From the NCBI GenBank assembly GCA_964370865.1, contig CAYJKF010000001.1, positions 111,766-175,765 on the forward strand: a DNA stretch of 64,000 bases. The letters are read 5' to 3'. The stretch is from an uncultured Candidatus Saccharibacteria bacterium. Its GTDB lineage: Bacteria; Patescibacteriota; WWE3; 2-01-FULL-39-13. Numbering within the stretch: position 1 is the first letter of the stretch; the number at the start of each line of letters is the position of its first letter. The translations under genes were made by a program, and so were the position numbers. The notes under the pieces were generated by a model, which saw nothing but the letters and a program-made list of their open reading frames with translations, was not told the origin of the DNA and ran no database searches. This document shows, piece by piece, positions 1-64,000 of the stretch.

Positions 1-95
1 TTAATGAAAAAGGATTAATAATTGGTTTTACAGTCTTCAGTGCGACCTATTTTTTCACCACCAATATAGATACGTTAAAACATATATCTATAACA

Positions 96-1181
96 TTGCC
101 AATTAGTGTATTGTTAATAGCAATCTCCTTGAAAAGTATTAGTAAAAAAACTTTGTTAATGATCAACATACTCCTACTATCACTTATATTATTAGGGTAT
201 CTTCCTTACCTAATTACCTTTCTGATAATAGGAATCCTATTGTTGCGACAAAAATCCTTTAATCACTTAAAAATCATGATAGCGATTAACCTCCTGTTTG
301 GAATAATTAGTTCGATTCTTTGGACTTGGGAACAATCCTTATATAACCTTACAAGATTCACATGGGTCCCACAAAATGATAAAACTCTCTATCAACTATT
401 CATGAAAGTATTTTCTGCTTATGAAGGAAACATCATCTCAGAAATACTCCTTTTGATATTAATAGCCGCTGCTATTTATCAGATATATTTTGTAATCAAA
501 AATAAAAATATACATCCTTATTGGAACTATCTTCTATCATTTTTTCTCATATCCATTGTACTAGGCTATGCTCTCTCCTTAAATGTTAGGGTACGCTATA
601 ATCCATTATTTATATTAAGTTTCTTTATTCTATCTGGGTACGGATTATTAAAATTTCCTTTCCGTTATGTCTATATTACAACGCTCTTAATCACTTTATC
701 GCTAAGCACTGTTTCATTTATAGAATTAGAAAGAAGTGACAAATTTTATTTTAATAAATTAAATAATACGATTGCTCAAAAGACAAATCCCAATTTACGA
801 TACAAACTAATTGCATACCCGGATGTTAAACCATATGTCTATCTAGAAGGAACAATAACGGCTAGTGCTAACATAATTCCGAGTAATATAATCACGGATT
901 TTAGTACAAAACATGAAATTTTTGATAGACGTGTAATAGCTAGCGAAGGGCAACTGGATAAATTTCTAGATTCTCCAAATGAAGATCAATTGCGGACATT
1001 CGAAAAATTTATAACGCAAAATAATGATATTGATTCATTTATCTTATTGTTGGAACCAACTAAAGGCGATCAGCGACAATTTCTTTTAATTAATTTATTT
1101 GAAAAGTATTGTCAACCAGAATCTATAGAAGCGTTGAATTATTCGGTCTCGATAAGCTTCTATAACAAATGCGAAATATAA
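96..1181 (+). CDS. hypothetical polytopic membrane protein (N-terminal multi-TM, C-terminal soluble domain)
   Basis: 361-aa ORF. The N-terminal ~200 aa consist of successive hydrophobic helices, and the C-terminal half is hydrophilic. No recognisable family motif. Confidence 0.4.
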   Translation: MPISVLLIAISLKSISKKTLLMINILLLSLILLGYLPYLITFLIIGILLLRQKSFNHLKIMIAINLLFGIISSILWTWEQSLYNLTRFTWVPQNDKTLYQLFMKVFSAYEGNIISEILLLILIAAAIYQIYFVIKNKNIHPYWNYLLSFFLISIVLGYALSLNVRVRYNPLFILSFFILSGYGLLKFPFRYVYITTLLITLSLSTVSFIELERSDKFYFNKLNNTIAQKTNPNLRYKLIAYPDVKPYVYLEGTITASANIIPSNIITDFSTKHEIFDRRVIASEGQLDKFLDSPNEDQLRTFEKFITQNNDIDSFILLLEPTKGDQRQFLLINLFEKYCQPESIEALNYSVSISFYNKCEI

Positions 1182-1202
1182 ATTCGGTGAAAATAATACC
1201 AC

Positions 1203-1565
1203 TTAACTACCATCACCTGCTGAAAAAGGCGGATTAAAATAACTATTATCTCCTTCAGAATAACCTAATAGCTTCAAGACTAGCCCTAAGAAAAAGGTTA
1301 TATATGGTAAAGAAATTAATCCTAATACTGCGAAAACAATATTAGTTAAGCCCTCTCTTAGTTTCGTCATAGCATCTTCACTAGGAGATTTAACTACATT
1401 CATAATCGCCATGAAAACATTATATGCCACGAAAACTAACATAATCGCAAAAAGAAAATAATAAACAACATTTAATCCGACATTAGAAATTTGACCAAAA
1501 GAGGATATGAAATCAGATATATTTGTTGGGTCTGGGATACAATTTTCTACATCAGTACATGCCAT
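1203..1565 (-). CDS. small two-helix membrane protein, VirB2/TrbC-pilin-like paralog (third copy)
   Basis: 120 aa with two hydrophobic helices separated by a short loop SPSEDAMTKLREG. It shares the YxLGWA...F.G...L..L.YKL...EEAM....K..V.GL.SL.LGWL..FVGG pattern with 1570..1929 and 2033..2455. It lies 4 nt downstream of the previous paralog. Confidence 0.45.
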   Translation of the reverse strand: MACTDVENCIPDPTNISDFISSFGQISNVGLNVVYYFLFAIMLVFVAYNVFMAIMNVVKSPSEDAMTKLREGLTNIVFAVLGLISLPYITFFLGLVLKLLGYSEGDNSYFNPPFSAGDGS

Positions 1566-1569
1566 CTTT

Positions 1570-1929
1570 TTATTTCAATAAAGTAGGAATAACAAATTGA
1601 ACATTAACTCCGATTAGTCCTCCAACAAATTGTACTAGCCATCCAAGACTTAATGATAGTAAACCTAATACTACTATTACAACGGCCTTCTTGATACCGT
1701 TACTGAAATCAGCCATTGCTTCCTCGCTATCTGATTGGGATAGTTTGTATACTAGCATCATAAGAGTGTATGCAAGTCCAATAAAGGTTAACGCCCATCC
1801 AAGGTAAGAAAACAAATTCAATAGAAAATTGAAGATAGAATACATGCTATCAACTTGTCCGATTTCTGGTAATACTCCAAGATCCTCCTCGGTTATCGCA
1901 TAAGCTTTCTTCACAATAAAATCCATCAT
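1570..1929 (-). CDS. small two-helix membrane protein, VirB2/TrbC-pilin-like paralog (second copy)
   Basis: 119 aa. The motifs YLGWALTFIGLAYTLMMLVYKLSQSDSEEAMADF and LGLLSLSLGWLVQFVGGLIG align almost position by position with the 2033..2455 product. Confidence 0.5.
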   Translation of the reverse strand: MMDFIVKKAYAITEEDLGVLPEIGQVDSMYSIFNFLLNLFSYLGWALTFIGLAYTLMMLVYKLSQSDSEEAMADFSNGIKKAVVIVVLGLLSLSLGWLVQFVGGLIGVNVQFVIPTLLK

Positions 1930-1943
1930 TATTTATATTCTAG

Positions 1944-1976
1944 CAAAAAAGAACGGGGTGCTAAAGCACCCCGTTC
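1944..1976 (-). terminator. rho-independent terminator after first pilin-like gene
   Basis: Perfect 11-bp GC-rich stem gaacggggtgc/gcaccccgttc (1951-1961/1966-1976) with a 4-nt loop. On the minus strand it is followed by TTTTTT (plus-strand aaaaaa at 1945-1950). It sits between the stop of 2033..2455 and the start of 1570..1929. Confidence 0.6.
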
Positions 1977-2032
1977 TTACTCCAAGATGCACTTTTATAA
2001 CTGCATCCTTCAATACCTAAATCGAGTTGTTA

Positions 2033-2455
2033 CTATCCAACAGCAGACACTGGTACATCTGTGAACGGATCAGTTGGTGTTATTTCGTATCCGAAAATTC
2101 CACCTACGAATGTAATTAACCATCCTAAACTCAAAAGTAACAATCCTGCAATAACAATCAAAACTGCCTTAGTTATATAACCTTGTACAGTCTTCATGGC
2201 CTCTTCATTATCTGCATTAAAAAGTTTATATATTAATGAGAATAAAACGAAACCAATTCCAATAAATACCCCCGCCCATCCAAGATACCTAAAGATATTA
2301 TAAACAAACAACAATATCGTATTAAGACCCTCTAGATCTCCGAAATCATTACTCGCTGAATACTCAGTACCCACTAACTCTTGTGCAAATGAAGGAGTCA
2401 CCAATAAAACAAACATTCCAGTGTACGCTGCTAAAATTCCATATAACTTTTTCAT
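2033..2455 (-). CDS. secreted two-helix membrane protein, VirB2/TrbC-pilin-like (putative major subunit)
   Basis: 140 aa. N-terminal signal-peptide-like segment (MKKLYGILAAYTGMFVLLVTPSFAQ), then two hydrophobic helices flanking NADNEEAMKTVQGY. Strong SD AGGAGGTG sits 4-5 nt upstream of the ATG (reverse complement of 2456-2475), and the gene has its own terminator. Confidence 0.55.
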   Translation of the reverse strand: MKKLYGILAAYTGMFVLLVTPSFAQELVGTEYSASNDFGDLEGLNTILLFVYNIFRYLGWAGVFIGIGFVLFSLIYKLFNADNEEAMKTVQGYITKAVLIVIAGLLLLSLGWLITFVGGIFGYEITPTDPFTDVPVSAVG

Positions 2456-2601
2456 AATTCACCTCCTAAGGTAAAAATATTTTAATAAATATTAACTATT
2501 CAACTGAATAAATTCTATACAATAAACCAGATAAACACAACAAACAAGGCAACAGCAGATAATAGCACAACCAGGGTCAAATTGGTATACTTGTCCTAAT
2601 T

Positions 2602-4470
2602 ATGCCTGCCAATTTACGCTCAAAAATTAATAAAATTTTAGGGAACCTATTAATAGTCTTTTTATTGTTAGCGGGATTTACCTTATTTGCTACAAATACC
2701 CTAGCTGATGAAGCCGAAGATTTAAAAAAAATTGAAGAAGAAATCAAGAAACAAGAAAAAGAGCTTAAAGAAACCGAATCTGAACTTAACAAGGTCCGAG
2801 ATAAATCAAAGCAGATTTCAGATACCCTATCGAAACTCTCTGGTAATTTAAATCTAAATCAATCTCAAATAGACGATCTGCAAAAAAATATAGATGAACT
2901 TACAGTAGATATTAATAATTTAGACAAGAAAATGGGGATAAAAAAGGGCGATTTAGAACAAAATACTAAAATCAGAGATATTGCCCTTAAAGAGCTCTAT
3001 ATAAACAACAAGAAAAATCTTGCAGAAGTAGTTTTAGCCGAATCAGGTGTAAGCCAAATGTTCGAAACAGCAGCTTACTACTTCAATTTTGTGAACAACT
3101 CAGAATCACTAATTAGTCTTATAAATGGGGATATAAAGGGATACGAAGAAGACAAAAACGAAGTCGCCGAGATCAAAGCAAAAATCGAGACTCAAAAAGA
3201 CCAACTTAAAAAAGTAGTTGATCAACTGGCTGCTCAAGTAAATAAATCAAAGACTGACCTAGCCTCAACTGAAAAAGATGCTAATTCACTCGAAGGTGAG
3301 AAACAGAACATTCAAAGAAAACTATCAGAACTATCAGCAAAACAGCAAGCAATTTTAGGTGAGAAGACAGATAGTGGAACATTCACAACGAGTGTAGGAG
3401 ATATCCCTATGACAGGTGAAGCAAGTTCACGCGCTGACTTTAATCCTGGTTTTAAAAAAGCCTTCGCTGGATTCTCTTTTGGCGCACCACATAGAAAAGG
3501 TCTTAGCCAATATGGAGCAAAAGGCCGCGCTGAAGATGGCCAAGATTATAAGGAAATACTCAAAGCATATTATGGTGATATAGAAATTGTTGAAATGAGC
3601 GGACTTCCAAAAAACATATCCACCGATAAGGGTTCGCTAGAATTAGATGGTAAGTATCTAAATGGTCTAGCAGAAATGCCTGCTTCGTGGCATAAAGAAG
3701 CACTAAAAGCTCAAGCAGTCGCAGCAAGAACCTATGCACTTTCATATGTTGGATGGCGAGTCTCCGATAAAGAAGCCAAAAAATCTATTTGTACAACAGA
3801 AAGCTGCCAAGTGTGGTCATCCAGCAAAGCAACTGCTTCATCTGCGGCAAGTTGGCACAAAGCCGTAAGCGACACAAAGTCAGAAGTTATGGTAAGTAAA
3901 AAATCTGGTGATATATTCTCTGCCTTTTATGCAGCTTCATCTGGAGGATATAACTACAGTTATTCTAGTATCGGACACAGTACAAAAGGCGGCTGGGACA
4001 CAGAATGTGGCTCCAAAAACTGCTGGACTAGCGAAGCTTACGAAAGTAAAGGTGGTTCACCCTGGTTTTATAAAGGATGGTATAAATCAAGATCAAATAA
4101 AGCCTGTGGAAGATCTCACCCATGGCTAACCGAAAGTGAATTTGCAGATATAGTAGGAGCAGCTGTTCTCTACACTAAAGATGAAGGAAATGAGGCGCAT
4201 CTATCTCAAATTGATGCACAATCCTGCTGGGGTGAAAGTATAAGTGGAACATGGTCGAGAGATACAGTTAAGGAAAAAACTGGAATAACGAGCGTAGACA
4301 GCGTTTCTGTAAGTTACTCTAACGGTGGAACGACGGCTGAAGTGAAAATAAAAACTAATAAAGGCGAATATAAATTTAGCGGAGAGGACTTTAGAGATAT
4401 ATTTAATCTGAGAGCACCTGGAGTGCTAAATATAAAAAGCGCCTTATACAATATTGAAGTTAAAGATTAA
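2602..4470 (+). CDS. membrane-anchored coiled-coil protein with C-terminal SpoIID/LytB-type domain (peptidoglycan-remodelling)
   Basis: 622 aa. N-terminal TM/signal (ILGNLLIVFLLLAGFTLFA). About 250 aa of heptad-like K/E/L/Q-rich sequence follows. The C-terminal region carries EMPASWHKEALKAQAVAARTYALSY, which I recognise as the conserved SpoIID/LytB signature. Confidence 0.6.
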   Translation: MPANLRSKINKILGNLLIVFLLLAGFTLFATNTLADEAEDLKKIEEEIKKQEKELKETESELNKVRDKSKQISDTLSKLSGNLNLNQSQIDDLQKNIDELTVDINNLDKKMGIKKGDLEQNTKIRDIALKELYINNKKNLAEVVLAESGVSQMFETAAYYFNFVNNSESLISLINGDIKGYEEDKNEVAEIKAKIETQKDQLKKVVDQLAAQVNKSKTDLASTEKDANSLEGEKQNIQRKLSELSAKQQAILGEKTDSGTFTTSVGDIPMTGEASSRADFNPGFKKAFAGFSFGAPHRKGLSQYGAKGRAEDGQDYKEILKAYYGDIEIVEMSGLPKNISTDKGSLELDGKYLNGLAEMPASWHKEALKAQAVAARTYALSYVGWRVSDKEAKKSICTTESCQVWSSSKATASSAASWHKAVSDTKSEVMVSKKSGDIFSAFYAASSGGYNYSYSSIGHSTKGGWDTECGSKNCWTSEAYESKGGSPWFYKGWYKSRSNKACGRSHPWLTESEFADIVGAAVLYTKDEGNEAHLSQIDAQSCWGESISGTWSRDTVKEKTGITSVDSVSVSYSNGGTTAEVKIKTNKGEYKFSGEDFRDIFNLRAPGVLNIKSALYNIEVKD

Positions 4471-4471
4471 T

Positions 4472-5461
4472 CTAAAGTACACCAAACAAATCGGTTACCA
4501 CAATTCTAACAATCACACCTGAAAGAATTATTAAAAATAATCCTTGTATCCAAGACATGAACATATCTTTTCCCTTTTGAATTGTTGCTGGATCACCGCT
4601 AGATAAGTTAAGACCAATTAGTGGAAGCATAAAGAGCGAAGAAACAACACCAAGTCCTATTGCTAAGATATGTGCATTTGATCCAAGTGCAGTAAAACAA
4701 GACTCAATTCCAGCATCTGGACTACAACCCTCAAATAGTCCCCCATCAAATTCAAAACCGGGACCACTTAAGGGATCTCCAGGCACTGGTACATCTGGAT
4801 CACCAGGCGCATCCACTGGGTCGGGATCGCCTTCTATTGGCTCTGGAACATCATCCTCGTCAAGCGGTGCAGTGTAATCGAAGTAGAATGGTTGCAAACC
4901 CAAGGCGTCACCATAAAATATGCTACCATCTCGCGCAGGATCCCTTACTGGCCTTAGATAGGATAAGTTGTAACTAGCATTGTCATTCAGTTCCTGAATC
5001 ATCGCTGTCGGCAATAAAGGGTTTAACGGAATTCTAAGACCTGCACCCGAAAATAATGCATCTAGGGCGGTAGAAAGTTCTGTCGCTTTTGCTTGGGTAA
5101 CTTCAGAAGGTGAATCTACGCCCAACATTTGAGTATATAACAATGCGTTTAGGCTAAAACTAAACATATCCCCTCCTGCAATTGGTACAATTTCTCCGTC
5201 TTGCACTGAATAATCACCAATGACGATAATATAGTCATTTACATAATCACCTGATTCTCCAATTCCATCCCAAGGAATTGGACTATAAGTAAGGGGGTTG
5301 AAAGTAATATCTTTAAGCGTTAAGTACATCATTCCATCCTCTGGGTCCTGTTCGTAACCAATTCCACCAATCAATACGTCATCCTGGGCATATAATGGAC
5401 TTGAAGATAAAAGAAAAAAGAAAATACCAAGTAATCCTAAAATTAATTTGTTTGTTATCAT
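4472..5461 (-). CDS. secreted Asp/Pro-rich protein with C-terminal hydrophobic hairpin
   Basis: 329 aa. Signal peptide ending LYAQ|DD. Acidic proline-rich stretch DPDPVDAPGDPDVPVPGDP. Two C-terminal hydrophobic helices. It is convergent with 2602..4470 with a 1-nt gap. Confidence 0.4.
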   Translation of the reverse strand: MITNKLILGLLGIFFFLLSSSPLYAQDDVLIGGIGYEQDPEDGMMYLTLKDITFNPLTYSPIPWDGIGESGDYVNDYIIVIGDYSVQDGEIVPIAGGDMFSFSLNALLYTQMLGVDSPSEVTQAKATELSTALDALFSGAGLRIPLNPLLPTAMIQELNDNASYNLSYLRPVRDPARDGSIFYGDALGLQPFYFDYTAPLDEDDVPEPIEGDPDPVDAPGDPDVPVPGDPLSGPGFEFDGGLFEGCSPDAGIESCFTALGSNAHILAIGLGVVSSLFMLPLIGLNLSSGDPATIQKGKDMFMSWIQGLFLIILSGVIVRIVVTDLFGVL

Positions 5462-5513
5462 TTACATAAATTTAACAGATAGCATTTAAAACTTCTATGC
5501 TAAAATATTTCTA

Positions 5514-5927
5514 ATGACAAATAGAAACAGTCGATTATTGGTTTTATTCTCAATTGCAAGCGCAGAGATTTCTTTTTTACTACCTCGGTATGCATATGCC
5601 CAAGGATGCCAATACGATTTGGATGGAGATCCCCCTGAATTTGGGCCTTATATAGTTTCGTGTTTCCCTAATGTATGGTCAACGATGAGTACACTTATGA
5701 TTGCAGTCGCAATAGGCAGCGCGATGTTACTTCTTTTTACTACTATTAGAGCAAGAAACAATCCTAAAAATTTAGAAACCATTCCTTCGAGATGGATGAA
5801 TTTGATTTTATTTGCCCTTCTAGCAATTGGAGTAGGGGGAACATTATTGAATTTCTTATTAGGCCTTATTGGAGCTGGAAGAGTTCAAACATACATCGAT
5901 ATGCTAGAAAGTGTTTTAAATCCTTAA
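5514..5927 (+). CDS. small secreted membrane protein (signal peptide + two C-terminal helices)
   Basis: 137 aa. Signal-like N-terminus ending AYAQ|GC, a Cys-containing short domain, then two hydrophobic helices. Its architecture resembles the pilin-like set. Confidence 0.35.
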   Translation: MTNRNSRLLVLFSIASAEISFLLPRYAYAQGCQYDLDGDPPEFGPYIVSCFPNVWSTMSTLMIAVAIGSAMLLLFTTIRARNNPKNLETIPSRWMNLILFALLAIGVGGTLLNFLLGLIGAGRVQTYIDMLESVLNP

Positions 5928-5939
5928 AGAAATTTTATT

Positions 5940-7397
5940 CTATTTTCTCTTTTTTGGTCCTGCATCTTCTCCACCGAATAGGGGTTGAACTCCAAGTAAG
6001 CCATCTACAATTTTTCTAGCATTTCTTGCTTTCCAAATTATAGAAATACCAAGAAGCCCCTTTAGTAATACGAACCAAAATTCTAATGTTGTATTAATTA
6101 TATTAAACCCGCTAAACAAAGACTCGCCACTGACATCAGGAGCTATACTCATAATTCCCAAACCTATGACTACAAGAAGGAGCAATAACGGTAATGCAAT
6201 TACATCTGAAACGATTCTCTTTCCAAGATTCATAGCAAGACCCTGTTTACCAGGTAGAACTGATAATAAACCAACAAATGGCGCAAGAACGATTGTTGAT
6301 ACAAGGGATACAAAAATCTTAATGAAACCCCAAAGCCCCGCAAACATAACTACTACTATACCTACAATTGCGGCGACCAAAAAAAGTGCCATTCCAACAC
6401 CATATACGTGTAATCTACTTATTACTCCTATGGCACTATTTAGTGCTCCAACTGCAATAGTCCATACACTAATATCCTGAACCGTGCCCCCCATAATACT
6501 CACGAGTAAGGTTGCCCCGATCCTTAAAGCAAGACCGAGTAGAGGCGGGATTAATGCAAAAGCAGCACTAATAATCGGATAGGATAATAAAATTATTCCA
6601 AGTCCTAGCGGTATTAATGGAAGTACGGAATAAACTGACACCGTGACTTGAGGAGAAATTTTAGTTCTAAACATAATCATCAAACCTACGAGTGCTAGAG
6701 CTGCTCCGAAAAGTGCCAAAGAAATATTTCGTGTAATTTTCCAAGACTCTAAAACAAACTTCTCAAAGGTAGAACCAAAAAAACCGCTCTGAGCATAGGC
6801 CGGTGTAGTAAAAATTGTATTTCCTAAAGTATCGTCAACATATAAAGCTAAATTTGTAGGAATTGGTGCCGTATTAGGTGAAGTCAAGAAGGCGAGACTA
6901 TTACTACCTATATGCCCCAAGCCGTTAGGAATTCTGACATACTCACCTTTTCCAAGATCATTAAAATTTGTTGCATTTGTCCATGTTGCGGCTGGGTCAA
7001 TACAAACTCCACTTTCTAAAAGCTCTTCCATTGTTTGATCGCATACATGTTGAGTTATATTGTTATAAACCAAATTTTGCATTAAAAATGATTGCCCCCA
7101 CATATTCGCATTTAATTCGCATTGACCATCTGAATCTACAAATTCTTTGAAACCACACCATAGGTTGTATACAGAAGATAATGATCTCCAAGCTTGTACG
7201 CCAGCTGTAACCGGATTGATAGCCTCTGCAGGAGTTGGATCTACTAATGCTCCAACTTGTGCATTTGTGGCATTTGGTTTTAATAGTGCAGACATTAAAA
7301 CAGCAAAAATGAAAATTGATAAGGCAAAGGGGAATACCCTGTCACCAAAGTTTTGTATTTTTCTAATTAATGAGAATAAAGCGACGATAATATTCAT
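5940..7397 (-). CDS. polytopic membrane protein, VirB6/TrbL-like candidate
   Basis: 485 aa. N-terminal signal/TM, a ~180-aa extracytoplasmic region, then at least 6 hydrophobic helices and a basic C-terminal tail (KKRK). The call rests on topology and genomic context only. Confidence 0.4.
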   Translation of the reverse strand: MNIIVALFSLIRKIQNFGDRVFPFALSIFIFAVLMSALLKPNATNAQVGALVDPTPAEAINPVTAGVQAWRSLSSVYNLWCGFKEFVDSDGQCELNANMWGQSFLMQNLVYNNITQHVCDQTMEELLESGVCIDPAATWTNATNFNDLGKGEYVRIPNGLGHIGSNSLAFLTSPNTAPIPTNLALYVDDTLGNTIFTTPAYAQSGFFGSTFEKFVLESWKITRNISLALFGAALALVGLMIMFRTKISPQVTVSVYSVLPLIPLGLGIILLSYPIISAAFALIPPLLGLALRIGATLLVSIMGGTVQDISVWTIAVGALNSAIGVISRLHVYGVGMALFLVAAIVGIVVVMFAGLWGFIKIFVSLVSTIVLAPFVGLLSVLPGKQGLAMNLGKRIVSDVIALPLLLLLVVIGLGIMSIAPDVSGESLFSGFNIINTTLEFWFVLLKGLLGISIIWKARNARKIVDGLLGVQPLFGGEDAGPKKRK

Positions 7398-7496
7398 AAA
7401 TATAATTAAAGTTATTCTACAAAATATAGAAACTAATACAAGCTATATAAATATCATTAACTACGTTTTTTTTGGTAGACTTTACTAAATTAATTT

Positions 7497-10400
7497 ATGC
7501 CACCAAAAAAGTTCGAGAAACCAGTCACATTTTCTGGATGGGTTGAAGATATATTTAATCTTCCTAAAGAAGTAACTAACCAGACATTCGGAGTAATAAA
7601 AACAAAACACCAAGAATATTTGGTATGGGTAGCTAAAGCTCGTGCCTCGGATGCTGATTATGCTGAAGCAGATTTAATTCGAGCTTTTACTGAAGGTGCA
7701 GAAGCTTTATCAGATTTACAGGGTATAAATACAACTATTAAAGTTAATGAACTATACGCGAAACCTATCAATACTATTAAAGCTCTGGGACAAAGCACTC
7801 TTAAACAATTGACTGACATGGATGATCTCGCTGGTTATCGACGTGCTGATGCAATCGCTAGGTTAACCAAGGGGCAAGTTACAGACGGACGAGGTAACAT
7901 ACCAAACAGCAGATATATTGATGTTGGTCGGTCAATCAATAATCCTCAAAATTTGATCTTAAAGGGACTAACTACTTCTAGAATAATTCCTCTAAAGCCT
8001 GACGCACTAGTAGAAACCACTCCTAGTGGAAAACTGCGATCAACCATGCAACTTGTAAAAGACGTAACGGAAGGAAAAGATCCAGCAGGTGTTGGAGATT
8101 GGGAAGATCGAAAAGTTGTGGAGGATGGTGTCGGCAGGGATCAACAACATAAACCGTATTTACAACTTTCCGGAGCGTTTTCGCAAATGGCAATGGGTCT
8201 TGAGTCCTATGGCTCAAGGTTAAGTCCAAAAATTACAGTTAATACCCAATACGGTCGCGCACTTGCACAAGAAGTAGGAATTGACCTGGAAAAGGTTTTA
8301 AACGGATCAAGAGGCGGATTGAAAGCCAGTTATGACCTAGACATTAAAGATGCAGTAAGCGGAAGACCAAAATTCCTAAAAGATAATAGACTCAAAAAGA
8401 GTGGAGCAGTAACAATAGGTTCTCTGCATCTCACACTAGCAGACGATGCTGGCGGTGATATTCGGAAATTATTATCCGATGACAATTTAATAGCTAAAGC
8501 ATTATCGATTAGCCCTACTGAATACACAAGTATGAGTGGTGAAGTCAAAGAATTCTTCAAAAACTTTTTAGAAAACGAAGAAATTCAGATTCGTTCCGGT
8601 TATTTAAATCCAAGGGGCGAACTTGGTGAAGAAATAAAAGCAAAATGGAATAATGCGGGACTCGTTCCCTCTCTAGAAGGCGAAATATACACTGGTGCAG
8701 GTGCTGCTTATATTAAGAATGACTTATATCATCTATCGAATGCAAAAAGTACAAAACAGTATCTATTAGGTGATGCGTCGCAAAAACAAATTAAAGCTGA
8801 GGCCTTAAAATCTTTGAAAAAAAAATACGGACATGACGCAAAGCTATTAACAGAAAAGACCGAAGAATTTTATGACAGATTGGCTGCGTTAAATGAAGCT
8901 ACGGTATCTGCCAACACCTTATTCGCCTCTGCAACAGTTAAAGATGCACTTAAAGCTATAAAAGATGGCGATTTTATTAAAGCAGCAATCGTCAATACAA
9001 GATTGCTGGGAATGATTCCGTTTTCAAACAAAAAGATGAGATCTCCAATCGAGTGGGCTGAAATTCTTATGCCTGATAGTGCACAAGATATCATCAATAA
9101 GGGAATAAATAGACTAACTAAACCGAAAATCGATGAGTTAAAGAGATTAGCATCAAGTACGACAGATCCGGTAATTCAACAAAGATACCTTAATCAAATT
9201 AAGAATCTAGAAGGTCTGAAAAACTGGATTAATCCAATTACAATTGCCAAGAAAGTTAGCGATACCGCACAGACAGCCATTGGTATTAAGGTAAAAGGAA
9301 GTCAATTAAACGCTGCACAAAAATTGATAAATGAGCAGACCGGACTGTTCAACTCAACTGTCTTCCTGGAATGGAGACAAAGAGATCCCGTATCCATGCA
9401 AAACGCTAAACGCTACACCATGACGCGAGTAAGTTCAAAAGATGCACAAGGCTTATATGGTAAATTTGGGGTTTTTAGTATTTTTGAAGACATAGAAGCA
9501 GCAAATTTATTCGCACATCCAAGCCTATCTGGCCTCCCATATATACATGATATGCAAACGATGTTTACTGATTTATCAAACATCGATGCATTCTATGCGG
9601 AATTAGCTCGAGTTCAGAGCCATTTAAAAGCGGGGACTCCAATACCTGCGGATTTATTAGATTTTTATAACAACGTCGTAGTACCAATGAATTTCCACGA
9701 GGCATTAGGAGGTGCGGGGGAGTTTGTCATCGACAAGGTAATGGATGGATACAATCAATATAAAGTATCAGGCAAAGTTTTACTTAATAAAATATCTGAT
9801 GACGCGAAAATGGGAGTTGGCAAATTGCATGCCATTGACAGGTGGCAATTTTTAAAAACCTTCAAAGGAAGTGGCCGTGCATCACAACTAAATGATTTAT
9901 ATACAGGCTGGTTAACAAAATATAACCGCTATGCCAACTTCTTCAATGATTACATCCAAAAAAATATTATATTTGGCGATGTACTACTTGGTGTACCTAT
10001 CTTGGGAAAACTTTTTGCTCCTATTCAGGCAGTCTTACGTACGATTGGATTTAGCGAGGAAGTTACAATTGCGGCAACTGTGAGACAGTGGAAATGGGTT
10101 CAACGGCTAATCGGAACAGGAGAAAAAGCGTCGAACATAGGGGGATCACTTTCGGCACGAAGCAGTGGTTCATTATTTGTTAAATCAAGATTTTTAAGGA
10201 ATTTAACATCAAAGTTAACAGGAAAATTTGCTGGCACAGCATTAAAAGGATTAGGATTTGCACTTAAAGGTTTAACCTCTGTAATAACTGGTGGTGTAGC
10301 TTTTGTAGTTTCCACTCTCGGTACGATGGCGTTCAGTGCCAGTTTAAAACTTATTAGAGGTGATGTAAAAGGCGCAAAAATCGCGATTAAAGATGAATTT

Positions 10401-11438
10401 AAAGGATTAGTAAAAGTAGCAAAAATTGTCGTCGGTTATCCTCTTCTTGGGTTTTGTGGCTGCATTATTATTCCAATCGTAGGTATTGCCTTTGCCGTAA
10501 TCGCGATTATGGTACCAGGTTCCATGGCGCCATTTGAAGAAGTTGGTGAAGCCGTAAATGTCGGATCGGCTCTCAGTCAATCCGACTTACTACAAGTTAA
10601 TAAATCAGCAACACTTAGCGGCGACAATACTCAAATAAACTACACAGTTGTAATTACGAATATACACACACCGACTGAACCAGATGATACAGGTGAAGTT
10701 ACAATCCAACAGATTAGTGATGTCTCGTCAATGATTTTAGGATGCGACGAACCTAATGGCGGTACTTCACACAGATATGGAGATGCTGGCTTCATAGGAA
10801 ACTACGATGCTGGTTATAATTTCAACCAATATACTGGCCATGTTTTAGCAACAGGTGAAAGCTTAACCATTACTTATACTCTTTCGAATATTACAGACAA
10901 AGATGCAACGTATAATAACAATATTAACGTCCACGAATCTAGAGAAAAAATAGCTGGAAAATATGCCATCGCGAATTCAACAACAAACATAGGTAACGGG
11001 GGGTGTAATACATGTCCTAGCGGGTGGCCTGTCACTGGTGCGGTTAATATAACTAATAGGCCTGGAGAAAGTTGGACACACAGAGGTCTTTGGCCTCATT
11101 CAATAGATTTGTCACTTGTTGAAGGAACTGAAATTTATGCCACCCATAGCGGAACCGTAGCAACCTCAAATACTGGTAACTTCGGTTATGGTACACATAT
11201 TTATCTCACCTCACCGATGGGGTTTACTAGTATTTATGGACATCTTAGCGGTTTCGCGGTAGAAAACGGAGCGACTGTTCAGGCTGGAGATTTAATCGGC
11301 TATTCTGGTGATACCGGTAACTCATCCGGTCCGCATCTGCACTATGAATTCAGAATCGGGGGCTATTGCCAAGGTCAACCACTTAAGATGAAACCACCTT
11401 TCACGCCATATTATGTACCTTATGATCCGTCGTATTAG
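7497..11438 (+). CDS. giant (1313 aa) protein with central TM hairpins and C-terminal M23/LytM peptidase domain (cell-wall hydrolase)
   Basis: The C-terminus has the M23 signatures HRGLWPHSIDL (HxxxD) and GDTGNSSGPHLHYEF (HxH), flanked by glycine-rich beta segments. Residues ~870-1000 contain several hydrophobic helices (VAFVVSTLGTMAFSASL, LLGFCGCIIIPIVGIAFAVIAIMV). The N-terminal 850 aa are predicted helical and non-secreted. Confidence 0.65.
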   Translation: MPPKKFEKPVTFSGWVEDIFNLPKEVTNQTFGVIKTKHQEYLVWVAKARASDADYAEADLIRAFTEGAEALSDLQGINTTIKVNELYAKPINTIKALGQSTLKQLTDMDDLAGYRRADAIARLTKGQVTDGRGNIPNSRYIDVGRSINNPQNLILKGLTTSRIIPLKPDALVETTPSGKLRSTMQLVKDVTEGKDPAGVGDWEDRKVVEDGVGRDQQHKPYLQLSGAFSQMAMGLESYGSRLSPKITVNTQYGRALAQEVGIDLEKVLNGSRGGLKASYDLDIKDAVSGRPKFLKDNRLKKSGAVTIGSLHLTLADDAGGDIRKLLSDDNLIAKALSISPTEYTSMSGEVKEFFKNFLENEEIQIRSGYLNPRGELGEEIKAKWNNAGLVPSLEGEIYTGAGAAYIKNDLYHLSNAKSTKQYLLGDASQKQIKAEALKSLKKKYGHDAKLLTEKTEEFYDRLAALNEATVSANTLFASATVKDALKAIKDGDFIKAAIVNTRLLGMIPFSNKKMRSPIEWAEILMPDSAQDIINKGINRLTKPKIDELKRLASSTTDPVIQQRYLNQIKNLEGLKNWINPITIAKKVSDTAQTAIGIKVKGSQLNAAQKLINEQTGLFNSTVFLEWRQRDPVSMQNAKRYTMTRVSSKDAQGLYGKFGVFSIFEDIEAANLFAHPSLSGLPYIHDMQTMFTDLSNIDAFYAELARVQSHLKAGTPIPADLLDFYNNVVVPMNFHEALGGAGEFVIDKVMDGYNQYKVSGKVLLNKISDDAKMGVGKLHAIDRWQFLKTFKGSGRASQLNDLYTGWLTKYNRYANFFNDYIQKNIIFGDVLLGVPILGKLFAPIQAVLRTIGFSEEVTIAATVRQWKWVQRLIGTGEKASNIGGSLSARSSGSLFVKSRFLRNLTSKLTGKFAGTALKGLGFALKGLTSVITGGVAFVVSTLGTMAFSASLKLIRGDVKGAKIAIKDEFKGLVKVAKIVVGYPLLGFCGCIIIPIVGIAFAVIAIMVPGSMAPFEEVGEAVNVGSALSQSDLLQVNKSATLSGDNTQINYTVVITNIHTPTEPDDTGEVTIQQISDVSSMILGCDEPNGGTSHRYGDAGFIGNYDAGYNFNQYTGHVLATGESLTITYTLSNITDKDATYNNNINVHESREKIAGKYAIANSTTNIGNGGCNTCPSGWPVTGAVNITNRPGESWTHRGLWPHSIDLSLVEGTEIYATHSGTVATSNTGNFGYGTHIYLTSPMGFTSIYGHLSGFAVENGATVQAGDLIGYSGDTGNSSGPHLHYEFRIGGYCQGQPLKMKPPFTPYYVPYDPSY

Positions 11439-11457
11439 TGTTGTAAAATAAGTTAAA

Positions 11458-12489
11458 ATGATTAGTATAAAACCTTTGATAGAAAAAAATAAAAAAATAG
11501 CCATATTAATTCTAGTTTTATTTTTGGGTGGTTTAATTTATTATCTATTTTCGAGCGGTATATTTTTAGGTCCTGGACCAGGTACAAGTGTCATTGACCT
11601 TTCTACACCAAGTATTAATGTAGCTGGAAACCAAGAAAGTAAATATAAGATAGAAAGATCTCTTTATTTCAAAGTTACGAATCCGCACGGCGGTGAAATA
11701 CTTCCAATTTATAAATATAACAAAAATGATTTAACTACTGATGAGCAGTTAATAGGAAAAATAGCCGAAGAAGTTGGACTCACCAAAAAAAAAGAAATTA
11801 ATTCAGTTGGACAAGGAACTGTCCTTGTTTTGCATTCAGAAGATAGTGCAAGGGGTATCACATTAAATAAACAAAACAACGTTCTAACTTATAGTAATAT
11901 CAGCTACGACAAAGCTATACATTTTAAAACCAACGATCAAATCGAAAAGGCTCGTAATTCAGCAGAAAGTTTTTTGAAGGAATTAAACCTCTGGAGTGAA
12001 AATTATAGTCTAATTGGCGCTCTATATAGAGATGATAAAATATCTTCTCAACAGCCAGAAACTTCAACCCCACTAAATCAGTCTACAACTGTAGAATTTT
12101 TATTTGAAAATAAAATTGATGGCTATGAAGTATCTACTCTACCCTATTCGGTTCAAGGTGATTATATTAATATCGCGGTATCCGCTGATAATTACACCAT
12201 CACAAAAATTCAATTAGTAATTTCAGGTGAAATTTCAAGTGAACAAGGCAAGGTAAAGATTATTTCATTAAATGACCTTATTAGAGATATAGATAATGGA
12301 AACCTAAAATTAATAGATACGTTAGCAGAACCTGATGCGGTATTTGACAGAATCGTTGTGTCGGAAGCTACTATCTTTTATTATGCACTTGATGGTCAAA
12401 TAGTTCCTGCATATAGAATTACAGGAACAGCAACTGACCAACGAGGGCAAGCATCGCCTGTTTATTTTATCGCCAATGCTTTCAAATAA
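11458..12489 (+). CDS. bitopic membrane protein (N-terminal TM, extracytoplasmic domain); VirB8/PrgL-like candidate
   Basis: 343 aa with a single N-terminal helix IAILILVLFLGGLIYYLF, then a soluble domain. The VirB8-like call is based on size, topology and neighbourhood only. Confidence 0.35.
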   Translation: MISIKPLIEKNKKIAILILVLFLGGLIYYLFSSGIFLGPGPGTSVIDLSTPSINVAGNQESKYKIERSLYFKVTNPHGGEILPIYKYNKNDLTTDEQLIGKIAEEVGLTKKKEINSVGQGTVLVLHSEDSARGITLNKQNNVLTYSNISYDKAIHFKTNDQIEKARNSAESFLKELNLWSENYSLIGALYRDDKISSQQPETSTPLNQSTTVEFLFENKIDGYEVSTLPYSVQGDYINIAVSADNYTITKIQLVISGEISSEQGKVKIISLNDLIRDIDNGNLKLIDTLAEPDAVFDRIVVSEATIFYYALDGQIVPAYRITGTATDQRGQASPVYFIANAFK

Positions 12490-15400
12490 AATAGTTTATA
12501 AAATAATATTGGTTGCATTAATCCCTGTTGTGGTAATGGCAATTTTTGCAAATAGAAAAACCGAAAAAGTGTGCGCACAAGTTGAGGGCTTTGACCCAGC
12601 AAGCGCATTCGCAGAATGTATAGGACCGGAACTTGCAGCATACATGCTAGCAATATTAGATGCACAAGCTGCTGGATTAATTCCTTCTAATATCAAACTA
12701 CTATCTCCAGCCTTTAATATGACTTCGAGTACTCTTAATCCTATTGTTGGTGCTGTAAACGAAGCAGCTCCAGGAATCTTTAATCATCCAAATTTAGTTG
12801 GAATTGCAGGTAATATATATGACACTAGTGGTGGAAATTCTATGGGAGATTACTGGTCGAACCAAAATATTAACGGGCTATTTGGAAATATCCCAATTTA
12901 TATTACTGAAACAGGAAATACTGAAAATAGCGGACTATCAAACAGACAAACTGCAGATAATATTGCCGCATTACTGCAAAGCAATCCTAACATTCAAAAT
13001 ATTTCGCTATTTGTTCCAACCGGAAGTAATCCCGCGTATGGTCATCATTCGTGGTCTCAAGACGAAATAAATTATCTTTGCAGCATAACTAACGGGTGCG
13101 AAAAAATTGGTATTAATTATGGAACGTATTTTGGTGGAAATGATTATCACGATGTTAATAACTACAATATGAATTCAGGACTGCAAATCGCCGACATGGG
13201 AAGTATTCCAAGTATTATAGAGGCAGTAAACAATTCTAACGGGGATGTAATTGTAAGAATTGGAGTTGGATCAAGTTCAGGAGGATTTGATACTCCACAA
13301 GCTTATATAAAGTTTCTTAAAGAATTGGGTGACAGTTTACCCCCTGGAGCTAGCGTATTTGCTATTGCTGGTCCAAACGAACCGGATTTAGAGGGCTGGT
13401 TAAGTCCAGAATGCATGAACCTCTTACCTATTAATCCAGCTGACATGTTATGTGGAGGACGAATTGATGAAAAACCCGTGGGTTATCGAGGTGAGGTCGT
13501 TGGACATAATGGTGAAATTCCATGGAGTATCAATTCTAACTTACATCAACAGAAAGATCTTATAGGTGGAACGGTTGAAGGTCAATTAGCATCAACCCTC
13601 CAAGCAGAATTTATAATAAGAGTCCCGCCAAATACTTTTAGACACAATGATTTTAGAGTCGTATCCGATCAAATGGTAGGTTCATTAGATCCAGATGATC
13701 CAAACAATCTCTATTTCGAAGATCGGTTGAGAGACGAAGATGGATTTATAAGTCCACTGAAAGCAAATATGCCTATTTTCAACTCAGCCTTACCTGGAGT
13801 AAAAATTCCGAGTAGTTATTCAGTTGGCATAAATGAGACCTTTCAGTTTGCAGAGTCAAATGAGACACCTGAAGCATATTTAGAGAGAATTTTCAAAAAA
13901 ACTCCTGAACCTGGAGATGGACGTAAACCAGAATTCGGATGGCTCACAGAAATGCCAGCAATGGTTTTTCGAGCATGTATTCAACGGTCTGCCTGCAACC
14001 TTGGTGTAGAAGAATGTTTGAGGGCAGACGGAAGCGGTGAGCTATGCGATGGGAGCGATGATGCTGAGGATTGTAGACCATTTGGACGAACTTTTAATTT
14101 GACTGGCAGGATTGGCCATCGAGAACCTACTGAACTTCACTCGATTTCAAGAAGTTTTGAATTGCAAAAGAGACAACTTGTAGATAGACCAGGCGAACCA
14201 ACTAGTTTCGGAGCTGTTGTAACACAAGAAGATTTGTCTAGATCAACCTATGTCTTTAAAGATCCTGATTTAAATGAGTTAGCGGATGGTATGAAATATA
14301 TTCAAGAGATAAGTCAAAATAGAAATACAAACTATAAAACCTCAAGTGGAAAAGAAGTAACAGTTGCCAACACTAATAATGGTTCTTTAATCAAACCTGC
14401 AGTGGCAAATGCTCAAGGTGATCCAATGGCTCAACCACAAGGGTCACTCGGTGTTGTTGTTATCGAGTTAGGAGGCAATCAGGTTCAAATAGACTATGAA
14501 ACATGTGTTTGGCATCAACTTGGATCTGCTTGTGCAATTCGAGATGTTAGTACAACAATTAATGGACAAGGAACTTTTAACTATATACCAGTTACTCAAG
14601 CAAATATACCAAGGTGTCTAAAACCAAGCTGGGGAAATGCTCCAGTTATTACAGCAGATCTTGCACCAGGAACTTGTACAACACTAAGTGTTCACACAAG
14701 AGGTGGTAGAGTTGGTCCAGAAGGTTGTAGCGATACCTATCAAGACTCCTGCGAAATTTGTAGAGCAAATGATGGAACGATAACTCAAACCTGTGGAATA
14801 ATTCCTCCACCACCACCCGTTGATTGTAGTCAATGTGCAAGTTGGGCACCCAGTTGGCTATGCGCACCAATTATCGCAGACCCCTTACCCGAAGAAACCG
14901 AGTGTGCAGATGGAGCATGTACCTCAAGCGGAAAAATAAGCATAGAAAAAGAGATTCCATGGCAGGATGATGATGATGACCCCGATGATATAAATGATTG
15001 GATTATAAACTGGCTCGATCGACTTAGAGAAGGGGATTTTACCTGGCTAAGTGGACTCTTGGCTGGACTTTTAGAGACAGAAAGAACTGGCGTTAGATGC
15101 GATATCGACTATTCTCTTCCTTCAGAGTCCCCGGGAGGTATTCGTTTCCCAATAGGAATTGAATGTTGGTTTGGATCGCGAGATTATTTAGTATATGCAT
15201 ATCCAATAACATATATTGGCGACTTTGGTGAGAGAACGGTCGATATGTCTATAAACAATGCTATGTTCAGATTAAGTAACAAAACTGACCAATATTTTTG
15301 GCCACAAAGTACAAAAGCACCAGTAACCTTAAAGCTATCGTTAAGAGATCCAACAATTGATGACGAAACCGTAAGATTTGAGGTCCCAAATGGATCCGAA

Positions 15401-16027
15401 CGAGGCTTTGAAATTGGCGCACAAAATACGTTTTATTTAGGACTTAATGACTCTGGTGAAAGAACCATGTTTGTTGAGTATTACTACTTTATGCAACCAC
15501 AGACGAGTGGACAGTGTTTAAAACAGCGTTTCTTATCTCAACCGATTCCTTTGCCTGGCGGAGGAACCGGAGTTCCACTAAGTCATAATACGCTTTGCGG
15601 TTCTCAGGATTTTTGGACTTCTGGCATTACTAGTGGCGACACTACTTCAGCAGTGGATCAAAGAATGATGGCAGCCGTAGAACAAATAGAACAAAATCTA
15701 CTTGCTACTACTGATAGCCAAGATAAAGTTGCCGCTGAAATAAATTTAGATCAAGATATAGTTCCTCAAATTCGAAAATTATATGAACAAGATAAGCATG
15801 CAGATTATGCTGGTAGCAAAATTATGTCGAACATGACATTATCAGAAGTTGAAAATCTTCAAAATCAATTTCTTTCTGAATTTGAAATCATCCTAAATAA
15901 ATACTTCATGTCGAGTGGTAAAGGAGTTTTTAAGGATATAAACGATACACCCGAAAGCATGGAGAAAGAACTAGATGCCTTAGTTAGAAAATACGATAAT
16001 CGGGTTAGCGCTATCGTGAATAACTAA
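12476..16027 (+). CDS. giant (1183 aa) secreted Cys-rich surface protein
   Basis: N-terminal TM/signal (IILVALIPVVVMAIF). A Cys-dense segment CSDTYQDSCEICRANDG...CGIIPPPPPVDCSQCASWAPSWLCAP, an acidic DDDDDPDD run, and no catalytic motif I can place. The start overlaps the previous gene by 14 nt. Confidence 0.5.
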   Translation: MLSNKIVYKIILVALIPVVVMAIFANRKTEKVCAQVEGFDPASAFAECIGPELAAYMLAILDAQAAGLIPSNIKLLSPAFNMTSSTLNPIVGAVNEAAPGIFNHPNLVGIAGNIYDTSGGNSMGDYWSNQNINGLFGNIPIYITETGNTENSGLSNRQTADNIAALLQSNPNIQNISLFVPTGSNPAYGHHSWSQDEINYLCSITNGCEKIGINYGTYFGGNDYHDVNNYNMNSGLQIADMGSIPSIIEAVNNSNGDVIVRIGVGSSSGGFDTPQAYIKFLKELGDSLPPGASVFAIAGPNEPDLEGWLSPECMNLLPINPADMLCGGRIDEKPVGYRGEVVGHNGEIPWSINSNLHQQKDLIGGTVEGQLASTLQAEFIIRVPPNTFRHNDFRVVSDQMVGSLDPDDPNNLYFEDRLRDEDGFISPLKANMPIFNSALPGVKIPSSYSVGINETFQFAESNETPEAYLERIFKKTPEPGDGRKPEFGWLTEMPAMVFRACIQRSACNLGVEECLRADGSGELCDGSDDAEDCRPFGRTFNLTGRIGHREPTELHSISRSFELQKRQLVDRPGEPTSFGAVVTQEDLSRSTYVFKDPDLNELADGMKYIQEISQNRNTNYKTSSGKEVTVANTNNGSLIKPAVANAQGDPMAQPQGSLGVVVIELGGNQVQIDYETCVWHQLGSACAIRDVSTTINGQGTFNYIPVTQANIPRCLKPSWGNAPVITADLAPGTCTTLSVHTRGGRVGPEGCSDTYQDSCEICRANDGTITQTCGIIPPPPPVDCSQCASWAPSWLCAPIIADPLPEETECADGACTSSGKISIEKEIPWQDDDDDPDDINDWIINWLDRLREGDFTWLSGLLAGLLETERTGVRCDIDYSLPSESPGGIRFPIGIECWFGSRDYLVYAYPITYIGDFGERTVDMSINNAMFRLSNKTDQYFWPQSTKAPVTLKLSLRDPTIDDETVRFEVPNGSERGFEIGAQNTFYLGLNDSGERTMFVEYYYFMQPQTSGQCLKQRFLSQPIPLPGGGTGVPLSHNTLCGSQDFWTSGITSGDTTSAVDQRMMAAVEQIEQNLLATTDSQDKVAAEINLDQDIVPQIRKLYEQDKHADYAGSKIMSNMTLSEVENLQNQFLSEFEIILNKYFMSSGKGVFKDINDTPESMEKELDALVRKYDNRVSAIVNN

Positions 16028-16749
16028 TTAAAAAATTTCGCTATTTTATTAATTCCCCTTGTAACAGGAGATTCCTCCGCTTCTTCAGGTAGGTTTTTCT
16101 CAAATTTTATCCCTTTAAAATTTATTAAAGGATAATTAGGAAAAGAATTCTGTTTATAAAGTAAGTGACCTAAAAATTTCTCATAAAAACCAGCTCGGTT
16201 TAGAACAACCGTCATGTTCATTAATTCAAAGGATAATTGATGGATATCTTTTTGACGAATGTCAAAATATTCTTGAGCGGATTCACTAATGATAAATTCA
16301 ATTTCTGGCCTTTTCTTAAGCCATTTTCGTTTAAGAAAATTAAGCCTTAAAGAGGCAATCTCTTTACTTTGCTTTTTAACTATCACCAATATTTTAGTGG
16401 ATTTACTAGGATAGATTCCCACAAAAAGGACATACGGCTTACTTAAGACTTTTTTTATATCTTTCGACATTAAATTAATAGAATCCTTAAGTTCTTTAAA
16501 ATAGAGAACCCTTCTATTAATTAATCCTTTTAGTTCTTCACCTTCAGGATAAATATAATTATCTAGGAAATAAAGTGTTCCAGAGGTGATTGCTGTTGTA
16601 AGTAACTCCTTATAATTTTCAGGTGAAATTTGTTCATTTAAGAAAAAGTGATGCACTTCATCTTTTGTAGGACAAAAATAATGTTCAGATAAAAATGTAA
16701 TTGTGTCGTATAAGTCTTCAGTTAAATAATTCTCCTTATAATTTTCCAT
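16024..16749 (-). CDS. hypothetical cytoplasmic protein co-transcribed with rnhA
   Basis: 241 aa with no recognisable motifs. Its start overlaps the rnhA stop by 14 nt. It is convergent with 12476..16027, with a 4-nt overlap. Confidence 0.4.
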   Translation of the reverse strand: MENYKENYLTEDLYDTITFLSEHYFCPTKDEVHHFFLNEQISPENYKELLTTAITSGTLYFLDNYIYPEGEELKGLINRRVLYFKELKDSINLMSKDIKKVLSKPYVLFVGIYPSKSTKILVIVKKQSKEIASLRLNFLKRKWLKKRPEIEFIISESAQEYFDIRQKDIHQLSFELMNMTVVLNRAGFYEKFLGHLLYKQNSFPNYPLINFKGIKFEKNLPEEAEESPVTRGINKIAKFFN

Positions 16750-17158
16750 CGGCAGCTTTATTGTCTAAGCAGACATTTACTAATCTATCGGCTTCTTTAT
16801 TTTGTTCTCGTCTTACATGTGAAATAGTAAAATGTTCTAACTTATTAAGCAACTCACGTGCCTTGGCGTGCAGGAGCTTTAGATTCTCATCCTTAACTTT
16901 ATACTCCCCTTTTATTTGTTTAACGATTAATTCACTATCCATTCGTATCTCAATATTTGAATAAGAACCCTTCAAAGCTGATTCTATTCCCAATATCAAT
17001 GCCTTGTATTCAGCCACGTTATTTGTTGCCGTGCCGATAAATTCCGAATAACTATCCAAAATTTCCATATCTAGGTTATAAAAGACCGCGGCTATTGCTG
17101 AAGGCCCTGGATTACCCCTTGCTCCTCCATCCGTTTGTAATATTACTTTATTGTCCAT
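16736..17158 (-). CDS. rnhA: ribonuclease HI
   Basis: 140 aa. TDGGARGNPGPSAIAAV, TNNVAEYKALILGIE, MDSELIVKQ and HVRREQNKEADRLVN match the RNase H type-1 catalytic core (D, E, D, D, H). Confidence 0.8.
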   Translation of the reverse strand: MDNKVILQTDGGARGNPGPSAIAAVFYNLDMEILDSYSEFIGTATNNVAEYKALILGIESALKGSYSNIEIRMDSELIVKQIKGEYKVKDENLKLLHAKARELLNKLEHFTISHVRREQNKEADRLVNVCLDNKAADGKL

Positions 17159-17262
17159 GTAACAACCTATTATAACCGTACTTAAATAAAATCAAACTGC
17201 TTTTTTAAATTGAAAACTGTTAATATTAGTGTAGGCTTTTTTAGACGAAAGTTACTGCCAAT

Positions 17263-19944
17263 ATGAAAAAAATCTTAATCTACGGGAATAATTCAGTATC
17301 AAACTTTCTATTAAGTGGACTAAATTACTTCGACTATGAAACCTTGGATATTACTAATTCATCTGATATTAGTGAGCATTTCAATGGAGACACTGTTATC
17401 GACTGTATTATCGATGCGTCTAACGCGATAGAAACAATAGAAGAAGATCAAATCTTTTTTCACAATGATGAAGGGATTATAGAACTACTACACTATTCGA
17501 ATAGGTATAAGATTCCTTTCCTTTTTGTTTATAAGGAACCATTAACTATCGACCGAACATCATCTCTTACATACGCAATTGAAAACATAGATAAGTTAAA
17601 GAAACCTACTTCGATGTTCGTAAAGGTACAAATTGAAGATATTTATGGTCCTGATTTAAATACTTCCCAAAAAATTGAAGACTACCTAACATCGTTGGCC
17701 TCTAATCAAAGCATTAATGTTGAATCAGACTTAACAGAGTTCTACTTAATGCATCAAAAAGACTTGTTTTCTGGAATAATCGCCGCAATGAGGGATGTTA
17801 AAGCTACCAAGACCCAGAGATTCTTTACTCTCTTTCCTGAAGAACCTATAACCGAAATTGAACTTGCCCACTTGGTTACGGAACTCACTGACTTGTCAGT
17901 TGAGATCGAATATTTATCTGAAGACATTAACAGAAGAAATCTTGAAGTAGATATTGACACAATGTATCCAATTAATTGGATGCCAAAAACATCTATTGAT
18001 AAAGGGATAGTAGAGCTATTTAAGTATTATGGAATCCCATTGAAGGAAAATAAATCCGTTCAAGAATCCAACCAGGTAGACATAGGAACGGTTGATGATA
18101 CGAATGAGATGGACGAAACCCCTCCATCAACTATCTCAATTGAGATAAATCCAGAACCTGTAGACGAAGAACCTCAAATAGAACAATCGGATTCAATTGA
18201 TCCGATTGACCCACTTGGTCTATTAGAAACAAATTCTGTAGATAATATCTCTACAGAAATTGAAACCGGAACTAGGTATTATAGACCTGCTCGAACTGTT
18301 GAGTCCCACAAAAAAGAGACATCAAAATCTACCAGAAAATTGAAAAAAAACATAACAGTCGGAATAGCACTTTCTTCACTCTTGGTCTTATCTAGCCTTT
18401 CGTCAGTCGCTTATATTAGTAGATATAAACAAGTTGTAAATTTAATTGACGATAGTAATTCCTTATTCGAAAATCAACGATACGAGGAATCTGCAGAAAC
18501 TGCAGACAAGGCTTTGAGTCAATCAAATGGTTTATACAATCCACCCTTTTTAATAAATTTATATTCTCAACAATTAGGTCTAGGTGATAAACAAATTTAC
18601 GAAGCGACTAAGAATTTATCAACAGTAGCAGAATTACAGAAGAATTTAGCATTTACTTATAAGTCAATAAATTCGATTAACCCATCAGGTACTAACGTTT
18701 CCATCTCTGACAATTCAGTCTTGGGAGCAAATACTTCAGACTCAACAAATATTTATATAGATAAATTAAAGGAATTATTATCAAGTTCTCCGAGAAATAA
18801 TACCGATTACATTTTATATACAGATGAACTAAATAATATTTCTTCAGACGTTATACAGAATTCCGAGTTTATAACTAAAGTAGACACAACTTTACTAAGA
18901 AAAGTATTTGGATTTAGTTCGAAACAGAAATATTTATTTGTAACTCAAGATATAAGCAACATTAAGGCAACTGGTGGAGCTATTAGAAAATTCGGCCATC
19001 TAGACTTTGAGATAGGAAAAATAACTTTTGCAGAGCAAAAAGACATAAAAGAATTTGATGATTCAATTAAATTAACCAGCTCATCGTTTATTGCACCAAA
19101 TGAAATTAAAGTAATAAAAGGAGTCGACTTTATGCCTGCAAGTGAAATAAATTGGGATGTTGATTTTAATAAAAATGCAGAAAATTTATTAAGTGTATAT
19201 AAAAGCACTTATGGGAATACTGCTTTTGACGGTGTAATTGCTATAGATCAAAAAATTTATGATGAATTATCATCTAATAGCCTATCTTCCGATATAGATA
19301 AATTAAACAAAGTAATTAGCGGTCTAAATAGCAGGCATATTTACCTTTACCATACTGATGGACCAATCAAAGGGTATCTTCTTGAAAATAAATGGACTGG
19401 TTCAATCGAACCTTTTGAAGATGATTATTTATATGTTGTGGACACGAATTTATCGGAGGAGAATACCAATGATAAAATCACAAGGTCAATCGAATATAAG
19501 TTCTCGCCGCTTGAAAATGAAAATACGTTTGCAAGAGAATTAATAATTAAATATAAAAACGACAATACCGAAGGAACCGGATATATAAATCACTTAAGGA
19601 TTGTGGTTCCAAATAATATCCTACTTAATTCAGGATCGCTATCTATAAATAATTCCGAAAAAACATCTATTACAAGATCCATCAAGATGTTGCCCGCTGG
19701 AAAATATAACGTTATTTCAACCGATGTATTAGTTCCAAACGGCACTGAAATAGCGTTATTTATTGAATATGAATCTCCATACAAATCACTAGAGGATAAA
19801 AAAATTAACCTCTTCGTACAAAAACAACCTGGACAAATCAATGAAAAGCTTGTAATTACAGGCATATATCCAGCCCAAGGCAGAAATAGTATAATATGGG
19901 AAGGTTTGGCGGATAACGATATTAACGTTGAAATACCGCTTTAA
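17263..19944 (+). CDS. large (893 aa) hypothetical protein with central transmembrane helix
   Basis: N-terminal ~260-aa cytoplasmic-looking domain, an acidic linker, one TM helix (ITVGIALSSLLVLSSLSSVAYI, ~aa 365-386), then a ~500-aa extracytoplasmic Asn/Ser-rich domain. No family recognised. Confidence 0.45.
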   Translation: MKKILIYGNNSVSNFLLSGLNYFDYETLDITNSSDISEHFNGDTVIDCIIDASNAIETIEEDQIFFHNDEGIIELLHYSNRYKIPFLFVYKEPLTIDRTSSLTYAIENIDKLKKPTSMFVKVQIEDIYGPDLNTSQKIEDYLTSLASNQSINVESDLTEFYLMHQKDLFSGIIAAMRDVKATKTQRFFTLFPEEPITEIELAHLVTELTDLSVEIEYLSEDINRRNLEVDIDTMYPINWMPKTSIDKGIVELFKYYGIPLKENKSVQESNQVDIGTVDDTNEMDETPPSTISIEINPEPVDEEPQIEQSDSIDPIDPLGLLETNSVDNISTEIETGTRYYRPARTVESHKKETSKSTRKLKKNITVGIALSSLLVLSSLSSVAYISRYKQVVNLIDDSNSLFENQRYEESAETADKALSQSNGLYNPPFLINLYSQQLGLGDKQIYEATKNLSTVAELQKNLAFTYKSINSINPSGTNVSISDNSVLGANTSDSTNIYIDKLKELLSSSPRNNTDYILYTDELNNISSDVIQNSEFITKVDTTLLRKVFGFSSKQKYLFVTQDISNIKATGGAIRKFGHLDFEIGKITFAEQKDIKEFDDSIKLTSSSFIAPNEIKVIKGVDFMPASEINWDVDFNKNAENLLSVYKSTYGNTAFDGVIAIDQKIYDELSSNSLSSDIDKLNKVISGLNSRHIYLYHTDGPIKGYLLENKWTGSIEPFEDDYLYVVDTNLSEENTNDKITRSIEYKFSPLENENTFARELIIKYKNDNTEGTGYINHLRIVVPNNILLNSGSLSINNSEKTSITRSIKMLPAGKYNVISTDVLVPNGTEIALFIEYESPYKSLEDKKINLFVQKQPGQINEKLVITGIYPAQGRNSIIWEGLADNDINVEIPL

Positions 19945-20124
19945 TTGCTGTTTAATTAGTGCTAGAATAAACGAGCCAAAAATGACATCTGATAAGCACC
20001 TTTCGCAAACCAGACTACTGGACGAGCTTATAGCAAGTTCGGGTAAAATGGATAAGCGCAAATCGGTAACACATGAAGATGTACTATTGGTTAAAAAGTT
20101 ATTAAGAAATAATACAAATTTACT

Positions 20125-20835
20125 ATGGAATTATCTGTACAAAAAAGAGAAATCAAAGGCGCCAAAGTCAAAACATTAAGGCGCGCAGGGATTATACCTG
20201 GAGCAATATTTTCAACTAAAACATCAAGAGGTGAGGGTGAAGTTACTGATATTCAAATGAACCAGTTAGAATTCCGAAAATTATATTCAGTGGCGGGAGA
20301 ATCAACCCTTATCGAATTAAATATAGACGACGAGAAAAGAGATGTTCTAGTTAAAGAAGTACAACTAGATGTAATCTCTTTACTACCAATTCATGTTGGG
20401 TTTTTCGAAGTTGATATGAATCAACCAATTATTACCGAAATTCCTATCATTTTAATAAATGAGGATATTTGTGAACCAGTCAAAGCCAATCTTGGTATTC
20501 TGATTACTGTTTTGGACACAATAGAAGTTAAATCGTTACCTAAATTTATTCCACAAGCTTTTGAAATTGACGTTAGCGTATTAAAGAATGTCGAGGATTT
20601 CTTAACAGTAAAAGATGCTATTAAAGTAGATTCCGATAAGATTGAGATTCTGTCAGACTTAGACGAAGTTATCGTAAAAGTTGACTTCGCCGAACAGCAA
20701 GAGGTTGAAGAAGAAACAGGACCTGAAAGCGTCGAAGGTGTCGAGGTAATCGCTGAAGAAGAAGCTAAAGGCAGACAAGAAGATGGCGAAGCAGAAAAAA
20801 CAGATTCAAAACCTGATGCTAAAAGTACTGAATAG
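20125..20835 (+). CDS. rplY: 50S ribosomal protein L25 / general stress protein Ctc form
   Basis: N-terminus LSVQKREIKGAKVKTLRRAGIIPGAIFS...LYSVAGESTLIEL is typical L25. It has a long acidic C-terminal extension, as in Ctc-type L25. Confidence 0.8.
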   Translation: MELSVQKREIKGAKVKTLRRAGIIPGAIFSTKTSRGEGEVTDIQMNQLEFRKLYSVAGESTLIELNIDDEKRDVLVKEVQLDVISLLPIHVGFFEVDMNQPIITEIPIILINEDICEPVKANLGILITVLDTIEVKSLPKFIPQAFEIDVSVLKNVEDFLTVKDAIKVDSDKIEILSDLDEVIVKVDFAEQQEVEEETGPESVEGVEVIAEEEAKGRQEDGEAEKTDSKPDAKSTE

Positions 20836-20849
20836 AACTCCCCAGAGTA

Positions 20850-21419
20850 TTATCGAATCAAAAGTAAGTATTCTCTGTTGTGACCTTTATCCCCAAGAAT
20901 AGGTGAAATTATATTGTTAACGAGTTCCCTATTATCCCTTTCTAAGATTCCTCTTAATTTTGTAATATACAAAGGAATGAACTCCTCTAAATATTCTTCA
21001 GACACGGATCCTTTTATTAAATACTTTTTATCTACTTCATACTGAGGCTTAAGTAATGCGATTATCACACCTTCCTCCTTAAGATTTTTAAGGATATTCG
21101 GAATTATTTTTTCTAATTTTGTCCAACCGACATCGACAACACATAAGTCCACCAGTTCAGGAAGAAGCACGTGTAAGGCATTAGTTCTTTCCATTACAAC
21201 CACACGGGGGTCATTGCGTAACTTCCAGGCGAGTTCACCATAAGCAGTATCAACTGCATATATTTTTTGCGCTCCATTCTGTAATAGGCAATCAGTGAAT
21301 CCTCCTGTACTTACACCAAAATCCGCACAAATTAAATTTTTTGGATTTATTGAAAATGCTTCTAGGGCTGCGGCGAGTTTTAAACCGGCCCTTGAGACAT
21401 AGGGATTATTTTTATCCAT
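20850..21419 (-). CDS. TlyA/FtsJ-like RNA 2'-O-methyltransferase (no S4 domain)
   Basis: 189 aa. The motifs YVSRAGLKLAAALEAF, ICADFGVSTGGFTDCLLQNGAQKIYAVD and DVGW resemble the TlyA/RrmJ SAM-binding core. Confidence 0.55.
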   Translation of the reverse strand: MDKNNPYVSRAGLKLAAALEAFSINPKNLICADFGVSTGGFTDCLLQNGAQKIYAVDTAYGELAWKLRNDPRVVVMERTNALHVLLPELVDLCVVDVGWTKLEKIIPNILKNLKEEGVIIALLKPQYEVDKKYLIKGSVSEEYLEEFIPLYITKLRGILERDNRELVNNIISPILGDKGHNREYLLLIR

Positions 21420-23631
21420 TCTTTTGTGGCCAGTTACTAACGATTAAATCTGCGTCATCTGGTTGCTTCAACTCTTGCCAAATTGATTCCGTCACAAAAG
21501 GCATAAATGGATGTAATAATTTTAGGCATCCGAAATATACATGTTTAAATATTGCCATGGTATTCTCATCCTCACGATTCCTTATTTCTTCAAGGTATCC
21601 ATTCGCAAAATCATTCCATATAAAATCATATAATTTTTCACCTGCTATTTTGAAATTATATTTATCGAGATCTTTTGTAACTTTATCTACTAAAGAATTA
21701 TATTTGTTAACAATCTCTAAATCGGTTGCAAGATTGGTAGTAAATTTATTAGGTATTCTAAGACTTTCGGTTTTTATTTGATAATATCGACCAACATTCC
21801 ATATTTTATTTGCAAAGTTTCGATAGCCTCGAACTTTATCTTCATCAAAAGGTGTAAGCTTTGAAGCAGTATTTCCACCAACTAAGATGCCCATCCTCAG
21901 TGCATCTGCCCCATATTTATCTATTATTGTTAAAGGGTCAACCACATTCCCCTTACTTTTGCTCATCTTTACCCCATGCTTATCGGTAACCATTCCATGA
22001 AAATAAACATAATAAAAAGGAACTTTACCAGTCAGATATTTAGAGAACATAATCATTCTTGCGATCCAAAAAAACATAATATCGTAGCCAGAATCCAAAA
22101 AATTAGTTGGATAGAAGTGCTTATGTAGATCTCCATCGGGGTAGTCAGTAGTGGTTAAAGGCCATTGACCCGAACTAAACCATGTATCAAATGTATCTGT
22201 ATCTTGCAGATAATTATCTCCAGGTGAATCTACACTAATTCTGAATTTTGCATCGCTTGGTGCAACGACTTTTTGTAAACCGTTTTCTATTTCTTGAAAG
22301 GAGTATTGTTTCAATAAATTTGAGATACTCCCAATCTGAGTTTCATTATTTTTGGTTCGAAATGTAACTGACAAATTAGGATTCTCTACAACTGAATACC
22401 ATGCAGGAATTCTTATTCCAAAAACAGTTTGTCTGCTAATTGGCCAAGGCTTTTTTTGCACAATCCATTTAAGAACATCTCTTCTCCACATTTTTTGATT
22501 GAACGTTACCTCTTCATCTTCAATGGCCTCAATTGCCAGATCGCAGAATTTCTCCATATCTATAAACCAATTATCTAAAACCATAGGTTCAATTGGATTA
22601 TGATCTTTGTAGTCAACTAAAACACGATTAGTGTATTTTTCATCGACTTTCTGCAAGGCTCCTTTTTCTTTTAATATATCGGCAACTTTTACTCTCGCTT
22701 GTTTGGCAAAGAAACCAACACACTCGTCTGCGTTCTCATTCATTCTTCCATCTAAATTTATTAAGGATATAACTTCCAAATTATGAGTCTTACCAATCTT
22801 AAAGTCATTCTGGTCGTGGCCAGGCGTAATCTTCAAAGCTCCAGTACCAAATTTCTTATCGACATAACCATCTTCAATAATCTTCAACTTTCGACCGTTA
22901 AGTGGGTTAATCGCAAATTTACCAACAAATTTTGTATATCTTTTGTCTTTTGGATTTACTGCTATAGCCACATCGGCGTAAATAGTTTCTGGGCGTACTG
23001 TTGCAACTGTTATTAAATCTTCTGATCCTTCAATCTTGTATGAAACATAATAAAGTGGTGAAACCGTATCAATATATTCAGTTTCTAGGTCACTAAATGT
23101 TGTCCCATAGAAAGTGGAGTAATTTACCATATACCCAGCCCGATAAACCATTCCGTCTTTATACATTTTAAGGAAAGTATCGTAGACAGTTTTAATAACC
23201 TCATCATCAAGCATAAAAGTATTTTTTGACCAATCAGCGCTAATTCCTAAGATTTTAAATTGATTTATCGCAATATCCGAATTTTCTTTTACAAAGTCTA
23301 AAACTTTATTGTAAAAAGTAACCCTATCGAAATCAAAACGGCTTTTACCTTCTTTTTTTAAATGTTTCTCGTATACATATTGAGTTTCGAAACCAGCATG
23401 GTCGGTACCTGGTAAGTACAGAGTATCGTACCCCTGCATCCTCTTATACCTGGCAACAAGGTCCTGTATTGAATATGTGCAATGACCAATGTGTAAATGT
23501 GCGTTTGCATTTGGGGGAGGCATTAATATTGTAAAAGGACGCTTACTTGATTTAGGAGAAAAAGCACCCGCGTTTTCCCATTTTGAATATATCTCGGGCT
23601 CCTTAGTTTTGTGGTCAAATACCTTATCCAT
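21412..23631 (-). CDS. valS: class I aminoacyl-tRNA synthetase, most likely valine--tRNA ligase (compact form)
   Basis: PPPNANAHLHIGH (HIGH motif in ValRS-like context PPPN...H.GH) and KMSKSKGN (KMSKS). 739 aa, apparently lacking the C-terminal coiled-coil. IleRS or LeuRS are not fully excluded. Confidence 0.6.
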   Translation of the reverse strand: MDKVFDHKTKEPEIYSKWENAGAFSPKSSKRPFTILMPPPNANAHLHIGHCTYSIQDLVARYKRMQGYDTLYLPGTDHAGFETQYVYEKHLKKEGKSRFDFDRVTFYNKVLDFVKENSDIAINQFKILGISADWSKNTFMLDDEVIKTVYDTFLKMYKDGMVYRAGYMVNYSTFYGTTFSDLETEYIDTVSPLYYVSYKIEGSEDLITVATVRPETIYADVAIAVNPKDKRYTKFVGKFAINPLNGRKLKIIEDGYVDKKFGTGALKITPGHDQNDFKIGKTHNLEVISLINLDGRMNENADECVGFFAKQARVKVADILKEKGALQKVDEKYTNRVLVDYKDHNPIEPMVLDNWFIDMEKFCDLAIEAIEDEEVTFNQKMWRRDVLKWIVQKKPWPISRQTVFGIRIPAWYSVVENPNLSVTFRTKNNETQIGSISNLLKQYSFQEIENGLQKVVAPSDAKFRISVDSPGDNYLQDTDTFDTWFSSGQWPLTTTDYPDGDLHKHFYPTNFLDSGYDIMFFWIARMIMFSKYLTGKVPFYYVYFHGMVTDKHGVKMSKSKGNVVDPLTIIDKYGADALRMGILVGGNTASKLTPFDEDKVRGYRNFANKIWNVGRYYQIKTESLRIPNKFTTNLATDLEIVNKYNSLVDKVTKDLDKYNFKIAGEKLYDFIWNDFANGYLEEIRNREDENTMAIFKHVYFGCLKLLHPFMPFVTESIWQELKQPDDADLIVSNWPQKNG

Positions 23632-23681
23632 TTGTAATATTATACGATAGTATGGGTAAAAGCTGATAGTGTGGGCAGAGG

Positions 23682-24986
23682 CTAAAATCCCGTTCTAAAC
23701 AAACTTCTTATTTTTTCTTTTTCTGCGCTAAAGATTTTGTATAAACTGTTGTCGTTCTCGCCGATAGCTATAGCCAAATTATTAAAAACATCTATGAATT
23801 CTTTATTACCACTATTGGTGGTAAAGTAGCTATGCGAAGAAGAGTCGGCATATTCAATAAACCCTTGTAAATATTCATTACTTTTCGTAATAGAATCTAG
23901 CGATTTTACACTAGGAATTTCACCAAAATTTGCGTATTTGGAGTATTCACTAAACATCTTTGTTTGTTGTTCAGGCATACTTAACCAATTTAAAAAATCC
24001 CATGCCAACTTTTGTTCATCCTTGGAGAGATCAGTCGAAACCGTTTCAACGAACGAAGAAGCGACTGTTAACCTGGTTGTTCCTCCTTCACTAAGTGGTA
24101 ACTGCGGCACTGAAATGACTTCTAAATTCATAGATGGATTAAGGTTCAAAATAGTTTTTAAATCACCCGTTTTCACGAAAACCATTCCAACTTTACCTTC
24201 AGCGAATGCACCTATAGAATCTGGCAAACTGTCACTCCAGACTCTATCGATTTTTGAAAAATTCATATAATAGCCAATAACCTCAACGGCCGTTTCTGAG
24301 TCAATACTATCTGGAATCTTAATATTACTCTGCGCTAACATCAAGGAAATAATATCAGAATGGTTTGCAACATTATTTGTGGAACCAATTGCAGCCCCCG
24401 CTACAATGATATTGTTCCGACTGTCTCTTTTAGTAATCCTTATTGCTGCATTTCGAAAATCTTCCCATGTAACTGGAACTCCAGCACCCGATTGCTGAAA
24501 CAAGTCCTTGTTATAAGCAAGTGCCAATCCGTCATACATTATAGGAATACATTTGACCTCTTCATTAATAATACATTGTGTCCGGTAGGCTCTATAAAAG
24601 GCCGCCTCGAAATCTTTCTTTGAAACGGATGTATTTATGGCCATCTCTGATGATAGAAATGGTGACCAGGTTGCATGGATTCGAAATATATCTGGTCCCT
24701 CTCCTGAGCGTAATTTTTCTGCCAATAATTTTTTATACTCAGTTAAATCGTCATAACTCTTTCTTTCATACTTTATCAATACATTAGGATTGCTTTTCTC
24801 GTATTCAGAAATTAATGGCTGAATTACCTCTACTGGTAAGTTTATACCCCAGTATGTGAATTCAGTTCTAGAGGCGACTGTTGGACGATTATTTCCTGGG
24901 AGTGAGACATTAGTTACTAGATATAAAACAGCCAAGAGGGAAATAAAAACGATCGCCAGTGTAAATAATAACTTAGTAGTATTCAT
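23682..24986 (-). CDS. extracellular solute-binding protein (ABC transporter family-1-like), orphan
   Basis: 434 aa. N-terminal TM/signal, then TEFTYWGINLPVEVIQPLISEYEKSNPNVLIKYE, typical of sugar-type SBP N-lobes. No permease or ATPase lies adjacent. Confidence 0.45.
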   Translation of the reverse strand: MNTTKLLFTLAIVFISLLAVLYLVTNVSLPGNNRPTVASRTEFTYWGINLPVEVIQPLISEYEKSNPNVLIKYERKSYDDLTEYKKLLAEKLRSGEGPDIFRIHATWSPFLSSEMAINTSVSKKDFEAAFYRAYRTQCIINEEVKCIPIMYDGLALAYNKDLFQQSGAGVPVTWEDFRNAAIRITKRDSRNNIIVAGAAIGSTNNVANHSDIISLMLAQSNIKIPDSIDSETAVEVIGYYMNFSKIDRVWSDSLPDSIGAFAEGKVGMVFVKTGDLKTILNLNPSMNLEVISVPQLPLSEGGTTRLTVASSFVETVSTDLSKDEQKLAWDFLNWLSMPEQQTKMFSEYSKYANFGEIPSVKSLDSITKSNEYLQGFIEYADSSSHSYFTTNSGNKEFIDVFNNLAIAIGENDNSLYKIFSAEKEKIRSLFRTGF

Positions 24987-24991
24987 TGGTT

Positions 24992-26230
24992 TTATTCGAC
25001 TTTTTTAGCATAGGAACCTGATACCCAACCTTCTTTTTCTCCTTCATATTTTATTTTGTACCAACCGCTTTTTTCTTCCAATACATCAAACTCAAGCCCT
25101 TCATTAACTCGGCCGACCTCTTTACCCGAAGTAGCACCATTGTCTCTTACTCTTAAGAATCCAAGGCCAGTTGGCTGTATTTTAACTTTAAAACCAGCAC
25201 CAGCTGGGGCAGTTCCATCATTTTCAGTGATACTCACTTCTCCATTTAAAGCTTGATTAATTGACTCTTTTGCCTGATCTGTCAATTGCATTTTATCTTC
25301 ATAGCCTAAATACACGATGGCAGTATCGCCTTCTGCTTTCATTTCGGTTGGATTGATTTGATTTCCATCACCATCATATATTTCACCATTGTCTGAAATG
25401 AAATAATTAAATCTATCTATCTTGAAATTTCCAAATACATTAGCTTCTCGAGTCTTTATCCAGTAATTAATTCCCTTTGCCCAACTTTTCTTATCCATAA
25501 ATCCTGGATTTGAAACTTTAGAGAAGTTAAGGAATTTAACTCCCTCTGGTAATCCGTCTAAAGATGAATATTCTTTGGGAATTGGAATTAGAAATAAATC
25601 AACTCTAATATTTAATTGGTATCCAGGAACAGCTGTGACCGCTACTTGTTGCTCCTCATAACCGTCTTTTCTAAAAGTGAGGATATATCTATTATTTTCA
25701 TTCTCTTTTAATAAATCTTTTGTAGCGAATTTAGTTGGAGTTTTGCCAATTTCTACTCCGTCCACGATTACCGAAACACCTTCTACCAATGGTGAAACTA
25801 CGGAAATTTGAGCCTCATCTTGGCTAAAGGATTTCTCCATCCAAATATTTTGACCTGAACTAAAAGCCTCTCCTACACCAAGATCTCTACTTATAATTGC
25901 TAAAGTACTATTTGCCGGCCTAATTGAGGTGGAGTAATCATTTGTTTCGCCTCTAATCTTTACTTCAATATCGCTTGTTAGGATATCTTCAGAATAAACA
26001 GGCGCATCACCGTAATCCTTATTGTTTACGGAAACCGAGGCTTTTCCATTCATTACTTCAACCTGTATAGCAGATCTTCCGAAACCACCTGTAAAATAAT
26101 TGTAAATAAAGAATACAACTGCGCCCAGAATCGCGAGTCCTAAGAAGATGCTTGAAATTTGGTAAAAATCAAATTTTTTCATAATAATACTTATTAAAAG
26201 GTAGCATCTAGGAGGATTAAACTCAACCAC
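24992..26230 (-). CDS. membrane-anchored hypothetical protein with C-terminal SH3b-like segment
   Basis: 412 aa. N-terminal TM (IFLGLAILGAVVFFIYNYF). The C-terminal SGWYKIKYEGEKEGWVSGSYAK resembles bacterial SH3 motifs. Confidence 0.4.
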   Translation of the reverse strand: MVEFNPPRCYLLISIIMKKFDFYQISSIFLGLAILGAVVFFIYNYFTGGFGRSAIQVEVMNGKASVSVNNKDYGDAPVYSEDILTSDIEVKIRGETNDYSTSIRPANSTLAIISRDLGVGEAFSSGQNIWMEKSFSQDEAQISVVSPLVEGVSVIVDGVEIGKTPTKFATKDLLKENENNRYILTFRKDGYEEQQVAVTAVPGYQLNIRVDLFLIPIPKEYSSLDGLPEGVKFLNFSKVSNPGFMDKKSWAKGINYWIKTREANVFGNFKIDRFNYFISDNGEIYDGDGNQINPTEMKAEGDTAIVYLGYEDKMQLTDQAKESINQALNGEVSITENDGTAPAGAGFKVKIQPTGLGFLRVRDNGATSGKEVGRVNEGLEFDVLEEKSGWYKIKYEGEKEGWVSGSYAKKVE

Positions 26231-26244
26231 AATAGAGTTAAATT

Positions 26245-27069
26245 TTAGTGTTTACGGTATCGTGAAGCTATTTCCAGTCGACGATTGATGAAGTCGCTTT
26301 TATCAAGAAATGCGATTCTTATGGTCTGCCCTTTTTCTAGAATTATTTTATCGTTTTGTTTGACTTCTATCTCTTTTTTTATTCCGTCGATATAAATTAT
26401 TTCAGGTTCTCTTATGGATTTAGAAACTATCTCGAGTTTCTGGATAGTTAAGATATCCTCTAGGAATCTATTACAAACCACACCATTTATTGACCAAAGA
26501 GATGACCCAAGAGGCAAGATTGATCCTCCTAAATTAAAATTGTAACCAGTCGAGCCAAGATCCGTACTAACACAAATTCCGGACCCACTTATTTCAAAAT
26601 CAGAAAACGAGCCATCCTCTGAATTTAGAACGAAATGATGATATCCCATTATTGTTGAGCCAATCACAACATCATTTATTGCATAACCAGCAAATATTTT
26701 TTTGCCAGTCTCTTTTAAAACGCTGACTTTAATTGAGGTCGTTTTAATTTCGGTAAGTGCGACATTTTCCTTTTTCAGCCTTCCAAATAATTTTTTTATA
26801 TCGTCAGTTGGATTCATCAAGAAGTTAAGTGTTCCGCCTGCAATTCCGAAAAAAGGAACTTGAAGTTTATTGTGTTCCTGAATCGCATGCAAAAGCGCTC
26901 CGTCTCCACCAGCAACCACAAGTAACTCTGGAATCGTTTCAAGCGTAAACGAATTGAAGTACTTTTCCACAATATGGTTCACTTTTAGATTTCGTTGATC
27001 TGTCGTAGATATATATTTAATCCTCATTGGTAATACGTTATAATAGCCTAGATTCTTGAAATTAGACAA
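26245..27069 (-). CDS. nadK: NAD(+) kinase
   Basis: 274 aa. The GGDGALLHA (GGDG) motif and the NDVVIGS and TGSTGY segments are typical of NAD kinases. Confidence 0.75.
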   Translation of the reverse strand: MSNFKNLGYYNVLPMRIKYISTTDQRNLKVNHIVEKYFNSFTLETIPELLVVAGGDGALLHAIQEHNKLQVPFFGIAGGTLNFLMNPTDDIKKLFGRLKKENVALTEIKTTSIKVSVLKETGKKIFAGYAINDVVIGSTIMGYHHFVLNSEDGSFSDFEISGSGICVSTDLGSTGYNFNLGGSILPLGSSLWSINGVVCNRFLEDILTIQKLEIVSKSIREPEIIYIDGIKKEIEVKQNDKIILEKGQTIRIAFLDKSDFINRRLEIASRYRKH

Positions 27070-27142
27070 TATGGTGAGATACCAAAAACGGTCATCCGCC
27101 TATGGACTACGAATAATTGTCTAATCCAGGAGTATTCCGCGT

Positions 27143-27218
27143 GGTGAGATAGCCAAGTTGGTCACGGCATCGGTCTGAAAAACCGACTATGTGAGTTCGA
27201 TTCTCACTCTCACCACCA
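27143..27218 (+). tRNA. tRNA-Phe (anticodon GAA), CCA encoded
   Basis: Manual cloverleaf. Acceptor GGTGAGA/TCTCACC, anticodon stem TCGGT/ACCGA with loop CTGAAAA (U33, anticodon GAA, A37). T-arm GTGAG-TTCGATT-CTCAC, discriminator A, CCA. Confidence 0.7.
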
Positions 27219-27300
27219 TTAGGTTATTCCCTTATGTTATAGAGGAATGCTTCCCCCGTTAAACAGTAATGGCGTGTAATAAATGTTATAGAATTGTTTT

Positions 27301-27858
27301 ATGCCAGTACTAGAATTCGTCGGAATTGCTCGAGCAGGAAAAACTACGGTAGCGAAACTTTTAGAAAAAGACATCCTCAGTTTACGATATTATCCCGAAC
27401 GACATGATTTAATCCCAAAAGAATATTTAGAAGATAACTTTAAACAAAGTTATTGGTATGCGCAGTACTGCATAGAAAAACTAAATGAAGCGAAGAAACA
27501 AAAAGGCATACATATATTTGAACGTGGGGTAGTTGATAGATTAGTAATTGCTCGAACCTATAAAAAAATTGGCGTACTTACAGACACACAATATGAGGAT
27601 ATGGAAAAGTTACTTAAACCTCATCTCCAATATGTAGATAAAGTTTTTATATTTTTAATTCCAGTACAAGAATCGGTTATACGTGCTGAGAAAATGGGAA
27701 AAGATGTTAAGAAGGCCGTTCCTTATATGGATAACTTATTCGCGGAGTATGAAAACATTAATAAATGGTTTTCTAACTGTTTGTATTTATCTAGGAATTC
27801 AACTCCAGAACGATTGGAATCAATTATCCAAGGTGAAATAAAATTTTTAGGATTCTAA
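27301..27858 (+). CDS. P-loop kinase, deoxynucleoside-kinase-like
   Basis: 185 aa. Walker A VGIARAGKTTVA. An ERG..D motif (FERGVVDRLVIARTY) resembles the dNK ERS motif. Confidence 0.4.
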   Translation: MPVLEFVGIARAGKTTVAKLLEKDILSLRYYPERHDLIPKEYLEDNFKQSYWYAQYCIEKLNEAKKQKGIHIFERGVVDRLVIARTYKKIGVLTDTQYEDMEKLLKPHLQYVDKVFIFLIPVQESVIRAEKMGKDVKKAVPYMDNLFAEYENINKWFSNCLYLSRNSTPERLESIIQGEIKFLGF

Positions 27859-27884
27859 AGCGGTTCCTTTCCAGTTAAACCGCT
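27859..27884. terminator. possible bidirectional hairpin between convergent genes
   Basis: AGCGGTT(27859-27865)...AACCGCT(27878-27884), a 7-bp stem with a 12-nt loop, lying between the convergent stops at 27858 and 27888. No clear U-tract. Confidence 0.25.
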
Positions 27885-27887
27885 CCC

Positions 27888-28211
27888 TTAGTCTTGGATA
27901 TTAAATCCCTTTATAACAATTGTTGAGCTACTAAGATCCCAACCAACCAGACCAACTCCAAACCTTTTATATAATTCATCCTTAAACTTTTCTGTAAAGT
28001 CTTTGATGAAAGCCTCTTTATTATCGTAACCATCTTCGACATATTTATAAGTGAATCCAATTCCATTTTGGTCTTTACTACATTTTCTAACGTAAAGATT
28101 TATGAACTTATCATCACTTGCCCACTCATTTGCCAACTCTACTAATTGATTTTCATCTATGGAATCAGAAAATTTCCACAACCCTGTTGCGTAATTTGAA
28201 TATTTAACCAT
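27888..28211 (-). CDS. hypothetical small cytoplasmic protein
   Basis: 107-aa ORF with no motif. It faces 27301..27858 convergently. Confidence 0.35.
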   Translation of the reverse strand: MVKYSNYATGLWKFSDSIDENQLVELANEWASDDKFINLYVRKCSKDQNGIGFTYKYVEDGYDNKEAFIKDFTEKFKDELYKRFGVGLVGWDLSSSTIVIKGFNIQD

Positions 28212-28436
28212 TTAAAATCACCTCCTAAAAACAAAAAATCCGCTAACATAGGTTCCGCGGATTCATAAAATAAATATTAAGTTGCCTGGTAGCTCAACCT
28301 ACCCGGAACGGAAAAGAAAGGAAAGGAACCTGAATGCATAATAGCAAACTATAGGACTCTTTTCAAGAGCGGAATCGTGAAATCAATTATAAAACAAGTC
28401 CCCAATAGACCGCTCAAATACGCTATAATTACACCG

Positions 28437-29177
28437 ATGGAAATTAGAATCAACAAATACTTAGCTACGGCTGGAGTTGGAGCTAGACGAAAAGTCGAAA
28501 GAATGCTCTGGGACGGCGAAATAGAGGTCAATGGTGTCAAAGCAGTTCCTGGACAACTAATCGATGACAACGATGTGGTTACTAGGAATGGCGAAAGAAT
28601 CGTCAGAACAAATAAACTCATATATATAGCTTTAAATAAGCCTGTTGGAGTAGTTTCCACCACAAGCGATGAAAAAGGCAGGCCTACAGTTATGGATCTG
28701 ATCCCTTTCAAGGAAAGGCTTTATCCAGTCGGAAGGCTTGATCAAAATAGTACGGGACTTATTCTCCTTACAAATGACGGCGACTTGGCTTTAAGACTTA
28801 CTCATCCAAGATATCACCTACCTAAAACCTACGAGGTGACTACAAAAGAAAACATTTCTGACTATCAATTAAATAGACTTAGAAATGGGGTTTTGGTTTA
28901 TGACCAAAAAACTGACCCAGCCTTTGTAAAACTTAAGGGCCCAAATTCATTTCAAATAATTTTGCACCAAGGTCTAAAAAGGCAAATTAGAGAAATGTGT
29001 AAAAACGTAGGTCTAAACGTAAAATCTTTGCATCGTGTGCAAATCGGTCCTATTACTCTTGGCAGGATAAAGGCAGGAGAATTTAGAGAACTAAGCCCGA
29101 AAGAACTTGAAGTTCTAAGCGAAACAAAAAAGATGGAACCAGTCGACCGAAACCACCAAGAAGAAACTTCGGAATAA
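28437..29177 (+). CDS. pseudouridine synthase, RsuA/RluB family (S4 + catalytic domain)
   Basis: S4 domain IRINKYLATAGVGARRKVERMLWDGEIEVNG. Catalytic motif GRLDQNSTGLILLTNDGDLALRLTHPRY (catalytic Asp). The start is chosen at MEIRIN (28437). The ORF-track start 28377 adds 20 non-conserved residues. Confidence 0.75.
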   Translation: MEIRINKYLATAGVGARRKVERMLWDGEIEVNGVKAVPGQLIDDNDVVTRNGERIVRTNKLIYIALNKPVGVVSTTSDEKGRPTVMDLIPFKERLYPVGRLDQNSTGLILLTNDGDLALRLTHPRYHLPKTYEVTTKENISDYQLNRLRNGVLVYDQKTDPAFVKLKGPNSFQIILHQGLKRQIREMCKNVGLNVKSLHRVQIGPITLGRIKAGEFRELSPKELEVLSETKKMEPVDRNHQEETSE

Positions 29178-29217
29178 AATCTATACCGAGTTTTTCTGCT
29201 AAAATATGCATAGTTTT

Positions 29218-29291
29218 GGCGCGATAGCCAAGTGGTAAGGCAGGAGTCTGCAAAACTCCCACCGCCGGTTCGAGTCCGGCTCGCGCCTCCA
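29218..29291 (+). tRNA. tRNA-Cys (anticodon GCA), CCA encoded
   Basis: Acceptor GGCGCGA/TCGCGCC. Anticodon arm GGAGT-CTGCAAA-ACTCC (GCA). T-arm GCCGG-TTCGAGT-CCGGC. Discriminator T, CCA. Confidence 0.75.
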
Positions 29292-29295
29292 AAAA

Positions 29296-30699
29296 CTACA
29301 GATTTTCTAAAATTCCCTTTCTAACACTTAAAAATAGGATAAATAATGTAAAAATAATACCCACAATTCCATAGCCGTACGAAATCCGCATTAATGAAAG
29401 ACTAAAGTACAATCCCAATAGCACCATCGAAACACTTGAGTAAAATAAATTAAATTTTTTGGGGATCTCAAATCTATTAAATAAATAAGAAAATATAAAT
29501 GCGATTACACCAACCATTAAATAATAACTGGCAGGAGCAACCAGTAAATGAGGTTGATCCCATCTCCACAATTTATCAATCAGTGAAAATTTTTGAAAAA
29601 TAACCGCCAATAATATTACGCAATAAGAAACTAACAAAGGAATTGCAATAATGCGTGAAAGAGCCACCAAGAAAACATAACAGGCTAATAAGAAATAAAA
29701 TGGAATATCCAATAAACCAAAAAAAGCATATTCGGAATTGTGGATGTTATTCCCATAAACATACCCAATTTTTCTGTTAATTAGTTCTATAAATAATACT
29801 ATCGCTATCGTAATGAAAAAAGTTCTAATATTAATTCCTACAACAATCGTTAAAAATAAAAAAATAAAAAATATCCCGATAAAGGATAAGCTTGCAATCA
29901 CAGTGTTTTCAGGGCTAAATATCAATTTTATCGACATCAGTAATACCATTAGAATTAAAGCATTATTCTTAATTGCAGTAGTTTTTTTAAGGGTTGCTTT
30001 TGATTTATTAAAACTAAAACTTGTAGTTATTCGATAGCCTAATAGAGCAGCTAATAAATGAATAAGGTATCTGCCTGGTTGGTTAGTTTTTTCATACCGG
30101 TGAGCATCAGAAATAATAGGCGTTCTTAAAATTTTCACGACATCTTTTCCAGCTTGAGAATGAACTTTTCTCGATAAATCGATATCTTCAAAAGTAGTTA
30201 GGTCTTCTGAAAATCCTTTAACAGATTTAAAAACAGATGACTTCACTAGGATAAATCGACCTATGCCAAATCTAAAATATAGATTTACTAGATTGTGCAA
30301 CCAGACGATAAAATTACTAAACCCAATATACTTTTTAAAACTCGTATTCGCACTAATAAATTCATAGTCCTTAGAATAAAATAAGACCTGTTCAAATAAT
30401 TCAGAACTAATTTCACAATCAGAATCCAGAAAACAAATCCATTTAAATTGGGACGACTTCGCCCCGAAATTTCGCAGGACCGATTTGTTACGAGCTTTTT
30501 CGTGAACGACCCTTGCTCCTTTTCTTTTGGCGATAATTGACGTTTTATCTGTTGAACCATTATCTACAACAATAATTTCGTAAACGGTTTTTTTATTCTT
30601 ATATAATTTGTGAATAGAATCGATTGCGACACCAATTCTCTTTTCTTCATTTAATGCAGGTATAACAAAACTAATCTGCGGGGGTTTCATATGCCTCAT
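29296..30699 (-). CDS. family-2 glycosyltransferase (polyprenyl-phosphate sugar synthase-like) fused to C-terminal polytopic membrane domain
   Basis: N-terminus ISFVIPALNEEKRIGVAIDSI...EIIVVDNGSTDKTSIIA...FLDSDC (GT-A fold DxD). The C-terminal ~230 aa contain at least 6 hydrophobic helices. Confidence 0.6.
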   Translation of the reverse strand: MRHMKPPQISFVIPALNEEKRIGVAIDSIHKLYKNKKTVYEIIVVDNGSTDKTSIIAKRKGARVVHEKARNKSVLRNFGAKSSQFKWICFLDSDCEISSELFEQVLFYSKDYEFISANTSFKKYIGFSNFIVWLHNLVNLYFRFGIGRFILVKSSVFKSVKGFSEDLTTFEDIDLSRKVHSQAGKDVVKILRTPIISDAHRYEKTNQPGRYLIHLLAALLGYRITTSFSFNKSKATLKKTTAIKNNALILMVLLMSIKLIFSPENTVIASLSFIGIFFIFLFLTIVVGINIRTFFITIAIVLFIELINRKIGYVYGNNIHNSEYAFFGLLDIPFYFLLACYVFLVALSRIIAIPLLVSYCVILLAVIFQKFSLIDKLWRWDQPHLLVAPASYYLMVGVIAFIFSYLFNRFEIPKKFNLFYSSVSMVLLGLYFSLSLMRISYGYGIVGIIFTLFILFLSVRKGILENL

Positions 30700-30780
30700 C
30701 TTAGTCGAAAATGATTATCACGACAATCTTTTTGAGTGATAGAAAACCGTGTGAAACCGCCTGTCACTCTACCTCTGAAG

Positions 30781-30809
30781 TTGACAGCCTAAGTTGCCTT
30801 CTGTTATAT
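30781..30809 (+). promoter_or_regulatory. putative sigma70-type promoter of groES-groEL (TTGACA-N17-TTATAT)
   Basis: Exact -35 TTGACA (30781-30786), a 17-nt spacer, and TTATAT (30804-30809). This is only 8 nt before the groES ATG, implying a very short or leaderless 5' UTR. No CIRCE inverted repeat is present. Confidence 0.3.
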
Positions 30810-30817
30810 TTTTCTGT

Positions 30818-31111
30818 ATGAAAATAAAACCACTATCCGATAAAGTCGTCGTTAAGTTATTAGAAGCTAAAGAAATGACTTCTGGCGGAATCTATTTACC
30901 AGAGACTGGGCAAGAAGAATCACACGTCGCAGAAGTTATGGCCGTTGGAGATGGCAGGGTAATTGATAACGGAACTCTTGTAAAACCTGGCGTACAAGCT
31001 GGTCAAAAAGTAGTAATAAGAGGAAAATGGGCAGGCGATAACGTAACCGTTGATGGAGTTGAATATAAAGTAGTCGGCGAAAACGACGTACTAGCAATTT
31101 TAGAGGATTAA
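30818..31111 (+). CDS. groES: co-chaperonin GroES
   Basis: MKIKPLSDKVVVKLLEAKEMTSGGIYLPETGQEESHVAEVMAVGDGR is canonical Cpn10. The start is set at the internal ATG 30818. The ORF-track TTG start at 30794 is unlikely. Confidence 0.85.
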   Translation: MKIKPLSDKVVVKLLEAKEMTSGGIYLPETGQEESHVAEVMAVGDGRVIDNGTLVKPGVQAGQKVVIRGKWAGDNVTVDGVEYKVVGENDVLAILED

Positions 31112-31129
31112 TTAATTATAAAAAAATAC

Positions 31130-32755
31130 ATGTCAAAACAAATTTTATACAACCAAGAGGCAAGAAATAAATTAAAGAATGGCGTTGATGCTGTTGCAAA
31201 TGCAGTTGGCGCAACAATGGGACCACTCGGTAGAAATGTCGGAATCCAAAGTAAATGGGGTTCACCAAACATTACACATGACGGAGTTACCGTTGCAAAA
31301 GAAATTGAATTAAAAGATCCGTTTGAAAATATGGGAGCAAAATTAGTGCTTCAAGCAGCAACAAAAACAAATGATGTTGCTGGAGATGGAACAACTACGG
31401 CGACCGTGCTTGCTCAAGCCCTTGTCGAAGAAGGTTTAAAAAATGTAGCTGCCGGCGCGAACCCAATGTTTATAAGAAGAGGTTTAGAAAAAGCAGCAAA
31501 AAGTTTAATCGAAGAAATAAGAGCTATGGCAACTCCCATTAATGGAAAAGATGATCAAACTCAAGTTGCAACTAACTCTGCACAAGATGAACAAATCGGA
31601 GGAATTATTGCCGAGGCAATGTCAAAAGTTGGCGCTGACGGAGTAATCACTGTAGAAGAAGGAAAAAGTTTAGAGATGGAATTAAAAGTTAAAGATGGAT
31701 TAAATTTTGATAATGGATATCTCTCCCCTTACTTTGTAACTGATCCAGATAAGATGATGGCAGAAATTGAAGATGCCAGAATTTTAATCACGGATAAGAA
31801 AATTAGTAACATTCAAGATTTGGTTCCAATGCTAGAAGGTTTAGTCAAAATAACAAACAATTTAGTTATTGTCGCTGATGATGTTGAGGGACAAGCCCTT
31901 GCAACTCTTGTTGTTAACAAAATGAGGGGCACTTTGAAAGTATTAGCTGTAAAGGCTCCAGGATTTGGTGACAGAAGAAAGGCCATGTTAGAAGATATTG
32001 CAGTAGTTACAGGTGGTACTGTTATTAGTGATGATTTAGGACGTAAGTTAGATTCCGTAACCACAGAGGACCTTGGTCAAGCAGATAAAGTAATCTCCTC
32101 AAAAGAAGACACAACGATAGTTGGTGGAAAAGGAGACAAACAAGCTATCGATGCAAGAGTTGCAACAATTAGAAATGAGATGGATAAATCCACGAGTGAT
32201 TATGATAGGGAGAAATTACAAGAGAGGCTCGCTAAATTAATTGGTGGCGTTGCAATTATAAGCGTTGGAGCCGCTACCGAATCGGAAATGAAAGAGAAAA
32301 AATATAGAGTTGAAGATGCAGTAAATGCAACCCAAGCTGCAGTCGCTGAAGGAATTGTCCCTGGCGGTGGAGTTGCCTTATTAAAAGCCCGCAAACGATT
32401 GGATAATATATCCTTAGAGGGTGACGAGAAAATTGGCGCAACCATTCTATACAATGCTCTGGAAAAACCATTTAGAAAAATTGTAACCAATGCAGGTTTA
32501 GAACCAGGAATGTATATAAAAGAAATTGAAGAGAATTTAGACAAAAGCATTGGTCTTAATGTTTTAACCGGCAAACTGGAGGATATGATAAAAGCTGGAG
32601 TAATCGATCCAGCAAGAGTTACCAGAAGTGCGATCGAGAACGCAGTCAGTGTAACAATAAGTGTTATAACGACAGATGCGTTAATCGCCGATGAACCAGA
32701 AATAGAAAAAGAACATGACCACTCCGCACATGGCGGAATGGATGGCATGATGTAA
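31130..32755 (+). CDS. groL: chaperonin GroEL
   Basis: 541 aa. [34 protein letters not shown] and the C-terminal GGMDGMM tail. Confidence 0.95.
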
Positions 32756-32775
32756 ACGCTAGAAAAGATATAAAT

Positions 32776-32797
32776 GAGGGCGCCTTCGGCGCCCTCA
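32776..32797 (+). terminator. GC-rich hairpin downstream of groEL (probable terminator)
   Basis: gagggcgcc-TTCG-ggcgccctc, a perfect 9-bp stem with a tetraloop, 20 nt after the groEL stop. The U-tract is weak (aaattctcc). It is unusually GC-rich for this genome. Confidence 0.45.
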
Positions 32798-32829
32798 AAT
32801 TCTCCCCTCTATGTTAAACTTTAGGTATT

Positions 32830-34074
32830 ATGGAGAATCCTGCCAATGAGCAATTAAACACCCAAGAAGTCAACAATTCAGAATTCGCACAGAAAGAGCC
32901 ACTTGTTTATAAAAAAACTATAAAAAAATATGCAATGATCGCGGTGAGTGGCTTATTAGGACTGGCCATAATAATTACTGCTGTCGTTATCTATATGCGT
33001 TTTATGGATAGATTTAATGTGACGGAACCAACTCCACCGGTGACACCAACACCAACTCCTGAAATACCAAAAGCAGCATCGCCATTAATCGCCTATATTA
33101 AAAATGATAAATCAATTTGGATTGTAAACACTGATGGAACTGATAAAAAAGTATTGCTCGAACTGCCTGGATCATCGGATCAGTTCTTCTCGGATCTGAC
33201 TTGGAAAAGCAAAGGGTTTCTATCTTATTCACTCTGTGACACAAATCCAAATTGTACTGTGGAGACTTATAATTTAGAGACAAAGTCTTCTGTAACAGAA
33301 ATTAATAATTCAGAAGAAGGATTTGTGGAGTCATTAACTTGGGCACCTGAAAATAAATTCATCGGGTATTTTCAATACAAAGACCAAGGATCTCAGAACC
33401 AAACGGTGGAACTAAGACTTAAGACTGGAACAACCAATACTGTTTTATCAACACATAAAACAGAAATAAAAGATATCGAACAAGTCTCAAAAGTAACTTT
33501 CTCAGAAGACGAGGATCATATAGCCTTTGGTTTTGTAGAATTAGTTGCTTCAACAAGAGGCCGGACTATTACATATACAGCAAAACCTAAAATCTTAGTA
33601 TATAGAGTAAGCGGAGTATTGTTGGATACAATCAGCGATGCCAAAGACCCGATGTTCATAGACGAAAAAACCATCGCATATCAAAAGGGAGCACAGCTCA
33701 TACATAGGGAAATTGGGACATTATCAGAAACAGCTATTACTCCAATAACAGGATTCAACTTAGATGTTTCTCCTGACAAAAGTAAGTATGCATATTGGAG
33801 CCCTACAGGTGGATTCTCAGATGCTTTATTAATTATTTTTGATGGAAACCTAAACCTTCAAAGGAATATATTAAGAGGCGTCCTATTTCCACAGTGGATA
33901 AGCAACTCTACCGTTGTTGGGATAAAAGCTGATAACTGTTTAGGTTCAAAATGTGAATTATTCGATTATCAAACCATTAGTTTAGCTACCGTTAACATCG
34001 AAACAAAACAAGCAAATCCAATTGATCAAGGTCGCACTATTAAAGATGTTGAAGTAAATTACTATGCCAATTAA
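32830..34074 (+). CDS. membrane-anchored hypothetical protein with Pro/Thr linker and beta-rich extracytoplasmic domain
   Basis: 414 aa. TM helix IAVSGLLGLAIIITAVVIYM, linker TEPTPPVTPTPTPEIP, then a repetitive beta-strand-like domain. The stop overlaps the next gene's start by 11 nt. Confidence 0.4.
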   Translation: MENPANEQLNTQEVNNSEFAQKEPLVYKKTIKKYAMIAVSGLLGLAIIITAVVIYMRFMDRFNVTEPTPPVTPTPTPEIPKAASPLIAYIKNDKSIWIVNTDGTDKKVLLELPGSSDQFFSDLTWKSKGFLSYSLCDTNPNCTVETYNLETKSSVTEINNSEEGFVESLTWAPENKFIGYFQYKDQGSQNQTVELRLKTGTTNTVLSTHKTEIKDIEQVSKVTFSEDEDHIAFGFVELVASTRGRTITYTAKPKILVYRVSGVLLDTISDAKDPMFIDEKTIAYQKGAQLIHREIGTLSETAITPITGFNLDVSPDKSKYAYWSPTGGFSDALLIIFDGNLNLQRNILRGVLFPQWISNSTVVGIKADNCLGSKCELFDYQTISLATVNIETKQANPIDQGRTIKDVEVNYYAN

Positions 34075-35746
34075 AGAAGAATCACTAGAGGCCAATGCAG
34101 GTCAAAAACACCCAGTCCCACAGAACGTCATGGATGTTGAGTTTAAAGTTGTAGGAGATTTAACATTAAGGCAAGTCATGTATATTGCATTTGGGGGAGT
34201 TACAGCATACTTTTTATATAAAACAGGTTTACCAAATTTCTGGAAATATATACTAATGGGAATAAGTTTGATTACCGGAACGACAGTTGCTTTTGTTCCA
34301 ATTCAGGAACGCGGGCTTGATAAATGGTTAGTTATATTTATTAATTCAATCGTGAATCCGACCCAAATGATATGGAGAAAGTCTGTTAATTATGCCTCTG
34401 TATCCTTTTTATCAAACTACGACCAACTTCAAATAATAAAAAACGAAATGGTCTCACTTACACCTATTAAGAATCGTAACCGACTAGAAGAATATTTGGG
34501 TATGATTGAAAACACTCAAGATTCTAATTATGACCAATTCGAGATAACCCGAATGGGAGAAATCCAAAATAACCTAAGCGCTAAATCAAACGTTAGTGTC
34601 ACAACTCGCTTTGAAGAAACTCCAACTCTAGAACCTGTAATTCCGACTATTGATAAAGCCAGAATTCCAGAGAGAACACATGAAATAATTGACGTAGAAA
34701 AGAATCCAAAAATAGCTTCTCTTCCACACCAAAATACCATTGCTGAAGACGAGCTGGAGAGTAAGAAGGAGTTATTAAATGCCCTAGCAAACATCGAGGG
34801 AGGGTATAATAAAGATGGGCCAATCGAAATCTTTACTGAACAAAAGGTTAACAGACCTATTCTAAATCTACCTGAGCTTGGATCCAATAACTTCTCCTTG
34901 AAGGGTGAAATTAAATTAAAGAATATACGTAAATTCCCAACGGTAATCGTTGCCGAAGATATAAAAGGCATAAAAGAGCACGAAGAATCTCTAGAAAAAA
35001 AAGTATCAGAATTATTAATACTCGCAAAAAAAGCTAGAGCACAGTATCAAATTAAAAGTGGAAAAGAACCTAGTTTTAATACACCTATTGTTGAGGACGT
35101 TAAAGGCAGGGTTACGCAGTTAAGAGAGGAAAAGAAAAAACTTAAATTGGAAATTGATAAAAGCACAGAACAAGTAAATCTTATAGATAATACAAACAAA
35201 AACAGAGAAACACTTCAAAACCAAATTCAGATGTTAACACATAAAAATGAGGAACTTGAAACCATACTAAAGAAAATTAACTTAGAACTTGATGAACTGA
35301 AAGGAACACCAGAATACAAGGCTTCCAAGCAAAAAGAACCTGTAGAAAAGGTTGAAACTGAAGAAACTAAAACTGAAGAAGTGTTTACACCTGAAAAACC
35401 AATTACCCCAAAACCAATCGACAACCAGGTCGATGAGTTTAAATTCAAAGCAAGGCCATCCGTCAATAGTTCGTATCAAAACACTAATATTATCGAAGGA
35501 CTTGTAAAAGACATCTCTGGTAAACTAGTAGAAGGAGCAGCGGTTATTATTAAAGACTCACAGGGAAATGTTATTAGAGCCCTAAAAACTAACCAAGTCG
35601 GACAGTTCAGAACGCAGACTTCTGTACCAAATGGCAAATATACAATTGAAGTACTAAAAGGTGGCATGAGTTTTGATATTATAATAGTTGAAGCCGTTGG
35701 AAGGCATCTGAATCCAATTTACTTAGTAGCCAAGGAGTTAAATTAA
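34064..35746 (+). CDS. PrgI/VirB3-like two-helix membrane module fused to long coiled-coil domain
   Basis: The N-terminus DLTLRQVMYIAFGGVTAYFLY plus a second helix ILMGISLITGTTVAFVPI resembles the PrgI family of Gram-positive T4SS. It is followed by ~350 aa of K/E/L heptad-rich sequence. It lies directly upstream of the VirB4-like ORFs. Confidence 0.45.
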   Translation: MPIKEESLEANAGQKHPVPQNVMDVEFKVVGDLTLRQVMYIAFGGVTAYFLYKTGLPNFWKYILMGISLITGTTVAFVPIQERGLDKWLVIFINSIVNPTQMIWRKSVNYASVSFLSNYDQLQIIKNEMVSLTPIKNRNRLEEYLGMIENTQDSNYDQFEITRMGEIQNNLSAKSNVSVTTRFEETPTLEPVIPTIDKARIPERTHEIIDVEKNPKIASLPHQNTIAEDELESKKELLNALANIEGGYNKDGPIEIFTEQKVNRPILNLPELGSNNFSLKGEIKLKNIRKFPTVIVAEDIKGIKEHEESLEKKVSELLILAKKARAQYQIKSGKEPSFNTPIVEDVKGRVTQLREEKKKLKLEIDKSTEQVNLIDNTNKNRETLQNQIQMLTHKNEELETILKKINLELDELKGTPEYKASKQKEPVEKVETEETKTEEVFTPEKPITPKPIDNQVDEFKFKARPSVNSSYQNTNIIEGLVKDISGKLVEGAAVIIKDSQGNVIRALKTNQVGQFRTQTSVPNGKYTIEVLKGGMSFDIIIVEAVGRHLNPIYLVAKELN

Positions 35747-36442
35747 ATGAATAACAATATCAAAACTACGACACAAGGTCACCTTGACATAGCAGATATA
35801 AAAAATAATATTGTAATCTTAACAAACGGAGGAGCCTGCGCAATTATAGAAACCAATGCAATTAATTTTGATTTATTATCCCTACCCGAACAAGATGCAG
35901 CGATTTCATCCTTTAGTGCGTTGCTCAATTCCCTAACTTTTCCAATGCAGATTACAATTAGATCAAAAAAAATGGACATAAGCGAGTATTTAGAAAGGAT
36001 TAAAGAAGTTGAAGATAAACAAACAAACCCCAAGATCAGAGGACAAATAATGGCATACAGAACGTTCATCAAAGACGAACTTGTTACAAAAGAGGAAGTT
36101 TTAGATAAAAATTTTTACGTCACTATTCCATACAAAACAGTTTCTCTTGGTTCAATTTCACCTATGACTTGGATAAATGACTTAATGAATTTAGATACAA
36201 AAAACAAAAGTAAAATAAATGTCGAATCCATATTACAAGAAGCTACTCCAGATCTAGCCCCGAAAATTTCGTTTATACTTAAAGAATTCTCGAGGATGGG
36301 AATAAAAGCAAGACAATTAGGAACTGGCGAATTGATTAAACTTTTCTATGATTTATATAATAGTGAGAGTGCTCAGAGCCAGAAAATGAGGACCAATATG
36401 GCAGACTTCTCGTCTGTATTAGTTGAGCCAAAATTAGGATAA
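35747..36442 (+). CDS. VirB4/PrgJ-like conjugation ATPase, N-terminal domain (separate ORF)
   Basis: 231 aa. HLDIADIKNNIVILTNGGACAIIETNAINFDLLSLPEQDAAISSFSALLNSLTFPMQI matches the N-terminal domain pattern of Gram-positive VirB4 homologs. It ends at TAA 36440-36442, 4 nt before the next ORF, which is in a different frame. Confidence 0.55.
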   Translation: MNNNIKTTTQGHLDIADIKNNIVILTNGGACAIIETNAINFDLLSLPEQDAAISSFSALLNSLTFPMQITIRSKKMDISEYLERIKEVEDKQTNPKIRGQIMAYRTFIKDELVTKEEVLDKNFYVTIPYKTVSLGSISPMTWINDLMNLDTKNKSKINVESILQEATPDLAPKISFILKEFSRMGIKARQLGTGELIKLFYDLYNSESAQSQKMRTNMADFSSVLVEPKLG

Positions 36443-36446
36443 AAAT

Positions 36447-38561
36447 ATGTTAGGAATATTTGGGAAGAAAAAACAAGAGAAACCAAAAACTAATATTCCA
36501 AGCGATATGGAACAACCCGAAAATGTATCGAAAGCACTCTTAAAGGGAATTCCAGGGGTAAAAGATATAATCGCACCAAGCGCAATTGAAGTTGATTATA
36601 ATCATATAAAAATTGGAGATAAATATTTCAGAACCCTATTCATTTCTGCATACCCAAGATTCTTAGGCGCAAACTGGCTAGAACCAATAATAAACTTCAA
36701 TCATACAATGAGCATTTCAATGTTTTATTATCCAGTAAATGCGAGAAATGTTTTAGATGATATGAGAAGAAAAATCGCAGAAATGGAAGCCTCCATAAAC
36801 ATTGCGCGCGACAAAGGTAAAGTTGTAGATCCTGGAATTCAAGTGGCTCTGGAAGATGCGAAATCGCTACAGGAACAACTAGTAAAAGGGATTGAAAGAT
36901 TTTTTCACTATTCGTTCTATGTAACGTTTTCAGCCGATTCCTTAGAGGAACTAAAGGACGTATCTTATCAAGTTGAATCAACATTAGGGTCAATGGGACT
37001 GATGTCGAAAAAAGCTTCCCTTGATATGGAAAATGCTTTTAAAAGCACCCTTCCTCTTTGTTTAGATAAACTAAAAATAATTCGAAACATGGATACTACT
37101 TCCGTGGCTACAACCTTTCCGTTTACATCCAGCGATTTAACGGCGAATGAAGGAATTTTATATGGTGTAAATAAACATAACAGATCATTGGTTATTTTTG
37201 ATCGATTTAGTCTTGAGAACTACAACACTGTAGTCTTTGCCAAATCAGGTTCTGGTAAATCATATCTAGTGAAACTTGAAGCACTGAGATATTTGCTATT
37301 TGGCGTGGATATTATCGCCATAGATCCCGAAACTGAATACAGAAGATTATGCGAAGCTGTTGGGGGAGACTATATAGACTTCAATATAAAAAGTCAATCT
37401 AAGATAAATCCTTTTGAATTACCAGTTGTCACTGATACAGAAGATCAGTTAAGTCTTAAAATTTTAAGCCTTCATGCTCTTTTTAAAATTATGTTAGGAG
37501 CACTCTCCCCTGCAGAATCATCTATTCTGGATAGAGCCTTGGTAGATGTATATAGACTAAAAGGCATTACACAGGATGCTGCCACACAGAAAAATGAGCC
37601 TCCTCTAATGGAAGATTTATATAAAGTTCTACTTGCCATGGATGAACCAGAGTCTAAAGCTATTTCCGAGAGACTCGAAAGATTTATAAAGGGCTCCTTA
37701 GCAGGTGTATTTGATCAACGTTCAAATATCAATTTAGATAATAACTTCACTGCATTTTCGATTCGAAACCTTGAGGATGTATTAAGGCCAATCGCAATGT
37801 TTATGATTTTGGATTTTATTTGGACAAAGGTTAAATATGATCTCAAAAAACGTATATTAATTTTGGATGAGGCCTGGACGTTAATGCAATATCCTGATTC
37901 GGCTGCATATGTTTATTCATTAGCGAAAAGAGCCCGAAAATATTTCTTAGGATTAACAACTATTACTCAAGATGTTGCCGACTTCTTAGGTTCAGATTAT
38001 GGAAAAGCTGTTTTAAATAACTCCTCAATTCAAATACTACTAAAACAACATCCAGCCGCAATCGATAAAGTTGCTGAAGTCTTTTACTTGTCAGCAGGAG
38101 AAAGAAATTTCTTGCTTTCAGCAGGTGTTGGCGAGGGATTATTCTTTGCTGGAACCAACCACGTGGCAATTCAATTCAAGGCTTCGAAACAAGAACATTT
38201 GTTAATTACTACAAATCCTCAGGAAGTTGCGAAAATCGATGCTGATAAAAGCTTTAATGATTCACTAAAAACCGTAGATGAAAAAAACCAAACTAATGCT
38301 CCTCAGCAAGTGGGGATAGCTAATAAATATCAAATTATTGAACAGATTCCGCAACAAACACCAGTAGAAACCAATAGTGAAGTTATTGATCCTTTCGATA
38401 AAATTAGTCCCGTCTCAACTTCAGATGAGACTAAACCTATAAGCAATGCCGGCATTACTCCAATGCCAAATCCCTACTCTGGAATAACTGGAGATGACAG
38501 TGAAAATTATAAATCTGGAACAATTATTCTAAACGAAAGAAATTCAAGACCTACGGCGTAA
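36447..38561 (+). CDS. VirB4/PrgJ-like conjugation ATPase, ATPase body (Walker A/B) with C-terminal low-complexity tail
   Basis: IKIGDKYFRTLFISAYPRFLGANWLEPIINF (VirB4 mid-region), Walker A FAKSGSGKSY, Walker B RILILDEAW, then a ~100-aa Pro/Thr/Asn-rich tail. AGGA ribosome-binding site 7 nt upstream of the ATG. Confidence 0.7.
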   Translation: MLGIFGKKKQEKPKTNIPSDMEQPENVSKALLKGIPGVKDIIAPSAIEVDYNHIKIGDKYFRTLFISAYPRFLGANWLEPIINFNHTMSISMFYYPVNARNVLDDMRRKIAEMEASINIARDKGKVVDPGIQVALEDAKSLQEQLVKGIERFFHYSFYVTFSADSLEELKDVSYQVESTLGSMGLMSKKASLDMENAFKSTLPLCLDKLKIIRNMDTTSVATTFPFTSSDLTANEGILYGVNKHNRSLVIFDRFSLENYNTVVFAKSGSGKSYLVKLEALRYLLFGVDIIAIDPETEYRRLCEAVGGDYIDFNIKSQSKINPFELPVVTDTEDQLSLKILSLHALFKIMLGALSPAESSILDRALVDVYRLKGITQDAATQKNEPPLMEDLYKVLLAMDEPESKAISERLERFIKGSLAGVFDQRSNINLDNNFTAFSIRNLEDVLRPIAMFMILDFIWTKVKYDLKKRILILDEAWTLMQYPDSAAYVYSLAKRARKYFLGLTTITQDVADFLGSDYGKAVLNNSSIQILLKQHPAAIDKVAEVFYLSAGERNFLLSAGVGEGLFFAGTNHVAIQFKASKQEHLLITTNPQEVAKIDADKSFNDSLKTVDEKNQTNAPQQVGIANKYQIIEQIPQQTPVETNSEVIDPFDKISPVSTSDETKPISNAGITPMPNPYSGITGDDSENYKSGTIILNERNSRPTA

Positions 38562-39042
38562 TATTAATATTTTCTCCTACTTTTAGTCCTAACTTCTGAA
38601 CTTGACCCGCGTTTAATTCTAAAACGAATCTAGCAGGACTTGTTGGTACAATGCTATGACATAAAGCATCTACTGTAGATTCACACGGTTTTGCATTTTC
38701 TTTTATAAAAACAACTTTTCCCTCCTCATTAATCCAAATAATATCAAGTGCTATTAGGGTGTTTTTCATCCAAAATGGATATATTGAGGTGGACTCAAAT
38801 ATAAAAAGCATTCCTGCCTTTTCATCCATTTCTTTAACATGCATTAGCCCTCTTTGCCGTTTATCGTCATCATCAACAATCCATATATTATAGTTTTGTT
38901 CATTGATGGATATAGATTTAGTTGGAAGGCCGGATAAATAGGTATCGTCGGGTTTAATTTTATTTATTTTAAAATAGGTTGTGGATAAATAGAAAACACA
39001 CGCCACAACAACGAGTGTACATGCAATATAAATTACGTTCAT
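38551..39042 (-). CDS. DUF192-family protein (COG1430-like), membrane-anchored
   Basis: 163 aa. N-terminal TM, then IWIVDDDDKRQRGLMHV...GMLFIFE...YPFWMKNTLIALDIIWINEEGKVVFI, the DUF192 signature. Confidence 0.55.
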   Translation of the reverse strand: MNVIYIACTLVVVACVFYLSTTYFKINKIKPDDTYLSGLPTKSISINEQNYNIWIVDDDDKRQRGLMHVKEMDEKAGMLFIFESTSIYPFWMKNTLIALDIIWINEEGKVVFIKENAKPCESTVDALCHSIVPTSPARFVLELNAGQVQKLGLKVGENINITP

Positions 39043-39047
39043 TATTA

Positions 39048-39407
39048 CTATAATACCTGATTTGAAACTTCTTGGGATTCGATTGAAACAATTCCTTTTA
39101 GTGCTTTGAGGGCTTTTTCAATTTGTTCGTATTTGAGGTTGGTATTTCCTGTAAGTAAATCTACGTATATAAAGGAATGCTCTGGCCAAGTATGCAAAAC
39201 CAAACTAGACTCCGATAAAATGTATACTAAAGTTTCTCCTTGAATGGGATAAGCATAGTAGCATTTTTCAACAACACTTAATTGCGCTTCTTTTGAGATA
39301 GTATCGGCTAATAAATATAAGGCTTCCTTTGAATATTTATATTCCGAAGAAGTAGTGATTTTTATGACCGAATGATCAATTTTGATGTGTGTAGATGCTT
39401 TTTCCAT
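39048..39407 (-). CDS. speH: S-adenosylmethionine decarboxylase proenzyme (SpeH-type, pyruvoyl)
   Basis: ESSLVLHTWPEHSFIYVDLLTGN matches the class-1 AdoMetDC core (ES|S processing site, HTWPE). The start is set at MEKASTHIKID. The ORF-track start at 39503 would overlap the upstream gene by 128 nt. Confidence 0.65.
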   Translation of the reverse strand: MEKASTHIKIDHSVIKITTSSEYKYSKEALYLLADTISKEAQLSVVEKCYYAYPIQGETLVYILSESSLVLHTWPEHSFIYVDLLTGNTNLKYEQIEKALKALKGIVSIESQEVSNQVL

Positions 39408-40359
39408 TATATTGTCCTTTGACGAGTGGTTCTGTAGACGGAGTAACGTCGCAAACGTACAAATTACTTGAAGATCCAATACTTTCGGCTCCTTTATATA
39501 CATTAAACCTGTCGAGTGAATATCTTATCATAAGCCCACTGTCGGTTACAACCTTCTGGATTTTGAGGAATTTCTCCCTAGAAAGCTCACTATTACCGTA
39601 ACAGAAATAAATTCTTGAGGCTTTGTTATGAAAATCTAGTGCCTGAATTGCCCGGGAAAGAAATATCTTTATTCCCTCTTCTGTATAAGGTGGATCGGTA
39701 AAAACCACATCGAACTGACTTTTCAAATCTGTAGGAAAATTATCTTTAACGTCTCCTTTTATGATTTTAATTGGTAAGTTGAAACCAGCGGCATGTGTTT
39801 TTATAGAATTAATAACAAGATCATCTATTTCAAACACGCTAACTTGCTCGGCTTCATTCAATATACTTACAGCAACCGAAGTATAATCATCATCCCCAAG
39901 AAATAAAACTCGTTTACCCGACAAATCAAAATTCTTACTCATGTATAAAGCTCGTTTAGTAATAGTTTCGGAAGTTGCGGCAAATTGGTCGAACTCTCTT
40001 TTATCATGGACTTGAGACTTTTCCCTAATATCCTTTATTGTGTTATAGAGCTCTGTACTTTCAACATTTTCAATCTTTACGGACTGTCGGTTATCGGATA
40101 ATGTGGCTAAACTTTGCGCGACTTTTTTACCGTATTCGCTCAGCATAGTTTGAGGAACGATCTTCTCGAACATAGGACTTAATTCTTTTTTGATTAAAGT
40201 TAGACTTTGCAAAGATACGCCAGTTGATTGGATTACTTCTTTATTAACTAGACTACCTTGTTTAAAAAGCAGCACGAATAACTCCACAAGCTGGGAAAAA
40301 GGAATCCCAGATTTTTTAGAAAATCCTAATAAATCGGCGTTTACAAGTGGTTTTGCCAT
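39376..40359 (-). CDS. DUF43/BpsA-like aminopropyltransferase (polyamine biosynthesis)
   Basis: 327 aa. The FLGDDDYTSVAV (GDDD motif) and FTDPPYT segments resemble the DUF43 branched-polyamine synthase family. Its 3' end overlaps speH by ~32 nt. Confidence 0.5.
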   Translation of the reverse strand: MAKPLVNADLLGFSKKSGIPFSQLVELFVLLFKQGSLVNKEVIQSTGVSLQSLTLIKKELSPMFEKIVPQTMLSEYGKKVAQSLATLSDNRQSVKIENVESTELYNTIKDIREKSQVHDKREFDQFAATSETITKRALYMSKNFDLSGKRVLFLGDDDYTSVAVSILNEAEQVSVFEIDDLVINSIKTHAAGFNLPIKIIKGDVKDNFPTDLKSQFDVVFTDPPYTEEGIKIFLSRAIQALDFHNKASRIYFCYGNSELSREKFLKIQKVVTDSGLMIRYSLDRFNVYKGAESIGSSSNLYVCDVTPSTEPLVKGQYNGKSIYTHQN

Positions 40360-40426
40360 TAGGCTATTATAACGGTGCTAAGCCTGTTTGTCATATCGTT
40401 TGGATAATACGCTATAATTAGTAGGC

Positions 40427-41023
40427 ATGAATAACAAAAACATACCACTAATCTTAATACTTGGGTTAATAGTGTTAGTATCCGTTTTAATTGCTTGGAC
40501 AAATAGAGGAATCAAAGGAGATGTAACAATTCAGCCAGTCGAGAATTCCGTAAATCAATTTAACTCCACTCCAACTTCGGATAAAAATGTCGGGGAGGTT
40601 TTAAAATCAAATCCTGAATTTTCTAAATTCGTTGAGCTATTAGAATCACAAAATATGGTGTCCGCTTTAGAGGGTCTTGGACCATTTACTGTATTGGCTC
40701 CAACGAATCAGGCTTTTGATAATGTTAATCCATTAGCCTGGGCAGAACTTGTAAAAGATCAAGAAGACTTGGTCGCGGTAATCGGATATCACTTCTTACC
40801 ACAAATTGTGACGACAAGTACTATTAACTCTTTACCTGAACTAATAACGATTTCGAACAGGGAAATACAGGTAACTAATAATTTAGGTGGAAATTCTTTG
40901 CTAAACGGCGCAGAAATCGTAACTCCTAACCAACCTGCATCAAATGGAATCGTTCATGGAATCGATACGGTTCTTATACCACAAGATGAAGACGAAGAGG
41001 ATGTCGGCGAGCTTGAACTGTAA
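40427..41023 (+). CDS. fasciclin (FAS1) domain protein, secreted/membrane-anchored
   Basis: 198 aa. N-terminal TM/signal, then GPFTVLAPTNQAFDNV and IVHGIDTVLIP, the FAS1 signatures. Acidic tail. Confidence 0.7.
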   Translation: MNNKNIPLILILGLIVLVSVLIAWTNRGIKGDVTIQPVENSVNQFNSTPTSDKNVGEVLKSNPEFSKFVELLESQNMVSALEGLGPFTVLAPTNQAFDNVNPLAWAELVKDQEDLVAVIGYHFLPQIVTTSTINSLPELITISNREIQVTNNLGGNSLLNGAEIVTPNQPASNGIVHGIDTVLIPQDEDEEDVGELEL

Positions 41024-41038
41024 GAACTACTCGTTAAG

Positions 41039-42106
41039 TTAAAAACTTATAGCGTCTACAATTCTTCCCCAAAAGCTTTGAAGGCTTTCTAGCTCTTGCC
41101 CAGTTTCGGCATCATAAGTGATTAAGGTATCTATTCTCGTCTCGAAAAGACCTAATACGCTTTGTGCTTTTTCAGCAGTCAATTCATATGCGATTTTTCC
41201 GTCTTTTTCAACGATTTCAACGCTTGAGACCTCGATCGAATCATCCGACTCTGACACTTTGCTTAATATTGCGTCTGGTAAATATTGGAGAGATTTTTCC
41301 CCACTATCTGTTAAAAGCAATATATCTCCAGTCGCGTCATCTACAGTTAATGGCAATCTAACTCTAACTTTTTTGCCCCTGTGCTCCAATTCATATGTCT
41401 CATCATCTTCACTTCTAATTAATACATCGTCATCCTCAGGTTCTGATTCATCTTCTGTTTCGTCCTCTAACTCATCTTCTAGCTCATCATTATCACTCGT
41501 TCTGCCAATTACCCTAACATAATTATGATTCTCATCATATTTAACTTTCGTAATACTCTGGTCCTCGTTTTTAATCATGAGTCTAAATTCTTCTCCATCC
41601 TTTGATTTGTACTTAATTTCGGATACTTTACCACCATTCTCTGAAAACACTTTGGCTTGATACTCTTGTTCCGAGTTACCGTTTTCGTCTTTTGCTTTAT
41701 ACTCTTCGATAACTTTACCGTTTACTCCATAGGTTTTAGTCTCGATTTCCACTTTTCCGTTATCTTCAACCTTTTTCTTTGTAACAGTGCGGGTTCCATC
41801 TTGGTTTACTTTAGTAGTTCGAGTCTCTTTTTGCTCGTCATCATCTCTTTCATCTTCATCATTGTCATCATCTTCATCGTCATCATCTTCATCCCTACCA
41901 TTACGCTCACCTTCGTTTTCATCATCCTCATCTTCGTCATCGTCTTCCTCATCTTCCTCAGACTCATCCTCGTCACCAAGGACGTAGCCGAAAAAAGTAA
42001 AAGCCAAGGCTTTTGAGGGAAACATTGACCTGAATAAAATTGCCGGACTTAAAATAAGAGCAATTGAAATTACTAGGTAAAACACGAGATCTTTAAATTT
42101 CATCAT
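41039..42106 (-). CDS. secreted hyper-acidic (Asp/Glu-repeat) protein
   Basis: 355 aa. N-terminal signal/TM, then ~70 residues of nearly pure D/E (DEDESEEDEEDDDEDEDDENEGE...DDDDEDDDNDEDERDDDEQ), a beta-rich middle, and a second acidic block. Confidence 0.45.
   Translation of the reverse strand: MMKFKDLVFYLVISIALILSPAILFRSMFPSKALAFTFFGYVLGDEDESEEDEEDDDEDEDDENEGERNGRDEDDDDEDDDNDEDERDDDEQKETRTTKVNQDGTRTVTKKKVEDNGKVEIETKTYGVNGKVIEEYKAKDENGNSEQEYQAKVFSENGGKVSEIKYKSKDGEEFRLMIKNEDQSITKVKYDENHNYVRVIGRTSDNDELEDELEDETEDESEPEDDDVLIRSEDDETYELEHRGKKVRVRLPLTVDDATGDILLLTDSGEKSLQYLPDAILSKVSESDDSIEVSSVEIVEKDGKIAYELTAEKAQSVLGLFETRIDTLITYDAETGQELESLQSFWGRIVDAISF
41790..41975. repeat. GAT/GAA/GAC codon-repeat low-complexity DNA (encodes D/E tract)
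   Basis: Imperfect trinucleotide repeats (gatgatgaagatgacgaagat...). They produce spurious Ser/Ile-rich antisense ORFs (41657..42016, 41787..41987). Confidence 0.5.
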
Positions 42107-42233
42107 ATTTTTATACTATATGAACTGATTTCTATGTCAAATCAGTTTTTGGGTTTTCAAAATATTATTTATAGTTAGGAGTATTCCATATGTTTTTAAG
42201 AATAGCCGACCGAGGAATGCTATAATCGGTATC

Positions 42234-43019
42234 ATGGAAACCGATGATTGGAACATCAAGGTAGATCGAATTAAGAAAAAAATAATTGAGGCAGGAAATA
42301 TCGGATTACAACATTTTAGAAACCATCCAATAAACGCAATTGAGAAAACTACTTTCTATGAAATTGTCACTGAACAAGATATAGAAATGGAAGACATTAT
42401 AAAAAAAGAAATCTTAAAGAATTTTCCAAGTGCATTTATATTAGCCGAAGAATCTCCGACCTAAGTCGAAGGAAATTTTTGGACAGTCGATCCCCTAGAT
42501 GGCACGAGCTATTACCAAAGAGGATTATCAGACTGGTCTGTTAATGTGGCTTATATAAAAAACAAAGACGTCGTTTTAGCCATAACATACTGCCCAGTTA
42601 CTAAAGAGTTATTTTATTCTGAAAAAGGAAAAGGTGCTTATCTTAACGGAAAAAGAATTCATGTGTCTGATACTACTGAAATGAAAAAAGGATGCTTCTT
42701 CTTTGGATATAATTACCTTCGAAAGTTTAATAATTCTAAATCAATTAAATTTAGGTCTGGATTTCGTACCATCTGGAGTACAGGGTCAACTGCATTAGCA
42801 TTAGCAAACTTGGCAGCTGGAAGAGTTGATGTCGGAATTCAAATCAACCAATCTTTTTGGGATATAACTGGAATGCTTCATGTTACAGAAGCCGGAGGTC
42901 GCTTTACGAATTGGAAAAATGGGAAAAAATTCGAATACTCCGCTTCGCAGATAAACAATTTCTGTGCGACAAATGGAAAGCTCCATCCCTTAGTCATGGA
43001 TTCACTCGCGGAAAAATAA
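42234..43019 (+). pseudogene. inositol-monophosphatase-family (SuhB/CysQ-like) gene interrupted by one in-frame TAA
   Basis: ORFs 42234..42464 and 42546..43019 are in the same frame. Together they read ...ILAEESPT*VEGNFWTVDPLDGTSYY...SFWDITGMLHVTEAGG, with the IMPase motifs (EE metal site, WxVDPLDGT, WD..G...EAGG) on both sides of the TAA at 42462-42464. No other stop intervenes. Confidence 0.6.
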
Positions 43020-43117
43020 CTCCATATGTGGTGGGCAGAACTGAATGAAGTGTCGAACTGAAAATAGGTTGGATCAATTCTAAAGAGCACCCAGAAATAT
43101 TTCTTAAAAACTTATAA

Positions 43118-43924
43118 TTATTTATCTTGAGTGAAATTCATCGTTCCAATAATTTTTTCGAGCTCATCTATTGAATTTTTGTTTTCTGTGTTATTCTCAA
43201 TGCTGAATACATAAAGTGTATTAAACAATTTCTCTTCGTGTATTAATAGATAATATCTTTTAATATTATCTGCATATTTAATATCCATAACCATTACGTC
43301 TTTTCCTTGTATTTTGAAAACTCTTTTTTGTGTGACTTCCCCATTTTCCATATCCACTAAAGGTTCTGGAGTACTGAATTCAAAACCATAGTCAGCTTTA
43401 TACGAATCTAATAATGAATACTCAGTGGTTGTTAACTGGAGAAATATCTCATTTTGTTTACTTTCATTAAATAAAAAATTCATCCCTTCCGCACCAGCAA
43501 TTCTTGCCGTCCAATCAGATGGATAAATCAAGCTATAGCCACTAACTTTATATCCATCTAAAGGTACTGTTACTTTATTTTTAAATTCATCGGCTTTTTC
43601 ATAACAATACATTTCGGGTTGCTGACAATTTAACATTCCACTTTTATCAATAGCATCATTAACAACCTCATTTGTAGATATAGTTACTACGTTTTCATCA
43701 ATTGTGTTTGTTTCAGCTTTATTGGGAACTATTAGCGAATTGCTACACGAGAGTTCTACTAACTTAGGTATAGTTATAAGACTTTGATATTTCATACCAA
43801 AATAAAAGCCGATAAAGGGCATTAAGATAAATATTATCAAAGCTAATGTCTTGGACAATGGAGTAACTTTTGTAAAATTATATTTTAAGTCTTTATGAAA
43901 ACTTTCGTCAGTACTATTAACCAT
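43118..43924 (-). CDS. hypothetical membrane-anchored protein
   Basis: 268 aa. N-terminal TM LALIIFILMPFIGFYFGM, then an extracytoplasmic domain. No motif. Confidence 0.4.
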   Translation of the reverse strand: MVNSTDESFHKDLKYNFTKVTPLSKTLALIIFILMPFIGFYFGMKYQSLITIPKLVELSCSNSLIVPNKAETNTIDENVVTISTNEVVNDAIDKSGMLNCQQPEMYCYEKADEFKNKVTVPLDGYKVSGYSLIYPSDWTARIAGAEGMNFLFNESKQNEIFLQLTTTEYSLLDSYKADYGFEFSTPEPLVDMENGEVTQKRVFKIQGKDVMVMDIKYADNIKRYYLLIHEEKLFNTLYVFSIENNTENKNSIDELEKIIGTMNFTQDK

Positions 43925-43967
43925 TACTATAAATATAACCTACTTTATATTTAATGGTCAAAGAGCC

Positions 43968-44044
43968 TGGTGGGCGGACATGGACTCGAACCATGAACCT
44001 CCAAGGTATAAGCTTGATGCTCTAACCAGTTGAGCTATCCGCCC
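43968..44044 (-). tRNA. tRNA with anticodon UAU (tRNA-Ile reading AUA), CCA encoded
   Basis: Reverse complement folds as acceptor GGGCGGA/TCCGCCC, D-arm GCTC-AACTGGTTA-GAGC, anticodon arm TCAAG-CTTATAC-CTTGG (U33, TAT, A37), T-arm CATGG-TTCGAGT-CCATG, discriminator A, CCA. Confidence 0.65.
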
Positions 44045-44182
44045 GTTGAAGGATTGATAGAGTGATTTGCTTGAAGGTATACCTTTAGCTCAACTTAGAC
44101 CAAGCACGAATATTTTAACACGAAGAAATGTCTAGTAGTATAAGGAAATCAAAAGGGCTAAGTGGAATTACTGCTCTAATTT

Positions 44183-45268
44183 CTACTCATCAATAGATGT
44201 AACAAATCGAGTTTTCCCTTCTTTGCTCTGGATAGTAATGGCACGGCTTTGCATAGAATCTAGAACCTGATTTATCCCAACATAGTTATCATATCTGGCT
44301 CCCGCCCAATCAGAAATATAATCCCAAGAAGTCGAACCAGGTTTTTTATAAATCGATGCAATCCCCAATTTTGGAAGATCGGTAATACTCTTTGAATAAA
44401 TTGCGTCGGATTTTAGATTTTGAATATTTCCTTCTGAAAATTCTTTCATCTGGTCTGAAAAAACCTTGGAATTAGATATTATTAAAAATTTAGAATCATC
44501 CATTGAAGCCGTGATAATTGTGTAGGCAGCGTATTTATTTTTAGGGTTCTCTTTATACTTATTAAAAGTAGCCACCCTATCGTTTACAAATTGTTCATCT
44601 TTATACTTAAGAACGATTCCCCATCTATCAAAATTATTATCAGGAAAGAGAAAAGCAAACTCTTTATCGAAGTAAACATCAAAATCGTCGTCGGAAATAT
44701 CAAAGTCTTTTTTTATCTCTTCCAACATTTGATCATGTCCTAAAATATTTTTAAGGAAATGCCTAAAATCAAAAAGCTCTGCGAGAACATTTATGTCAGC
44801 TCCGGCAAAATTGGCATAAGCTACTGTTTCAAAGTTACCTTCTTTCAAATCCATTTCTAAATCGATACTTCTTTCATCACCGACTATTTGAACTAGATTT
44901 AAATCTTCAGTGTTTAAGGCAGAATTAAGTGAAGGTTTTTTTAAATCATCTTTAACAGGAGTCATATACGAACGACCCATATAGAAAAAGTAGTAAGCAC
45001 CGAGTGCAGCAGTGGTCGCAAATAATAAAAATAAGAATATCGGAATTAGGAATTTTAATTTTTTGCGGGAAGATACACGATTGTCTTGGGGTTTATTTGT
45101 AATTAAATCAACATTCGAACCAACCATTTGTTCAAAGATGGATTTAACCTCTGTTTTAGGACTACCATCTAAATCATCTCGTTTCTCTAAATATCCGCAA
45201 TTATGACAAAAATCAGTCTTTTTAATGGCTTTACAACTAGGGCAATAATCGTGTACTCCAATTTCCAT
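44183..45268 (-). CDS. zinc-ribbon / TM-anchored hypothetical protein
   Basis: 361 aa. N-terminal CPSCKAIKKTDFCHNCGY (C4 zinc ribbon), TM helix IPIFLFLLFATTAALGAYYFFY, and a large extracytoplasmic domain. Confidence 0.4.
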   Translation of the reverse strand: MEIGVHDYCPSCKAIKKTDFCHNCGYLEKRDDLDGSPKTEVKSIFEQMVGSNVDLITNKPQDNRVSSRKKLKFLIPIFLFLLFATTAALGAYYFFYMGRSYMTPVKDDLKKPSLNSALNTEDLNLVQIVGDERSIDLEMDLKEGNFETVAYANFAGADINVLAELFDFRHFLKNILGHDQMLEEIKKDFDISDDDFDVYFDKEFAFLFPDNNFDRWGIVLKYKDEQFVNDRVATFNKYKENPKNKYAAYTIITASMDDSKFLIISNSKVFSDQMKEFSEGNIQNLKSDAIYSKSITDLPKLGIASIYKKPGSTSWDYISDWAGARYDNYVGINQVLDSMQSRAITIQSKEGKTRFVTSIDE

Positions 45269-45313
45269 ACCTGTATTCTTTATTAATAGGTGTAAAGTGT
45301 CAACCTTAGTGAG

Positions 45314-47563
45314 TTAGTACCTAGATCTCCCGCCCCCACGTGAAAATCCTCCACGACCGCCATTATCTCTTCGGCTTCCACCAAATCTGTTTCCGCCACC
45401 TCGATCAAAGCTTGGTCTAGGTTCTGGTTCAACATATCCTTCTGGTTTTTCTAATAAAGCCTTTCGTGATAGTGAAATTTTTCCATTATCTAGTGACTTA
45501 ACTTTTGTGGTTATTTTGTCACCTAGATTTACGTATTCACTAATATCATTGATAAAATCATAAGAATATTCAGAAACATGAAGTAAACCTTCTTGTTTTG
45601 GAGCGAGTTCAATAAACGCACCATAAGGTTCAATTCTTGTAACAACACCTTCATATGTTTCACCGACTTCTATTTCGATAGTCATTCGCTCAACCATATC
45701 TACGGCTGCTGCTAATTTTTCTGGATCGTTAGACATTATTGAAACGACTCCACCTTCGGGAACTTCATCGACATCTACCTGTGCTCCAGTTGCTTCCATG
45801 ATTCCTCGAATAGTTGCTCCACCACTTCCAATAATCATACCTATTTGATCTTTTTCAATCATAATTGTAACGATTCTTGGTACGGTCTTACCCAACTCTG
45901 CCCTTGGTGTAGAGATAACAGATTCCATAACATCCAAGACCTGCATTCTAGCGGTTCTGGATACTTCGAATAATTTATCGAATATACCAAGAGGCAAACC
46001 TTGGAGTTTTAATTCTAATTGAATTGCAGTCATACCTTCTCTTGTTCCTGTTAATTTGAAATCCATATAACCTGCAAAATCCTCAATACCCATAATGTCA
46101 GTCAGCAATTTGTAATCTTCTAGGGATAAATTTTCTTTATCCTTATCAACAAAAAGACCAACGCCAATACCTGCTACATGTGATTTAATTGGTACGCCTG
46201 CATCCATTAATGCTAATGAAGATCCGCATGTTGATGCCATTGAGGTAGAACCATTTGAGGATAGTATTTCTGAGACAACCCTAATAGTATAAGGAAAATC
46301 CTTTTCGTCTGGCAGAACGGCTATGAGAGCCTTCTCAGCCAACATTCCATGTCCAATCTCTCGTCTGTTTGTATTACCTACTCTTCCTACTTCACCTGTC
46401 GAGTACGGAGGAAAATTATAATGATGCATGTAACCTTTTTTAGATTCGCCATACATACTTTGTGTGTAGTGTTTTTCACTTGCAGAACTTAACGTAACAA
46501 TGGATAATGCTTGAGTTAATCCTCTGCTGAATAATCCTGATCCATGAACCTGAGGTAATACAGCAACCTCTGCTGAAAGCTCTCGGATTTGATTATCAGG
46601 TCGTCCATCAATTCGGCTATTTTTAACCATCACTACATTTCTGACCCAATCTTTTTGAACTTCGTTAATTATTATTCCGATTTGTTTTTCGGAAAATTTA
46701 TCTTCGTATTTTGGTCCAACTTCTTTTGCAATTCCATTTAAAGTTCTGTTCCATTCTCTATCTTTATAAGTTAATCCATTTGCCAACATTTCATCAATCT
46801 TTGCAAACGTAACTTCTTTAAATTCAGCTATGGCGTCTTTACTCAACCAATTCTTTTCGTACTTTCTTATTGGAACATTTAGTTTGGAAATAAATTCATT
46901 AACTAAATCGAAAAGTGGTTTAACTTCTTCTCCTCCTTGTTTGATAGCGGCAACAACTTCTGCTTCTGGAATTATATGGGCATGAGCTTCTAGGGCTTGG
47001 ACTTTGCTTCCATTCTCTAAGTAAGAAACTACTAAATCCATTGCTGATTCTGGATGACCTTCTGATAAATCATATCTTGTTTCACCATTAACCTTAGAAA
47101 TTCGAAGTGGCAAAATAGGTCCTTTAAAAGGAATCCCACTTATCCCAAGTGCTGAAGTAACTCCCAAAAATCCTGCAAATAATGGATCATTAACACCATC
47201 TATCGAAAGAACTGTAATAACTATTTGAGTATCATCTGCATAATCTTTTGGAAATAACGGCCTAATTGCATGATCAATTAAACGTCCGTTTACAATTGCT
47301 CCATCATTTGGTCGACCTTCTCTTCTTGTATATCTTGAACCACCAAGTTTTCCCCCGGCATAAAATCTTTCTTCGTAATCAATCTTTAAAGGTAATCCAT
47401 CAGTTATTTCTACTGTTGGTTGTGAAACAACAGTTACCAAGACAGTTGTTTCACCGACAGTCGTTAAGACTGCAGCATCTGCCTGCTCAGCTAATTTACC
47501 AATTTCCAACTTAATACTTTGACCCTTAAAAGAGCCTTCCTGCTTTATTATTTTTTTATTCAT
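45314..47563 (-). CDS. pnp: polyribonucleotide nucleotidyltransferase (PNPase)
   Basis: 749 aa. Two RNase PH-like cores, KH and S1 (GETYEGVVTRIEPYGAFIEL) domains, and a C-terminal RGG-rich tail. Confidence 0.9.
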   Translation of the reverse strand: MNKKIIKQEGSFKGQSIKLEIGKLAEQADAAVLTTVGETTVLVTVVSQPTVEITDGLPLKIDYEERFYAGGKLGGSRYTRREGRPNDGAIVNGRLIDHAIRPLFPKDYADDTQIVITVLSIDGVNDPLFAGFLGVTSALGISGIPFKGPILPLRISKVNGETRYDLSEGHPESAMDLVVSYLENGSKVQALEAHAHIIPEAEVVAAIKQGGEEVKPLFDLVNEFISKLNVPIRKYEKNWLSKDAIAEFKEVTFAKIDEMLANGLTYKDREWNRTLNGIAKEVGPKYEDKFSEKQIGIIINEVQKDWVRNVVMVKNSRIDGRPDNQIRELSAEVAVLPQVHGSGLFSRGLTQALSIVTLSSASEKHYTQSMYGESKKGYMHHYNFPPYSTGEVGRVGNTNRREIGHGMLAEKALIAVLPDEKDFPYTIRVVSEILSSNGSTSMASTCGSSLALMDAGVPIKSHVAGIGVGLFVDKDKENLSLEDYKLLTDIMGIEDFAGYMDFKLTGTREGMTAIQLELKLQGLPLGIFDKLFEVSRTARMQVLDVMESVISTPRAELGKTVPRIVTIMIEKDQIGMIIGSGGATIRGIMEATGAQVDVDEVPEGGVVSIMSNDPEKLAAAVDMVERMTIEIEVGETYEGVVTRIEPYGAFIELAPKQEGLLHVSEYSYDFINDISEYVNLGDKITTKVKSLDNGKISLSRKALLEKPEGYVEPEPRPSFDRGGGNRFGGSRRDNGGRGGFSRGGGRSRY

Positions 47564-47658
47564 TTATTTTTTTTGAGATTATGGATGGAAGATTCGTAAT
47601 CGAGTATCTAACGAAAATTTTAATCAGATATCCAACTACGAAATAATCCCCTGTCCCG

Positions 47659-47928
47659 TTATCCCTTAATCTTCAACTTTTCAACTAAACTAGTATAAAC
47701 TGTATATTGTTTTGTCTTTAGGTAATTCAATAATTTTCTCCTTTTGCTGACTAATTGCAAGAGTCCTCTTCTTGAATGGAAGTCCTTTTTGTGTACCTTT
47801 AAATGGTCTGATAATGAGTTAATCCTCTCTGTTAATAAGGCGATTTGAACATCGCAAGAACCAGTATCGTTTCCGCCTCTTTGAAATTTCTTTATTACTT
47901 TTGTTTTTGTATCTTTTTTGAGCGCCAT
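47659..47928 (-). CDS. rpsO: 30S ribosomal protein S15
   Basis: 89 aa. [35 protein letters not shown] is canonical S15. Confidence 0.85.
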
Positions 47929-47974
47929 AATTACTGCTATATATTAACAGAACGAATTTATATTATCAAACTGG

Positions 47975-48694
47975 TTATTCCTTAAGTTTAGAGCTTTCAG
48001 ATGCCGATTGCTCTACGCTGACATCATCTCCCATCTCTGAGATAAAATGCTTTTGTAATCCATATAATAGCACGGTGGAGATTTGTGCACTTGGCGTATA
48101 TTTCCAATCTGCAAACTTTCTCAGTACGAGGCTTATGATTGAATCGGACTCGCTATATACATAATTAATACTTCCATATTTTTTGTTATTTTCATTCACA
48201 TCTAGATTGATAATTTCAGCAGAATCAAAGTCCGCTTTGTTTTTTTGATAGAAATCCCCTAATCCTTGTAAATCAGCAATACCGAGGGTGAAGATTAAAT
48301 CTACGTCTTCCCCTACTTCTTCCATTATAATTTTGGCTTTATCGAAATTTCTATTAATCTCTTTAAGTTCTAGAACTAGCTTTGTGTCATCGACTTTTTC
48401 CCATCCGACTGCACTTATTCCAGAATCAGAATAGTCAATTGTAATTTTAAGGCTTTTTGTTGCAAAAGAATCTTTTATTTCGACAATATCAAAAAAACTA
48501 GATTCGATTTCGGAAATATCTCCTGTGTAAACCAAACTAGCCTTTTTTGAAAATTTCTCAGACATAAAGAGTGCCATAGCAACTCCTGCATTAAAGGACT
48601 GTTTATCAGATGATGTACAAATCGCGATGTTTTTTGCTTCGGTTATTAGTTTTGATATTGTATCTAAACTGTTATTTTTCATAATATCTTCCAT
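47975..48694 (-). CDS. hypothetical protein in the nrnA/truB slot (possibly degenerate DHH-family)
   Basis: 239 aa. It sits where rbfA, nrnA or truB usually lie in the nusA-infB...rpsO-pnp operon. There is a weak resemblance to the NrnA N-terminal region but no DHH histidines. Confidence 0.3.
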   Translation of the reverse strand: MEDIMKNNSLDTISKLITEAKNIAICTSSDKQSFNAGVAMALFMSEKFSKKASLVYTGDISEIESSFFDIVEIKDSFATKSLKITIDYSDSGISAVGWEKVDDTKLVLELKEINRNFDKAKIIMEEVGEDVDLIFTLGIADLQGLGDFYQKNKADFDSAEIINLDVNENNKKYGSINYVYSESDSIISLVLRKFADWKYTPSAQISTVLLYGLQKHFISEMGDDVSVEQSASESSKLKE

Positions 48695-48996
48695 ATCTTC
48701 TGTCGGCAGTAATTAAATTTATATCGGCAGGAAATGTGAAATCCGATAAATGTATCAAAGATAGGCGGGGATGTCAAGGAGGGGACACAAAAGAGCCTAT
48801 GAATGGGCTCTTCGATATGGATATATTTTATGTTAGGCTTATTGTATGGAAAGACAGCACCAACTAATTTTTCTGTTGATATTAGCAGCTTTGTCGATTT
48901 CGCTTCTTCTTTTTATCCAAACTACGCAAGAAGCCGTGGATGTCGCTCCAGAATTAATGGCTAAGTAAACGCAATCTTAATAAATAAGAATTAGTT

Positions 48997-50481
48997 CTAA
49001 AGAATTTTCACAGTATCCTCGAGTTGTATGTCTGGAATCTCTGGTTTAAATAGTAATCCGCATTCATCACCTTTACCTGCGGTCTCTTTTTCACCTTTGC
49101 CAATATGAATACTTCTAATTCTAGCTACGTACAATGGAGTATCCATATCTTCCCTGAAGATTCCAACTCTGTTATTTACTTTAAATCTACCTGCTTCTAC
49201 AAGAGTTCCCGCAACAACCATTCCGGATTTTGGTAAGACAAATTTATCAATCACAATACCTTTACCTTTTATTTTCGATTCTTCAATTTCTAAAACGCCT
49301 TCTAGCGCTCCCTCAATCTCTTCGATTAATTTATATATAATCTCATGCTCACGAATAATAACTTTATTGGATTCTGCAATCTTAGCGATACTTCCAGGAG
49401 CGGAAACTTTGAAAGCAATTATTATTGCTTTTGCTGTAGACGCTAATAATACATCTGATTCTTTTACATCTCCAGTTCCAGCAAGTATGACTTCTGGTCT
49501 CGCATCATCTACGATGACTTTCAATAGTGATTGCTCAATTGCTTCTTGAGTACCTACTGTATCAGCTCGAATTATTAGGTTTAGCTTTTTATCTTTATTG
49601 GTATCGACTTGCTGTACTGTTTCCGATGACGTGCCAGATACTTCTTCTTGCTCGGGGGATTCTCCTTTACGATAAATAATATCTCCAACGTGGGGAACAT
49701 CTGAAATTCCCATTAATTCTCCGGCTTCTCCAGTTAAGATTTCTTTAATTGATTTTTGATTCCAAGAAGACATTGATTTTACCTTGCCTACAATCCCCGA
49801 AACGACAATTTCATCGCCTAATTTGAGAATTCCCTTTTTTACAATAACACTTACTAAAACACCTCTTCGATTATCTCTTTTTGATTCTATGATAATTGCT
49901 TCTAACCGGTCAGAAACATCTGTCTTGTACTTATCCGCTTCCATTTCGGCAGTGAGGTTTATGACCTCCAATAACTGATCGAGATTTGTTTTCTGTGTTG
50001 CCGATACGTCCACCGCTACGATATCTCCTCCAAAGCCTTCTACCATAATGCCGTTTTCACCTAATTGTTTCTTAACCCTCATGGGATCGGCAGTAGGTAA
50101 ATCAATTTTGTTTATAGCAACTATAATTGGCACATTAGCAGCCTTCGCGTGCATAATCGCCTCTTTTGTTTGTGGTTTAACTCCATCATTGGCCGCAACA
50201 ACTAAAATTACAATATCTGCGGCGGCACCACCTCGAGATCTCATTTGAGTGAAAGCTTCATGTCCTGGGGTGTCTATAAAGGTTATTTTCTTTCCGTTGG
50301 TTTCTATTGTGTAGGCTCCAATATGCTGAGTAATTCCTCCTGATTCGCCTTTAACAACATTAGAATTTCTTATAGCATCGAGAATCGATGTTTTACCGTG
50401 ATCGACGTGACCCATTATAGTTACTACCGGTGGCCGATATGTATTCGATTTAGTTGCGACAGTCTTTTTCGCCTTTGGCAT
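48997..50481 (-). CDS. infB: translation initiation factor IF-2 (minimal form lacking N-terminal domains)
   Basis: 494 aa. The G domain starts at residue ~20 (VTIMGHVDHGKTSILD, DTPGHEAF, NKID), followed by domain II and the C1/C2 domains. Confidence 0.85.
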   Translation of the reverse strand: MPKAKKTVATKSNTYRPPVVTIMGHVDHGKTSILDAIRNSNVVKGESGGITQHIGAYTIETNGKKITFIDTPGHEAFTQMRSRGGAAADIVILVVAANDGVKPQTKEAIMHAKAANVPIIVAINKIDLPTADPMRVKKQLGENGIMVEGFGGDIVAVDVSATQKTNLDQLLEVINLTAEMEADKYKTDVSDRLEAIIIESKRDNRRGVLVSVIVKKGILKLGDEIVVSGIVGKVKSMSSWNQKSIKEILTGEAGELMGISDVPHVGDIIYRKGESPEQEEVSGTSSETVQQVDTNKDKKLNLIIRADTVGTQEAIEQSLLKVIVDDARPEVILAGTGDVKESDVLLASTAKAIIIAFKVSAPGSIAKIAESNKVIIREHEIIYKLIEEIEGALEGVLEIEESKIKGKGIVIDKFVLPKSGMVVAGTLVEAGRFKVNNRVGIFREDMDTPLYVARIRSIHIGKGEKETAGKGDECGLLFKPEIPDIQLEDTVKIL

Positions 50482-50523
50482 TTATCCCCCTCCTATACTA
50501 AGTACACTCAACGATGTTGCGAT

Positions 50524-51552
50524 TTATGCTGTTTCTTCTGGGCTTTCGCTTTGTTTAGCTTCTTCTGCTGGCCCTGAGTCTGGTTTATCTTCTGCTTTTT
50601 GAGGAGCTTCACCGTCTATATTTATTTTCCAACCAGTTAATTTTGCGGCTAACCTTACATTTTGTCCGTTATTTCCAATTGCTAATGACAATTGATCTTC
50701 AGATACTTTTACTTTGGCTGATTTAGTTTCTTCATCCACAATAACGTCAATTACGTGTGCCGGTTGAAGAGATGTTGCAATAAATTTATCGATGCTTCGA
50801 CTATGATTTACGATATCTATTTTTTCTCCATTTAATTCGTCTGTTACTGCCTGGACTCTAACTCCACGTTGTCCAATACATGCTCCAGATGGATCAACTT
50901 TGTCGTCAGAAGAAGAAACGGCAATCTTTGTTCGTTCGCCAGCTTCTCTTGCGATGCTTTCAATTTTTACAATTCCAGACATCATCTCAGGCACTTCTTG
51001 TCTGAATAATTCTTCTATAAACTTTGGATCGGATCTTGAAAGAATAATGTTTGACGCTCCTGTTATATCATTCTTTTTAACCTCTTTTATCAAGACTTTC
51101 ATTTTTAAATTCATTGAATATCTCTCGGATGGTATTTGTTCTGACACAGGAAGGATTCCTTGGGTTTTTCCAATATCCATAATTGCAGTCTCTTTATCTA
51201 ATCTGAAAATATAACCCATTACAATTGTATCGATTAATTTCTTATATTCGGCAGCTATTGATTCTTTTTCAGCCTCCCTTATTTTTTGTAAGATAACCTG
51301 TTTTGCGGTTTGTGAAGCAATACGGCCAAAACCAGGGGGAGTTACATCTTTTCCATCAAGAAGGATTTTAATTTCTCCACTCTCATCATCAATGCTGGCA
51401 ACTAGTTTTTCAGCTTCCTGTTCGGAAACCTCTACATCTTTTTGATATGCCGCCACTAAAGCCTCTCTCAAGGTTTCTAAAACGTCATCTACTGATATGT
51501 TCCTTTCACTTGCAACCTGATTGATTGCTGCTGTAAATTCTGATATTGCCAT
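50524..51552 (-). CDS. nusA: transcription termination/antitermination factor NusA
   Basis: N-terminal domain, S1 and KH regions (IIDVIVDEE, LAIGNNGQNVRLAAKLTGWKI). The start is set at MAISEF (51552). An ORF-track start at 51597 is possible. Confidence 0.85.
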   Translation of the reverse strand: MAISEFTAAINQVASERNISVDDVLETLREALVAAYQKDVEVSEQEAEKLVASIDDESGEIKILLDGKDVTPPGFGRIASQTAKQVILQKIREAEKESIAAEYKKLIDTIVMGYIFRLDKETAIMDIGKTQGILPVSEQIPSERYSMNLKMKVLIKEVKKNDITGASNIILSRSDPKFIEELFRQEVPEMMSGIVKIESIAREAGERTKIAVSSSDDKVDPSGACIGQRGVRVQAVTDELNGEKIDIVNHSRSIDKFIATSLQPAHVIDVIVDEETKSAKVKVSEDQLSLAIGNNGQNVRLAAKLTGWKINIDGEAPQKAEDKPDSGPAEEAKQSESPEETA

Positions 51553-51687
51553 GTTTTTTTCAACTAATATTAATAAAAAAGGTGAGCCAAAACCCACCCA
51601 TTACACAAATTTCTAACGCTTATAAGTTACCAGAAATCAACATCTTTTGCAAAGGACAAATAAAGAAGTAAAATACCTAGTAGAAAC

Positions 51688-52242
51688 ATGAACCCTCTTA
51701 AACTCTTTCAAAAACTTAAGAATAACGAAGAAAACTTAATTTACGACCTAGAAAAGGACTTTCAAAGCAATAATTTTAGGTTAGCGCTTAAACTATATTC
51801 GGAAATCGGTAGCTCGGTACTATTATTAGTACTAATTGGTGTTATCGGCATATTATACGGATTTCAGGTATTTGTCCTAATTTTATTGGTCTATCTATTT
51901 CAGCTTGTTCTAATTGAAGTTATAAAATATGTTTTTAATCGTGGAAGGCCAAAAACCTATAAAAACGATTCGATTTTAGGTTTTCGAATGACTAGTGGTT
52001 CATTTCCATCAGGGCATACATCCAATGCATTTGCGATGGCCTTTTTGCTTGCAAATGTATTCAAAACCGATATTTACACGACAACAATGTTTTTTATAAT
52101 AGCCGGCGTAGTTGGGATTACTCGAATATTTTTAGGGAAACATTTTTTAGTCGATGTTGTCGGAGGCGCAATCCTTGGACTAGTTTTTGCAACTGTGGGA
52201 CTAGCCCTTTACGTAGCCGGGTATGGAATACTCTTCCAATAA
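51688..52242 (+). CDS. PAP2-family lipid phosphatase
   Basis: 184 aa. KYVFNRGRPK (KxxxxxxRP), SFPSGHTSNAF (PSGH) and FLGKHFLVDVVGG (SRxxxxxHxxxD-like) are the three PAP2 motifs. Four TM helices. Confidence 0.7.
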   Translation: MNPLKLFQKLKNNEENLIYDLEKDFQSNNFRLALKLYSEIGSSVLLLVLIGVIGILYGFQVFVLILLVYLFQLVLIEVIKYVFNRGRPKTYKNDSILGFRMTSGSFPSGHTSNAFAMAFLLANVFKTDIYTTTMFFIIAGVVGITRIFLGKHFLVDVVGGAILGLVFATVGLALYVAGYGILFQ

Positions 52243-52246
52243 ATAA

Positions 52247-53065
52247 ATGTTAATTGATACACACATCCATCTCTCTGATGAAAAATACACTGATGTAGAA
52301 GGAATTCTAAAGTCGGCAAACCAAAACTTGGTAAAAAATATAATTACTATTGGATGTACCGTACAGGAAATTAATAAAAATAAACAACTTGTTGAACAAT
52401 TTGACAATGTTTATTCATCGGTTGGGGCTTATCCGCTGGATAATGTTCGAGAAAATATGAATTTAGGAATAAACGAATTAATAGAGAACATTCACAAATC
52501 ATCTAAAGAAGAGCATGTCGTGGCAATCGGGGAATGCGGTTTAGACTTTAGTGAAAGTCTTCCTCCTTGGGAAGTTATGCGAACACAGAAAGAACAAGAA
52601 AAATTATTTTGTTCACAAATAGAAATCGCGAGAAATATGAATGTTCCCGTGATTGTTCATTCGAGAAATGCCGCTGACTTAACACTAGAAATTCTAACTT
52701 CAGAAATAAAGACTAAGGAATTTAAATTTGTATGGCATTGTTTTACTGAAAACTTCGAAGTCGCGAAAAAAGCCCTCGGCCTCGGAGGGTTAATTTCTTT
52801 TACTGGAATAATAACTTATAAAACAGGAAGTCCACTTGCGGACGTTATCCAGCACTTTCCACTTGAAAAAATGATGCTAGAAACTGATGGCCCCTATTTA
52901 GTACCAGAGCCGGTTCGATCAAGTGGCATAAAAATAAATCGGCCTGAATATGTTAAAATTATTGCCGAGAAAATAAGCGAAATCAAAGGGATTTCTTATG
53001 AACAGGTGGCCGCTCAAACCACGCTAAATGCCACTCAATTTTTTAGTCTAAAACCAAATGATTGA
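52247..53065 (+). CDS. TatD-family metal-dependent hydrolase (DNase)
   Basis: LIDTHIHLSDEKY (HxH), IGECGLDF, VIVHSR and METDGPY are TatD motifs. Confidence 0.8.
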   Translation: MLIDTHIHLSDEKYTDVEGILKSANQNLVKNIITIGCTVQEINKNKQLVEQFDNVYSSVGAYPLDNVRENMNLGINELIENIHKSSKEEHVVAIGECGLDFSESLPPWEVMRTQKEQEKLFCSQIEIARNMNVPVIVHSRNAADLTLEILTSEIKTKEFKFVWHCFTENFEVAKKALGLGGLISFTGIITYKTGSPLADVIQHFPLEKMMLETDGPYLVPEPVRSSGIKINRPEYVKIIAEKISEIKGISYEQVAAQTTLNATQFFSLKPND

Positions 53066-54590
53066 TCCTAAAAAGAAACTAGATAGATTTTTAATGTTCA
53101 TACCAGGATTTTCCAGTTGGGTAATGATTTTTATGCCAATTTGGCTTGGGCTAACATCTCCAAGAAGCGCTGCTTTTGTTTTAACTTTTCTTGCTGTGTA
53201 TTGGGTTTATCTTTCTGTCATTCATGTATTCAATTTATTTAAGGGATATTACCGCTATGAAAGAGAAGTAAAGATTGATTGGCTACAGAGGATTAAAGCT
53301 CTTGATTATAAAAATCTACCTGGAAAAGAAACTCTACCTGACTCATTTGAGAAAACTAAACACTTCATATTAATTCCAACAGTAAAGGAAGGATACTCAA
53401 TTCTGAAAGATACATTTGAAGCATTGATAAACAGTAACTATCCAAAAGAAAATATGATAATTATTGTTGGAACCGAAGAAATCGGAAAAGAAATAGTTGA
53501 AAATGCTTTAGCTCAAGTTAAAGAAACGTTTGGAAACAAACTTCCAAGGATTATGCATTTCATTCATCCACGTGGTTTGCCTGGGGAAATCGTTGGTGTT
53601 GCTTCACCTAATAGAAAATGGGCAACGGTAAAAGGGATTGAGACATTATTAGCAGAAGGTGAAGATATTAAGAATTATATTTTTACAACTTTTGATTCTG
53701 ACTGGAAATTACATAAAGAATTTATTCCAAGATTAACTTACGAATATTTAACCGATGAAAAAAGATTTAATAGATTTTATGAAACCGTCGTCCATCTATT
53801 TAGCAACAACTTGCTAGAGGTTCCTTTAATCTCGCGGATAGAATCACACAATATAACACTTGGGATGCTCGCAAACTGGACGTTATCTCCACAGTATAAA
53901 GAGTCGTTCTCCTGTTACTCTGCTGCGTTACAAACAGTAATTGATGCTAATTATTGGGATACAACAATGATTGATGATACGGTTTTTTATTGGAGAGCAT
54001 TATTAGCAAGAGAGGGAGATTTTACTGCAAAGCATTTTTATATTCCAATCTATGGCGATGCAACCGATGGCGATACTTATCTAAAGGCCCATAAAAATCT
54101 TTATAAACAATTGGAGAGATGGGGTTGGGGAAGTATTACTACAGTAATTGGTTTAAAAACCGTTCTAACTATTTTAAGAAAGAAAACCTCCTTCGAAGAT
54201 AAAGTCTTATGGGTGTGGTCAAAAATGGAACGACATTTATTTTTGCGAACAAGCGTTTTCTTATTAACATTTGGGTTTTCAATTATTACCTTAGTTAATA
54301 TAACTTTCAAAAGCACGACTACCGTTTATGCACTTCCTCAAACGTTAAGCGTCTTACTTACAACTGGATTGCTAATGTTAATACCAATTGGATATATAAA
54401 ATATAAGCTCTACCAAGATTTAATTCATAAAGACTGGCCACTTTGGCGAAAGGCAATTATTTTTTTGGAAGGACCCTTGATAATGATTAACTTATTAACC
54501 TTTTCATTTATCCCTTGGTTAATAGCAGAAACACAAATGATGTTTGGAAAACTACCAAAAGTGACTTTTTATACTCCCAAAACAAGATAG
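53058..54590 (+). CDS. membrane-embedded family-2 glycosyltransferase with QxxRW motif (processive-synthase-like)
   Basis: 510 aa. N-terminal TM pair, then a GT-A-like domain with TFDSDW and YKQLERWGWGS (QxxRW). Five C-terminal TM helices. Confidence 0.45.
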   Translation: MIDPKKKLDRFLMFIPGFSSWVMIFMPIWLGLTSPRSAAFVLTFLAVYWVYLSVIHVFNLFKGYYRYEREVKIDWLQRIKALDYKNLPGKETLPDSFEKTKHFILIPTVKEGYSILKDTFEALINSNYPKENMIIIVGTEEIGKEIVENALAQVKETFGNKLPRIMHFIHPRGLPGEIVGVASPNRKWATVKGIETLLAEGEDIKNYIFTTFDSDWKLHKEFIPRLTYEYLTDEKRFNRFYETVVHLFSNNLLEVPLISRIESHNITLGMLANWTLSPQYKESFSCYSAALQTVIDANYWDTTMIDDTVFYWRALLAREGDFTAKHFYIPIYGDATDGDTYLKAHKNLYKQLERWGWGSITTVIGLKTVLTILRKKTSFEDKVLWVWSKMERHLFLRTSVFLLTFGFSIITLVNITFKSTTTVYALPQTLSVLLTTGLLMLIPIGYIKYKLYQDLIHKDWPLWRKAIIFLEGPLIMINLLTFSFIPWLIAETQMMFGKLPKVTFYTPKTR

Positions 54591-54607
54591 TTATATACTA
54601 GGTAAAT

Positions 54608-56080
54608 ATGAAGCCTCGAATTAAGAAGCTAGGAACAATTAGAGACTTATTCAATGAAAACCTCCCGTATATGATAATGGTTTTGATTCTATTACTTTCA
54701 TTAGCTGGGTTTATTCAACAGAACTTTCGAAATCTTCCACTTCAGATCCCGCTTTTTTACGCATTAGGATGGGGAACTCAACAGCTTGGACCTCGTAATT
54801 ATCTTTGGATTTTTTATGGAATTCTTGTATTTATTGGCATAATCAATTCGGTAATGGCAATGATTGAAACTAGAAAAGGTAATTATCAAATCTCAAAACT
54901 TTATCATTATTTTTCTTATTTCATCATCGTAACGGGGTCAATTTTCATCAATAATACGATTTCTGCGGTTACTCTTTTTGATATGGAAGTCCCTATGATT
55001 ATTAGAATCATAGTATTACCAATGGTAGCGGCGGCCATAACCGTTTTATTCGTCACGCCGATAGTAATAAAACTTGCTAGACGAAATGGCTTTATGGATG
55101 ACCCACTCGCGCATAAACATCCCGGAATGCTAATAAAAAAACCAACTCCAAGAGCAGGAGGACTCGCTTATTATCTTGGCATTATAATTCCAGGACTAAT
55201 TATTCTACCTATACTTAGCAGTCAAAAACTTATAGGAATATTAATTGGGGCAGCCGTATGTGTTCTAGTTGGTTTAAAGGATGATAAAAAAGATATTCAT
55301 CCAATTACCAGACTAATCGTGCAAATCTTAACTGTCAGCATACCGGTTTTATCAGGAATAATTCTTTTATATATACCCAACCCTTTCGGTGACGCCGTCG
55401 TATTAGACCAATACAGAATTACTTTTAATTATTTAGGCGAACATAGTGTTTATTATTATTCAGTCCTTGTCGCAATGCTTTGGATGGGCGTCACCATGAA
55501 TTTTATGTCTTTTGCGAATGGATCAGATGGAGCATACGCAGGATTAGTCTTCGTTGCTTCTTTTGTAATTGCGATAGTTATGTTTCAAACACTCGATGTT
55601 GATCCGGAGCAAGCTATGTTTATAAAATTGGCGGCGTTGTCGGCTGGCGCCGCAATTGGAATGGCGTATTTTACATGGCCACCTCAAAAAATATTGTGGG
55701 GATTTGGTGCAACGTCCGCAGGTTTAATAATTGCGGCGCTGTCTATTATCGGTAGTACAAAAGTTGCGGTAATGTTATTGGTATTATTGATTCCATTTTT
55801 TGACGGATTAGTTGCGGTCGTTAGAAGAATTCGAAGGGGGCAACTTCCATTTTGGGGAGATCGTGAGCATCTTCATCATAAACTTTTATTTAGACTTGGA
55901 TGGAATAAATCTAAAGTAGCTACTTTTTACTGGGCATCATCAATAATGTTAGGGGTAGTTGGTATTTTAACTTCTGGAAGAATCAGAGCATTATGGGCAT
56001 TAACAATGGTTGGAATATTCTTTTTAGGAATCGCCGCACTAAACTTTATTGGAAGAGACAAAGAACCTGCTGTTAAATAA
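54608..56080 (+). CDS. polyprenyl-phosphate N-acetylhexosamine-1-phosphate transferase (MraY/WecA family, GT4) with N-terminal extension
   Basis: 490 aa, polytopic. GLKDDKKDIHP (DD motif) and FMSFANGSDGAYAGL (NxxNxxDGxDGL-like) are characteristic of the MraY/WecA superfamily. Confidence 0.65.
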   Translation: MKPRIKKLGTIRDLFNENLPYMIMVLILLLSLAGFIQQNFRNLPLQIPLFYALGWGTQQLGPRNYLWIFYGILVFIGIINSVMAMIETRKGNYQISKLYHYFSYFIIVTGSIFINNTISAVTLFDMEVPMIIRIIVLPMVAAAITVLFVTPIVIKLARRNGFMDDPLAHKHPGMLIKKPTPRAGGLAYYLGIIIPGLIILPILSSQKLIGILIGAAVCVLVGLKDDKKDIHPITRLIVQILTVSIPVLSGIILLYIPNPFGDAVVLDQYRITFNYLGEHSVYYYSVLVAMLWMGVTMNFMSFANGSDGAYAGLVFVASFVIAIVMFQTLDVDPEQAMFIKLAALSAGAAIGMAYFTWPPQKILWGFGATSAGLIIAALSIIGSTKVAVMLLVLLIPFFDGLVAVVRRIRRGQLPFWGDREHLHHKLLFRLGWNKSKVATFYWASSIMLGVVGILTSGRIRALWALTMVGIFFLGIAALNFIGRDKEPAVK

Positions 56081-57053
56081 CTACGGTTTCTGCAAAGAGT
56101 GGCAGTACATTTGTAATCACTACAATAATAATTGTCATTAAAATTACTGAGAATAGTAAAGGGCGATCATTCAGCAAGACTCTTTCTGGACTTTCCCCTT
56201 CTTTCTTCTCGTAAATTACATATAAATATCTAGCGACTCCATAAATTACGATTGGAATAGTTAACATTAATAACTTTGGCCCGGCTAAAGTGGATGGAAG
56301 AAATTTTCCAAATTCCCCTTGAAATGGATTGTCTGGAGATGTTTGAAACGCAAATAAAGCGTATGTGATTATAGAAAAAGACGCCGACATTGAAATCATT
56401 GAGTCTAATAAATTATCTGGATAGTGTTTTAAAATAGTTCGTGTACTCTCTCTCGAAATTCCTTGGGCTTCAAGCAATGTTCTTTCTGCACGTCTCTTTC
56501 CAAAAGCTAGTAGAAGTGACGCCCCAGTAATTGCCAGTATCAACCAAGACGAAATTGATAACGGAATTGCTAAAGCTCCTGCAAATGCTCTAAGAATAAA
56601 ACCTAATGAAATCGTTAAAGCATCAACAATTATTACATCTTTTAGCTTAAGGTTATAAGCCATTTGAAGTAACACATATATACAGAGTACAATCCCAAAA
56701 TACTTTCCAACATTTACAAATGAAAGAGGCAAAAATACTGCAAAAATTACCAACGCGATAGCGATGGCCAATCGAACAGGAAGCTTTCCTGACGCGATTG
56801 GCCTATTCTTTTTAACAGGATGAAGCTTATCTTTTTCAATATCCTTTATATCATTTATTAGGTAGACTCCGGAAGCTATAACACTAAAGAATACAAATGC
56901 ACTCGTGGATTTCCAAAAAATTTCAGCATTAAAAAGTTCTCCAGAGAAGATTACAGGGGCAAAAATTATAAGATTCTTAATCCATTGCCTTGGCCTAAAC
57001 GCTCGAATAATATGATAGATTAAATGATCCGACTTCAATACCATTTGATGCAA
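56073..57053 (-). CDS. UbiA-family prenyltransferase (decaprenyl-phosphate phosphoribosyltransferase-like)
   Basis: 326 aa, polytopic. YLINDIKDIEKDKLHPVKKNRPIASGK carries the NDxxDxxxD motif plus a basic loop, as in DPPR synthases. Confidence 0.6.
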   Translation of the reverse strand: MHQMVLKSDHLIYHIIRAFRPRQWIKNLIIFAPVIFSGELFNAEIFWKSTSAFVFFSVIASGVYLINDIKDIEKDKLHPVKKNRPIASGKLPVRLAIAIALVIFAVFLPLSFVNVGKYFGIVLCIYVLLQMAYNLKLKDVIIVDALTISLGFILRAFAGALAIPLSISSWLILAITGASLLLAFGKRRAERTLLEAQGISRESTRTILKHYPDNLLDSMISMSASFSIITYALFAFQTSPDNPFQGEFGKFLPSTLAGPKLLMLTIPIVIYGVARYLYVIYEKKEGESPERVLLNDRPLLFSVILMTIIIVVITNVLPLFAETVVI

Positions 57054-57066
57054 TTATAGCAAACCG

Positions 57067-57618
57067 CTAGATTTTGATTTTTCTACCTATCTTCGCTATT
57101 AAATCTTCGTAAAAGGTACTCTCTGGTTCTTCTTCTATTGATAGATACTCGTTTACAATACGTACCAGCGCCGTTTTATCCATATCGTTTGGAAGTATAA
57201 GAAATAATCTCCCAGGTAAGGGATCTACTGTGTTAAAAGTCAAAAGCTCGTAACCATATTTTTTTTCTAAGAAAAAGTTCTTGAAATAGTCCCACTTGTA
57301 TAAATGTGCGGACGCATAATGTACTCCACTCGTACTTATTTTATGAACTACATTTTTTGGCGGGATTGAGGTAGCAACGTATACGACGAAATAAACCGCA
57401 AACAACACAAGAACAAAAACAATCTCTTTAAATATTAGAAGTAATATAGAAAAGAAAATAATAATCACCGCGATTTTTCTGTAAAATTCTCTGGATTTTT
57501 TCACGAAAATTCTTTCAGGGGCTTCCCATTCTAGAAGTACTTGTGTTGGTTTTATGATTTTAGGGGCACTCTCTACCTCGGTTTGCTCTGGTGGTAAGAA
57601 TTTACTAAAAATAGCCAT
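57067..57618 (-). CDS. hypothetical two-TM membrane protein
   Basis: 183 aa with central helices IAVIIIFFSILLLIF and IVFVLVLFAVYFVVYV. No motif. Confidence 0.35.
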   Translation of the reverse strand: MAIFSKFLPPEQTEVESAPKIIKPTQVLLEWEAPERIFVKKSREFYRKIAVIIIFFSILLLIFKEIVFVLVLFAVYFVVYVATSIPPKNVVHKISTSGVHYASAHLYKWDYFKNFFLEKKYGYELLTFNTVDPLPGRLFLILPNDMDKTALVRIVNEYLSIEEEPESTFYEDLIAKIGRKIKI

Positions 57619-57641
57619 TTGATATAGCTATATTAACATAA

Positions 57642-58205
57642 CTATATCTTCGTATCATACAACCGTGTATGAGCCGCGTCTGAGACCGAAATGATATGTT
57701 CAAAGCCTGTATCGTCAATATCTATGATTGTTAAAGAAGTATTATGAATAACAAAATGTGTAAATGTAGTTGGACTGGCCTCTCCCAATATTCGCATTAA
57801 TAAAGATCTTATTAGATTGCCATGTGTAAACAGAATAATTTCTTCATTTAAGTGACGTTTAACAAATCTGTGAAATAATTCATAGATTCTATCAGAATGC
57901 TCTTTCAAATCCTTTATCCCAGCAACGGGAGTAGGTTGCCCTGGTCTTGGCCAATCATCATTTCCCACCTCATTTAAGGCTGAGGTGTAAATAACAGGCA
58001 TTTCATGAACTTCGTTAACAATTTGGCAGGTTTCCATTGCTCTTTGAAGTCGACTACAGTACATAGTATTAAATTTGTTTTCTTTTAAACGTCGGGCAAG
58101 TTGTAACGCTTGGATTTTTCCTTGGTTATTTAATGGATAATTATCTAACTGAAGACCATCAAGTCCATAAGCATCCCCATGCCTGACTAGATAAATACGA
58201 GTCAT
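57642..58205 (-). CDS. histidine phosphatase family protein (phosphoglycerate-mutase-like)
   Basis: 187 aa. The RIYLVRHGDA (RHG motif), RAMETC and LFTHGNLIRS (H-G) segments are typical of the family. Confidence 0.65.
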   Translation of the reverse strand: MTRIYLVRHGDAYGLDGLQLDNYPLNNQGKIQALQLARRLKENKFNTMYCSRLQRAMETCQIVNEVHEMPVIYTSALNEVGNDDWPRPGQPTPVAGIKDLKEHSDRIYELFHRFVKRHLNEEIILFTHGNLIRSLLMRILGEASPTTFTHFVIHNTSLTIIDIDDTGFEHIISVSDAAHTRLYDTKI

Positions 58206-58305
58206 ATATATTTATAGTAGCAGAAAAACACATCTCTTAGTAGGAATTTTATGCGGATTTAAGCGCTAAAATCGTGATACAATTGCGTAGTTACAGGCTA
58301 AACGA

Positions 58306-58398
58306 GGAGGGATGGCCGAGTGGTTTAAGGCGACGGTTTGCTAAACCGTTGGGGGTCTAAAAGCTCCCGCGCAGGTTCAAATCCTGTTCCCTCCGCCA
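58306..58398 (+). tRNA. tRNA-Ser (anticodon GCU), long variable arm, CCA encoded
   Basis: Acceptor GGAGGGA/TCCCTCC. Anticodon arm ACGGT-TTGCTAA-ACCGT (GCU). Long extra arm TGGGGGTCTAAAAGCTCCCGC. T-loop TTCAAAT. Discriminator G, CCA. Confidence 0.75.
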
Positions 58399-58401
58399 AG
58401 A

Positions 58402-59343
58402 TTATTCGAATAACAAATACTGTATATAACTTGACAGGTCAGGGTGGTTATTCAAATAATCTCCAATAGTTCGAGAGGTAATCGGACCTCCAGCATTAAA
58501 TTCCCTCGCAAAATCTGGAGAGAAACGCGAAAGATATTTAATAATCCTAATTTGAAAACCTGGTCCTAGATTTGACTGTACATAATGCTCAAACTTAGCC
58601 TTATATGGATCTTCCGGTAATGCGCACCAGCAGTCCAAAAGGCCTTTTAGTAGATTTGCTTCTTCTCTTGCTAACTCTGGATGAACCTGTAAGGCAGACT
58701 GAAAACCTAATTCTTTATAATCATCGGTTAGATGAAATCCCCGATGAAGTCTCCACGAATTCCCTGAAGGAGCTTTTGAAAACCCAACGGCAACACTCTT
58801 AAAAGGATAAGTCATTTTTTTCCCTCTCCTTGTATTATCCATCTGGGAAAATTCCATCTCAATTGAACAAAACTCATCTGTTTTAGTAAATATTAGAAAC
58901 CCCATATTTTCCATCCTTAATCTTATGATTTTGCCTTCAGAAAGTGAATTATCAACTAGTGTCGGCTGAAATGAGGGTAGTACTCCTTTTTGATACGTTC
59001 CTAAACGAGAGACTCTAGGTAAGTCTTGCATCTTCACTGGCGCCAAACCAAGGTTGTTAAGTACAGTGTGAGAAATATTATCGGGATCAAAAACTCTAGA
59101 ATTACTATTAAAATACGCCCAGGTAGAATCAGAAAACGTCTGCTCCACTACGGTTAAGAACGTCTGGTCGAACTCAGGAAAACCTTTAGCCGAGGGATTT
59201 CTTTGACAAGTTTTAAGATGATTAGAAGCTTCGATAAAAATGTCGTAGGCGTCGTCTAGAGCCGTAACCCATGGGTCGAGCTCTCTTCGAGCCTGCTCAA
59301 TCTCTTCATATTTTGGGTCAAAATTACTAAATTCGTCGCTCAT
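58402..59343 (-). CDS. hypothetical cytoplasmic protein
   Basis: 313-aa ORF beginning 3 nt after tRNA-Ser. No recognisable motif. Confidence 0.4.
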   Translation of the reverse strand: MSDEFSNFDPKYEEIEQARRELDPWVTALDDAYDIFIEASNHLKTCQRNPSAKGFPEFDQTFLTVVEQTFSDSTWAYFNSNSRVFDPDNISHTVLNNLGLAPVKMQDLPRVSRLGTYQKGVLPSFQPTLVDNSLSEGKIIRLRMENMGFLIFTKTDEFCSIEMEFSQMDNTRRGKKMTYPFKSVAVGFSKAPSGNSWRLHRGFHLTDDYKELGFQSALQVHPELAREEANLLKGLLDCWCALPEDPYKAKFEHYVQSNLGPGFQIRIIKYLSRFSPDFAREFNAGGPITSRTIGDYLNNHPDLSSYIQYLLFE

Positions 59344-59402
59344 GGCTATAGGGTACTATATTTATTGGAAAAGTAAATCGATAAATTTGGTAAAATAAAT
59401 AC

Positions 59403-59888
59403 ATGAAACATAACCACCTAGCAATCTGGATACTAGTTTTAGCTCTGCAAGTTTATTCTTTACTTTGGTACTCCGCACCGATGTTTGGGGGGCAATGGGC
59501 AAGACTCCAAGGCAAAGAAACCGTTGTGAATGTTTCAACCGACCCATTTCCATATATTGTTAATATTTTAGCTACGGTTATTCTTGCTTACATAACCTCT
59601 GTACTCATAAATAAATTTAGTTTATTTAATGTAGCCAAATCTGCACTAGTTGGTTTTTTAATTTCTATTGGATTTGTATTACCTACACTTTTTAGCCGCT
59701 ATGCATTTATGCAATTAAACTTTTTAATTGCATTAATAGATGCAGGAGTTGTTTCATCGGTAGTTGTAATATCCTTTGTAGTTCTTTCGTTATTTAGAAG
59801 CAAGGAAACAACAGTCAAGGCCGACTCGATAGAAGAGAGCTTACCAGAAGAACCAGCGGATGAAGTTACGGTCGTAGAGGATCTTTAA
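59403..59888 (+). CDS. hypothetical four-TM membrane protein
   Basis: 161 aa with four hydrophobic helices and an acidic C-terminal tail. Confidence 0.4.
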   Translation: MKHNHLAIWILVLALQVYSLLWYSAPMFGGQWARLQGKETVVNVSTDPFPYIVNILATVILAYITSVLINKFSLFNVAKSALVGFLISIGFVLPTLFSRYAFMQLNFLIALIDAGVVSSVVVISFVVLSLFRSKETTVKADSIEESLPEEPADEVTVVEDL

Positions 59889-60880
59889 ATATCCAAGAGT
59901 TTCATTGCCGTTTTAACTTCATGTAAAGTTTCTGAAGCAATTTCTCTTGCCCGGTTAGTTCCAAATTTTAGAATATCCATTAACAAAGATTGATCCTCAT
60001 AAAGTTTTCTACTTTCTCTTATTGGGTCAAGAAAAGAATTAACCGCAATCACTAATTTTTGTTTAACTTCGATATCTCCAACTTCACCTTTTACATATCT
60101 ATTTTTTAGGTCTTCAACTTCTGATTTATTTGGATTAAAAATATCGTGGTAAATAAAAACGGGATTACCTTCGACTTTTCCTGGATCAGTTGCCCTAATT
60201 CTATTTGGATCTGTGTACATCGACATTATTTTCGTTTTAACCATCTCTGAATCATCATCAAGATAAATAGCGTTATTAGAGGATTTTCCCATTTTAGAAC
60301 TATTATCTAAACCAATAAGTCTTGCGGTCTCTCCCACTTTTGCTTCTGGAACTGGAAACACCTCCCCATAAACAGAATTAAATTTGCGAACGATTTCTCT
60401 TGTTTGTTCTATATGAGGTAATTGGTCTTCACCCACGGGCACAAGATTTGCTTTAAAAATTGTTATGTCTGCGGCCTGTGAAACTGGATACATGAAAAAC
60501 CCAAGTGGCACACCTTCATTAAACTTTTGTTTCTCTTTTATTTCATCCTTAACAGTAGGATTTCTTTCGAGCCGAGCAGTTGTTACTAAATTTGCATAAA
60601 AAATAGTTAGCTCTGCAATTTGTGGAATTGCAGACTGTAATAGGAAAGTAACCTTCTTTGGATCCAATCCTACTGCTAAATTATCTTGCAAAACTTGTAA
60701 TGTATTTTTTGAAACTTTTTCTGGATCGTCAAAATTATCAGTCAAAGCCTGAACATCTGCAATCATAATAAATGTTTCATAGTCGTCTTGAAGCCGCACT
60801 CTATTTGCAAGTGTTCCAACATAATGACCAAGATGTAGATGACCAGTAGGACGATCACCCGTTAAAATTCGTTTCTTCAT
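59885..60880 (-). CDS. trpS: tryptophan--tRNA ligase
   Basis: 331 aa. N-terminal ILTGDRPTGHLHLGHYVG (HIGH-type) and KMGKSSNN (KMSKS) in TrpRS arrangement. Confidence 0.85.
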   Translation of the reverse strand: MKKRILTGDRPTGHLHLGHYVGTLANRVRLQDDYETFIMIADVQALTDNFDDPEKVSKNTLQVLQDNLAVGLDPKKVTFLLQSAIPQIAELTIFYANLVTTARLERNPTVKDEIKEKQKFNEGVPLGFFMYPVSQAADITIFKANLVPVGEDQLPHIEQTREIVRKFNSVYGEVFPVPEAKVGETARLIGLDNSSKMGKSSNNAIYLDDDSEMVKTKIMSMYTDPNRIRATDPGKVEGNPVFIYHDIFNPNKSEVEDLKNRYVKGEVGDIEVKQKLVIAVNSFLDPIRESRKLYEDQSLLMDILKFGTNRAREIASETLHEVKTAMKLLDI

Positions 60881-60889
60881 ATAGGAATA

Positions 60890-63800
60890 TTATACGTTAT
60901 TCTTTTTACGTCTTCGAAAAATAAACAAGAAGACTGCGGACAGGATTATTCCAACGGTAAAACCATACACATATTTAAGTTTTGACTGTGTACCATTTTC
61001 CTCTAGTTGAATTTTTATCTCAATTCTTTTGTTATCAGAAGTGGAATCAATCGTAAACTCTTGCTTTGCTAATAAATCTCCTTTATAGATTTCGAGTTTA
61101 TGTGCACCTTTTTCTACATTTGTAAATAGGACCTCACCCTTTTCGTCTGTAATCCCCTCTTGAACTTCTGAATGAAGAATGACCTTGGCGCCAATAACAG
61201 CGTTTTGATTTTTATCTACTATCTGTAAAAGTAAACTTTCAATTCTTTCTTGAGGTAAAACTTCTGTGTTTGTTTCGTTTTCAGTTGTAACCGAATGCGT
61301 AGGTGAAATAATCTCCTCCGCTTCTTCAATAACTTCGGTCTTTCCGGGGAATACTTCCGTTTCAGAATTCTCGACAACCGACTTAATTAAAAGGCTACTC
61401 GATTCACCACTCTTCAAGGTTTTAACTGAAATATGATCTGACCAATCGCTATCTCCACAATCATGAGTTGCTCTAATTTGGAAAAAGTATTCAGTATCGA
61501 TCTCCAGACTTTTAATAGTATCTGATAAATCACCTCTTTTTGAAATATTTCTTATAGTTTTTTCATGCGTTACTTTTGACTTGCCATACCTTAAATCAAA
61601 AGTCTCGTAATCATCTTTTAACTCTCCATAGAATAGCTTAATTTCTGAAGGACTTTCGGCAATGGCTGATATTATTTTTGGCTCTCTGGGAATATCATCA
61701 TCTTCACATTGATCGTTTTCACTGCTACTTGCTTCAACTTCTTCCGGAGGAGTTGGTGTCGGCGTTGGTGTAGGAGTAGGCGTTGGCGTCGGCGTTATAT
61801 AGTTAAAAGTAATATCTTGTAGCTCTGAACTAGCAGAAGAGGTTCCTCCAAAATTTGCACGGTACTGTAGGTACCTTCCTACCAATCCGATTTCATCTAA
61901 ATCACTAAAATCACTGGACCAAGAAGACCAGGTAATTGCATCATCAGAGGTCCTCGCTTGAATTCCAAGAGTAGTGCTTCCGGGGAGTTCTAGATTATAA
62001 GACAGCTCACCCCACTCGGTGTTGGCAGTCTGCGAATCGAGAAAACATGAATTATAGACACCAGAAGTGGCGGTATACGATTCTGGTGTATCTATCCAAT
62101 CCAGAGTAAGATCCGAACCCGACGTCGTTGTATTATTGGAAAGAATTACAACTTGATTCGACGCTGGAATATTTGTAGTCACGGTATCTACTAAGACATC
62201 ATCGATATAGTATCTAACTTCAGTTGTATCCCAATCAATTTTATATTTATGAAATGCTCCCAGATACGAAGTCCCTAGCGTTGTCTGTGTCTGACTACCC
62301 CCATCGTAAGTTCGCGTTTTTAAAGTAGCTTCATTCCCTGTACTAAACATAACAAATGTGTTAAACCCTTCATCCGATGCAAATCCAATATGTTGGTCAT
62401 TATGAGCCGTAAATTGTGCTCTAAATTCTAGCGTTGTTCCTACGGCAAAACTAGAACTAGTTTTCACATAAACTCCAGTGGAGTTTTTATAGACCAGTAG
62501 ATTTCCATCGGGGATAGGATCAAAGAAACCTGAAGCATATACGCCGCCCGTCCATTTATCTGAAAAAAGACTTGTGTAAGGAACCTGAGGTGTCTGAAAA
62601 TCATCAGCAAGAGTATTAAGAAGTGAAATTTCCCCTCCCTCTCGATTCTTCACCACCGTATCCTCAAGTACAGCGCATGAACCACCAAATACATCCCAGT
62701 CAGTCTGAACATATGGGGAGCTTGCTACATTGATATCTGAAAAAGTATTACTGTCAGAGAGTGTTACATAGCCAAAATGGATTTCATGGGGAGGAGTGCT
62801 AGCATCCAACGCGTTATTGAGTCTGTAAAACAACAGAATTTTATCATCAACTCTAGATTCATAAGTAATGGGAATATCTATGGAACGATTCGGAACAGTG
62901 TAGTACGAAACCGATGAGGACCAACTATTTCCATCAAAGGTTTTATAGTAAGTATGCCCACAAACAGAAGCATCCCCACTTATTAAATAAAAGTAATAAA
63001 GGTTGTCTTCAACATTGTCATAACTTATATCAAAAGTTGGGTATAAACAATGTGTTCCACTTGCCGAATATACATTGCTTACAAGTGAAACGGTATCATC
63101 CGCACTAACTTCGAAAAGACTTTGAGTATCACCCGACCCACCTGTGATCCAGCGAGCAATTCCAATATAAACTTTTTCATGTGCATAAATGGGTTTGCTT
63201 ATGAGCTCATGTTTTAACGAATAACCGCTATTATTATTGATTGGACCACCAAACTCTTCGGCTGTAGTCCAACTACCGCTCCAATTCATTTCGACTTCAT
63301 CATAATTCAACCGACGATAAATATACGTATCATTACCCGAAGCAAAATAGTACAAGTCATTTATATTGGGACCACTATCAACGACTAGAGCAGATTGTTG
63401 TTGGACCGCCGCCGAACCAGACACAACATAAAGAATATTGTAATCGACTAATGCATTAGAGACAGAAGTATCCGAAACTCCATTGAGCGCGTCCCAATTT
63501 CCAGCAATAAAATCGTTTGAATTATTGCTTAAGATACGTGTAGTTGCACGAAATTCCGTAATATCTTCTCCCGAACAACCCGTTTTTCCAGCAAACCACA
63601 TTGCCACTAATACTTTTTGCCCATTAAATTCTTTTAAAATTGCGATGGGGTTATATCCCCACATATCACTACACCCCGTCCCGTCATCTAATTTAAGGTT
63701 TGTTGTCCCGGGGTCTACTACAAAGCCAGTTATTTCATAATTAGAATTTCGAGTGATTTTTATTCGTGTGTAGTAAACAGCTCCACCAACAACATTTCCA

Positions 63801-64000
63801 ATTGCATGCAATTTGTCAGTGGAATCATCATAAACAACAGATGATCGATTCAGGATCGTCGTTGTGGCAAAATCAAACTCATTCCAATTAACTCCTTTAT
63901 CATTACTGTAAGCAATTCGAAGGCTACTATCTCCGTGTTCCTGAATTGGAACCATGTAGTGCCCATACGCATCAATCATGATTGGTCTGCCCTGTGACCA
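60890..64000 (-). CDS. giant cell-surface protein, 5'-partial (N-terminus lies beyond the window end), C-terminal TM anchor
   Basis: More than 1029 aa, still open at the window edge. A PT-repeat linker, an FN3-like segment, a CarbopepD_reg-like beta-sandwich (GAKVILHSEVQEGITDEKGEVLFTNVEKGAHKLEIY), then the C-terminal helix GFTVGIILSAVFLFIF followed by RRRKKNNV. Confidence 0.55.
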   Translation of the reverse strand, partial: WSQGRPIMIDAYGHYMVPIQEHGDSSLRIAYSNDKGVNWNEFDFATTTILNRSSVVYDDSTDKLHAIGNVVGGAVYYTRIKITRNSNYEITGFVVDPGTTNLKLDDGTGCSDMWGYNPIAILKEFNGQKVLVAMWFAGKTGCSGEDITEFRATTRILSNNSNDFIAGNWDALNGVSDTSVSNALVDYNILYVVSGSAAVQQQSALVVDSGPNINDLYYFASGNDTYIYRRLNYDEVEMNWSGSWTTAEEFGGPINNNSGYSLKHELISKPIYAHEKVYIGIARWITGGSGDTQSLFEVSADDTVSLVSNVYSASGTHCLYPTFDISYDNVEDNLYYFYLISGDASVCGHTYYKTFDGNSWSSSVSYYTVPNRSIDIPITYESRVDDKILLFYRLNNALDASTPPHEIHFGYVTLSDSNTFSDINVASSPYVQTDWDVFGGSCAVLEDTVVKNREGGEISLLNTLADDFQTPQVPYTSLFSDKWTGGVYASGFFDPIPDGNLLVYKNSTGVYVKTSSSFAVGTTLEFRAQFTAHNDQHIGFASDEGFNTFVMFSTGNEATLKTRTYDGGSQTQTTLGTSYLGAFHKYKIDWDTTEVRYYIDDVLVDTVTTNIPASNQVVILSNNTTTSGSDLTLDWIDTPESYTATSGVYNSCFLDSQTANTEWGELSYNLELPGSTTLGIQARTSDDAITWSSWSSDFSDLDEIGLVGRYLQYRANFGGTSSASSELQDITFNYITPTPTPTPTPTPTPTPPEEVEASSSENDQCEDDDIPREPKIISAIAESPSEIKLFYGELKDDYETFDLRYGKSKVTHEKTIRNISKRGDLSDTIKSLEIDTEYFFQIRATHDCGDSDWSDHISVKTLKSGESSSLLIKSVVENSETEVFPGKTEVIEEAEEIISPTHSVTTENETNTEVLPQERIESLLLQIVDKNQNAVIGAKVILHSEVQEGITDEKGEVLFTNVEKGAHKLEIYKGDLLAKQEFTIDSTSDNKRIEIKIQLEENGTQSKLKYVYGFTVGIILSAVFLFIFRRRKKNNV
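61749..61796. repeat. ACNCCN hexanucleotide tandem repeat encoding (PT)8 linker
   Basis: The minus strand reads acg ccg acg cca acg cct act cct aca cca acg ccg aca cca act cct, which encodes TPTPTPTPTPTPTPTP. Confidence 0.5.

Follow-up and report, generated by a model that had tools for sequence, protein, structure and literature searches.

Type IV secretion systems (T4SSs) that bear pilins and lack a relaxase are already published from Patescibacteria (PMC7427843, PMC10633639, PMC12102498, PMC12857230), so the component set studied here is, contrary to the original prediction, not undescribed. The T4SSs reported for Nanosynbacter lyticus TM7x (McLean et al. 2020, PMC7427843) and Southlakia epibionticum ML1 (SEML1_0005–0019; Wang et al. 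2023, PMC10633639) lack a relaxase and combine essential pilin arrays with PrgI, VirB4, VirB6 and peptidoglycan hydrolases; that of S. epibionticum also has no coupling protein (T4CP) and is essential for epibiotic growth. A phylum-wide survey (Quinonero-Coronel et al. 2025, PMC12102498; reviewed in PMC12857230) counted components within ±20 CDS of virB4 and describes an MPF_FATA-related clade. Gram-positive conjugative T4SSs (pCF10 Prg/Pcf, pIP501 Tra and the C. difficile CTn2 'CD1110' VirB4 family) sit on mobile elements.

Within a 64-kb stretch of DNA (the window), Locus A (positions 1203–16027) is, with a probability of about 85%, one half of a chromosomal T4SS of Patescibacteria type, related to the monoderm MPF_FATA conjugation machinery: it supplies the membrane and extracytoplasmic parts, and the ATPase half lies 18 kb downstream. 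Like the two Saccharibacteria systems, the system is chromosomal, encodes VirB4 and PrgI with a small protein between the two, has an array of PF18895/VirB2-like pilins that diverge in sequence and a polytopic protein whose likeness to VirB6 shows in its structure only, includes large peptidase or lysozyme-type wall hydrolases, and has neither relaxase nor coupling protein in the cluster. Unlike them, it is divided into two loci, its VirB6-like protein is shorter (485 versus 1088 aa), a permuted SpoIID domain, carried on a coiled-coil stalk, takes the place of a lysozyme-like protein as the predicted glycan-cleaving enzyme, its M23 protein has a ~820-aa N-terminal domain and no signal peptide, and it includes a GH-clan-A-like giant Cys-rich protein. 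The survey clade has a matching repertoire (VirB4, PrgI, TrsD): its VirB2 arrays comprise 2–11 genes with little identity to one another, M23-containing proteins occasionally substitute for VirB1, VirB8 is scarce and relaxases are almost absent. Here, by contrast, most genes of Locus A fall outside the survey's ±20 CDS limit, the Pfam and NCBIfam models used here miss the pilins, the polytopic protein and a 343-aa protein, and SpoIID is a component that the survey does not mention. The VirB4 family, PrgI/VirB3, TrsD, dedicated multi-domain wall hydrolases (the role of PrgK, TraG and TcpG) and the lack of an outer-membrane core are common to this system and the Gram-positive conjugative ones, whereas the latter possess a T4CP, a relaxase and surface adhesins, have no VirB2 pilins, and use SLT/CHAP in place of SpoIID/M23 hydrolases. 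What this system adds to the published picture is minor: its link with SpoIID, domains in permuted order, and divergent families that are candidates for VirB6 and VirB8.

Gene layout and inheritance of Locus A

Locus A comprises ten ORFs, all with the coordinates and strands originally predicted, and a terminator-like element:

1203–1565, minus strand: pilin-like gene 3 (120 aa), without signal peptide, family A1
1570–1929, minus strand: pilin-like gene 2 (119 aa), family A1
1949–1978, minus strand: intrinsic-terminator-like hairpin (13-bp stem, 8 GC pairs, T tail)
2033–2455, minus strand: pilin-like gene 1 (140 aa), Sec signal peptide and helical hairpin, family A1
2602–4470, plus strand: 622-aa membrane-anchored coiled-coil SpoIID/LytB-type protein (PF08486, TIGR02669)
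4472–5461, minus strand: 329-aa secreted protein with C-terminal T4SS_pilin hairpin, family A8
5514–5927, plus strand: 137-aa pilin-like protein with signal peptide, Cys pair and two TM helices, family A7
5940–7397, minus strand: 485-aa polytopic membrane protein, VirB6-like by predicted structure
7497–11438, plus strand: 1313-aa M23 protein (PF01551)
11458–12489, plus strand: 343-aa bitopic protein at the VirB8 position
12476–16027, plus strand: 1183-aa secreted Cys-rich protein with N-terminal glycosidase-like domain

The gene order, whose conservation had been put forward as a check, is kept in related genomes: the block is syntenic in six others (28–90% identity) and is therefore not a product of chance. 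Both T4SS loci are chromosomal and vertically inherited. Conserved synteny takes in the neighbouring genes for RNase H, a 241-aa protein and a polytopic 361/496-aa protein across divergence down to 28% identity, the two loci are separated and flanked by housekeeping genes, the GC content of Locus A is near that of the remaining window, and we found neither tRNA genes at the borders nor flanking att-like or direct repeats. Each of these observations argues against a locus that serves, or once served, DNA conjugation as the transfer part of an integrated conjugative element, whether intact or decayed, as do a polytopic protein for which no plasmid relatives were found and a 64-kb window in which Pfam and Walker-A scans returned no VirD4/coupling protein, relaxase, integrase or Rep, just as first reported (the Walker-A scan found one T4SS-type ATPase only). 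In favour of conjugation, the PrgI and TraC-like families derive from conjugation systems, the VirB4 resembles those of conjugative plasmids (below), and the genome, of roughly 0.57 Mb, may encode a coupling protein or relaxase outside the window, most Patescibacteria T4CP homologues being far from virB4 (PMC12102498). Plasmid transfer, already doubted in the original prediction, is unlikely given that no relaxase or coupling protein is nearby, and we consider a conjugative element, intact or decayed, highly improbable.

The ATPase module

About 18 kb downstream of Locus A, and outside it, lie three further genes:

34064–35746, plus strand: PrgI/VirB3-like protein (560 aa; PF12666, E = 1e-7)
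35747–36442, plus strand: TrsD/TraC-like protein (231 aa)
36447–38561, plus strand: VirB4-type ATPase (704 aa; PF19044, E = 3.5e-30; AAA_10)

The PrgI/VirB3-like protein carries a C-terminal CarboxypepD_reg domain (PF13620, E = 1.3e-7) and is 30–43% identical to the PrgI protein of locus L006, where a protein annotated as PF26593 TraC-like matches the 231-aa protein at 44% identity (E = 3e-63). The VirB4-type ATPase (Walker A, AKSGSGKS) is the motor of the system; among plasmid-encoded proteins it best matches, at 31–37% identity, monoderm ones of Bacillota and Actinomycetota named 'VirB4-like conjugal transfer ATPase, CD1110 family'. The original prediction placed the apparatus within 1203–16027, which is correct for the envelope genes; the PrgI (VirB3), TrsD/TraC-like and VirB4 core at 34064–38561 had been overlooked.

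Metagenomic relatives were gathered via the TrsD-like gene (n = 72, with 29 long loci of at least 12 kb). A VirB4 ORF was detected in 59 of the 72, including all 29 long loci, and in 15 of the latter a member of the polytopic family is encoded no more than 10 kb from the TrsD-like gene. Pilin arrays, M23 proteins of the same architecture and the 343-aa family were each found in 7/29 long loci (the 343-aa family in 10/72 overall). Locus L006 holds seven pilin genes, a polytopic homologue, PrgI, the TraC-like protein and VirB4 in a single cluster, and L066 has in a row five pilins, a GH5-like 942-aa protein, the polytopic protein, PrgI, TrsD, VirB4, a TM-M23 protein and the 343-aa family. The VirB4 module in the window and this linkage in TrsD-anchored loci together identify Locus A as half of a split T4SS.

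A general wall-remodelling or division cluster, with small membrane proteins merely nearby and no functional tie to VirB4, would accommodate SpoIID and M23 as ordinary wall-remodelling families, the 18 kb to virB4, and the separation of the halves in the nearest relatives (L015–L017, with no Locus A genes within 10 kb). It conflicts with the linkage of the polytopic family to the TrsD-like anchor, with TM-M23 proteins and the 343-aa family directly adjoining virB4 in other lineages (same-architecture M23 proteins do so in L041, L044, L065, L066 and L069), and with the VirB6-like model and pilin relationships described below; we hold it to be very unlikely.

Pilins, VirB6-like protein and VirB8 candidate

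Each of the three small tandem genes encodes a two-helix hairpin, and none of the products passes a Pfam or other curated T4SS model threshold. Profile–profile comparison (hhalign) with a PF18895 T4SS_pilin-carrying set, A2, gave 90% probability for their family A1 (E = 1.5e-6; reversed-profile control 0.7%), 97% for A8 from the C terminus of the 329-aa protein (E = 1.2e-10) and 88% for A7, the 137-aa protein (E = 3.3e-6; reversed control 0.3%), a range of 88–97% with reversed controls below 1% and a polytopic control also negative. With gene context, this places the small proteins in the T4SS_pilin superfamily; the VirB2-like character first proposed for three tandem proteins stands, and their number rises to five with the 329-aa and 137-aa proteins. 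The former begins with an ectodomain of ~230 aa, which is followed by a linker that is acidic and Pro-rich and then by the pilin hairpin (residues 264–320, PF18895 E = 0.018 in Pfam), and some of its orthologues are pilin-only (L002, 119 aa; L009, 126 aa). Pilin-like gene 1, with orthologues in L001, L002 and L008–L011, is a candidate for the major VirB2-like pilin; the strong terminator-like hairpin lies 3′ of it, before the second gene, a position which suggests that the first pilin is perhaps more highly expressed. The product of gene 3 has a conserved N-terminal C-x5-C and, in NCBIfam, weakly matches (E = 0.016) Mycoplasma ICE transmembrane/conjugal transfer families.

The 485-aa protein has about 7–8 hydrophobic segments and reaches no curated T4SS model threshold. 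All of the best nine Foldseek matches to its medium-confidence model are VirB6 chains, which, with gene context, points to the VirB6-like fold originally proposed. R388/pKM101 VirB6 (TrwI) and Legionella DotA are the best structural matches to the model, at 10–17% identity and with no detectable sequence-profile similarity; unlike in those systems, VirB5, VirB7, VirB9 and VirB10 partners are absent here. The 343-aa protein is bitopic, as predicted, and has no family or PDB match; its AlphaFold model (pLDDT 36.5) was too poor to use for recognising an NTF2 fold. Its family directly follows or adjoins the M23 gene in most of the ten metagenomic T4SS loci that carry it, a positional argument for a candidate VirB8 equivalent.

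Wall enzymes

Both wall enzymes of the original prediction are borne out by profile matches. In the 622-aa protein a TM anchor and ~230 aa of coiled coil (DUF7491) precede a SpoIID/LytB-type lytic transglycosylase domain (PF08486, E = 8.9e-19; TIGR02669, E = 1.5e-31). This domain is circularly permuted, PDB SpoIID structures 5i1t, 5txu and 4rwr aligning in permuted order, and retains the 'EM...EALKAQAVAARTY' catalytic stretch. Orthologues (59–95% identity) occupy the same genomic position, and in the distant locus L046 a SpoIID-like ORF is divergent from a pilin array. The 1313-aa protein comprises a ~820-aa N-terminal soluble domain, presumably cytoplasmic, three TM segments, an extracellular region and a C-terminal M23 metallopeptidase (PF01551, E = 3.8e-23) whose HxH, catalytic His and H...D pair are kept in six orthologues.

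A prophage tail or lysis module, in which M23 would be a tail-associated lysin and the hairpins holins, draws on PHROG matches of the M23 domain to tape-measure and endolysin families and of the coiled coil to spanin-like families. Such matches are limited to these generic parts, with none for the other eight proteins; no phage or plasmid relatives were found (IMG/VR and GenBank phages were searched for the phage context that had been named as a counter-test), and the window has no capsid, terminase or integrase genes, leaving this explanation a negligible likelihood. The core of the original reading, a monoderm-type T4SS envelope apparatus that combines wall hydrolases with VirB2-like pilins and a VirB6-like protein, is upheld.

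Proposed working

Our analysis shows the gene content and homologies, the modelled VirB6-like fold, the synteny, and how the genes are physically linked in other genomes; we infer in what order the machine assembles, what it transports and in which direction, and whether the wall that it cuts belongs to the epibiont or to the host. Five VirB2-like pilins would enter the membrane, mostly via Sec. VirB4, docked by PrgI, would extract and polymerise them on the 485-aa VirB6-like platform, by analogy with R388, where VirB6 forms the base of the stalk and the site at which the pilus is assembled (PMC9259494). Two membrane-tethered enzymes, the SpoIID-type lytic transglycosylase on its ~230-residue coiled-coil stalk and the M23 endopeptidase, may open peptidoglycan so that the structure crosses the wall, with the 343-aa bitopic protein, as M23 partner, perhaps filling the VirB8-like scaffold place of Gram-positive systems.

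The lack of a coupling protein or relaxase here, and the essential nature of the homologous S. epibionticum system, make it most likely that the machine mediates host-cell interaction, not plasmid conjugation, through pilus contact with protein or enzyme export, or as a conduit. A T4SS-like competence machine akin to Helicobacter ComB, taking up host DNA as a source of nucleotides, would also do without relaxase and T4CP and would suit Patescibacteria, which lack nucleotide synthesis; T4SS loci of class ABY1 adjoin comF, recG and radA (PMC12102498). This option, raised originally, is weakened by S. epibionticum, in which competence needs type IV pili and ComEC, and comEC deletion abolishes competence and leaves viability unaffected, while the T4SS is essential (PMC12857230, PMC10633639). 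No com genes lie beside either locus here, and we rate DNA uptake as improbable, if somewhat less so than conjugation.

The 1183-aa Cys-rich protein

As originally described, the 1183-aa protein is Cys-rich and secreted (28 Cys; one N-terminal TM or signal anchor). Its proposed role as an adhesin fares less well: residues ~43–325 form a circularly permuted GH-clan-A-like glycosidase domain, which makes a surface protein equipped with an enzyme more plausible than a simple adhesin. The domain has weak GH1 and GH5 motif matches, and relatives match PF11790 Glyco_hydro_cc (2e-6; 7/16 domain-only sequences). TExG and GPNEPxxExW are invariant among 128 representative proteins with the full domain. 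In the host-interaction reading, the glycosidase-like head and large Cys-rich body may act at the cell surface or host interface. Analogous GH-bearing giant proteins occur in the T4SS clusters L066 (PF00150, E = 2.5e-5) and L056.

Two halves of one secretion system

The ten ORFs of Locus A (window 1203–16027) have exactly the coordinates and strands of the original prediction, and form five transcription units that alternate in strand:

2033–2455, 1570–1929 and 1203–1565, − strand: three small pilin-like genes, unit 1
622-aa (SpoIID protein) gene: unit on the + strand
329-aa gene: unit on the − strand
137-aa gene: unit on the + strand
485-aa (polytopic protein) gene: unit on the − strand
1313-aa (M23 protein), 343-aa (bitopic protein) and 1183-aa (Cys-rich secreted protein) genes: one operon on the + strand

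Pfam, NCBIfam and PHROGs searches with all ten proteins match solely SpoIID, M23 and coiled-coil models; these curated models agree with the predicted SpoIID/LytB and peptidase M23 domains, the only two domains so confirmed in the locus.

A VirB4-type ATPase (36447–38561; PF19044, E=3.5e-30; PF12846 (AAA_10), E=5.5e-10; Walker A motif) is encoded inside the window, outside the boundaries first drawn for Locus A. The module that it forms with two genes directly 5′ of it spans 34064–38561. One of the two encodes a fusion of a PrgI/VirB3-family protein (PF12666, E=1e-7) with CarboxypepD_reg; the other encodes a 231-aa protein with 44% identity (E=3e-63) to a protein annotated TraC-like (PF26593) in a more distant genome, L006. 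The 231-aa protein corresponds to the TrsD-type component reported for Patescibacteria (PMC12102498). Scanning metagenomes with this TrsD-like protein as seed gave 72 loci, which we annotated using HMMs built from the window families; the PrgI–TrsD–VirB4 trio is kept in all 29 of those that are long (12 kb or more). Nearest-neighbour evidence on where VirB4 belongs consists of these 72 metagenomic relatives and of plasmid matches from monoderms, the best of the latter being Bacillota or Actinomycetota throughout (29–37% identity), with 3 of the 12 listed annotated as 'VirB4-like conjugal transfer ATPase, CD1110 family'.

The same long loci tie Locus A to this core. The 485-aa polytopic family is found within 10 kb of the anchor in 15 of the 29 (E=1e-24 to 1e-72), and pilin arrays occur in 7/29, as do M23 proteins of the window-type architecture (no signal peptide, a long soluble N-terminal domain, mid-protein TM segments and M23 at the C terminus). 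The 343-aa family is likewise present in 7/29 (10/72 overall), mostly adjoining the M23 gene. One related locus, L066, runs through five pilins, a 942-aa secreted protein, the polytopic protein, a 769-aa protein (−), PrgI, TrsD, VirB4, TM-M23 and the 343-aa family. A single cluster of L006 brings together PrgI+CarboxypepD_reg, TraC-like and VirB4 with seven PF18895 pilin genes and a gene homologous to that of the 485-aa protein (phmmer E=1.2e-14). Locus A and the 34–38.5-kb locus are two halves of one type IV secretion system (T4SS). A search for homology between large proteins of other T4SS clusters and either the N-terminal domain of the 1313-aa protein or the last ~850 residues of the 1183-aa protein found none.

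Gene order in Locus A is conserved, as the original prediction had proposed to check: six other genomes carry the block in synteny, at 28–90% protein identity and together with neighbouring RNase H, 241-aa and polytopic 361/496-aa genes. A genome scan with an 8-sequence alignment recovered 5 species only. In the closest relatives (L015–L017), the 10 kb around the TrsD-like anchor beside virB4 contain no Locus A genes, and the split arrangement is therefore characteristic of this lineage. More than 20 genes separate virB4 from most of Locus A, the entire pilin array among them, whereas the phylum-wide survey of Patescibacteria T4SSs used ±20 CDS of virB4 (PMC12102498); the two-locus split reaches beyond that range and is apparently undescribed. 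HMM surveys confined to the surroundings of virB4 can thus overlook half of the machine.

Several further genes flank the two loci. A 414-aa TM protein with weak β-propeller (WD40-like) matches (32830–34074, +) overlaps the PrgI start by 11 nt and is kept 5′ of PrgI in the closest relatives (L013–L019), which makes co-transcription with the VirB4 module probable. Bordering the pilin array, a polytopic protein (96–1181, +) runs past the left window edge and measures 496 aa in the full contig; it is kept at the same place in two related loci (L008 and L011), its counterpart in a third (L001) is a PMT_2-type glycosyltransferase, and we would guess at a role in pilin or envelope glycosylation. On the other side of Locus A is an 893-aa DUF4012 protein (17263–19944, +). 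Five loci from other lineages (L027, L028, L034, L035 and L080) encode ~1000-aa epimerase+DUF4012 proteins immediately 5′ of PrgI–TrsD–VirB4, and the protein may be a further T4SS-linked envelope component or may reflect conserved synteny alone.

A chromosomal system with no relaxase or coupling protein in the window

Pfam scans bear out the predicted absence of VirD4, relaxase, integrase and Rep from the 64-kb window, which holds one T4SS-type P-loop ATPase only. The window thereby shares the Patescibacteria-type trait of a T4SS without relaxase or coupling protein; the VirD4/TcpA-type coupling protein and MOB relaxase that characterize conjugative MPF_FATA systems on mobile elements are both absent from it, and no scanned window protein matches Pfam or NCBIfam models for VirB7/VirB9/VirB10 or VirB11 of diderm VirB/D4 (MPF_T) systems. 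Genes between Locus A and the VirB4 locus are housekeeping (Pfam confirms a class-I aminoacyl-tRNA synthetase, an FtsJ-like methyltransferase, a solute-binding protein and a family-2 glycosyltransferase, and others, such as GroES/GroEL, were read from translations), giving a chromosomal context.

These observations bear on other origins for the block. Carriage on a plasmid or ICE would fit the plasmid-borne matches of VirB4, but searches of PLSDB found no plasmid relatives of the polytopic protein, and neither att-like repeats nor a tRNA was found at its borders. Against a prophage origin, under which the block would be a tail or lysis module, stand the absence of PHROG matches other than to M23 and the coiled coil, and the lack of relatives in IMG/VR and GenBank phages. 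Plain wall remodelling would account for the SpoIID and M23 enzymes. Given the missing relaxase and associated genes, the housekeeping context, the lack of att or tRNA sites and the lack of phage or plasmid relatives, we consider all three readings unlikely and retain that of a chromosomal T4SS.

Between the two T4SS loci lies a 412-aa secreted PEGA + SH3 protein (24992–26230, −); the T4SS cluster of Southlakia epibionticum starts with SEML1_0005, an essential exported PEGA-domain protein (PMC10633639).

Five pilin-like genes

The three tandem small proteins, predicted to be VirB2-pilin-like, match no Pfam family at E≤0.1. We aligned them with their orthologues (family A1) and compared this profile with that of eight proteins from related loci carrying precomputed PF18895 T4SS_pilin matches (set A2); hhalign pairs the two with 90% probability (E=1.5e-6) across the entire two-helix hairpin. 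The last 90 residues of the 329-aa protein (97%, E=1.2e-10) and the 137-aa family (88%, E=3.3e-6) behave likewise, with controls staying low (reversed A2 sequences <1%, polytopic family 2%). The identity proposed for the small proteins therefore stands and their number does not: Locus A contains five VirB2/T4SS_pilin-like genes, not three. Of these, the 329-aa protein is the sole one with a Pfam match to PF18895 (E=0.018), and the pilin array (PF18895/PF04956) expected of a Patescibacteria-type T4SS is recognized here by profile–profile comparison only, at 88–97%. Holins were considered for the small proteins and rejected, as there is no PHROG match and their specific similarity is to T4SS pilins.

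A strong terminator-like hairpin (1978–1949, −; 13-bp stem with 8 GC pairs) separates the first and second pilin genes, and its position 3′ of the gene for the 140-aa protein suggests that this may be the major pilin. The third pilin-like subfamily (1203–1565, −) lacks a signal peptide and has an N-terminal C-x5-C conserved in all orthologues.

Candidate VirB6 and VirB8 families

The 485-aa protein has ~7–8 hydrophobic segments. At the sequence level its family shows no similarity to TrbL, VirB6 or PrgH in Pfam or the PDB, profiles included, and ten metagenomic polytopic homologues do not match Pfam TrbL/VirB6 either. An AlphaFold2 model built from 14 sequences has a pLDDT of 56 overall and about 70–80 over a helical core (residues 210–470). 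Searching the full PDB with this model (Foldseek) returns VirB6 chains as the top nine matches (E=8e-4 to 0.26), with noise below. The proposed VirB6-like identity thus has support from predicted fold and context, whereas sequence gives none.

The 343-aa protein is bitopic, and neither it nor a 7-sequence profile matches anything in the PDB or Pfam. Word-indexed homologue searches yielded very few relatives (14, 19 and 2), and its AlphaFold model (pLDDT 36.5), built on an alignment too shallow with two close homologues, is unusable. Size, topology and a conserved place beside the M23 gene and virB4 are what make this protein a VirB8 candidate. PDB sequence and profile searches return nothing significant for the pilins, the polytopic protein, the 343-aa protein, the 1313-aa N terminus or the glycosidase-like domain described below. 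Pilins, VirB6-like and VirB8-position proteins all evade curated models. We propose the 485-aa polytopic and 343-aa bitopic families, both conserved and linked to virB4, as candidate VirB6 and VirB8 components of divergent sequence; in that capacity they appear to be undescribed.

Wall enzymes and a giant glycosidase-like protein

The 622-aa protein is modular, formed by an N-terminal TM helix, about 230 residues of coiled coil and a SpoIID/LytB domain whose matches exceed the model cut-offs (PF08486, E=8.9e-19; TIGR02669, E=1.5e-31). The signature of such enzymes is a catalytic Glu within '(G/A)EM...EALKAQ(A/S)VAARTY', and alignment to 5i1t shows that the '(A/G)EM...EALKAQAVAARTY' stretch is retained ('AEM' in the window protein), including the glutamate that we take to be the catalytic residue of solved SpoIID enzymes. 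Compared with the SpoIID proteins of C. difficile and B. anthracis, the domain (window 3433–4416, residues 278–605) is circularly permuted:

residues 278–331: C-terminal GHGxGxSQxGA...YY segment of SpoIID (274–328)
residues 351–420: N-terminal catalytic segment of SpoIID (68–141)
residues 571–605: SpoIID 243–273

In L046, a distant locus, a SpoIID-like ORF diverges from the pilin array. SpoIID is not mentioned in the Patescibacteria survey (PMC12102498) nor in the top-ranked papers of a literature search, and the SpoIID–T4SS link appears to be undescribed. The 1313-aa protein carries M23 at its C terminus (PF01551, E=3.8e-23), its HxH motif, catalytic His and H...D pair being conserved in six orthologues.

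The 1183-aa protein has 28 cysteines and one N-terminal hydrophobic anchor. An exhaustive HMMER search gave 176 relatives, most of which match only residues ~43–325 (window 12602–13450); this ~280-aa domain is complete in 128 of 150 listed representative proteins, usually straight after the signal peptide, with T-E-x-G and G-P-N-E-P-x-x-E-x-W invariant among relatives. In glycoside hydrolase clan A ((β/α)8, 4/7 superfamily), a TE motif marks the nucleophile and an NEP motif is the acid/base signature. PF11790 (Glyco_hydro_cc) weakly matches 3 of 40 full-length relatives (best 2e-6) and 7 of 16 domain-only sequences at E≤1 (best 9e-4; window domain E=0.17), and weak matches to GH1 and GH5 motifs point the same way. 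Motif order in the 1183-aa protein is reversed with respect to canonical clan A, whereas two relatives (P0065 and P0143) keep the canonical order, so the domain is, as judged from sequence, a natural circular permutation. The two permuted enzyme domains, SpoIID and GH-like, appear to be undescribed. The protein, Cys-rich and secreted as originally noted, is then more than the adhesin candidate proposed.

Partner domains in the relatives (M23, C39-like peptidase, SLT lysozyme, GDSL, GH28/GH42) are a typical envelope-degrading toolkit. Orthologues of the 1183-aa protein swap the N-terminal head and keep the body, and giant secreted GH-bearing proteins lie inside other T4SS clusters (942 aa in L066, PF00150 E=2.5e-5; 1350 aa immediately 3′ of virB4 in L056). 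The recurrence of wall- and glycan-cleaving enzymes in these clusters (SpoIID, TM-anchored M23 and GH-A-like heads on giant secreted proteins) provides concrete candidates for how an epibiont might breach its own or its host's envelope. On a variant contig of the same organism (L086, 1390–4922), the 1183-aa gene is called as 191 + 952 aa with the break inside the GH-like domain; a split ORF also occurs in two relatives (P0043 and P0047), through either population-level disruption or assembly error.

Known relatives and possible role

The original prediction held that this component set is not a described canonical system, a view contradicted by published pilin-bearing, relaxase-less T4SSs of Patescibacteria, which make the present case a rediscovery of a known kind (PMC7427843, PMC10633639, a phylum-wide survey PMC12102498 and a 2025 review PMC12857230). 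The T4SS of TM7x is pilin-bearing, relaxase-less and chromosomal (PMC7427843), and S. epibionticum SEML1_0005–0019 comprises pilins, a VirB6 recognized by structure only, an NTF2-like protein, lysozyme and peptidase proteins, PrgI and VirB4 (PMC10633639). The two-locus split, the VirB6/VirB8 candidate families, the SpoIID link and the permuted domains are incremental details, and the system is no new kind.

By analogy, VirB4, anchored by PrgI and helped by the TrsD-like protein, would supply the power by which VirB2-like pilins are extracted and then polymerized on a platform of the VirB6-like protein, an arrangement seen in the R388 structure (PMC9259494). Local opening of the peptidoglycan would fall to the M23 endopeptidase and the stalked SpoIID transglycosylase, and scaffolding to the 343-aa protein, while the cell surface or host interface would be where the giant GH-headed protein works. 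The T4SS is among the few machines shown to be essential to the epibiotic life of Patescibacteria: the homologous system of S. epibionticum is required for epibiotic growth (PMC10633639), which ComEC-dependent DNA uptake does not account for (PMC12857230). Because of this, and because coupling protein and relaxase are missing, the most likely role is host interaction, that is, contact, export or a conduit.

A more specific proposal, to which we give low credence, is that the SpoIID domain on its ~230-residue stalk, the TM-M23/343-aa pair and the GH-A-headed giant protein constitute a host-envelope-breaching module that makes the pilus-bearing T4SS a cell-to-cell feeding or penetration conduit, with the 485-aa and 343-aa proteins as the 'missing' VirB6 and VirB8 where Patescibacteria HMM surveys find none. 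Such a module would be functionally reminiscent of the SpoIIQ(M23)–SpoIIIA 'feeding tube' of sporulation, which likewise operates alongside SpoIID.

Some variation surrounds VirB4 itself. The L006 gene (20265–21602) holds an intein (PF14890 Intein_splicing with a LAGLIDADG endonuclease), and VirB4 of L070, another related locus, is 1398 aa long. Adjoining the VirB4 locus in the window are an AdoMet decarboxylase and a BpsA-type branched-chain polyamine synthase (39048–40359, −), polyamine synthesis being unusual for a reduced genome. Host interaction is also a candidate role for a 1029-aa membrane-anchored surface protein (60890–63979, −) that combines a GH16-like segment with a Thr-Pro linker and a CarboxypepD_reg-like domain.

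Follow-up and report, generated by a model that had tools for sequence, protein, structure and literature searches.

Results

Genes at the locus

The DNA analysed here (the window) is a 64-kb stretch from a CPR/Patescibacteria genome. Close to its left end lies an open reading frame of 622 codons whose product is most likely a secreted cell-wall-cutting enzyme of this ultra-small bacterium, with a SpoIID domain behind a coiled-coil arm. Pilin-like genes flank it on both sides, and further T4SS-like genes follow to its right:

1203..2455, minus strand: three VirB2-like two-TM "pilin" genes (1203-1565, 1570-1929, 2033-2455), divergent from the enzyme gene (pilin-family HMM)
2602..4470, plus strand: the whole enzyme gene, predicted secreted coiled-coil plus SpoIID protein, 622 aa (ORF with ATG start)
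4472..5461, minus strand: convergent neighbour of the enzyme gene, with 1 bp separating the two stops; product of 329 aa ending in a VirB2-like pilin domain (family HMM; PF18895)
5940-7397, minus strand: VirB6-like multi-TM protein (T4SS-like neighbour)
7497-11438, plus strand: 1313-aa protein with a C-terminal M23 peptidase (T4SS-like neighbour)

Pilin-like genes were recognised with an HMM made from genes of VirB2-like/PF18895 type that neighbour the enzyme gene at homologous loci; it gave E = 7e-13 for 1203-1565, 3e-4 for 1570-1929, 4e-15 for 2033-2455 and 3e-13 for 4472-5461; the last also matches PF18895 below threshold (E = 0.018). The 1313-aa M23 protein is probably the T4SS-like cluster's own wall hydrolase. 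In a scan of positions 1900-5600, promoter and terminator sites were no more numerous than in shuffled sequence. A mobile-element origin of the locus was considered and dropped; composition is even throughout, with housekeeping genes scattered among the others.

Homologues of full length have about 580-620 aa, and about 251 clusters at 50% identity match with E <= 1e-30. Domain profiles run on the 622-aa protein matched SpoIID and coiled-coil models only, with no SLT/lysozyme-like or CHAP domain. The gene divides as follows, all on the plus strand:

2602..2706: probable Sec-type signal peptide, aa 1-35, with a basic n-region, a hydrophobic core at aa 16-30 and a TLA/DE site (family-wide pattern)
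2707..3009: coiled-coil helix 1, aa 36-136, heptads strong at about aa 29-105 (AlphaFold2 model, heptad analysis)
3010..3045: helix break, the predicted hairpin turn, aa 137-148, within the weak-heptad region LYINNKKNLAEVVLAESGVSQ (AF2 DSSP; Foldseek matches to antiparallel hairpins)
3046..3369: coiled-coil helix 2, aa 149-256, with a Pfam DUF7491 match at aa 150-222 (AF2, heptads, Pfam)
3370..3456: linker, aa 257-285, KTxTFTTSVGDVPxxGDPxSRxDYNPGF (low model confidence, high sequence conservation)
3457..3597: transposed C-terminal module of the SpoIID fold, aa 286-332, FSFGAPHRKGLSQYGAKGRAEDGQDYKEILKAYYGDIEI, the equivalent of GHGVGMSQ...YY (canonical profile positions 232-272)
3652..4461: SpoIID lytic-transglycosylase domain, main part, aa 351-620 (canonical profile positions 22-222)
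3673..3675: E358 codon; predicted catalytic residue and counterpart of E101 in C. difficile SpoIID (alignment to 5i1t)
3994..4251: family-specific insertion of about 85 aa, aa 465-550, with near-invariant C469, C474, C502, C542, H506 and H533 (gap versus the canonical profile)

A SpoIID domain with a conserved catalytic glutamate

The sequence-only reading had assigned a SpoIID/LytB-type domain to this protein from the motif EMPASWHKEALKAQAVAARTYAL at aa 358-380. Profile searches bear this out: PF08486 (SpoIID) matches aa 357-431 at 68.4 bits (cut-off 23), and TIGR02669 (SpoIID_LytB) scores 110.3 bits against 83.3. Generic coiled coils dominated a Foldseek search with the full-length model, which had no match at E <= 0.001, so the catalytic half was modelled on its own; its predicted fold is that of SpoIID. 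Sequence and predicted fold together show that the domain is a SpoIID.

In characterised enzymes the catalytic glutamate is E101 of C. difficile and E88 of B. subtilis. E358 aligns with the GEM glutamate of the C. difficile structure 5i1t and is invariant, as E[MVI]P, in 41 family members, and the AAR arginine that follows it (R376) is likewise invariant in the family. The conservation of this glutamate, on which the earlier assignment hung, thus held. The role of E101 in C. difficile SpoIID has been described (PMC6221140). We predict that the protein is a lytic transglycosylase, with E358 as its candidate catalytic residue. The catalytic half is conserved at 3-4 bits per column, as a core function would predict. 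It shares its catalytic glutamate and an ALKAQAxAAR motif with the SpoIIDs of B. subtilis, B. anthracis and C. difficile (5i1t, 5txu, 4rwr) and with the chlamydial homologue.

The C. difficile-type zinc site (H134, C140, H145, C146) is incomplete. Its cysteines are kept (C397 corresponds to C140 and C402 to C146), and E391 and S401 replace H134 and H145. The four-ligand site is not general among SpoIIDs.

The SpoIID fold is circularly permuted

Canonical SpoIIDs carry the GHGxGMSQ...YY module at the C-terminus, whereas in the CPR protein it precedes the Glu motif. Against the canonical SpoIID profile the native sequence accordingly gives two matches in swapped order. An artificial sequence in which aa 341-622 were re-joined to aa 276-340 gives a single match spanning profile positions 22-272 at 152.8 bits. 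The aa 286-332 module also matches the C-terminus of SpoIIDs in the PDB, and its residues H297, S302 and Q303 are invariant. The swapped order recurs in all 42 CPR relatives and in the simpler permuted CPR protein L045; among non-CPR SpoIIDs all but two have the canonical order, 26 of them as one full-length match. Judged by the order of its profile matches, the domain is circularly permuted, and the CPR group is a permuted SpoIID subfamily rather than a non-member.

The Cys-rich insertion of about 85 aa has no counterpart in known SpoIIDs and is also absent from L045. Its Cys/His set may form disulfides or a metal site.

A probable N-terminal export signal and a predicted hairpin arm

Known SpoIIDs have a single N-terminal TM anchor; the CPR protein would instead have a signal peptide followed by a 220-aa hairpin. 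The sequence-only reading had placed a membrane anchor here. The hydrophobic stretch at aa 16-30 is real, but in the 622-aa protein it is followed by TLA/DE, and across the family it is followed by A or S at −1 and then a conserved DE[LI]xD helix start. Because A/S at −1 directly precedes DE[LI]xD throughout the family, the segment is probably a cleaved Sec signal peptide. EnvC of E. coli has the identical layout (SAHA/DERDQL).

The segment that follows is a genuine heptad array. The hydrophobic contrast at a/d positions over aa 35-256 is 0.557, compared with 0.262 +/- 0.03 in shuffles, none of 500 of which reached 0.557. The 220-aa segment contains no proline, and its heptad signal weakens at aa 106-147. 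AlphaFold2 places helices at aa 4-136 and 149-256, with moderate confidence (pLDDT about 74 for the monomer), and the helix break and weak-heptad centre are found family-wide. In Foldseek the model matches antiparallel hairpins, namely an SMC arm fragment (5nnv, TM 0.68), chemoreceptor hairpins, EnvC in the FtsEX-EnvC complex (8tzl_E) and the RipA N-domain. In the model, then, two helices of roughly 100 aa each double back on one another to make a hairpin arm of about 15 nm. An antiparallel hairpin would return the catalytic domain to the same end as the N-terminus. The long heptad segment in which a stalk of about 250 aa had been seen therefore stands, but it is modelled as a hairpin broken at aa 137-148, and the model does not support the proposed placement of the catalytic domain about 30 nm from the membrane.

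Conservation differs along the arm. The linker has pLDDT <50 at aa 255-272 and yet is conserved at 3.0-3.7 bits, compared with about 1.9 bits per column in the coiled coil. Conservation of the coiled coil is uniform, with no conserved docking patch anywhere along it, including the hairpin tip; for this reason we dropped the docking-patch argument.

Likeness to EnvC

EnvC, PcsB, CwlO and RipC are wall hydrolases or hydrolase activators that have a coiled coil and are controlled by FtsEX. By sequence and model, the CPR protein has the EnvC-class layout of signal peptide, long helical hairpin and C-terminal peptidoglycan-directed domain. A profile of its coiled coil, searched against the PDB, placed V. 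cholerae EnvC first (8tzk_E, E = 6.8e-9, colinear over positions 7-214 of 218), P. aeruginosa EnvC third (8i6o_E, E = 4.6e-6, nearly full length) and E. coli EnvC at rank 17 (8hd0_E, E = 8e-4, positions 9-183). With two EnvC structures matched nearly end to end, the coiled coil, which the sequence-only reading had called unusually long, has a length that is ordinary among such proteins. The pattern Y..(6-8)..L.LL.S...R...Y at the helix-break region is common to EnvC, and E. coli EnvC scored 24.0 bits, compared with −3.0 +/- 5.3 (maximum 18.1) in heptad-preserving shuffles, none of 300 of which scored as high.

Other comparisons gave less. The NF008644 EnvC model matched the 622-aa protein at E = 4e-6, with 26 bits against a cut-off of 270; L045 matched the PcsB model weakly, at 19 bits against a cut-off of 450; hhalign of the coiled-coil profile to the single E. 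coli EnvC sequence aligned just 27 columns; and a phmmer search of the PDB with the L045 coiled coil gave no relevant match. The similarity to EnvC/PcsB in this region is weak, far under the NCBIfam cut-offs and with high composition bias, though colinear with EnvC across the hairpin. Several family members have been named "CwlO-like" by JGI.

Gene order around the enzyme

The sequence-only reading had noted that the enzyme gene adjoins pilin genes. This adjacency is confirmed and recurs: among the 39 related loci that include upstream DNA, 28 have a pilin-like gene within 1.5 kb. These loci span 30-60% protein identity, and the two genes are almost always divergent, with intergenic gaps of 30-250 bp. 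The other 11 loci have no pilin neighbour. On the other side the +1 gene is kept in 27 of 42 loci, and the conserved block also contains the housekeeping genes smpB and uppS. Synteny drops with distance (pilin 28 loci, +1 gene 27, smpB 17, uppS 11), as neutral decay of gene order predicts. Conserved adjacency alone was accordingly rejected as proof of a T4SS role, the +1 gene being equally conserved.

Within 10 kb of the enzyme gene, nine loci carry a VirB6-like gene and one (L035) a VirB4-like gene; in the window, VirB4 is 32 kb away. Neither ftsE nor ftsX was found in the 64-kb window, and a motif screen of 750 kb of related loci found no FtsE-type ABC ATPase within 10 kb of the gene in 42 loci. 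In the window's lineage the enzyme gene stayed beside the pilins when the N224-DUF5657-N600-smpB group moved 6 kb off. The catalytic domain is conserved far beyond the rapidly diverging pilins.

Discussion

The coiled-coil plus permuted SpoIID protein is a variant on known kinds of wall enzyme, uncharacterised so far. A literature search found nothing relevant on SpoIID in Patescibacteria or the Candidate Phyla Radiation, on a permuted SpoIID, or on a SpoIID combined with a coiled coil and FtsEX. The reading that we favour, with confidence just short of even, is that it is a regulated housekeeping autolysin, gated by a partner and built like EnvC, PcsB, CwlO or RipC, with a permuted SpoIID as its working end. 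The signal peptide would be cleaved after Sec export. The hairpin would be a docking and regulatory arm rather than a spacer, holding the enzyme on a membrane partner and gating its activity; the most likely partner would be an ABC complex of FtsEX type, such as controls EnvC, PcsB, CwlO and RipC. Once released, the domain would cleave glycan in the wall of its own cell as that cell grows or divides, with E358 acting as general acid. Should its behaviour resemble that of SpoIID, it would work best on strands already stripped of their peptides. The pilin adjacency would reflect a gene order inherited among CPR genomes of Microgenomatia type, perhaps with some regulation in common, and for a housekeeping autolysin it would be no evidence of membership in a secretion machine.

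A parallel comes from a cultured CPR bacterium. In S. epibionticum, ftsE, ftsX and a gene for a helical hairpin plus CHAP protein are consecutive (SEML1_0234-0236), and all three were scored essential (Wang 2023). SEML1_0236 shares with EnvC, PcsB, CwlO and RipC a signal peptide, a helical hairpin of some 200-250 aa interrupted near its middle by a non-heptad stretch, and a peptidoglycan-directed domain at the C-terminus. The present protein, with the same predicted layout, is a candidate member of this class. FtsEX has also been reported from other Patescibacteria/CPR classes. Two differences stand out. First, the EnvC class carries LytM, CHAP or NlpC/P60 peptidase domains, whereas the CPR protein carries a predicted glycan-cutting lytic transglycosylase. 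Second, the S. epibionticum hairpin-CHAP gene adjoins ftsEX, whereas the CPR SpoIID gene has no ftsEX nearby. Partners of the SpoIID systems, SpoIIP and SpoIIM, are likewise not evident for the CPR protein. An ordinary division role is possible for a SpoIID in a reduced genome, since the chlamydial homologue works at the division septum of non-sporulating Chlamydiales.

The EnvC-like hairpin, the S. epibionticum ftsEX-hairpin precedent, the pilin-free loci and the synteny decay thus speak for a regulated autolysin. Against it stand the window's lack of ftsE and ftsX, the lack of an FtsE-type ATPase within 10 kb in the 42 loci, the weakness of the coiled-coil similarity to EnvC/PcsB, a coiled coil without a conserved docking patch, and the enzyme gene's having kept its pilins while other conserved neighbours moved off. 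By our own estimate, the chance of a random housekeeping gene lying beside an ancestral pilin array is also low, at ~1%.

These last observations lead to the main alternative, possible but on balance rather unlikely, that the enzyme is dedicated to a VirB2-like pilus or T4SS-like apparatus. It would substitute for VirB1 and cut a local gap in the peptidoglycan, perhaps with its M23 neighbour, and its hairpin would dock on a membrane component of the T4SS. The recurrent, mostly divergent and closely spaced pilin genes favour this, as do the occasional VirB6-like and VirB4-like neighbours, the window's arrangement of pilin-like genes on both flanks followed by VirB6-like and M23 genes, and the retention of the pilins when smpB and its companions separated. 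VirB1, PrgK, TraG of pIP501, TcpG and the CPR giant peptidase proteins are all wall-cleaving enzymes encoded, as here, beside T4SS-like genes. A transglycosylase paired with a peptidase also resembles the SLT+CHAP pair of Gram-positive VirB1-like proteins, and a VirB1-like CPR enzyme would add glycan cleavage beside the M23 peptidase.

The linkage is, however, no stronger than that to the +1 gene, the block includes smpB and uppS, VirB4 is distant in the window, and the catalytic domain is far better conserved than the pilins. VirB1-type enzymes have SLT, lysozyme or CHAP folds, unrelated to SpoIID; unlike them, the CPR enzyme has a regulatory-type hairpin, is not beside VirB4 and is pilin-free in about a quarter of loci. 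We know of no T4SS hydrolase with an EnvC-type hairpin. The window's T4SS-like cluster already has its giant M23-peptidase protein, of which SEML1_0007 in the S. epibionticum T4SS cluster is an analogue. In that cluster the pilins are essential, and it uses its own lysozyme/CHAP and DD-peptidase proteins, without SpoIID (Wang 2023). That SpoIID is not a standard T4SS component, as the sequence-only reading had supposed, agrees with a survey of CPR T4SSs, which reports none (PMC12102498).

A more specific form of the T4SS proposal is about as probable. In it, the VirB2-like pilus arrays of Microgenomatia-type CPR bacteria would have in this protein the wall-opener that they otherwise lack, a VirB1 substitute of unrelated fold. 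The short intergenic region between the divergent genes would co-regulate it with the pilins, and its EnvC-like arm, docked on the secretion apparatus, would gate it. The enzyme might possibly also cut the host wall at the contact site.

That the enzyme is a secreted weapon or foraging enzyme, attacking host peptidoglycan and so aiding contact, nutrient release or pilus penetration, seems improbable. A signal peptide that is probably cleaved, the lack of an anchor, the position beside surface-filament genes and the epibiotic lifestyle of CPR bacteria, with the role proposed for their T4SSs in host interaction, would all suit it. But the protein has no host-targeting or cell-wall-binding domain, its hairpin is of the kind typical of autolysins that a partner holds and that act on their own cell, the SpoIIDs characterised so far favour peptide-free glycan strands supplied by a partner amidase, and nothing in the data favours export past the producer's own wall. 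Least probable is a membrane-anchored enzyme held about 30 nm out on a rigid, extended stalk such as a parallel dimer: the proline-free heptad segment and a monomer model of only moderate confidence, compatible with such a dimer, would allow it, but the family-wide break, the matches to antiparallel hairpins, the colinearity with EnvC (solved FtsEX-EnvC complexes show the EnvC coiled coil as a hairpin) and a signal-peptidase-type site immediately ahead of the first helix argue against it.

The CPR/Patescibacteria make up a large, mostly uncultured share of bacterial diversity, and their wall remodelling is almost unknown. That the SpoIID fold occurs here in cleanly permuted form bears on its tolerance of rearrangement. 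If the pilin linkage is functional, the enzyme would answer the question posed by the 2025 CPR T4SS survey of how VirB2-like pili cross the wall without VirB1. If instead the protein is a partner-gated autolysin, as we favour, it would be the first FtsEX-type combination of a coiled-coil arm and a hydrolase to use a glycan-cutting SpoIID rather than a peptidase or an amidase activator.

The catalytic domain

The enzyme gene (2602-4470, +) encodes a 622-aa protein whose SpoIID domain, judged from its sequence, is circularly permuted. The GHGVGMSQ...YY module, C-terminal in solved SpoIIDs, occupies aa 292-332 in this enzyme and so precedes the Glu motif. A profile built from 19 canonical SpoIID domains matches the native enzyme twice in swapped order, with positions 232-272 on aa 292-332 and positions 22-222 on aa 351-620. 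An artificial join of aa 341-622 to 276-340 gives a single match over profile positions 22-272, at 152.8 bits. The permutation is present in all 42 CPR relatives and in a shorter CPR protein, L045. Among 35 non-CPR SpoIIDs, 26 give a single canonical match, 7 match in two pieces that follow the canonical order and 2 are permuted. Permuted SpoIID domains are thus not limited to CPR, since this actinobacterial pair (L056 and L079) shares the swapped module order, with a long spacer of 120-200 aa between the GHGxGMSQ module and the Glu motif.

L045, 6425-7846: 473-aa protein, Patescibacteria, Lake Baikal; signal peptide, hairpin and permuted SpoIID
L056, 9131-11452: SpoIID-like protein of the Nitriliruptorales / Nocardioides pair; GHGxGMSQ module before the Glu motif
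L079, 9203-10597: the other SpoIID-like protein of that pair; same module order

The sequence-only reading had proposed a SpoIID-type lytic enzyme, and the catalytic Glu is indeed kept: E358 aligns with E101 of Clostridioides difficile SpoIID, which is essential both in vitro and in vivo (PMC6221140), and E358 and R376 do not vary among 41 family members. By contrast, the C. difficile zinc site, which has four ligands, is retained only in its two Cys (C397 = C140, C402 = C146), and both His are lost (H134 to E391, H145 to S401). A family-specific insertion of ~85 aa (aa ~465-550; window 3994-4251), lacking in L045, contains four near-invariant Cys (C469, C474, C502, C542) and two near-invariant His (H506, H533). 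These are candidates for disulfides or for a metal site, if they serve either role.

Probable signal peptide and predicted coiled-coil hairpin

Family N-termini have a short basic start, a hydrophobic core of 15-20 residues and A/S, followed directly by a conserved DE[LI]xD helix start, the same layout as in E. coli EnvC (SAHA, then DERDQL). The segment earlier taken for a membrane anchor therefore reads as a signal peptide; because we infer that it is cleaved, the mature enzyme would not be membrane-anchored. The heptad signal is strong (0.557 vs 0.262 +/- 0.03, with 0 of 500 shuffles as high) and breaks down across aa 106-147; in the AF2 model, helices span 4-136 and 149-256. The model superposes on the SMC arm fragment 5nnv, an antiparallel hairpin coiled coil (TM 0.68, 238 columns), and on other antiparallel hairpins: those of chemoreceptors, EnvC of the V. 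cholerae FtsEX-EnvC complex and the RipA N-domain. Two folded-back helices of ~100 residues each would make an arm of ~15 nm, returning the catalytic domain to the N-terminus end rather than holding it ~30 nm away as first proposed; this topology is read from patterns in the sequence and from a model of the monomer, in which the coiled coil has a pLDDT of about 74.

The linker between hairpin and catalytic domain (aa 257-285; window 3370-3456) has very low model confidence, yet at 3.0-3.7 bits it ranks among the most conserved stretches of the enzyme. It may act in autoinhibition or in docking.

Relation to EnvC, PcsB and CwlO

The top match of a profile built from 14 family coiled coils is V. 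cholerae EnvC, colinear over positions 7-214 of 218 (E = 6.8e-9), followed by EnvC of P. aeruginosa (4.6e-6) and E. coli (8e-4); the remaining matches are short generic coiled coils. In a composition control, E. coli EnvC 1-272 scored 24.0 bits vs -3.0 +/- 5.3 (maximum 18.1) for 300 heptad-register-preserving shuffles. The enzyme matches NCBIfam EnvC at E = 4e-6 and L045 matches PcsB weakly, but every such score is far under curated cut-offs, with high bias, and an hhalign comparison with a single EnvC sequence covered no more than 27 columns. The shared architecture of signal peptide, hairpin with central break and wall-directed domain is clear, whereas homology of the coiled coils is probable, not proven.

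The enzyme differs from EnvC, PcsB and CwlO by its glycan-cutting module; by catalytic domain it belongs with SpoIID, but in permuted, insertion-bearing form. Nor is it a homologue of VirB1. L045, which has a more canonical motif (DHGLGMSQ), a more PcsB-like hairpin centre and no pilin-like neighbour, is possibly an earlier form of the family. Automated annotation already names members 'SpoIID/LytB' and, for several at JGI, 'CwlO-like'; we found neither a hairpin-SpoIID fusion nor a SpoIID permutation described in the literature.

Family spread and gene neighborhood

Full-length relatives (~580-620 aa) come from Shapiro-, Davies-, Levy- and Beckwithbacteria, Microgenomates and unclassified Patescibacteria, labels that are unreliable for several TPA assemblies. 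A search of 1.84 billion representatives gave ~251 clusters at 50% identity with E <= 1e-30. Neighbors were clustered across 42 loci, with genes called by a simple longest-ORF rule. A two-round HMM built from small two-TM proteins defines a VirB2-like family that takes in the window's three small ORFs and its 329-aa ORF. The pilin adjacency noted from sequence alone is real and recurrent: of the 39 loci with upstream DNA, 28 have a VirB2-like gene <1.5 kb from the enzyme gene, nearly always divergent and with gaps of 30-250 bp. Like the other synteny counts given here, this one is not phylogenetically independent. A VirB6-like gene lies <10 kb away in 9 loci.

The downstream side is kept equally well: of the 42 loci, 27 have a ~224-aa bPH-domain protein, 22 have DUF5657, 20 a ~600-aa protein and 17 smpB. 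On the far side of the pilins, uppS is present in 11. Inherited gene order fits this pattern, since conservation drops with distance and plainly unrelated housekeeping genes are included. In L001, a close relative of the window, the downstream block is instead located 6 kb upstream, which means that in this case the enzyme gene kept its place next to the pilins.

L002, 11818-14722, and 26 other loci: co-directional trio, then smpB, downstream of the enzyme gene in most relatives
L001, 1273-3973: same trio (bPH / DUF5657 / ~600 aa)

The trio comprises a ~224-aa 2-TM protein with a bPH domain, a ~77-aa 2-TM DUF5657 protein and a ~600-aa protein with a cytoplasmic domain, a TM segment and a repeat-rich outer domain; it might serve as an alternative partner of the hairpin in the membrane.

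A strong terminator-like hairpin (1949-1978, -; 13-bp stem, 8 GC pairs, T-run) separates the first pilin-like gene from the second, and the array is therefore probably not a single transcript. More broadly, low GC (0.32-0.40) and small-genome housekeeping genes intermixed with Gram-positive-type T4SS parts fit a CPR/Patescibacteria chromosome. A second T4SS-like block lies 28 kb from the first, with housekeeping genes between; neither relaxase nor coupling protein was seen.

32830-38561 (+): second block; 414-aa protein, PrgI/VirB3-like 560-aa protein, 231-aa protein, VirB4-like ATPase
34064-35746 (+): PrgI/VirB3-like gene, 560-aa product
36447-38561 (+): VirB4-like ATPase gene, TraG P-loop, 105 bits

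Directly downstream of the first T4SS-like block, a gene at 16736-17158 (-) encodes an RNase H / RVT_3-type protein of 140 aa (88.6 bits), with no reverse transcriptase nearby. A tRNA-Ile at 43968-44044 (-) has the anticodon TAT (UAU); as AUA is decoded in most bacteria by a CAU tRNA modified with lysidine, this suggests that AUA is decoded here without TilS.

Own wall or pilus

Two processes could use this enzyme, with the same enzymology and the docking partner as the sole difference. We tentatively favor an autolysin that acts on the cell's own wall and is gated by a partner. This reading suits the architecture (signal peptide, hairpin, likeness to EnvC, PcsB and CwlO), conservation is strong in the catalytic half (3-4 bits per column vs 1.9 in the coiled coil of the family alignment), and the gene occurs without pilins in 11 loci, which also counts against service to a pilus or T4SS. 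The SpoIID of chlamydiae functions at the septum (PMC6635528). The cultured CPR bacterium S. epibionticum has three essential genes in a row, namely ftsE, ftsX and one for a 'helical hairpin + CHAP' protein, and its essential T4SS cluster has its own hydrolases: a lysozyme/CHAP protein, SEML1_0006, and the giant SEML1_0007, with a DD-peptidase domain at its end; SpoIID is annotated nowhere in that genome (PMC10633639). No FtsEX genes occur in the 64-kb window or <10 kb from the enzyme gene in the 42 loci; envC, pcsB and cwlO are likewise unlinked to ftsEX in model organisms.

That the enzyme instead serves the pilus/T4SS seems somewhat less likely. Chance adjacency to a pilin array in an ancestor has a low a priori probability, and in the window's lineage the gene remained beside pilins. 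Moreover, VirB2 arrays are commonest in Microgenomatia, and VirB1 is missing from most VirB2-bearing CPR genomes (PMC12102498). However, the local T4SS-like cluster probably has its own wall hydrolase already, in a protein whose layout resembles SEML1_0007.

7497-11438 (+): 1313-aa protein, several TM segments, C-terminal M23 peptidase domain (aa 1202-1289, 81.9 bits)

Partner identity, like signal-peptide cleavage, is deduced from sequence patterns and the monomer model. As a partner-gated autolysin, the enzyme would be held and gated by a docking partner, most likely of FtsEX type, and would act on the producer's own wall.

Follow-up and report, generated by a model that had tools for sequence, protein, structure and literature searches.

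Among the closest described systems is PrgK of pCF10, a VirB1-type hydrolase of DELTA-class monoderm T4SSs that is related to TraG of pIP501, CwlT, and TcpG. According to a review (PMC12857230), every VirB1 homolog known from Gram-positive bacteria is anchored in the membrane and has its enzymatic domains outside the cell. In Patescibacteria, VirB1 homologs with M23 domains have been noted, and VirB2-like arrays reportedly reach particular abundance in Microgenomatia (PMC12102498). The Patescibacteria in cultivation live as obligate epibionts, and Southlakia has several essential envelope proteins with a predicted role in polysaccharide binding or degradation (PMC10633639). One essential protein of Candidatus Southlakia epibionticum ML1, SEML1_0007, belongs to the T4SS cluster (Wang et al. 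2023, PMC10633639, Tables S1/S2). Here, we analyzed a 64,000-nucleotide stretch of DNA (the window) in which an ORF at 7497..11438 (+ strand) encodes a 1313-aa protein with a C-terminal M23 peptidase domain. The gene product is a real membrane protein of an ultrasmall bacterium (Patescibacteria, Levybacteria-like), and its gene is part of an envelope module that is chromosomally fixed in, and specific to, a Levybacteria-type lineage. Context and architecture point tentatively, with slightly less than an even chance by our reckoning, to a wall hydrolase with VirB1-type function in a Patescibacterial monoderm-type T4SS or pilus apparatus.

The ORF is complete in the ORF list and translation, and its ATG start is also the start of a 90%-identical NCBI protein (P0002) and fits the family consensus MPxP..TFxGW. 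On the + strand it opens an operon of three genes, with a gap of 19 bp and then a 14-bp overlap downstream, while the gene for p485 is divergent. A hydrophobicity scan found no N-terminal hydrophobic signal, and the core of the original prediction, i.e., a large membrane-embedded protein of this extent that delivers an M23 wall peptidase without a signal peptide, stands. The mid-protein TM hairpins (aa ~870-1000) that had been proposed were over-read: a Kyte-Doolittle scan detected hydrophobic segments at aa 823-847, 928-947, and 972-1013, and only the TM segment at aa ~977-1006 (10425..10514, + strand; peak 2.86) shows strong hydrophobicity throughout the family, its equivalent scoring 2.4-3.4 in 14 of the 14 relatives examined. 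The first two segments are moderately hydrophobic, weak or missing in many relatives, and helical with low confidence in the AF2 model, and probably do not span the membrane but are peripheral or amphipathic. They lie within a Gly/Ala/Lys-rich, helical juxtamembrane region (aa 796-976; 9882..10424, + strand) delimited from the Kyte-Doolittle scan, Lys/Arg counts, and AF2, in which the stretch 848-927, with its 13 Lys/Arg, probably lies in the cytoplasm and does not form an extracellular loop. Since there is one conserved strong TM, flanked by a Lys-rich N side and an acidic C side, the sequence suggests an N-in/C-out topology. The protein would thus be bitopic, with residues 1 to ~975 in the cytoplasm, a single TM helix, and the remainder outside, where a beta-rich spacer and an M23 zinc endopeptidase domain would be exposed at the cell surface.

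The N-terminal region (aa 1-795; 7497..9881, + strand) is family-specific and probably cytoplasmic, based on the AF2 model, profile searches, and conservation. It had been described as long and helical, which holds insofar as 59% helix is predicted, but the AF2 model consists mainly of short helices (the longest 42 aa) packed as globular blocks, with no long coiled coil and with pLDDT of 70-94 over aa ~170-270, 300-480, and 630-790. Residues conserved in family alignments include P90, D204, Y221, R241, E259, E361, R461, and G652. The N-terminal 1000-1100 aa yielded no match in Pfam (whole-protein scan), PHROG, NCBIfam, or PDB, nor any among phages, plasmids, or viral contigs.

Beyond the TM segment, the putative extracellular spacer (aa 1007-1165; 10515..10991, + strand) is modeled by AF2 with beta strands at 1026-1078 (low pLDDT) and has the conserved residues K1036, Y1049, D1075, C1083, T1138, and N1141. 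The M23 peptidase domain that follows (aa 1166-1313; 10992..11438, + strand) is recognized by Pfam (Peptidase_M23, PF01551, at aa 1202-1289; E=3.8e-23, 81.9 bits vs a cutoff of 28.7), by M23 chains in the PDB (best 7e-18), and in family alignments, confirming the C-terminal peptidase originally called. It is preceded by a conserved GGCxxCPxGWP motif. The catalytic motifs had been considered intact, which is correct for the HxH in GPHLHYEF (H1280-L-H1282), but the "HxxxD in HSIDL" was mis-registered, as HSID is HxxD. Like lysostaphin/LytM-type M23 enzymes (PF01551, MEROPS M23B), the window protein has a catalytic-domain fold recognizable from sequence and keeps D1204, H1249 (YGHL), and the HxH, all of which are conserved across the family. 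Unlike these enzymes, it has no His at D-4: aligning the family profile to solved M23 enzymes places the canonical His at a non-His column, occupied here by Pro1200. The family-invariant His is instead H1195, 7-9 residues before the Asp (H-x8-D here, H-x6-D in most relatives), position 1201 (D-3), a Glu in no fewer than 90% of relatives, is His in the window protein only, and conserved extra Cys lie ahead of the domain as a CxxC (C1170, C1173) and behind it (C1291). The domain may be catalytically competent, although its departure from the canonical first zinc-ligand motif leaves this uncertain.

A single-sequence phmmer search with aa 1-1100, run exhaustively against 1.84 billion representatives, recovered a family of only 33 clusters, nearly all of about 1260-1475 aa, and the family was present in 2 of 185,579 species genomes. 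Of the loci and named homologs examined, all were Levybacteria-like. Among relatives only 22-36% identical, the module maintains its gene order, comprising small 2-TM paralogs, a coiled-coil SpoIID protein, a protein weakly similar to T4SS_pilin, a polytopic membrane protein, the M23 protein, a YycH/YycI-like protein, and a giant surface protein. It is flanked by housekeeping genes, and the conserved chromosomal neighbors include RNase H, L25, FtsJ, and LeuRS. Module proteins other than SpoIID are fast-evolving (21-41% identity across loci), and the SpoIID protein p622 (2602..4470, + strand), a membrane-anchored coiled-coil protein with a domain of this lytic transglycosylase family (Pfam E=8.9e-19), is the slowest-evolving member (57-67%).

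Several of these neighbors carry features relevant to a secretion or pilus apparatus. Three small paralogs, p120, p119, and p140, form an array (1203..2455, - strand); each has two TM segments (TM scan) and an architecture resembling that of VirB2-type pilins, and hhalign links the p140/p119 group to the p120 group with a probability of 97%, but none of the three matched PF18895 (T4SS_pilin) at E<=10. A further small protein conserved in the module, p137 (5514..5927, + strand), has a signal peptide and two TM segments. The original prediction of pilin- and VirB6-like neighbors holds in part: p329 (4472..5461, - strand), with a secreted variable N-domain and a C-terminal 2-TM region, matches PF18895 below the Pfam threshold (E=0.018, 15.5 bits vs 26.6), its orthologs in two other loci (L005 and L007) match at 1e-3, and 5 of 24 module proteins match overall (best E=4.3e-7). 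The VirB6 part did not hold up, as p485 (5940..7397, - strand), which is 32-41% identical between loci, adjoins the M23 gene in all of them, and comprises a signal anchor, a ~180-aa extracellular domain, and about seven TM segments (TM scan), showed no Pfam, NCBIfam, or PDB match and no similarity to PrgH or VirB6; it is a candidate, albeit unproven, channel or VirB6 analogue.

The two genes downstream complete the operon. Always directly following the M23 gene, p343 (343 aa; 11458..12489, + strand) has an N-terminal TM anchor and an extracytoplasmic domain whose AF2 model (pLDDT 67.9, pTM 0.63) matched YycI 2o3o, YycH 2fgt, and 9a5d_B in a Foldseek search of the PDB (E 1e-6 to 8e-4, probability 1.0), while no VirB8-like chain was among the top 50 matches. 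YycH/YycI and p343 have in common an N-terminal TM helix and alpha/beta domains of one fold outside the cytoplasm (E=1.2e-6, probability 1.0), at an identity of 11-13%. YycH/YycI regulate WalK, whereas the module of p343 is without a WalK-type kinase and p343 is encoded beside a wall hydrolase instead. It is a candidate partner or regulator of the M23 protein. The third gene encodes p1183 (12476..16027, + strand), a giant surface protein that is Cys-rich, anchored by its N terminus, and 28-30% identical to its orthologs. It may carry a glycoside-hydrolase-like head: the ortholog in locus L015 matches PF11790 (Glyco_hydro_cc, E=1.7e-8), but the N-terminal 400 aa of p1183 fail to align to this ortholog, and a GH1 match is weak (E=0.075).

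A T4SS core locus lies in the same window at 32830..38561 (+ strand), encoding p414, a PrgI-domain protein (34064-35746; Pfam PrgI), a TrsD-like protein (35747-36442; NCBIfam TrsD E=5e-6), and a VirB4 ATPase (36447-38561; Pfam TraG P-loop, NCBIfam CD1110-family VirB4 E=2e-118). It is separated from the M23 gene by about 25 kb and ~20 genes, with housekeeping genes between the two and downstream of the core locus. Pfam and NCBIfam scans detected no hydrolase, VirB6, or pilin in the PrgI/TrsD/VirB4 locus, and a split T4SS-like system formed by this locus and the module is plausible but unproven. In such a system, the M23 protein would serve the distant ATPase core that has no hydrolase of its own, its M23 domain cutting peptide cross-links locally so that a pilus or channel could pass the wall while SpoIID would cleave glycan strands. 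The membrane anchor and YycI-like partner could confine or gate this activity, and the large N-terminal region could connect the protein to the machine on its cytoplasmic side. The wall of a host cell beneath the epibiont might possibly be cut as well. Topology, catalytic competence, T4SS link, and substrate wall are all inferred here. The M23 domain, predicted topology with its PrgK-like plan and membrane anchor, module order, pilin similarity of p329, 2-TM array, hydrolase-less T4SS locus, and Southlakia SEML1_0007 as a precedent speak for this reading. Against it count the position of the M23 gene away from virB4, the sub-threshold pilin match in the window and the three small paralogs without one, the dissimilarity of p485 to VirB6/PrgH, a YycH/YycI-like rather than VirB8-like p343, a protein without PrgK similarity or a glycosidase or CHAP domain, and the departure of its M23 site from the canonical first zinc-ligand motif. 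The link of the protein to a T4SS draws solely on context and architecture.

Phage tape-measure or ejection proteins can also carry M23 domains, as in T5 pb2, and the long helical N-region, hydrophobic segments, and C-terminal M23 domain of the window protein had raised the alternative of a phage, tailocin, or prophage protein with a lytic M23 domain. PHROG tape-measure families and the phage internal proteins 9k2v_E and 9m7n_A do match it (for the latter two, E ~1e-6 with the single sequence, improving to 1e-15 to 2e-14 when the family profile was used), but all PHROG matches are restricted to the M23 domain and ~45 residues ahead of it (aa ~1120-1307) and are absent from 7 of 7 orthologous N-terminal regions. 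Outside the M23 region there is no homology to phage tape-measure proteins: tblastn with aa 1-1000 found nothing in 50,697 phage genomes, no relative of the protein was detected in 2.9 million viral contigs (IMG/VR), and Foldseek against viral structures (BFVD) returned noise (best probability 0.20, TM 0.09). The N-region also has no long continuous helices. The flanking phage head or tail genes that the original prediction named as the mark of a prophage were not found: no head, tail, portal, or terminase family was identified by Pfam in most window ORFs of at least 100 aa, the neighbors are housekeeping genes, and chromosomal synteny with these persists at 22-36% identity. We therefore reject this reading, to which we attach almost no credence.

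Two other roles would retain the enzyme as a bacterial envelope protein. The M23 protein, SpoIID, p485, and p343 could form a regulated autolysin complex that remodels the cell's own wall for growth or division, analogous to FtsEX-EnvC/PcsB, SpoIID/M/P, or WalK-YycHI-controlled hydrolases, with no T4SS link and with the small 2-TM proteins as unrelated membrane proteins. This is consistent with the regulation of the cell-wall-homeostasis kinase WalK by the structural relatives of p343, the EnvC/PcsB-like architecture of the SpoIID protein with its N-terminal coiled coil, the high conservation of this protein, the chromosomal stability of the module among housekeeping genes, and the weak or absent pilin and VirB6 similarities. 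However, the rarity of the family counts against a core division function because such a function is expected to be widespread, the rapid divergence of the non-SpoIID proteins fits the usual pattern of proteins at the surface or in host interaction, PF18895 matches recur among p329 orthologs, and the T4SS core locus would otherwise be without a hydrolase; we consider this housekeeping role unlikely, if still a serious contender. Alternatively, the M23 protein, the glycosidase-like head of p1183, and SpoIID could digest host peptidoglycan at the contact site, with or without a T4SS, and thereby give the epibiont access to host contents. Three wall- or polysaccharide-active proteins in one module, the rapid divergence of M23, p343, and p1183 (including the apparently variable N-terminal head of the latter), which would fit host adaptation, and the epibiont lifestyle and polysaccharide-active envelope proteins of cultivated relatives all agree with this possibility. 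Yet a TM-tethered enzyme with about 300 extracellular residues could not obviously reach through its own wall, there is no sign of release or cleavage of the M23 protein, no host is known for the Levybacteria-type lineage, and the glycoside-hydrolase annotation comes from the p1183 ortholog rather than the window protein, which leaves a host-directed weapon quite improbable.

Returning to the putative T4SS hydrolase, the original comparison with the PrgK/TcpG class is supported by architecture and context, but aligning PrgK with the 1313-aa protein revealed no sequence similarity that would place it in this class. The two share a plan in which a cytoplasmic N-region and a single TM anchor (the only strong TM segment of PrgK lies at 245-278 in a hydrophobicity scan) precede one or more wall-hydrolase domains outside the cell (among them, in PrgK, one of LytM/M23 type), and the role proposed here is that of PrgK, i.e., local peptidoglycan opening for a monoderm T4SS. 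They differ in that PrgK acts through a muramidase domain with LytM and CHAP on either side, whereas M23 is the only recognizable enzymatic domain in the window protein, in which no glycosidase or CHAP domain was found. The cytoplasmic region is also larger (about 975 aa vs about 245 aa), and prgK directly follows virB4 and precedes the VirB8-like prgL, while the M23 gene is ~25 kb from virB4 and is followed by a YycI-like gene. SEML1_0007 is likewise a Patescibacterial protein of more than 1100 aa (1113 aa) that can be likened to the M23 protein by architecture, with a long Pfam-less N-part and a C-terminal peptidoglycan-peptidase domain. It has no Pfam match at all and retrieves M15B- and M23-domain proteins in Foldseek, an M23-domain protein being among its best relatives, but its C-terminal domain has a Hedgehog/DD-peptidase (M15-like) fold rather than that of M23. 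Its gene lies immediately downstream of virB4 and beside a lysozyme/CHAP protein, and it originates from Southlakia, unlike the 33 phmmer clusters of the M23 family, for which all loci examined are Levybacteria-like. Judged by this analogy in architecture, PrgK-type hydrolases and Southlakia SEML1_0007 are the closest analogues of the M23 protein.

The open reading frame at 7497-11438 (+) yields a 1313-aa protein in the ORF list and its translation, hereafter the M23 protein, whose sole Pfam domain is a C-terminal Peptidase_M23. A partial protein encoded in a MAG labelled 'Patescibacteria group bacterium', to which it is 90% identical, begins at the same methionine, and relatives also share the N-terminal sequence MPxP..TFxGW. 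The window comes from the chromosome of a reduced genome with low GC (32-40%), with genes for LeuRS, GroEL, IF-2, PNPase, NusA, and L25 along with four tRNAs; a tRNA-Ile with the anticodon UAU, uncommon in bacteria, is encoded at 43968-44044 (-). One homolog of the gene downstream of the M23 gene is named Candidatus Levybacteria (GCA_001783875.1), which points to a Levybacteria-like lineage (Microgenomatia, Patescibacteria). The M23-protein family is rare, lineage-restricted, and fixed in architecture: among 1.84 billion representatives, an exhaustive single-sequence phmmer search with aa 1-1100 identified 33 clusters only, in which nearly all complete members are 1260-1475 aa long with a C-terminal M23 domain, and a search with six family sequences detected the family in 2 of 185,579 species-representative genomes. 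A homolog search with the full protein recovered two near-identical fragments and one unrelated phage M23 protein, and one with the family alignment recovered the same two fragments and nothing further.

The C-terminal domain matches PF01551 over aa 1202-1289 (81.9 bits against a cutoff of 28.7, E=3.8e-23) and 39 PDB M23 chains at E<=0.01 in a PDB sequence search, with all NCBIfam, PHROG, and PDB sequence matches falling within aa ~1120-1307. The original prediction had taken the M23 motifs to be intact, and this is partly borne out, by the profile match and by three of the four motif elements: the HxH motif (H1280-L-H1282) is present and aligned with its counterparts in TagE and 3slu, as is the catalytic His of the (Y)xHL motif (H1249, in YGHL), and D1204 is conserved across the family and aligned with solved M23 enzymes. 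H1249, H1280, and H1282 do not vary in an alignment of 8 sequences, and in one of 24 sequences their conservation is at least 90%. The exception is the canonical HxxxD, previously read in HSIDL, but HSID is H-x-x-D and the motif was thus named out of register. When the family profile is compared to TagE and 3slu, the canonical HxxxD is absent, the position four residues before the Asp being Pro1200 here and Ala, Val, or Ile in relatives. The invariant His is instead H1195, found 7-9 residues before the Asp across the family (H-x8-D in the window protein, H-x6-D in most relatives), and at the position three residues before the Asp, where at least 90% of relatives have Glu, the window protein alone has a His (His1201). 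Since the H-to-D spacing varies within M23, the altered first motif may be a functional variant of the site, and the enzyme is probably active, although its first ligands are arranged in a non-canonical way. Two further conserved elements flank the M23 domain, a GGCxxCPxGWP motif before it and C1291 after it. One divergent family member (P0024, L019 6277-10317) is without the His that precedes the Asp invariantly elsewhere in the family (TWRGKG-GEAVD), and this protein may be a degenerate or regulatory copy.

Transmembrane hairpins had been predicted in the middle of the protein, and a Kyte-Doolittle scan did identify hydrophobic segments at 823-847, 928-947, and 972-1013, but across 14 relatives the last segment only is always strongly hydrophobic (score 2.4-3.4). 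The stretch 848-927 includes 13 Lys/Arg, and the last hydrophobic segment has a Lys-rich flank on its N-side and an acidic flank on its C-side. From this pattern, we infer a bitopic N-in/C-out topology, with ~975 aa in the cytoplasm, a transmembrane segment at ~977-1006, and a beta-rich spacer (~1007-1165) and the M23 domain outside. The plan of a membrane anchor carrying an extracellular hydrolase is therefore present by prediction, with one conserved transmembrane segment bounded by positive-inside flanks and the M23 domain at the C-terminus. The description of the N-region as long and helical was correct for its helix content, and less so for helix length: in an AF2 model of aa 1-1100 built with 7 family sequences (mean pLDDT 54.8), 59% of aa 1-800 is helix by DSSP, together with small beta elements, but the longest helix is just 42 aa. 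Confident blocks are located at ~170-270, 300-480, and 630-790, and the region is modelled as globular helical domains rather than as a coiled-coil ruler. Fold assignment for these 1100 aa failed, given the low-confidence model and the lack of any significant PDB or BFVD match: the best E-value was 0.19 for Foldseek against the PDB, 0.93 for the family profile against PDB sequences, and 7e-3 for Foldseek against BFVD, the latter with a probability of 0.20 and a TM of 0.09 and hence noise. The N-terminal ~800-975 aa are without a recognisable fold.

The M23 gene belongs to a conserved gene group, or module, whose order is retained in relatives at just 22-36% identity. This order runs from small 2-TM paralogs (-; p140, p119, and p120 in the window, 1203-2455) through a coiled-coil SpoIID protein (+; p622, 2602-4470), a p329-like gene (-; 4472-5461), a p137-like gene (5514-5927 + in the window), and a polytopic p485-like gene (-; 5940-7397) to the M23 gene (+), a ~343-aa protein (+; p343, 11458-12489), and a giant ~1200-1330-aa protein (+; p1183, 12476-16027). 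Cross-locus identity is 57-67% for SpoIID and 21-41% for other module members. An order retained at such identities, with members this divergent, means that the module is ancestral to the lineage, chromosomal, and mostly fast-evolving. Downstream of the module, longer contigs encode RNase H, DUF4012, L25, FtsJ, and LeuRS; every one of these contigs retains the DUF4012 protein (893 aa, 17263-19944 + in the window) at a distance of a few genes. In the Levybacteria relatives L015, L016, and L017 (~1940-2600), a small toxin-antitoxin-like gene pair including a PIN-domain protein is inserted between the SpoIID and p329-like genes; hence the module tolerates insertions. In p622, the SpoIID domain is combined with a membrane anchor at the N-terminus and with a long coiled coil, which gives the protein an EnvC/PcsB-like architecture.

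The neighbours of the M23 gene had been described as pilin/VirB6-like. The C-terminal 2-TM region of p329 resembles the T4SS_pilin family PF18895 at a sub-threshold level (15.5 bits against a cutoff of 26.6, E=0.018), its orthologs in two related loci (L005 and L007) reach ~1e-3, and 5 of 24 module proteins match PF18895 (best E=4.3e-7), with one matching TrbC/VirB2. A transmembrane scan indicates that p485 is polytopic; no relatives among known families were detected for it, and no VirB6 or PrgH signal was obtained from Pfam (six orthologs), a PDB profile search, or hhalign against PrgH, so that a VirB6-like role would be an analogy. The three small proteins p140, p119, and p120 are paralogs of each other (hhalign 97%) with a signal-plus-2-TM, pilin-like layout; none has a pilin profile match in the window, and with hhalign probabilities of 0.9-1.6% against the p329 C-terminus, profiles do not support them as PF18895/TrbC pilins. 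A model of p343 (7 sequences, pLDDT 67.9, pTM 0.63) is similar by Foldseek to YycI (2o3o), YycH (2fgt), and the WalK-YycH model 9a5d_B, at E=1e-6 to 8e-4 and a probability of 1.0, and p343 is accordingly modelled as a YycH/YycI-like single-pass protein. A VirB8/TcpC/PrgL NTF2-like identity for p343 was rejected, with no VirB8-like chain among the best 50 matches and an hhalign probability of 0.6% against PrgL. YycH and YycI are membrane-anchored regulators of the WalK cell-wall kinase, and the module is without any kinase. For p1183, the ortholog in a Levybacteria contig (L015 11029-14964) matches Glyco_hydro_cc at E=1.7e-8, and the N-terminal 400 aa of the window protein do not align to this ortholog; the motifs IYITETG and GPNEPD occur in them, and GH1 is matched weakly (E=0.075). 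The ortholog and weak GH1 matches alone do not establish p1183 as a glycoside hydrolase; p1183 may have an interchangeable enzymatic head on a conserved body. A further large putative surface glycan-active protein of 1029 aa, with a GH16 fragment and a CarboxypepD_reg-like domain, is encoded at 60890-63979 (-).

A type IV secretion system (T4SS) core locus is located at 32830-38561 and encodes a PrgI-domain protein, a TrsD-like protein, and a CD1110-family VirB4 (E=2e-118). The virB4 gene (36447-38561) lies ~25 kb downstream of the M23 gene, with housekeeping genes between them. No hydrolase, VirB6, or pilin genes were found in the core locus, where virB4 is directly followed by a convergent DUF192 gene and then by housekeeping genes, and the M23 gene for its part adjoins pilin-like genes; the two loci are complementary in content. 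PrgI (VirB3-like) is here the N-terminal domain of a protein of 560 aa (34064-35746 +) which also includes a CarboxypepD_reg-like domain, compared to ~117 aa for PrgI of pCF10. Between the two loci, a PEGA and SH3_3 protein is encoded at 24992-26230 (-), and the essential T4SS cluster of Southlakia also starts with a PEGA-domain exported protein (SEML1_0005). A survey of Patescibacterial T4SSs described these as MPF-FATA-like and without relaxases, with VirB6, VirB8, and VirB1 homologs scarce or undetectable in Microgenomatia, and with M23 domains in some Patescibacterial VirB1 homologs (PMC12102498).

We tentatively favour, with a confidence that falls a little short of even, a reading in which the M23 protein is a membrane-tethered endopeptidase that would open the wall for a Patescibacteria-type T4SS/pilus apparatus split over two loci, with the YycI-like p343 acting as its partner or regulator and its cytoplasmic region linking it to the secretion machine. 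Our preference is contextual: the general protein layout is shared with SEML1_0007 of Southlakia and with PrgK, and the two loci are complementary. Counting against it are the ~25 kb that separate the M23 gene from virB4 and the sub-threshold level of the pilin matches in the window. The other option raised by the original prediction, i.e. a phage tail tape-measure protein encoded by a prophage, is effectively refuted. Matches to PHROG tape-measure families are restricted to aa ~1175-1292, no Pfam tape-measure domain was found in the M23 protein, and the N-terminal part was negative throughout: seven orthologous N-terminal regions hit 0 PHROG families, aa 1-1000 had no tblastn match in 50,697 phage genomes (INPHARED), and IMG/VR viral contigs included 0 relatives. 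Pfam scans of the larger ORFs of the window yielded no phage structural or packaging families, the housekeeping flanks of the locus are conserved in relatives, and the very long near-continuous alpha-helix of a tape measure is absent from the AF2 model. The phage signal is thus confined to the C-terminal M23 part with no phage neighbourhood around it, and we reject this reading because the N-region searches are empty and the module is ancestral and chromosomal.

A regulated autolysin complex serving the growth or division of the cell itself would agree with the YycI-like partner p343, the conserved coiled-coil SpoIID, and the housekeeping surroundings of the module. Yet the rarity of the family, the fast evolution of the module members, and the recurrence of pilin-like matches all speak against such a role, which we consider unlikely while still deserving attention. 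The module enzymes could also be directed at the wall of a host cell, an idea that is compatible with the preferred T4SS reading and that we regard as improbable. More speculatively, and with still lower expectation, the module as a whole (p485, M23, p343, the glycosidase-like p1183, SpoIID, and pilin-like proteins) might constitute an undescribed organelle through which Levybacteria-type epibionts breach the wall of their host and feed. The ~800-975-aa cytoplasmic region would then be a new adaptor that couples a T4SS ATPase core, encoded at another chromosomal position, to a gated cleavage of peptidoglycan outside the cell where epibiont and host touch, by an M23 enzyme with unusual metal ligands (H-x6-8-D, Glu/His at D-3).

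Much of the diversity of uncultivated bacteria belongs to the Patescibacteria, which live attached to other cells, and in the single species of this group that is amenable to genetics, the T4SS-like system is essential. The module provides concrete candidates for the missing Microgenomatia T4SS parts in one lineage, namely a tethered M23 peptidase with a very large cytoplasmic region, a YycI-like partner, and a polytopic membrane protein. If the proposed T4SS link is true, wall opening would rely on giant, lineage-specific peptidases whose catalytic heads are interchangeable (M23 here, a DD-peptidase fold in Southlakia), and the system could be divided between two chromosomal loci. If it is false, the module would still be a compact and unusual autolysin complex. 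The M23 protein is not surprising in kind, and what is of note are these candidates for missing parts, the unusual M23 site, and the YycI-like partner.

Compared to conjugative systems, the architecture of the PrgK/TcpG class proposed in the original prediction is shared in its anchored-ectoenzyme plan, which the same scan recovers for PrgK of pCF10 (TM at 245-278), but the likeness fails for cluster position, glycosidase/CHAP content, and sequence similarity. Genes for PrgK, TraG of pIP501, CwlT, and TcpG are found inside the T4SS cluster by virB4 or virB8-like genes, unlike the M23 gene, and these enzymes are characterised by glycosidase (SLT, muramidase, or glucosaminidase) and/or CHAP/NlpC-P60 domains, whereas Pfam, NCBIfam, and PHROGs indicate M23 alone here. 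The best BLASTP match to PrgK has E=0.22, which is no similarity, and aa 1-1000 had no tblastn match in 72,556 plasmids, so that homology to conjugative-plasmid hydrolases was rejected. Another parallel in architecture comes from the essential T4SS cluster of Southlakia epibionticum, which encodes an NTF2-like protein, a 1088-aa VirB6-like protein, six PF18895 pilins, and SEML1_0006, with two lysozyme-like domains and a Cys protease domain (PMC10633639). Directly after virB4 in this cluster, SEML1_0007 is a 1113-aa protein with no Pfam match and a C-terminal DD-peptidase-fold domain at 951-1105, whose relatives by Foldseek carry M15B- and M23-domain annotations (PMC10633639). While its position immediately downstream of virB4 is not that of the M23 gene, both proteins exceed 1000 aa and join an N-terminal part without known domain to a C-terminal peptidoglycan peptidase, a likeness of architecture alone. 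Overall, the M23 protein is best described as a lineage-specific giant membrane-anchored wall peptidase, analogous to SEML1_0007 and DELTA-class VirB1 proteins.
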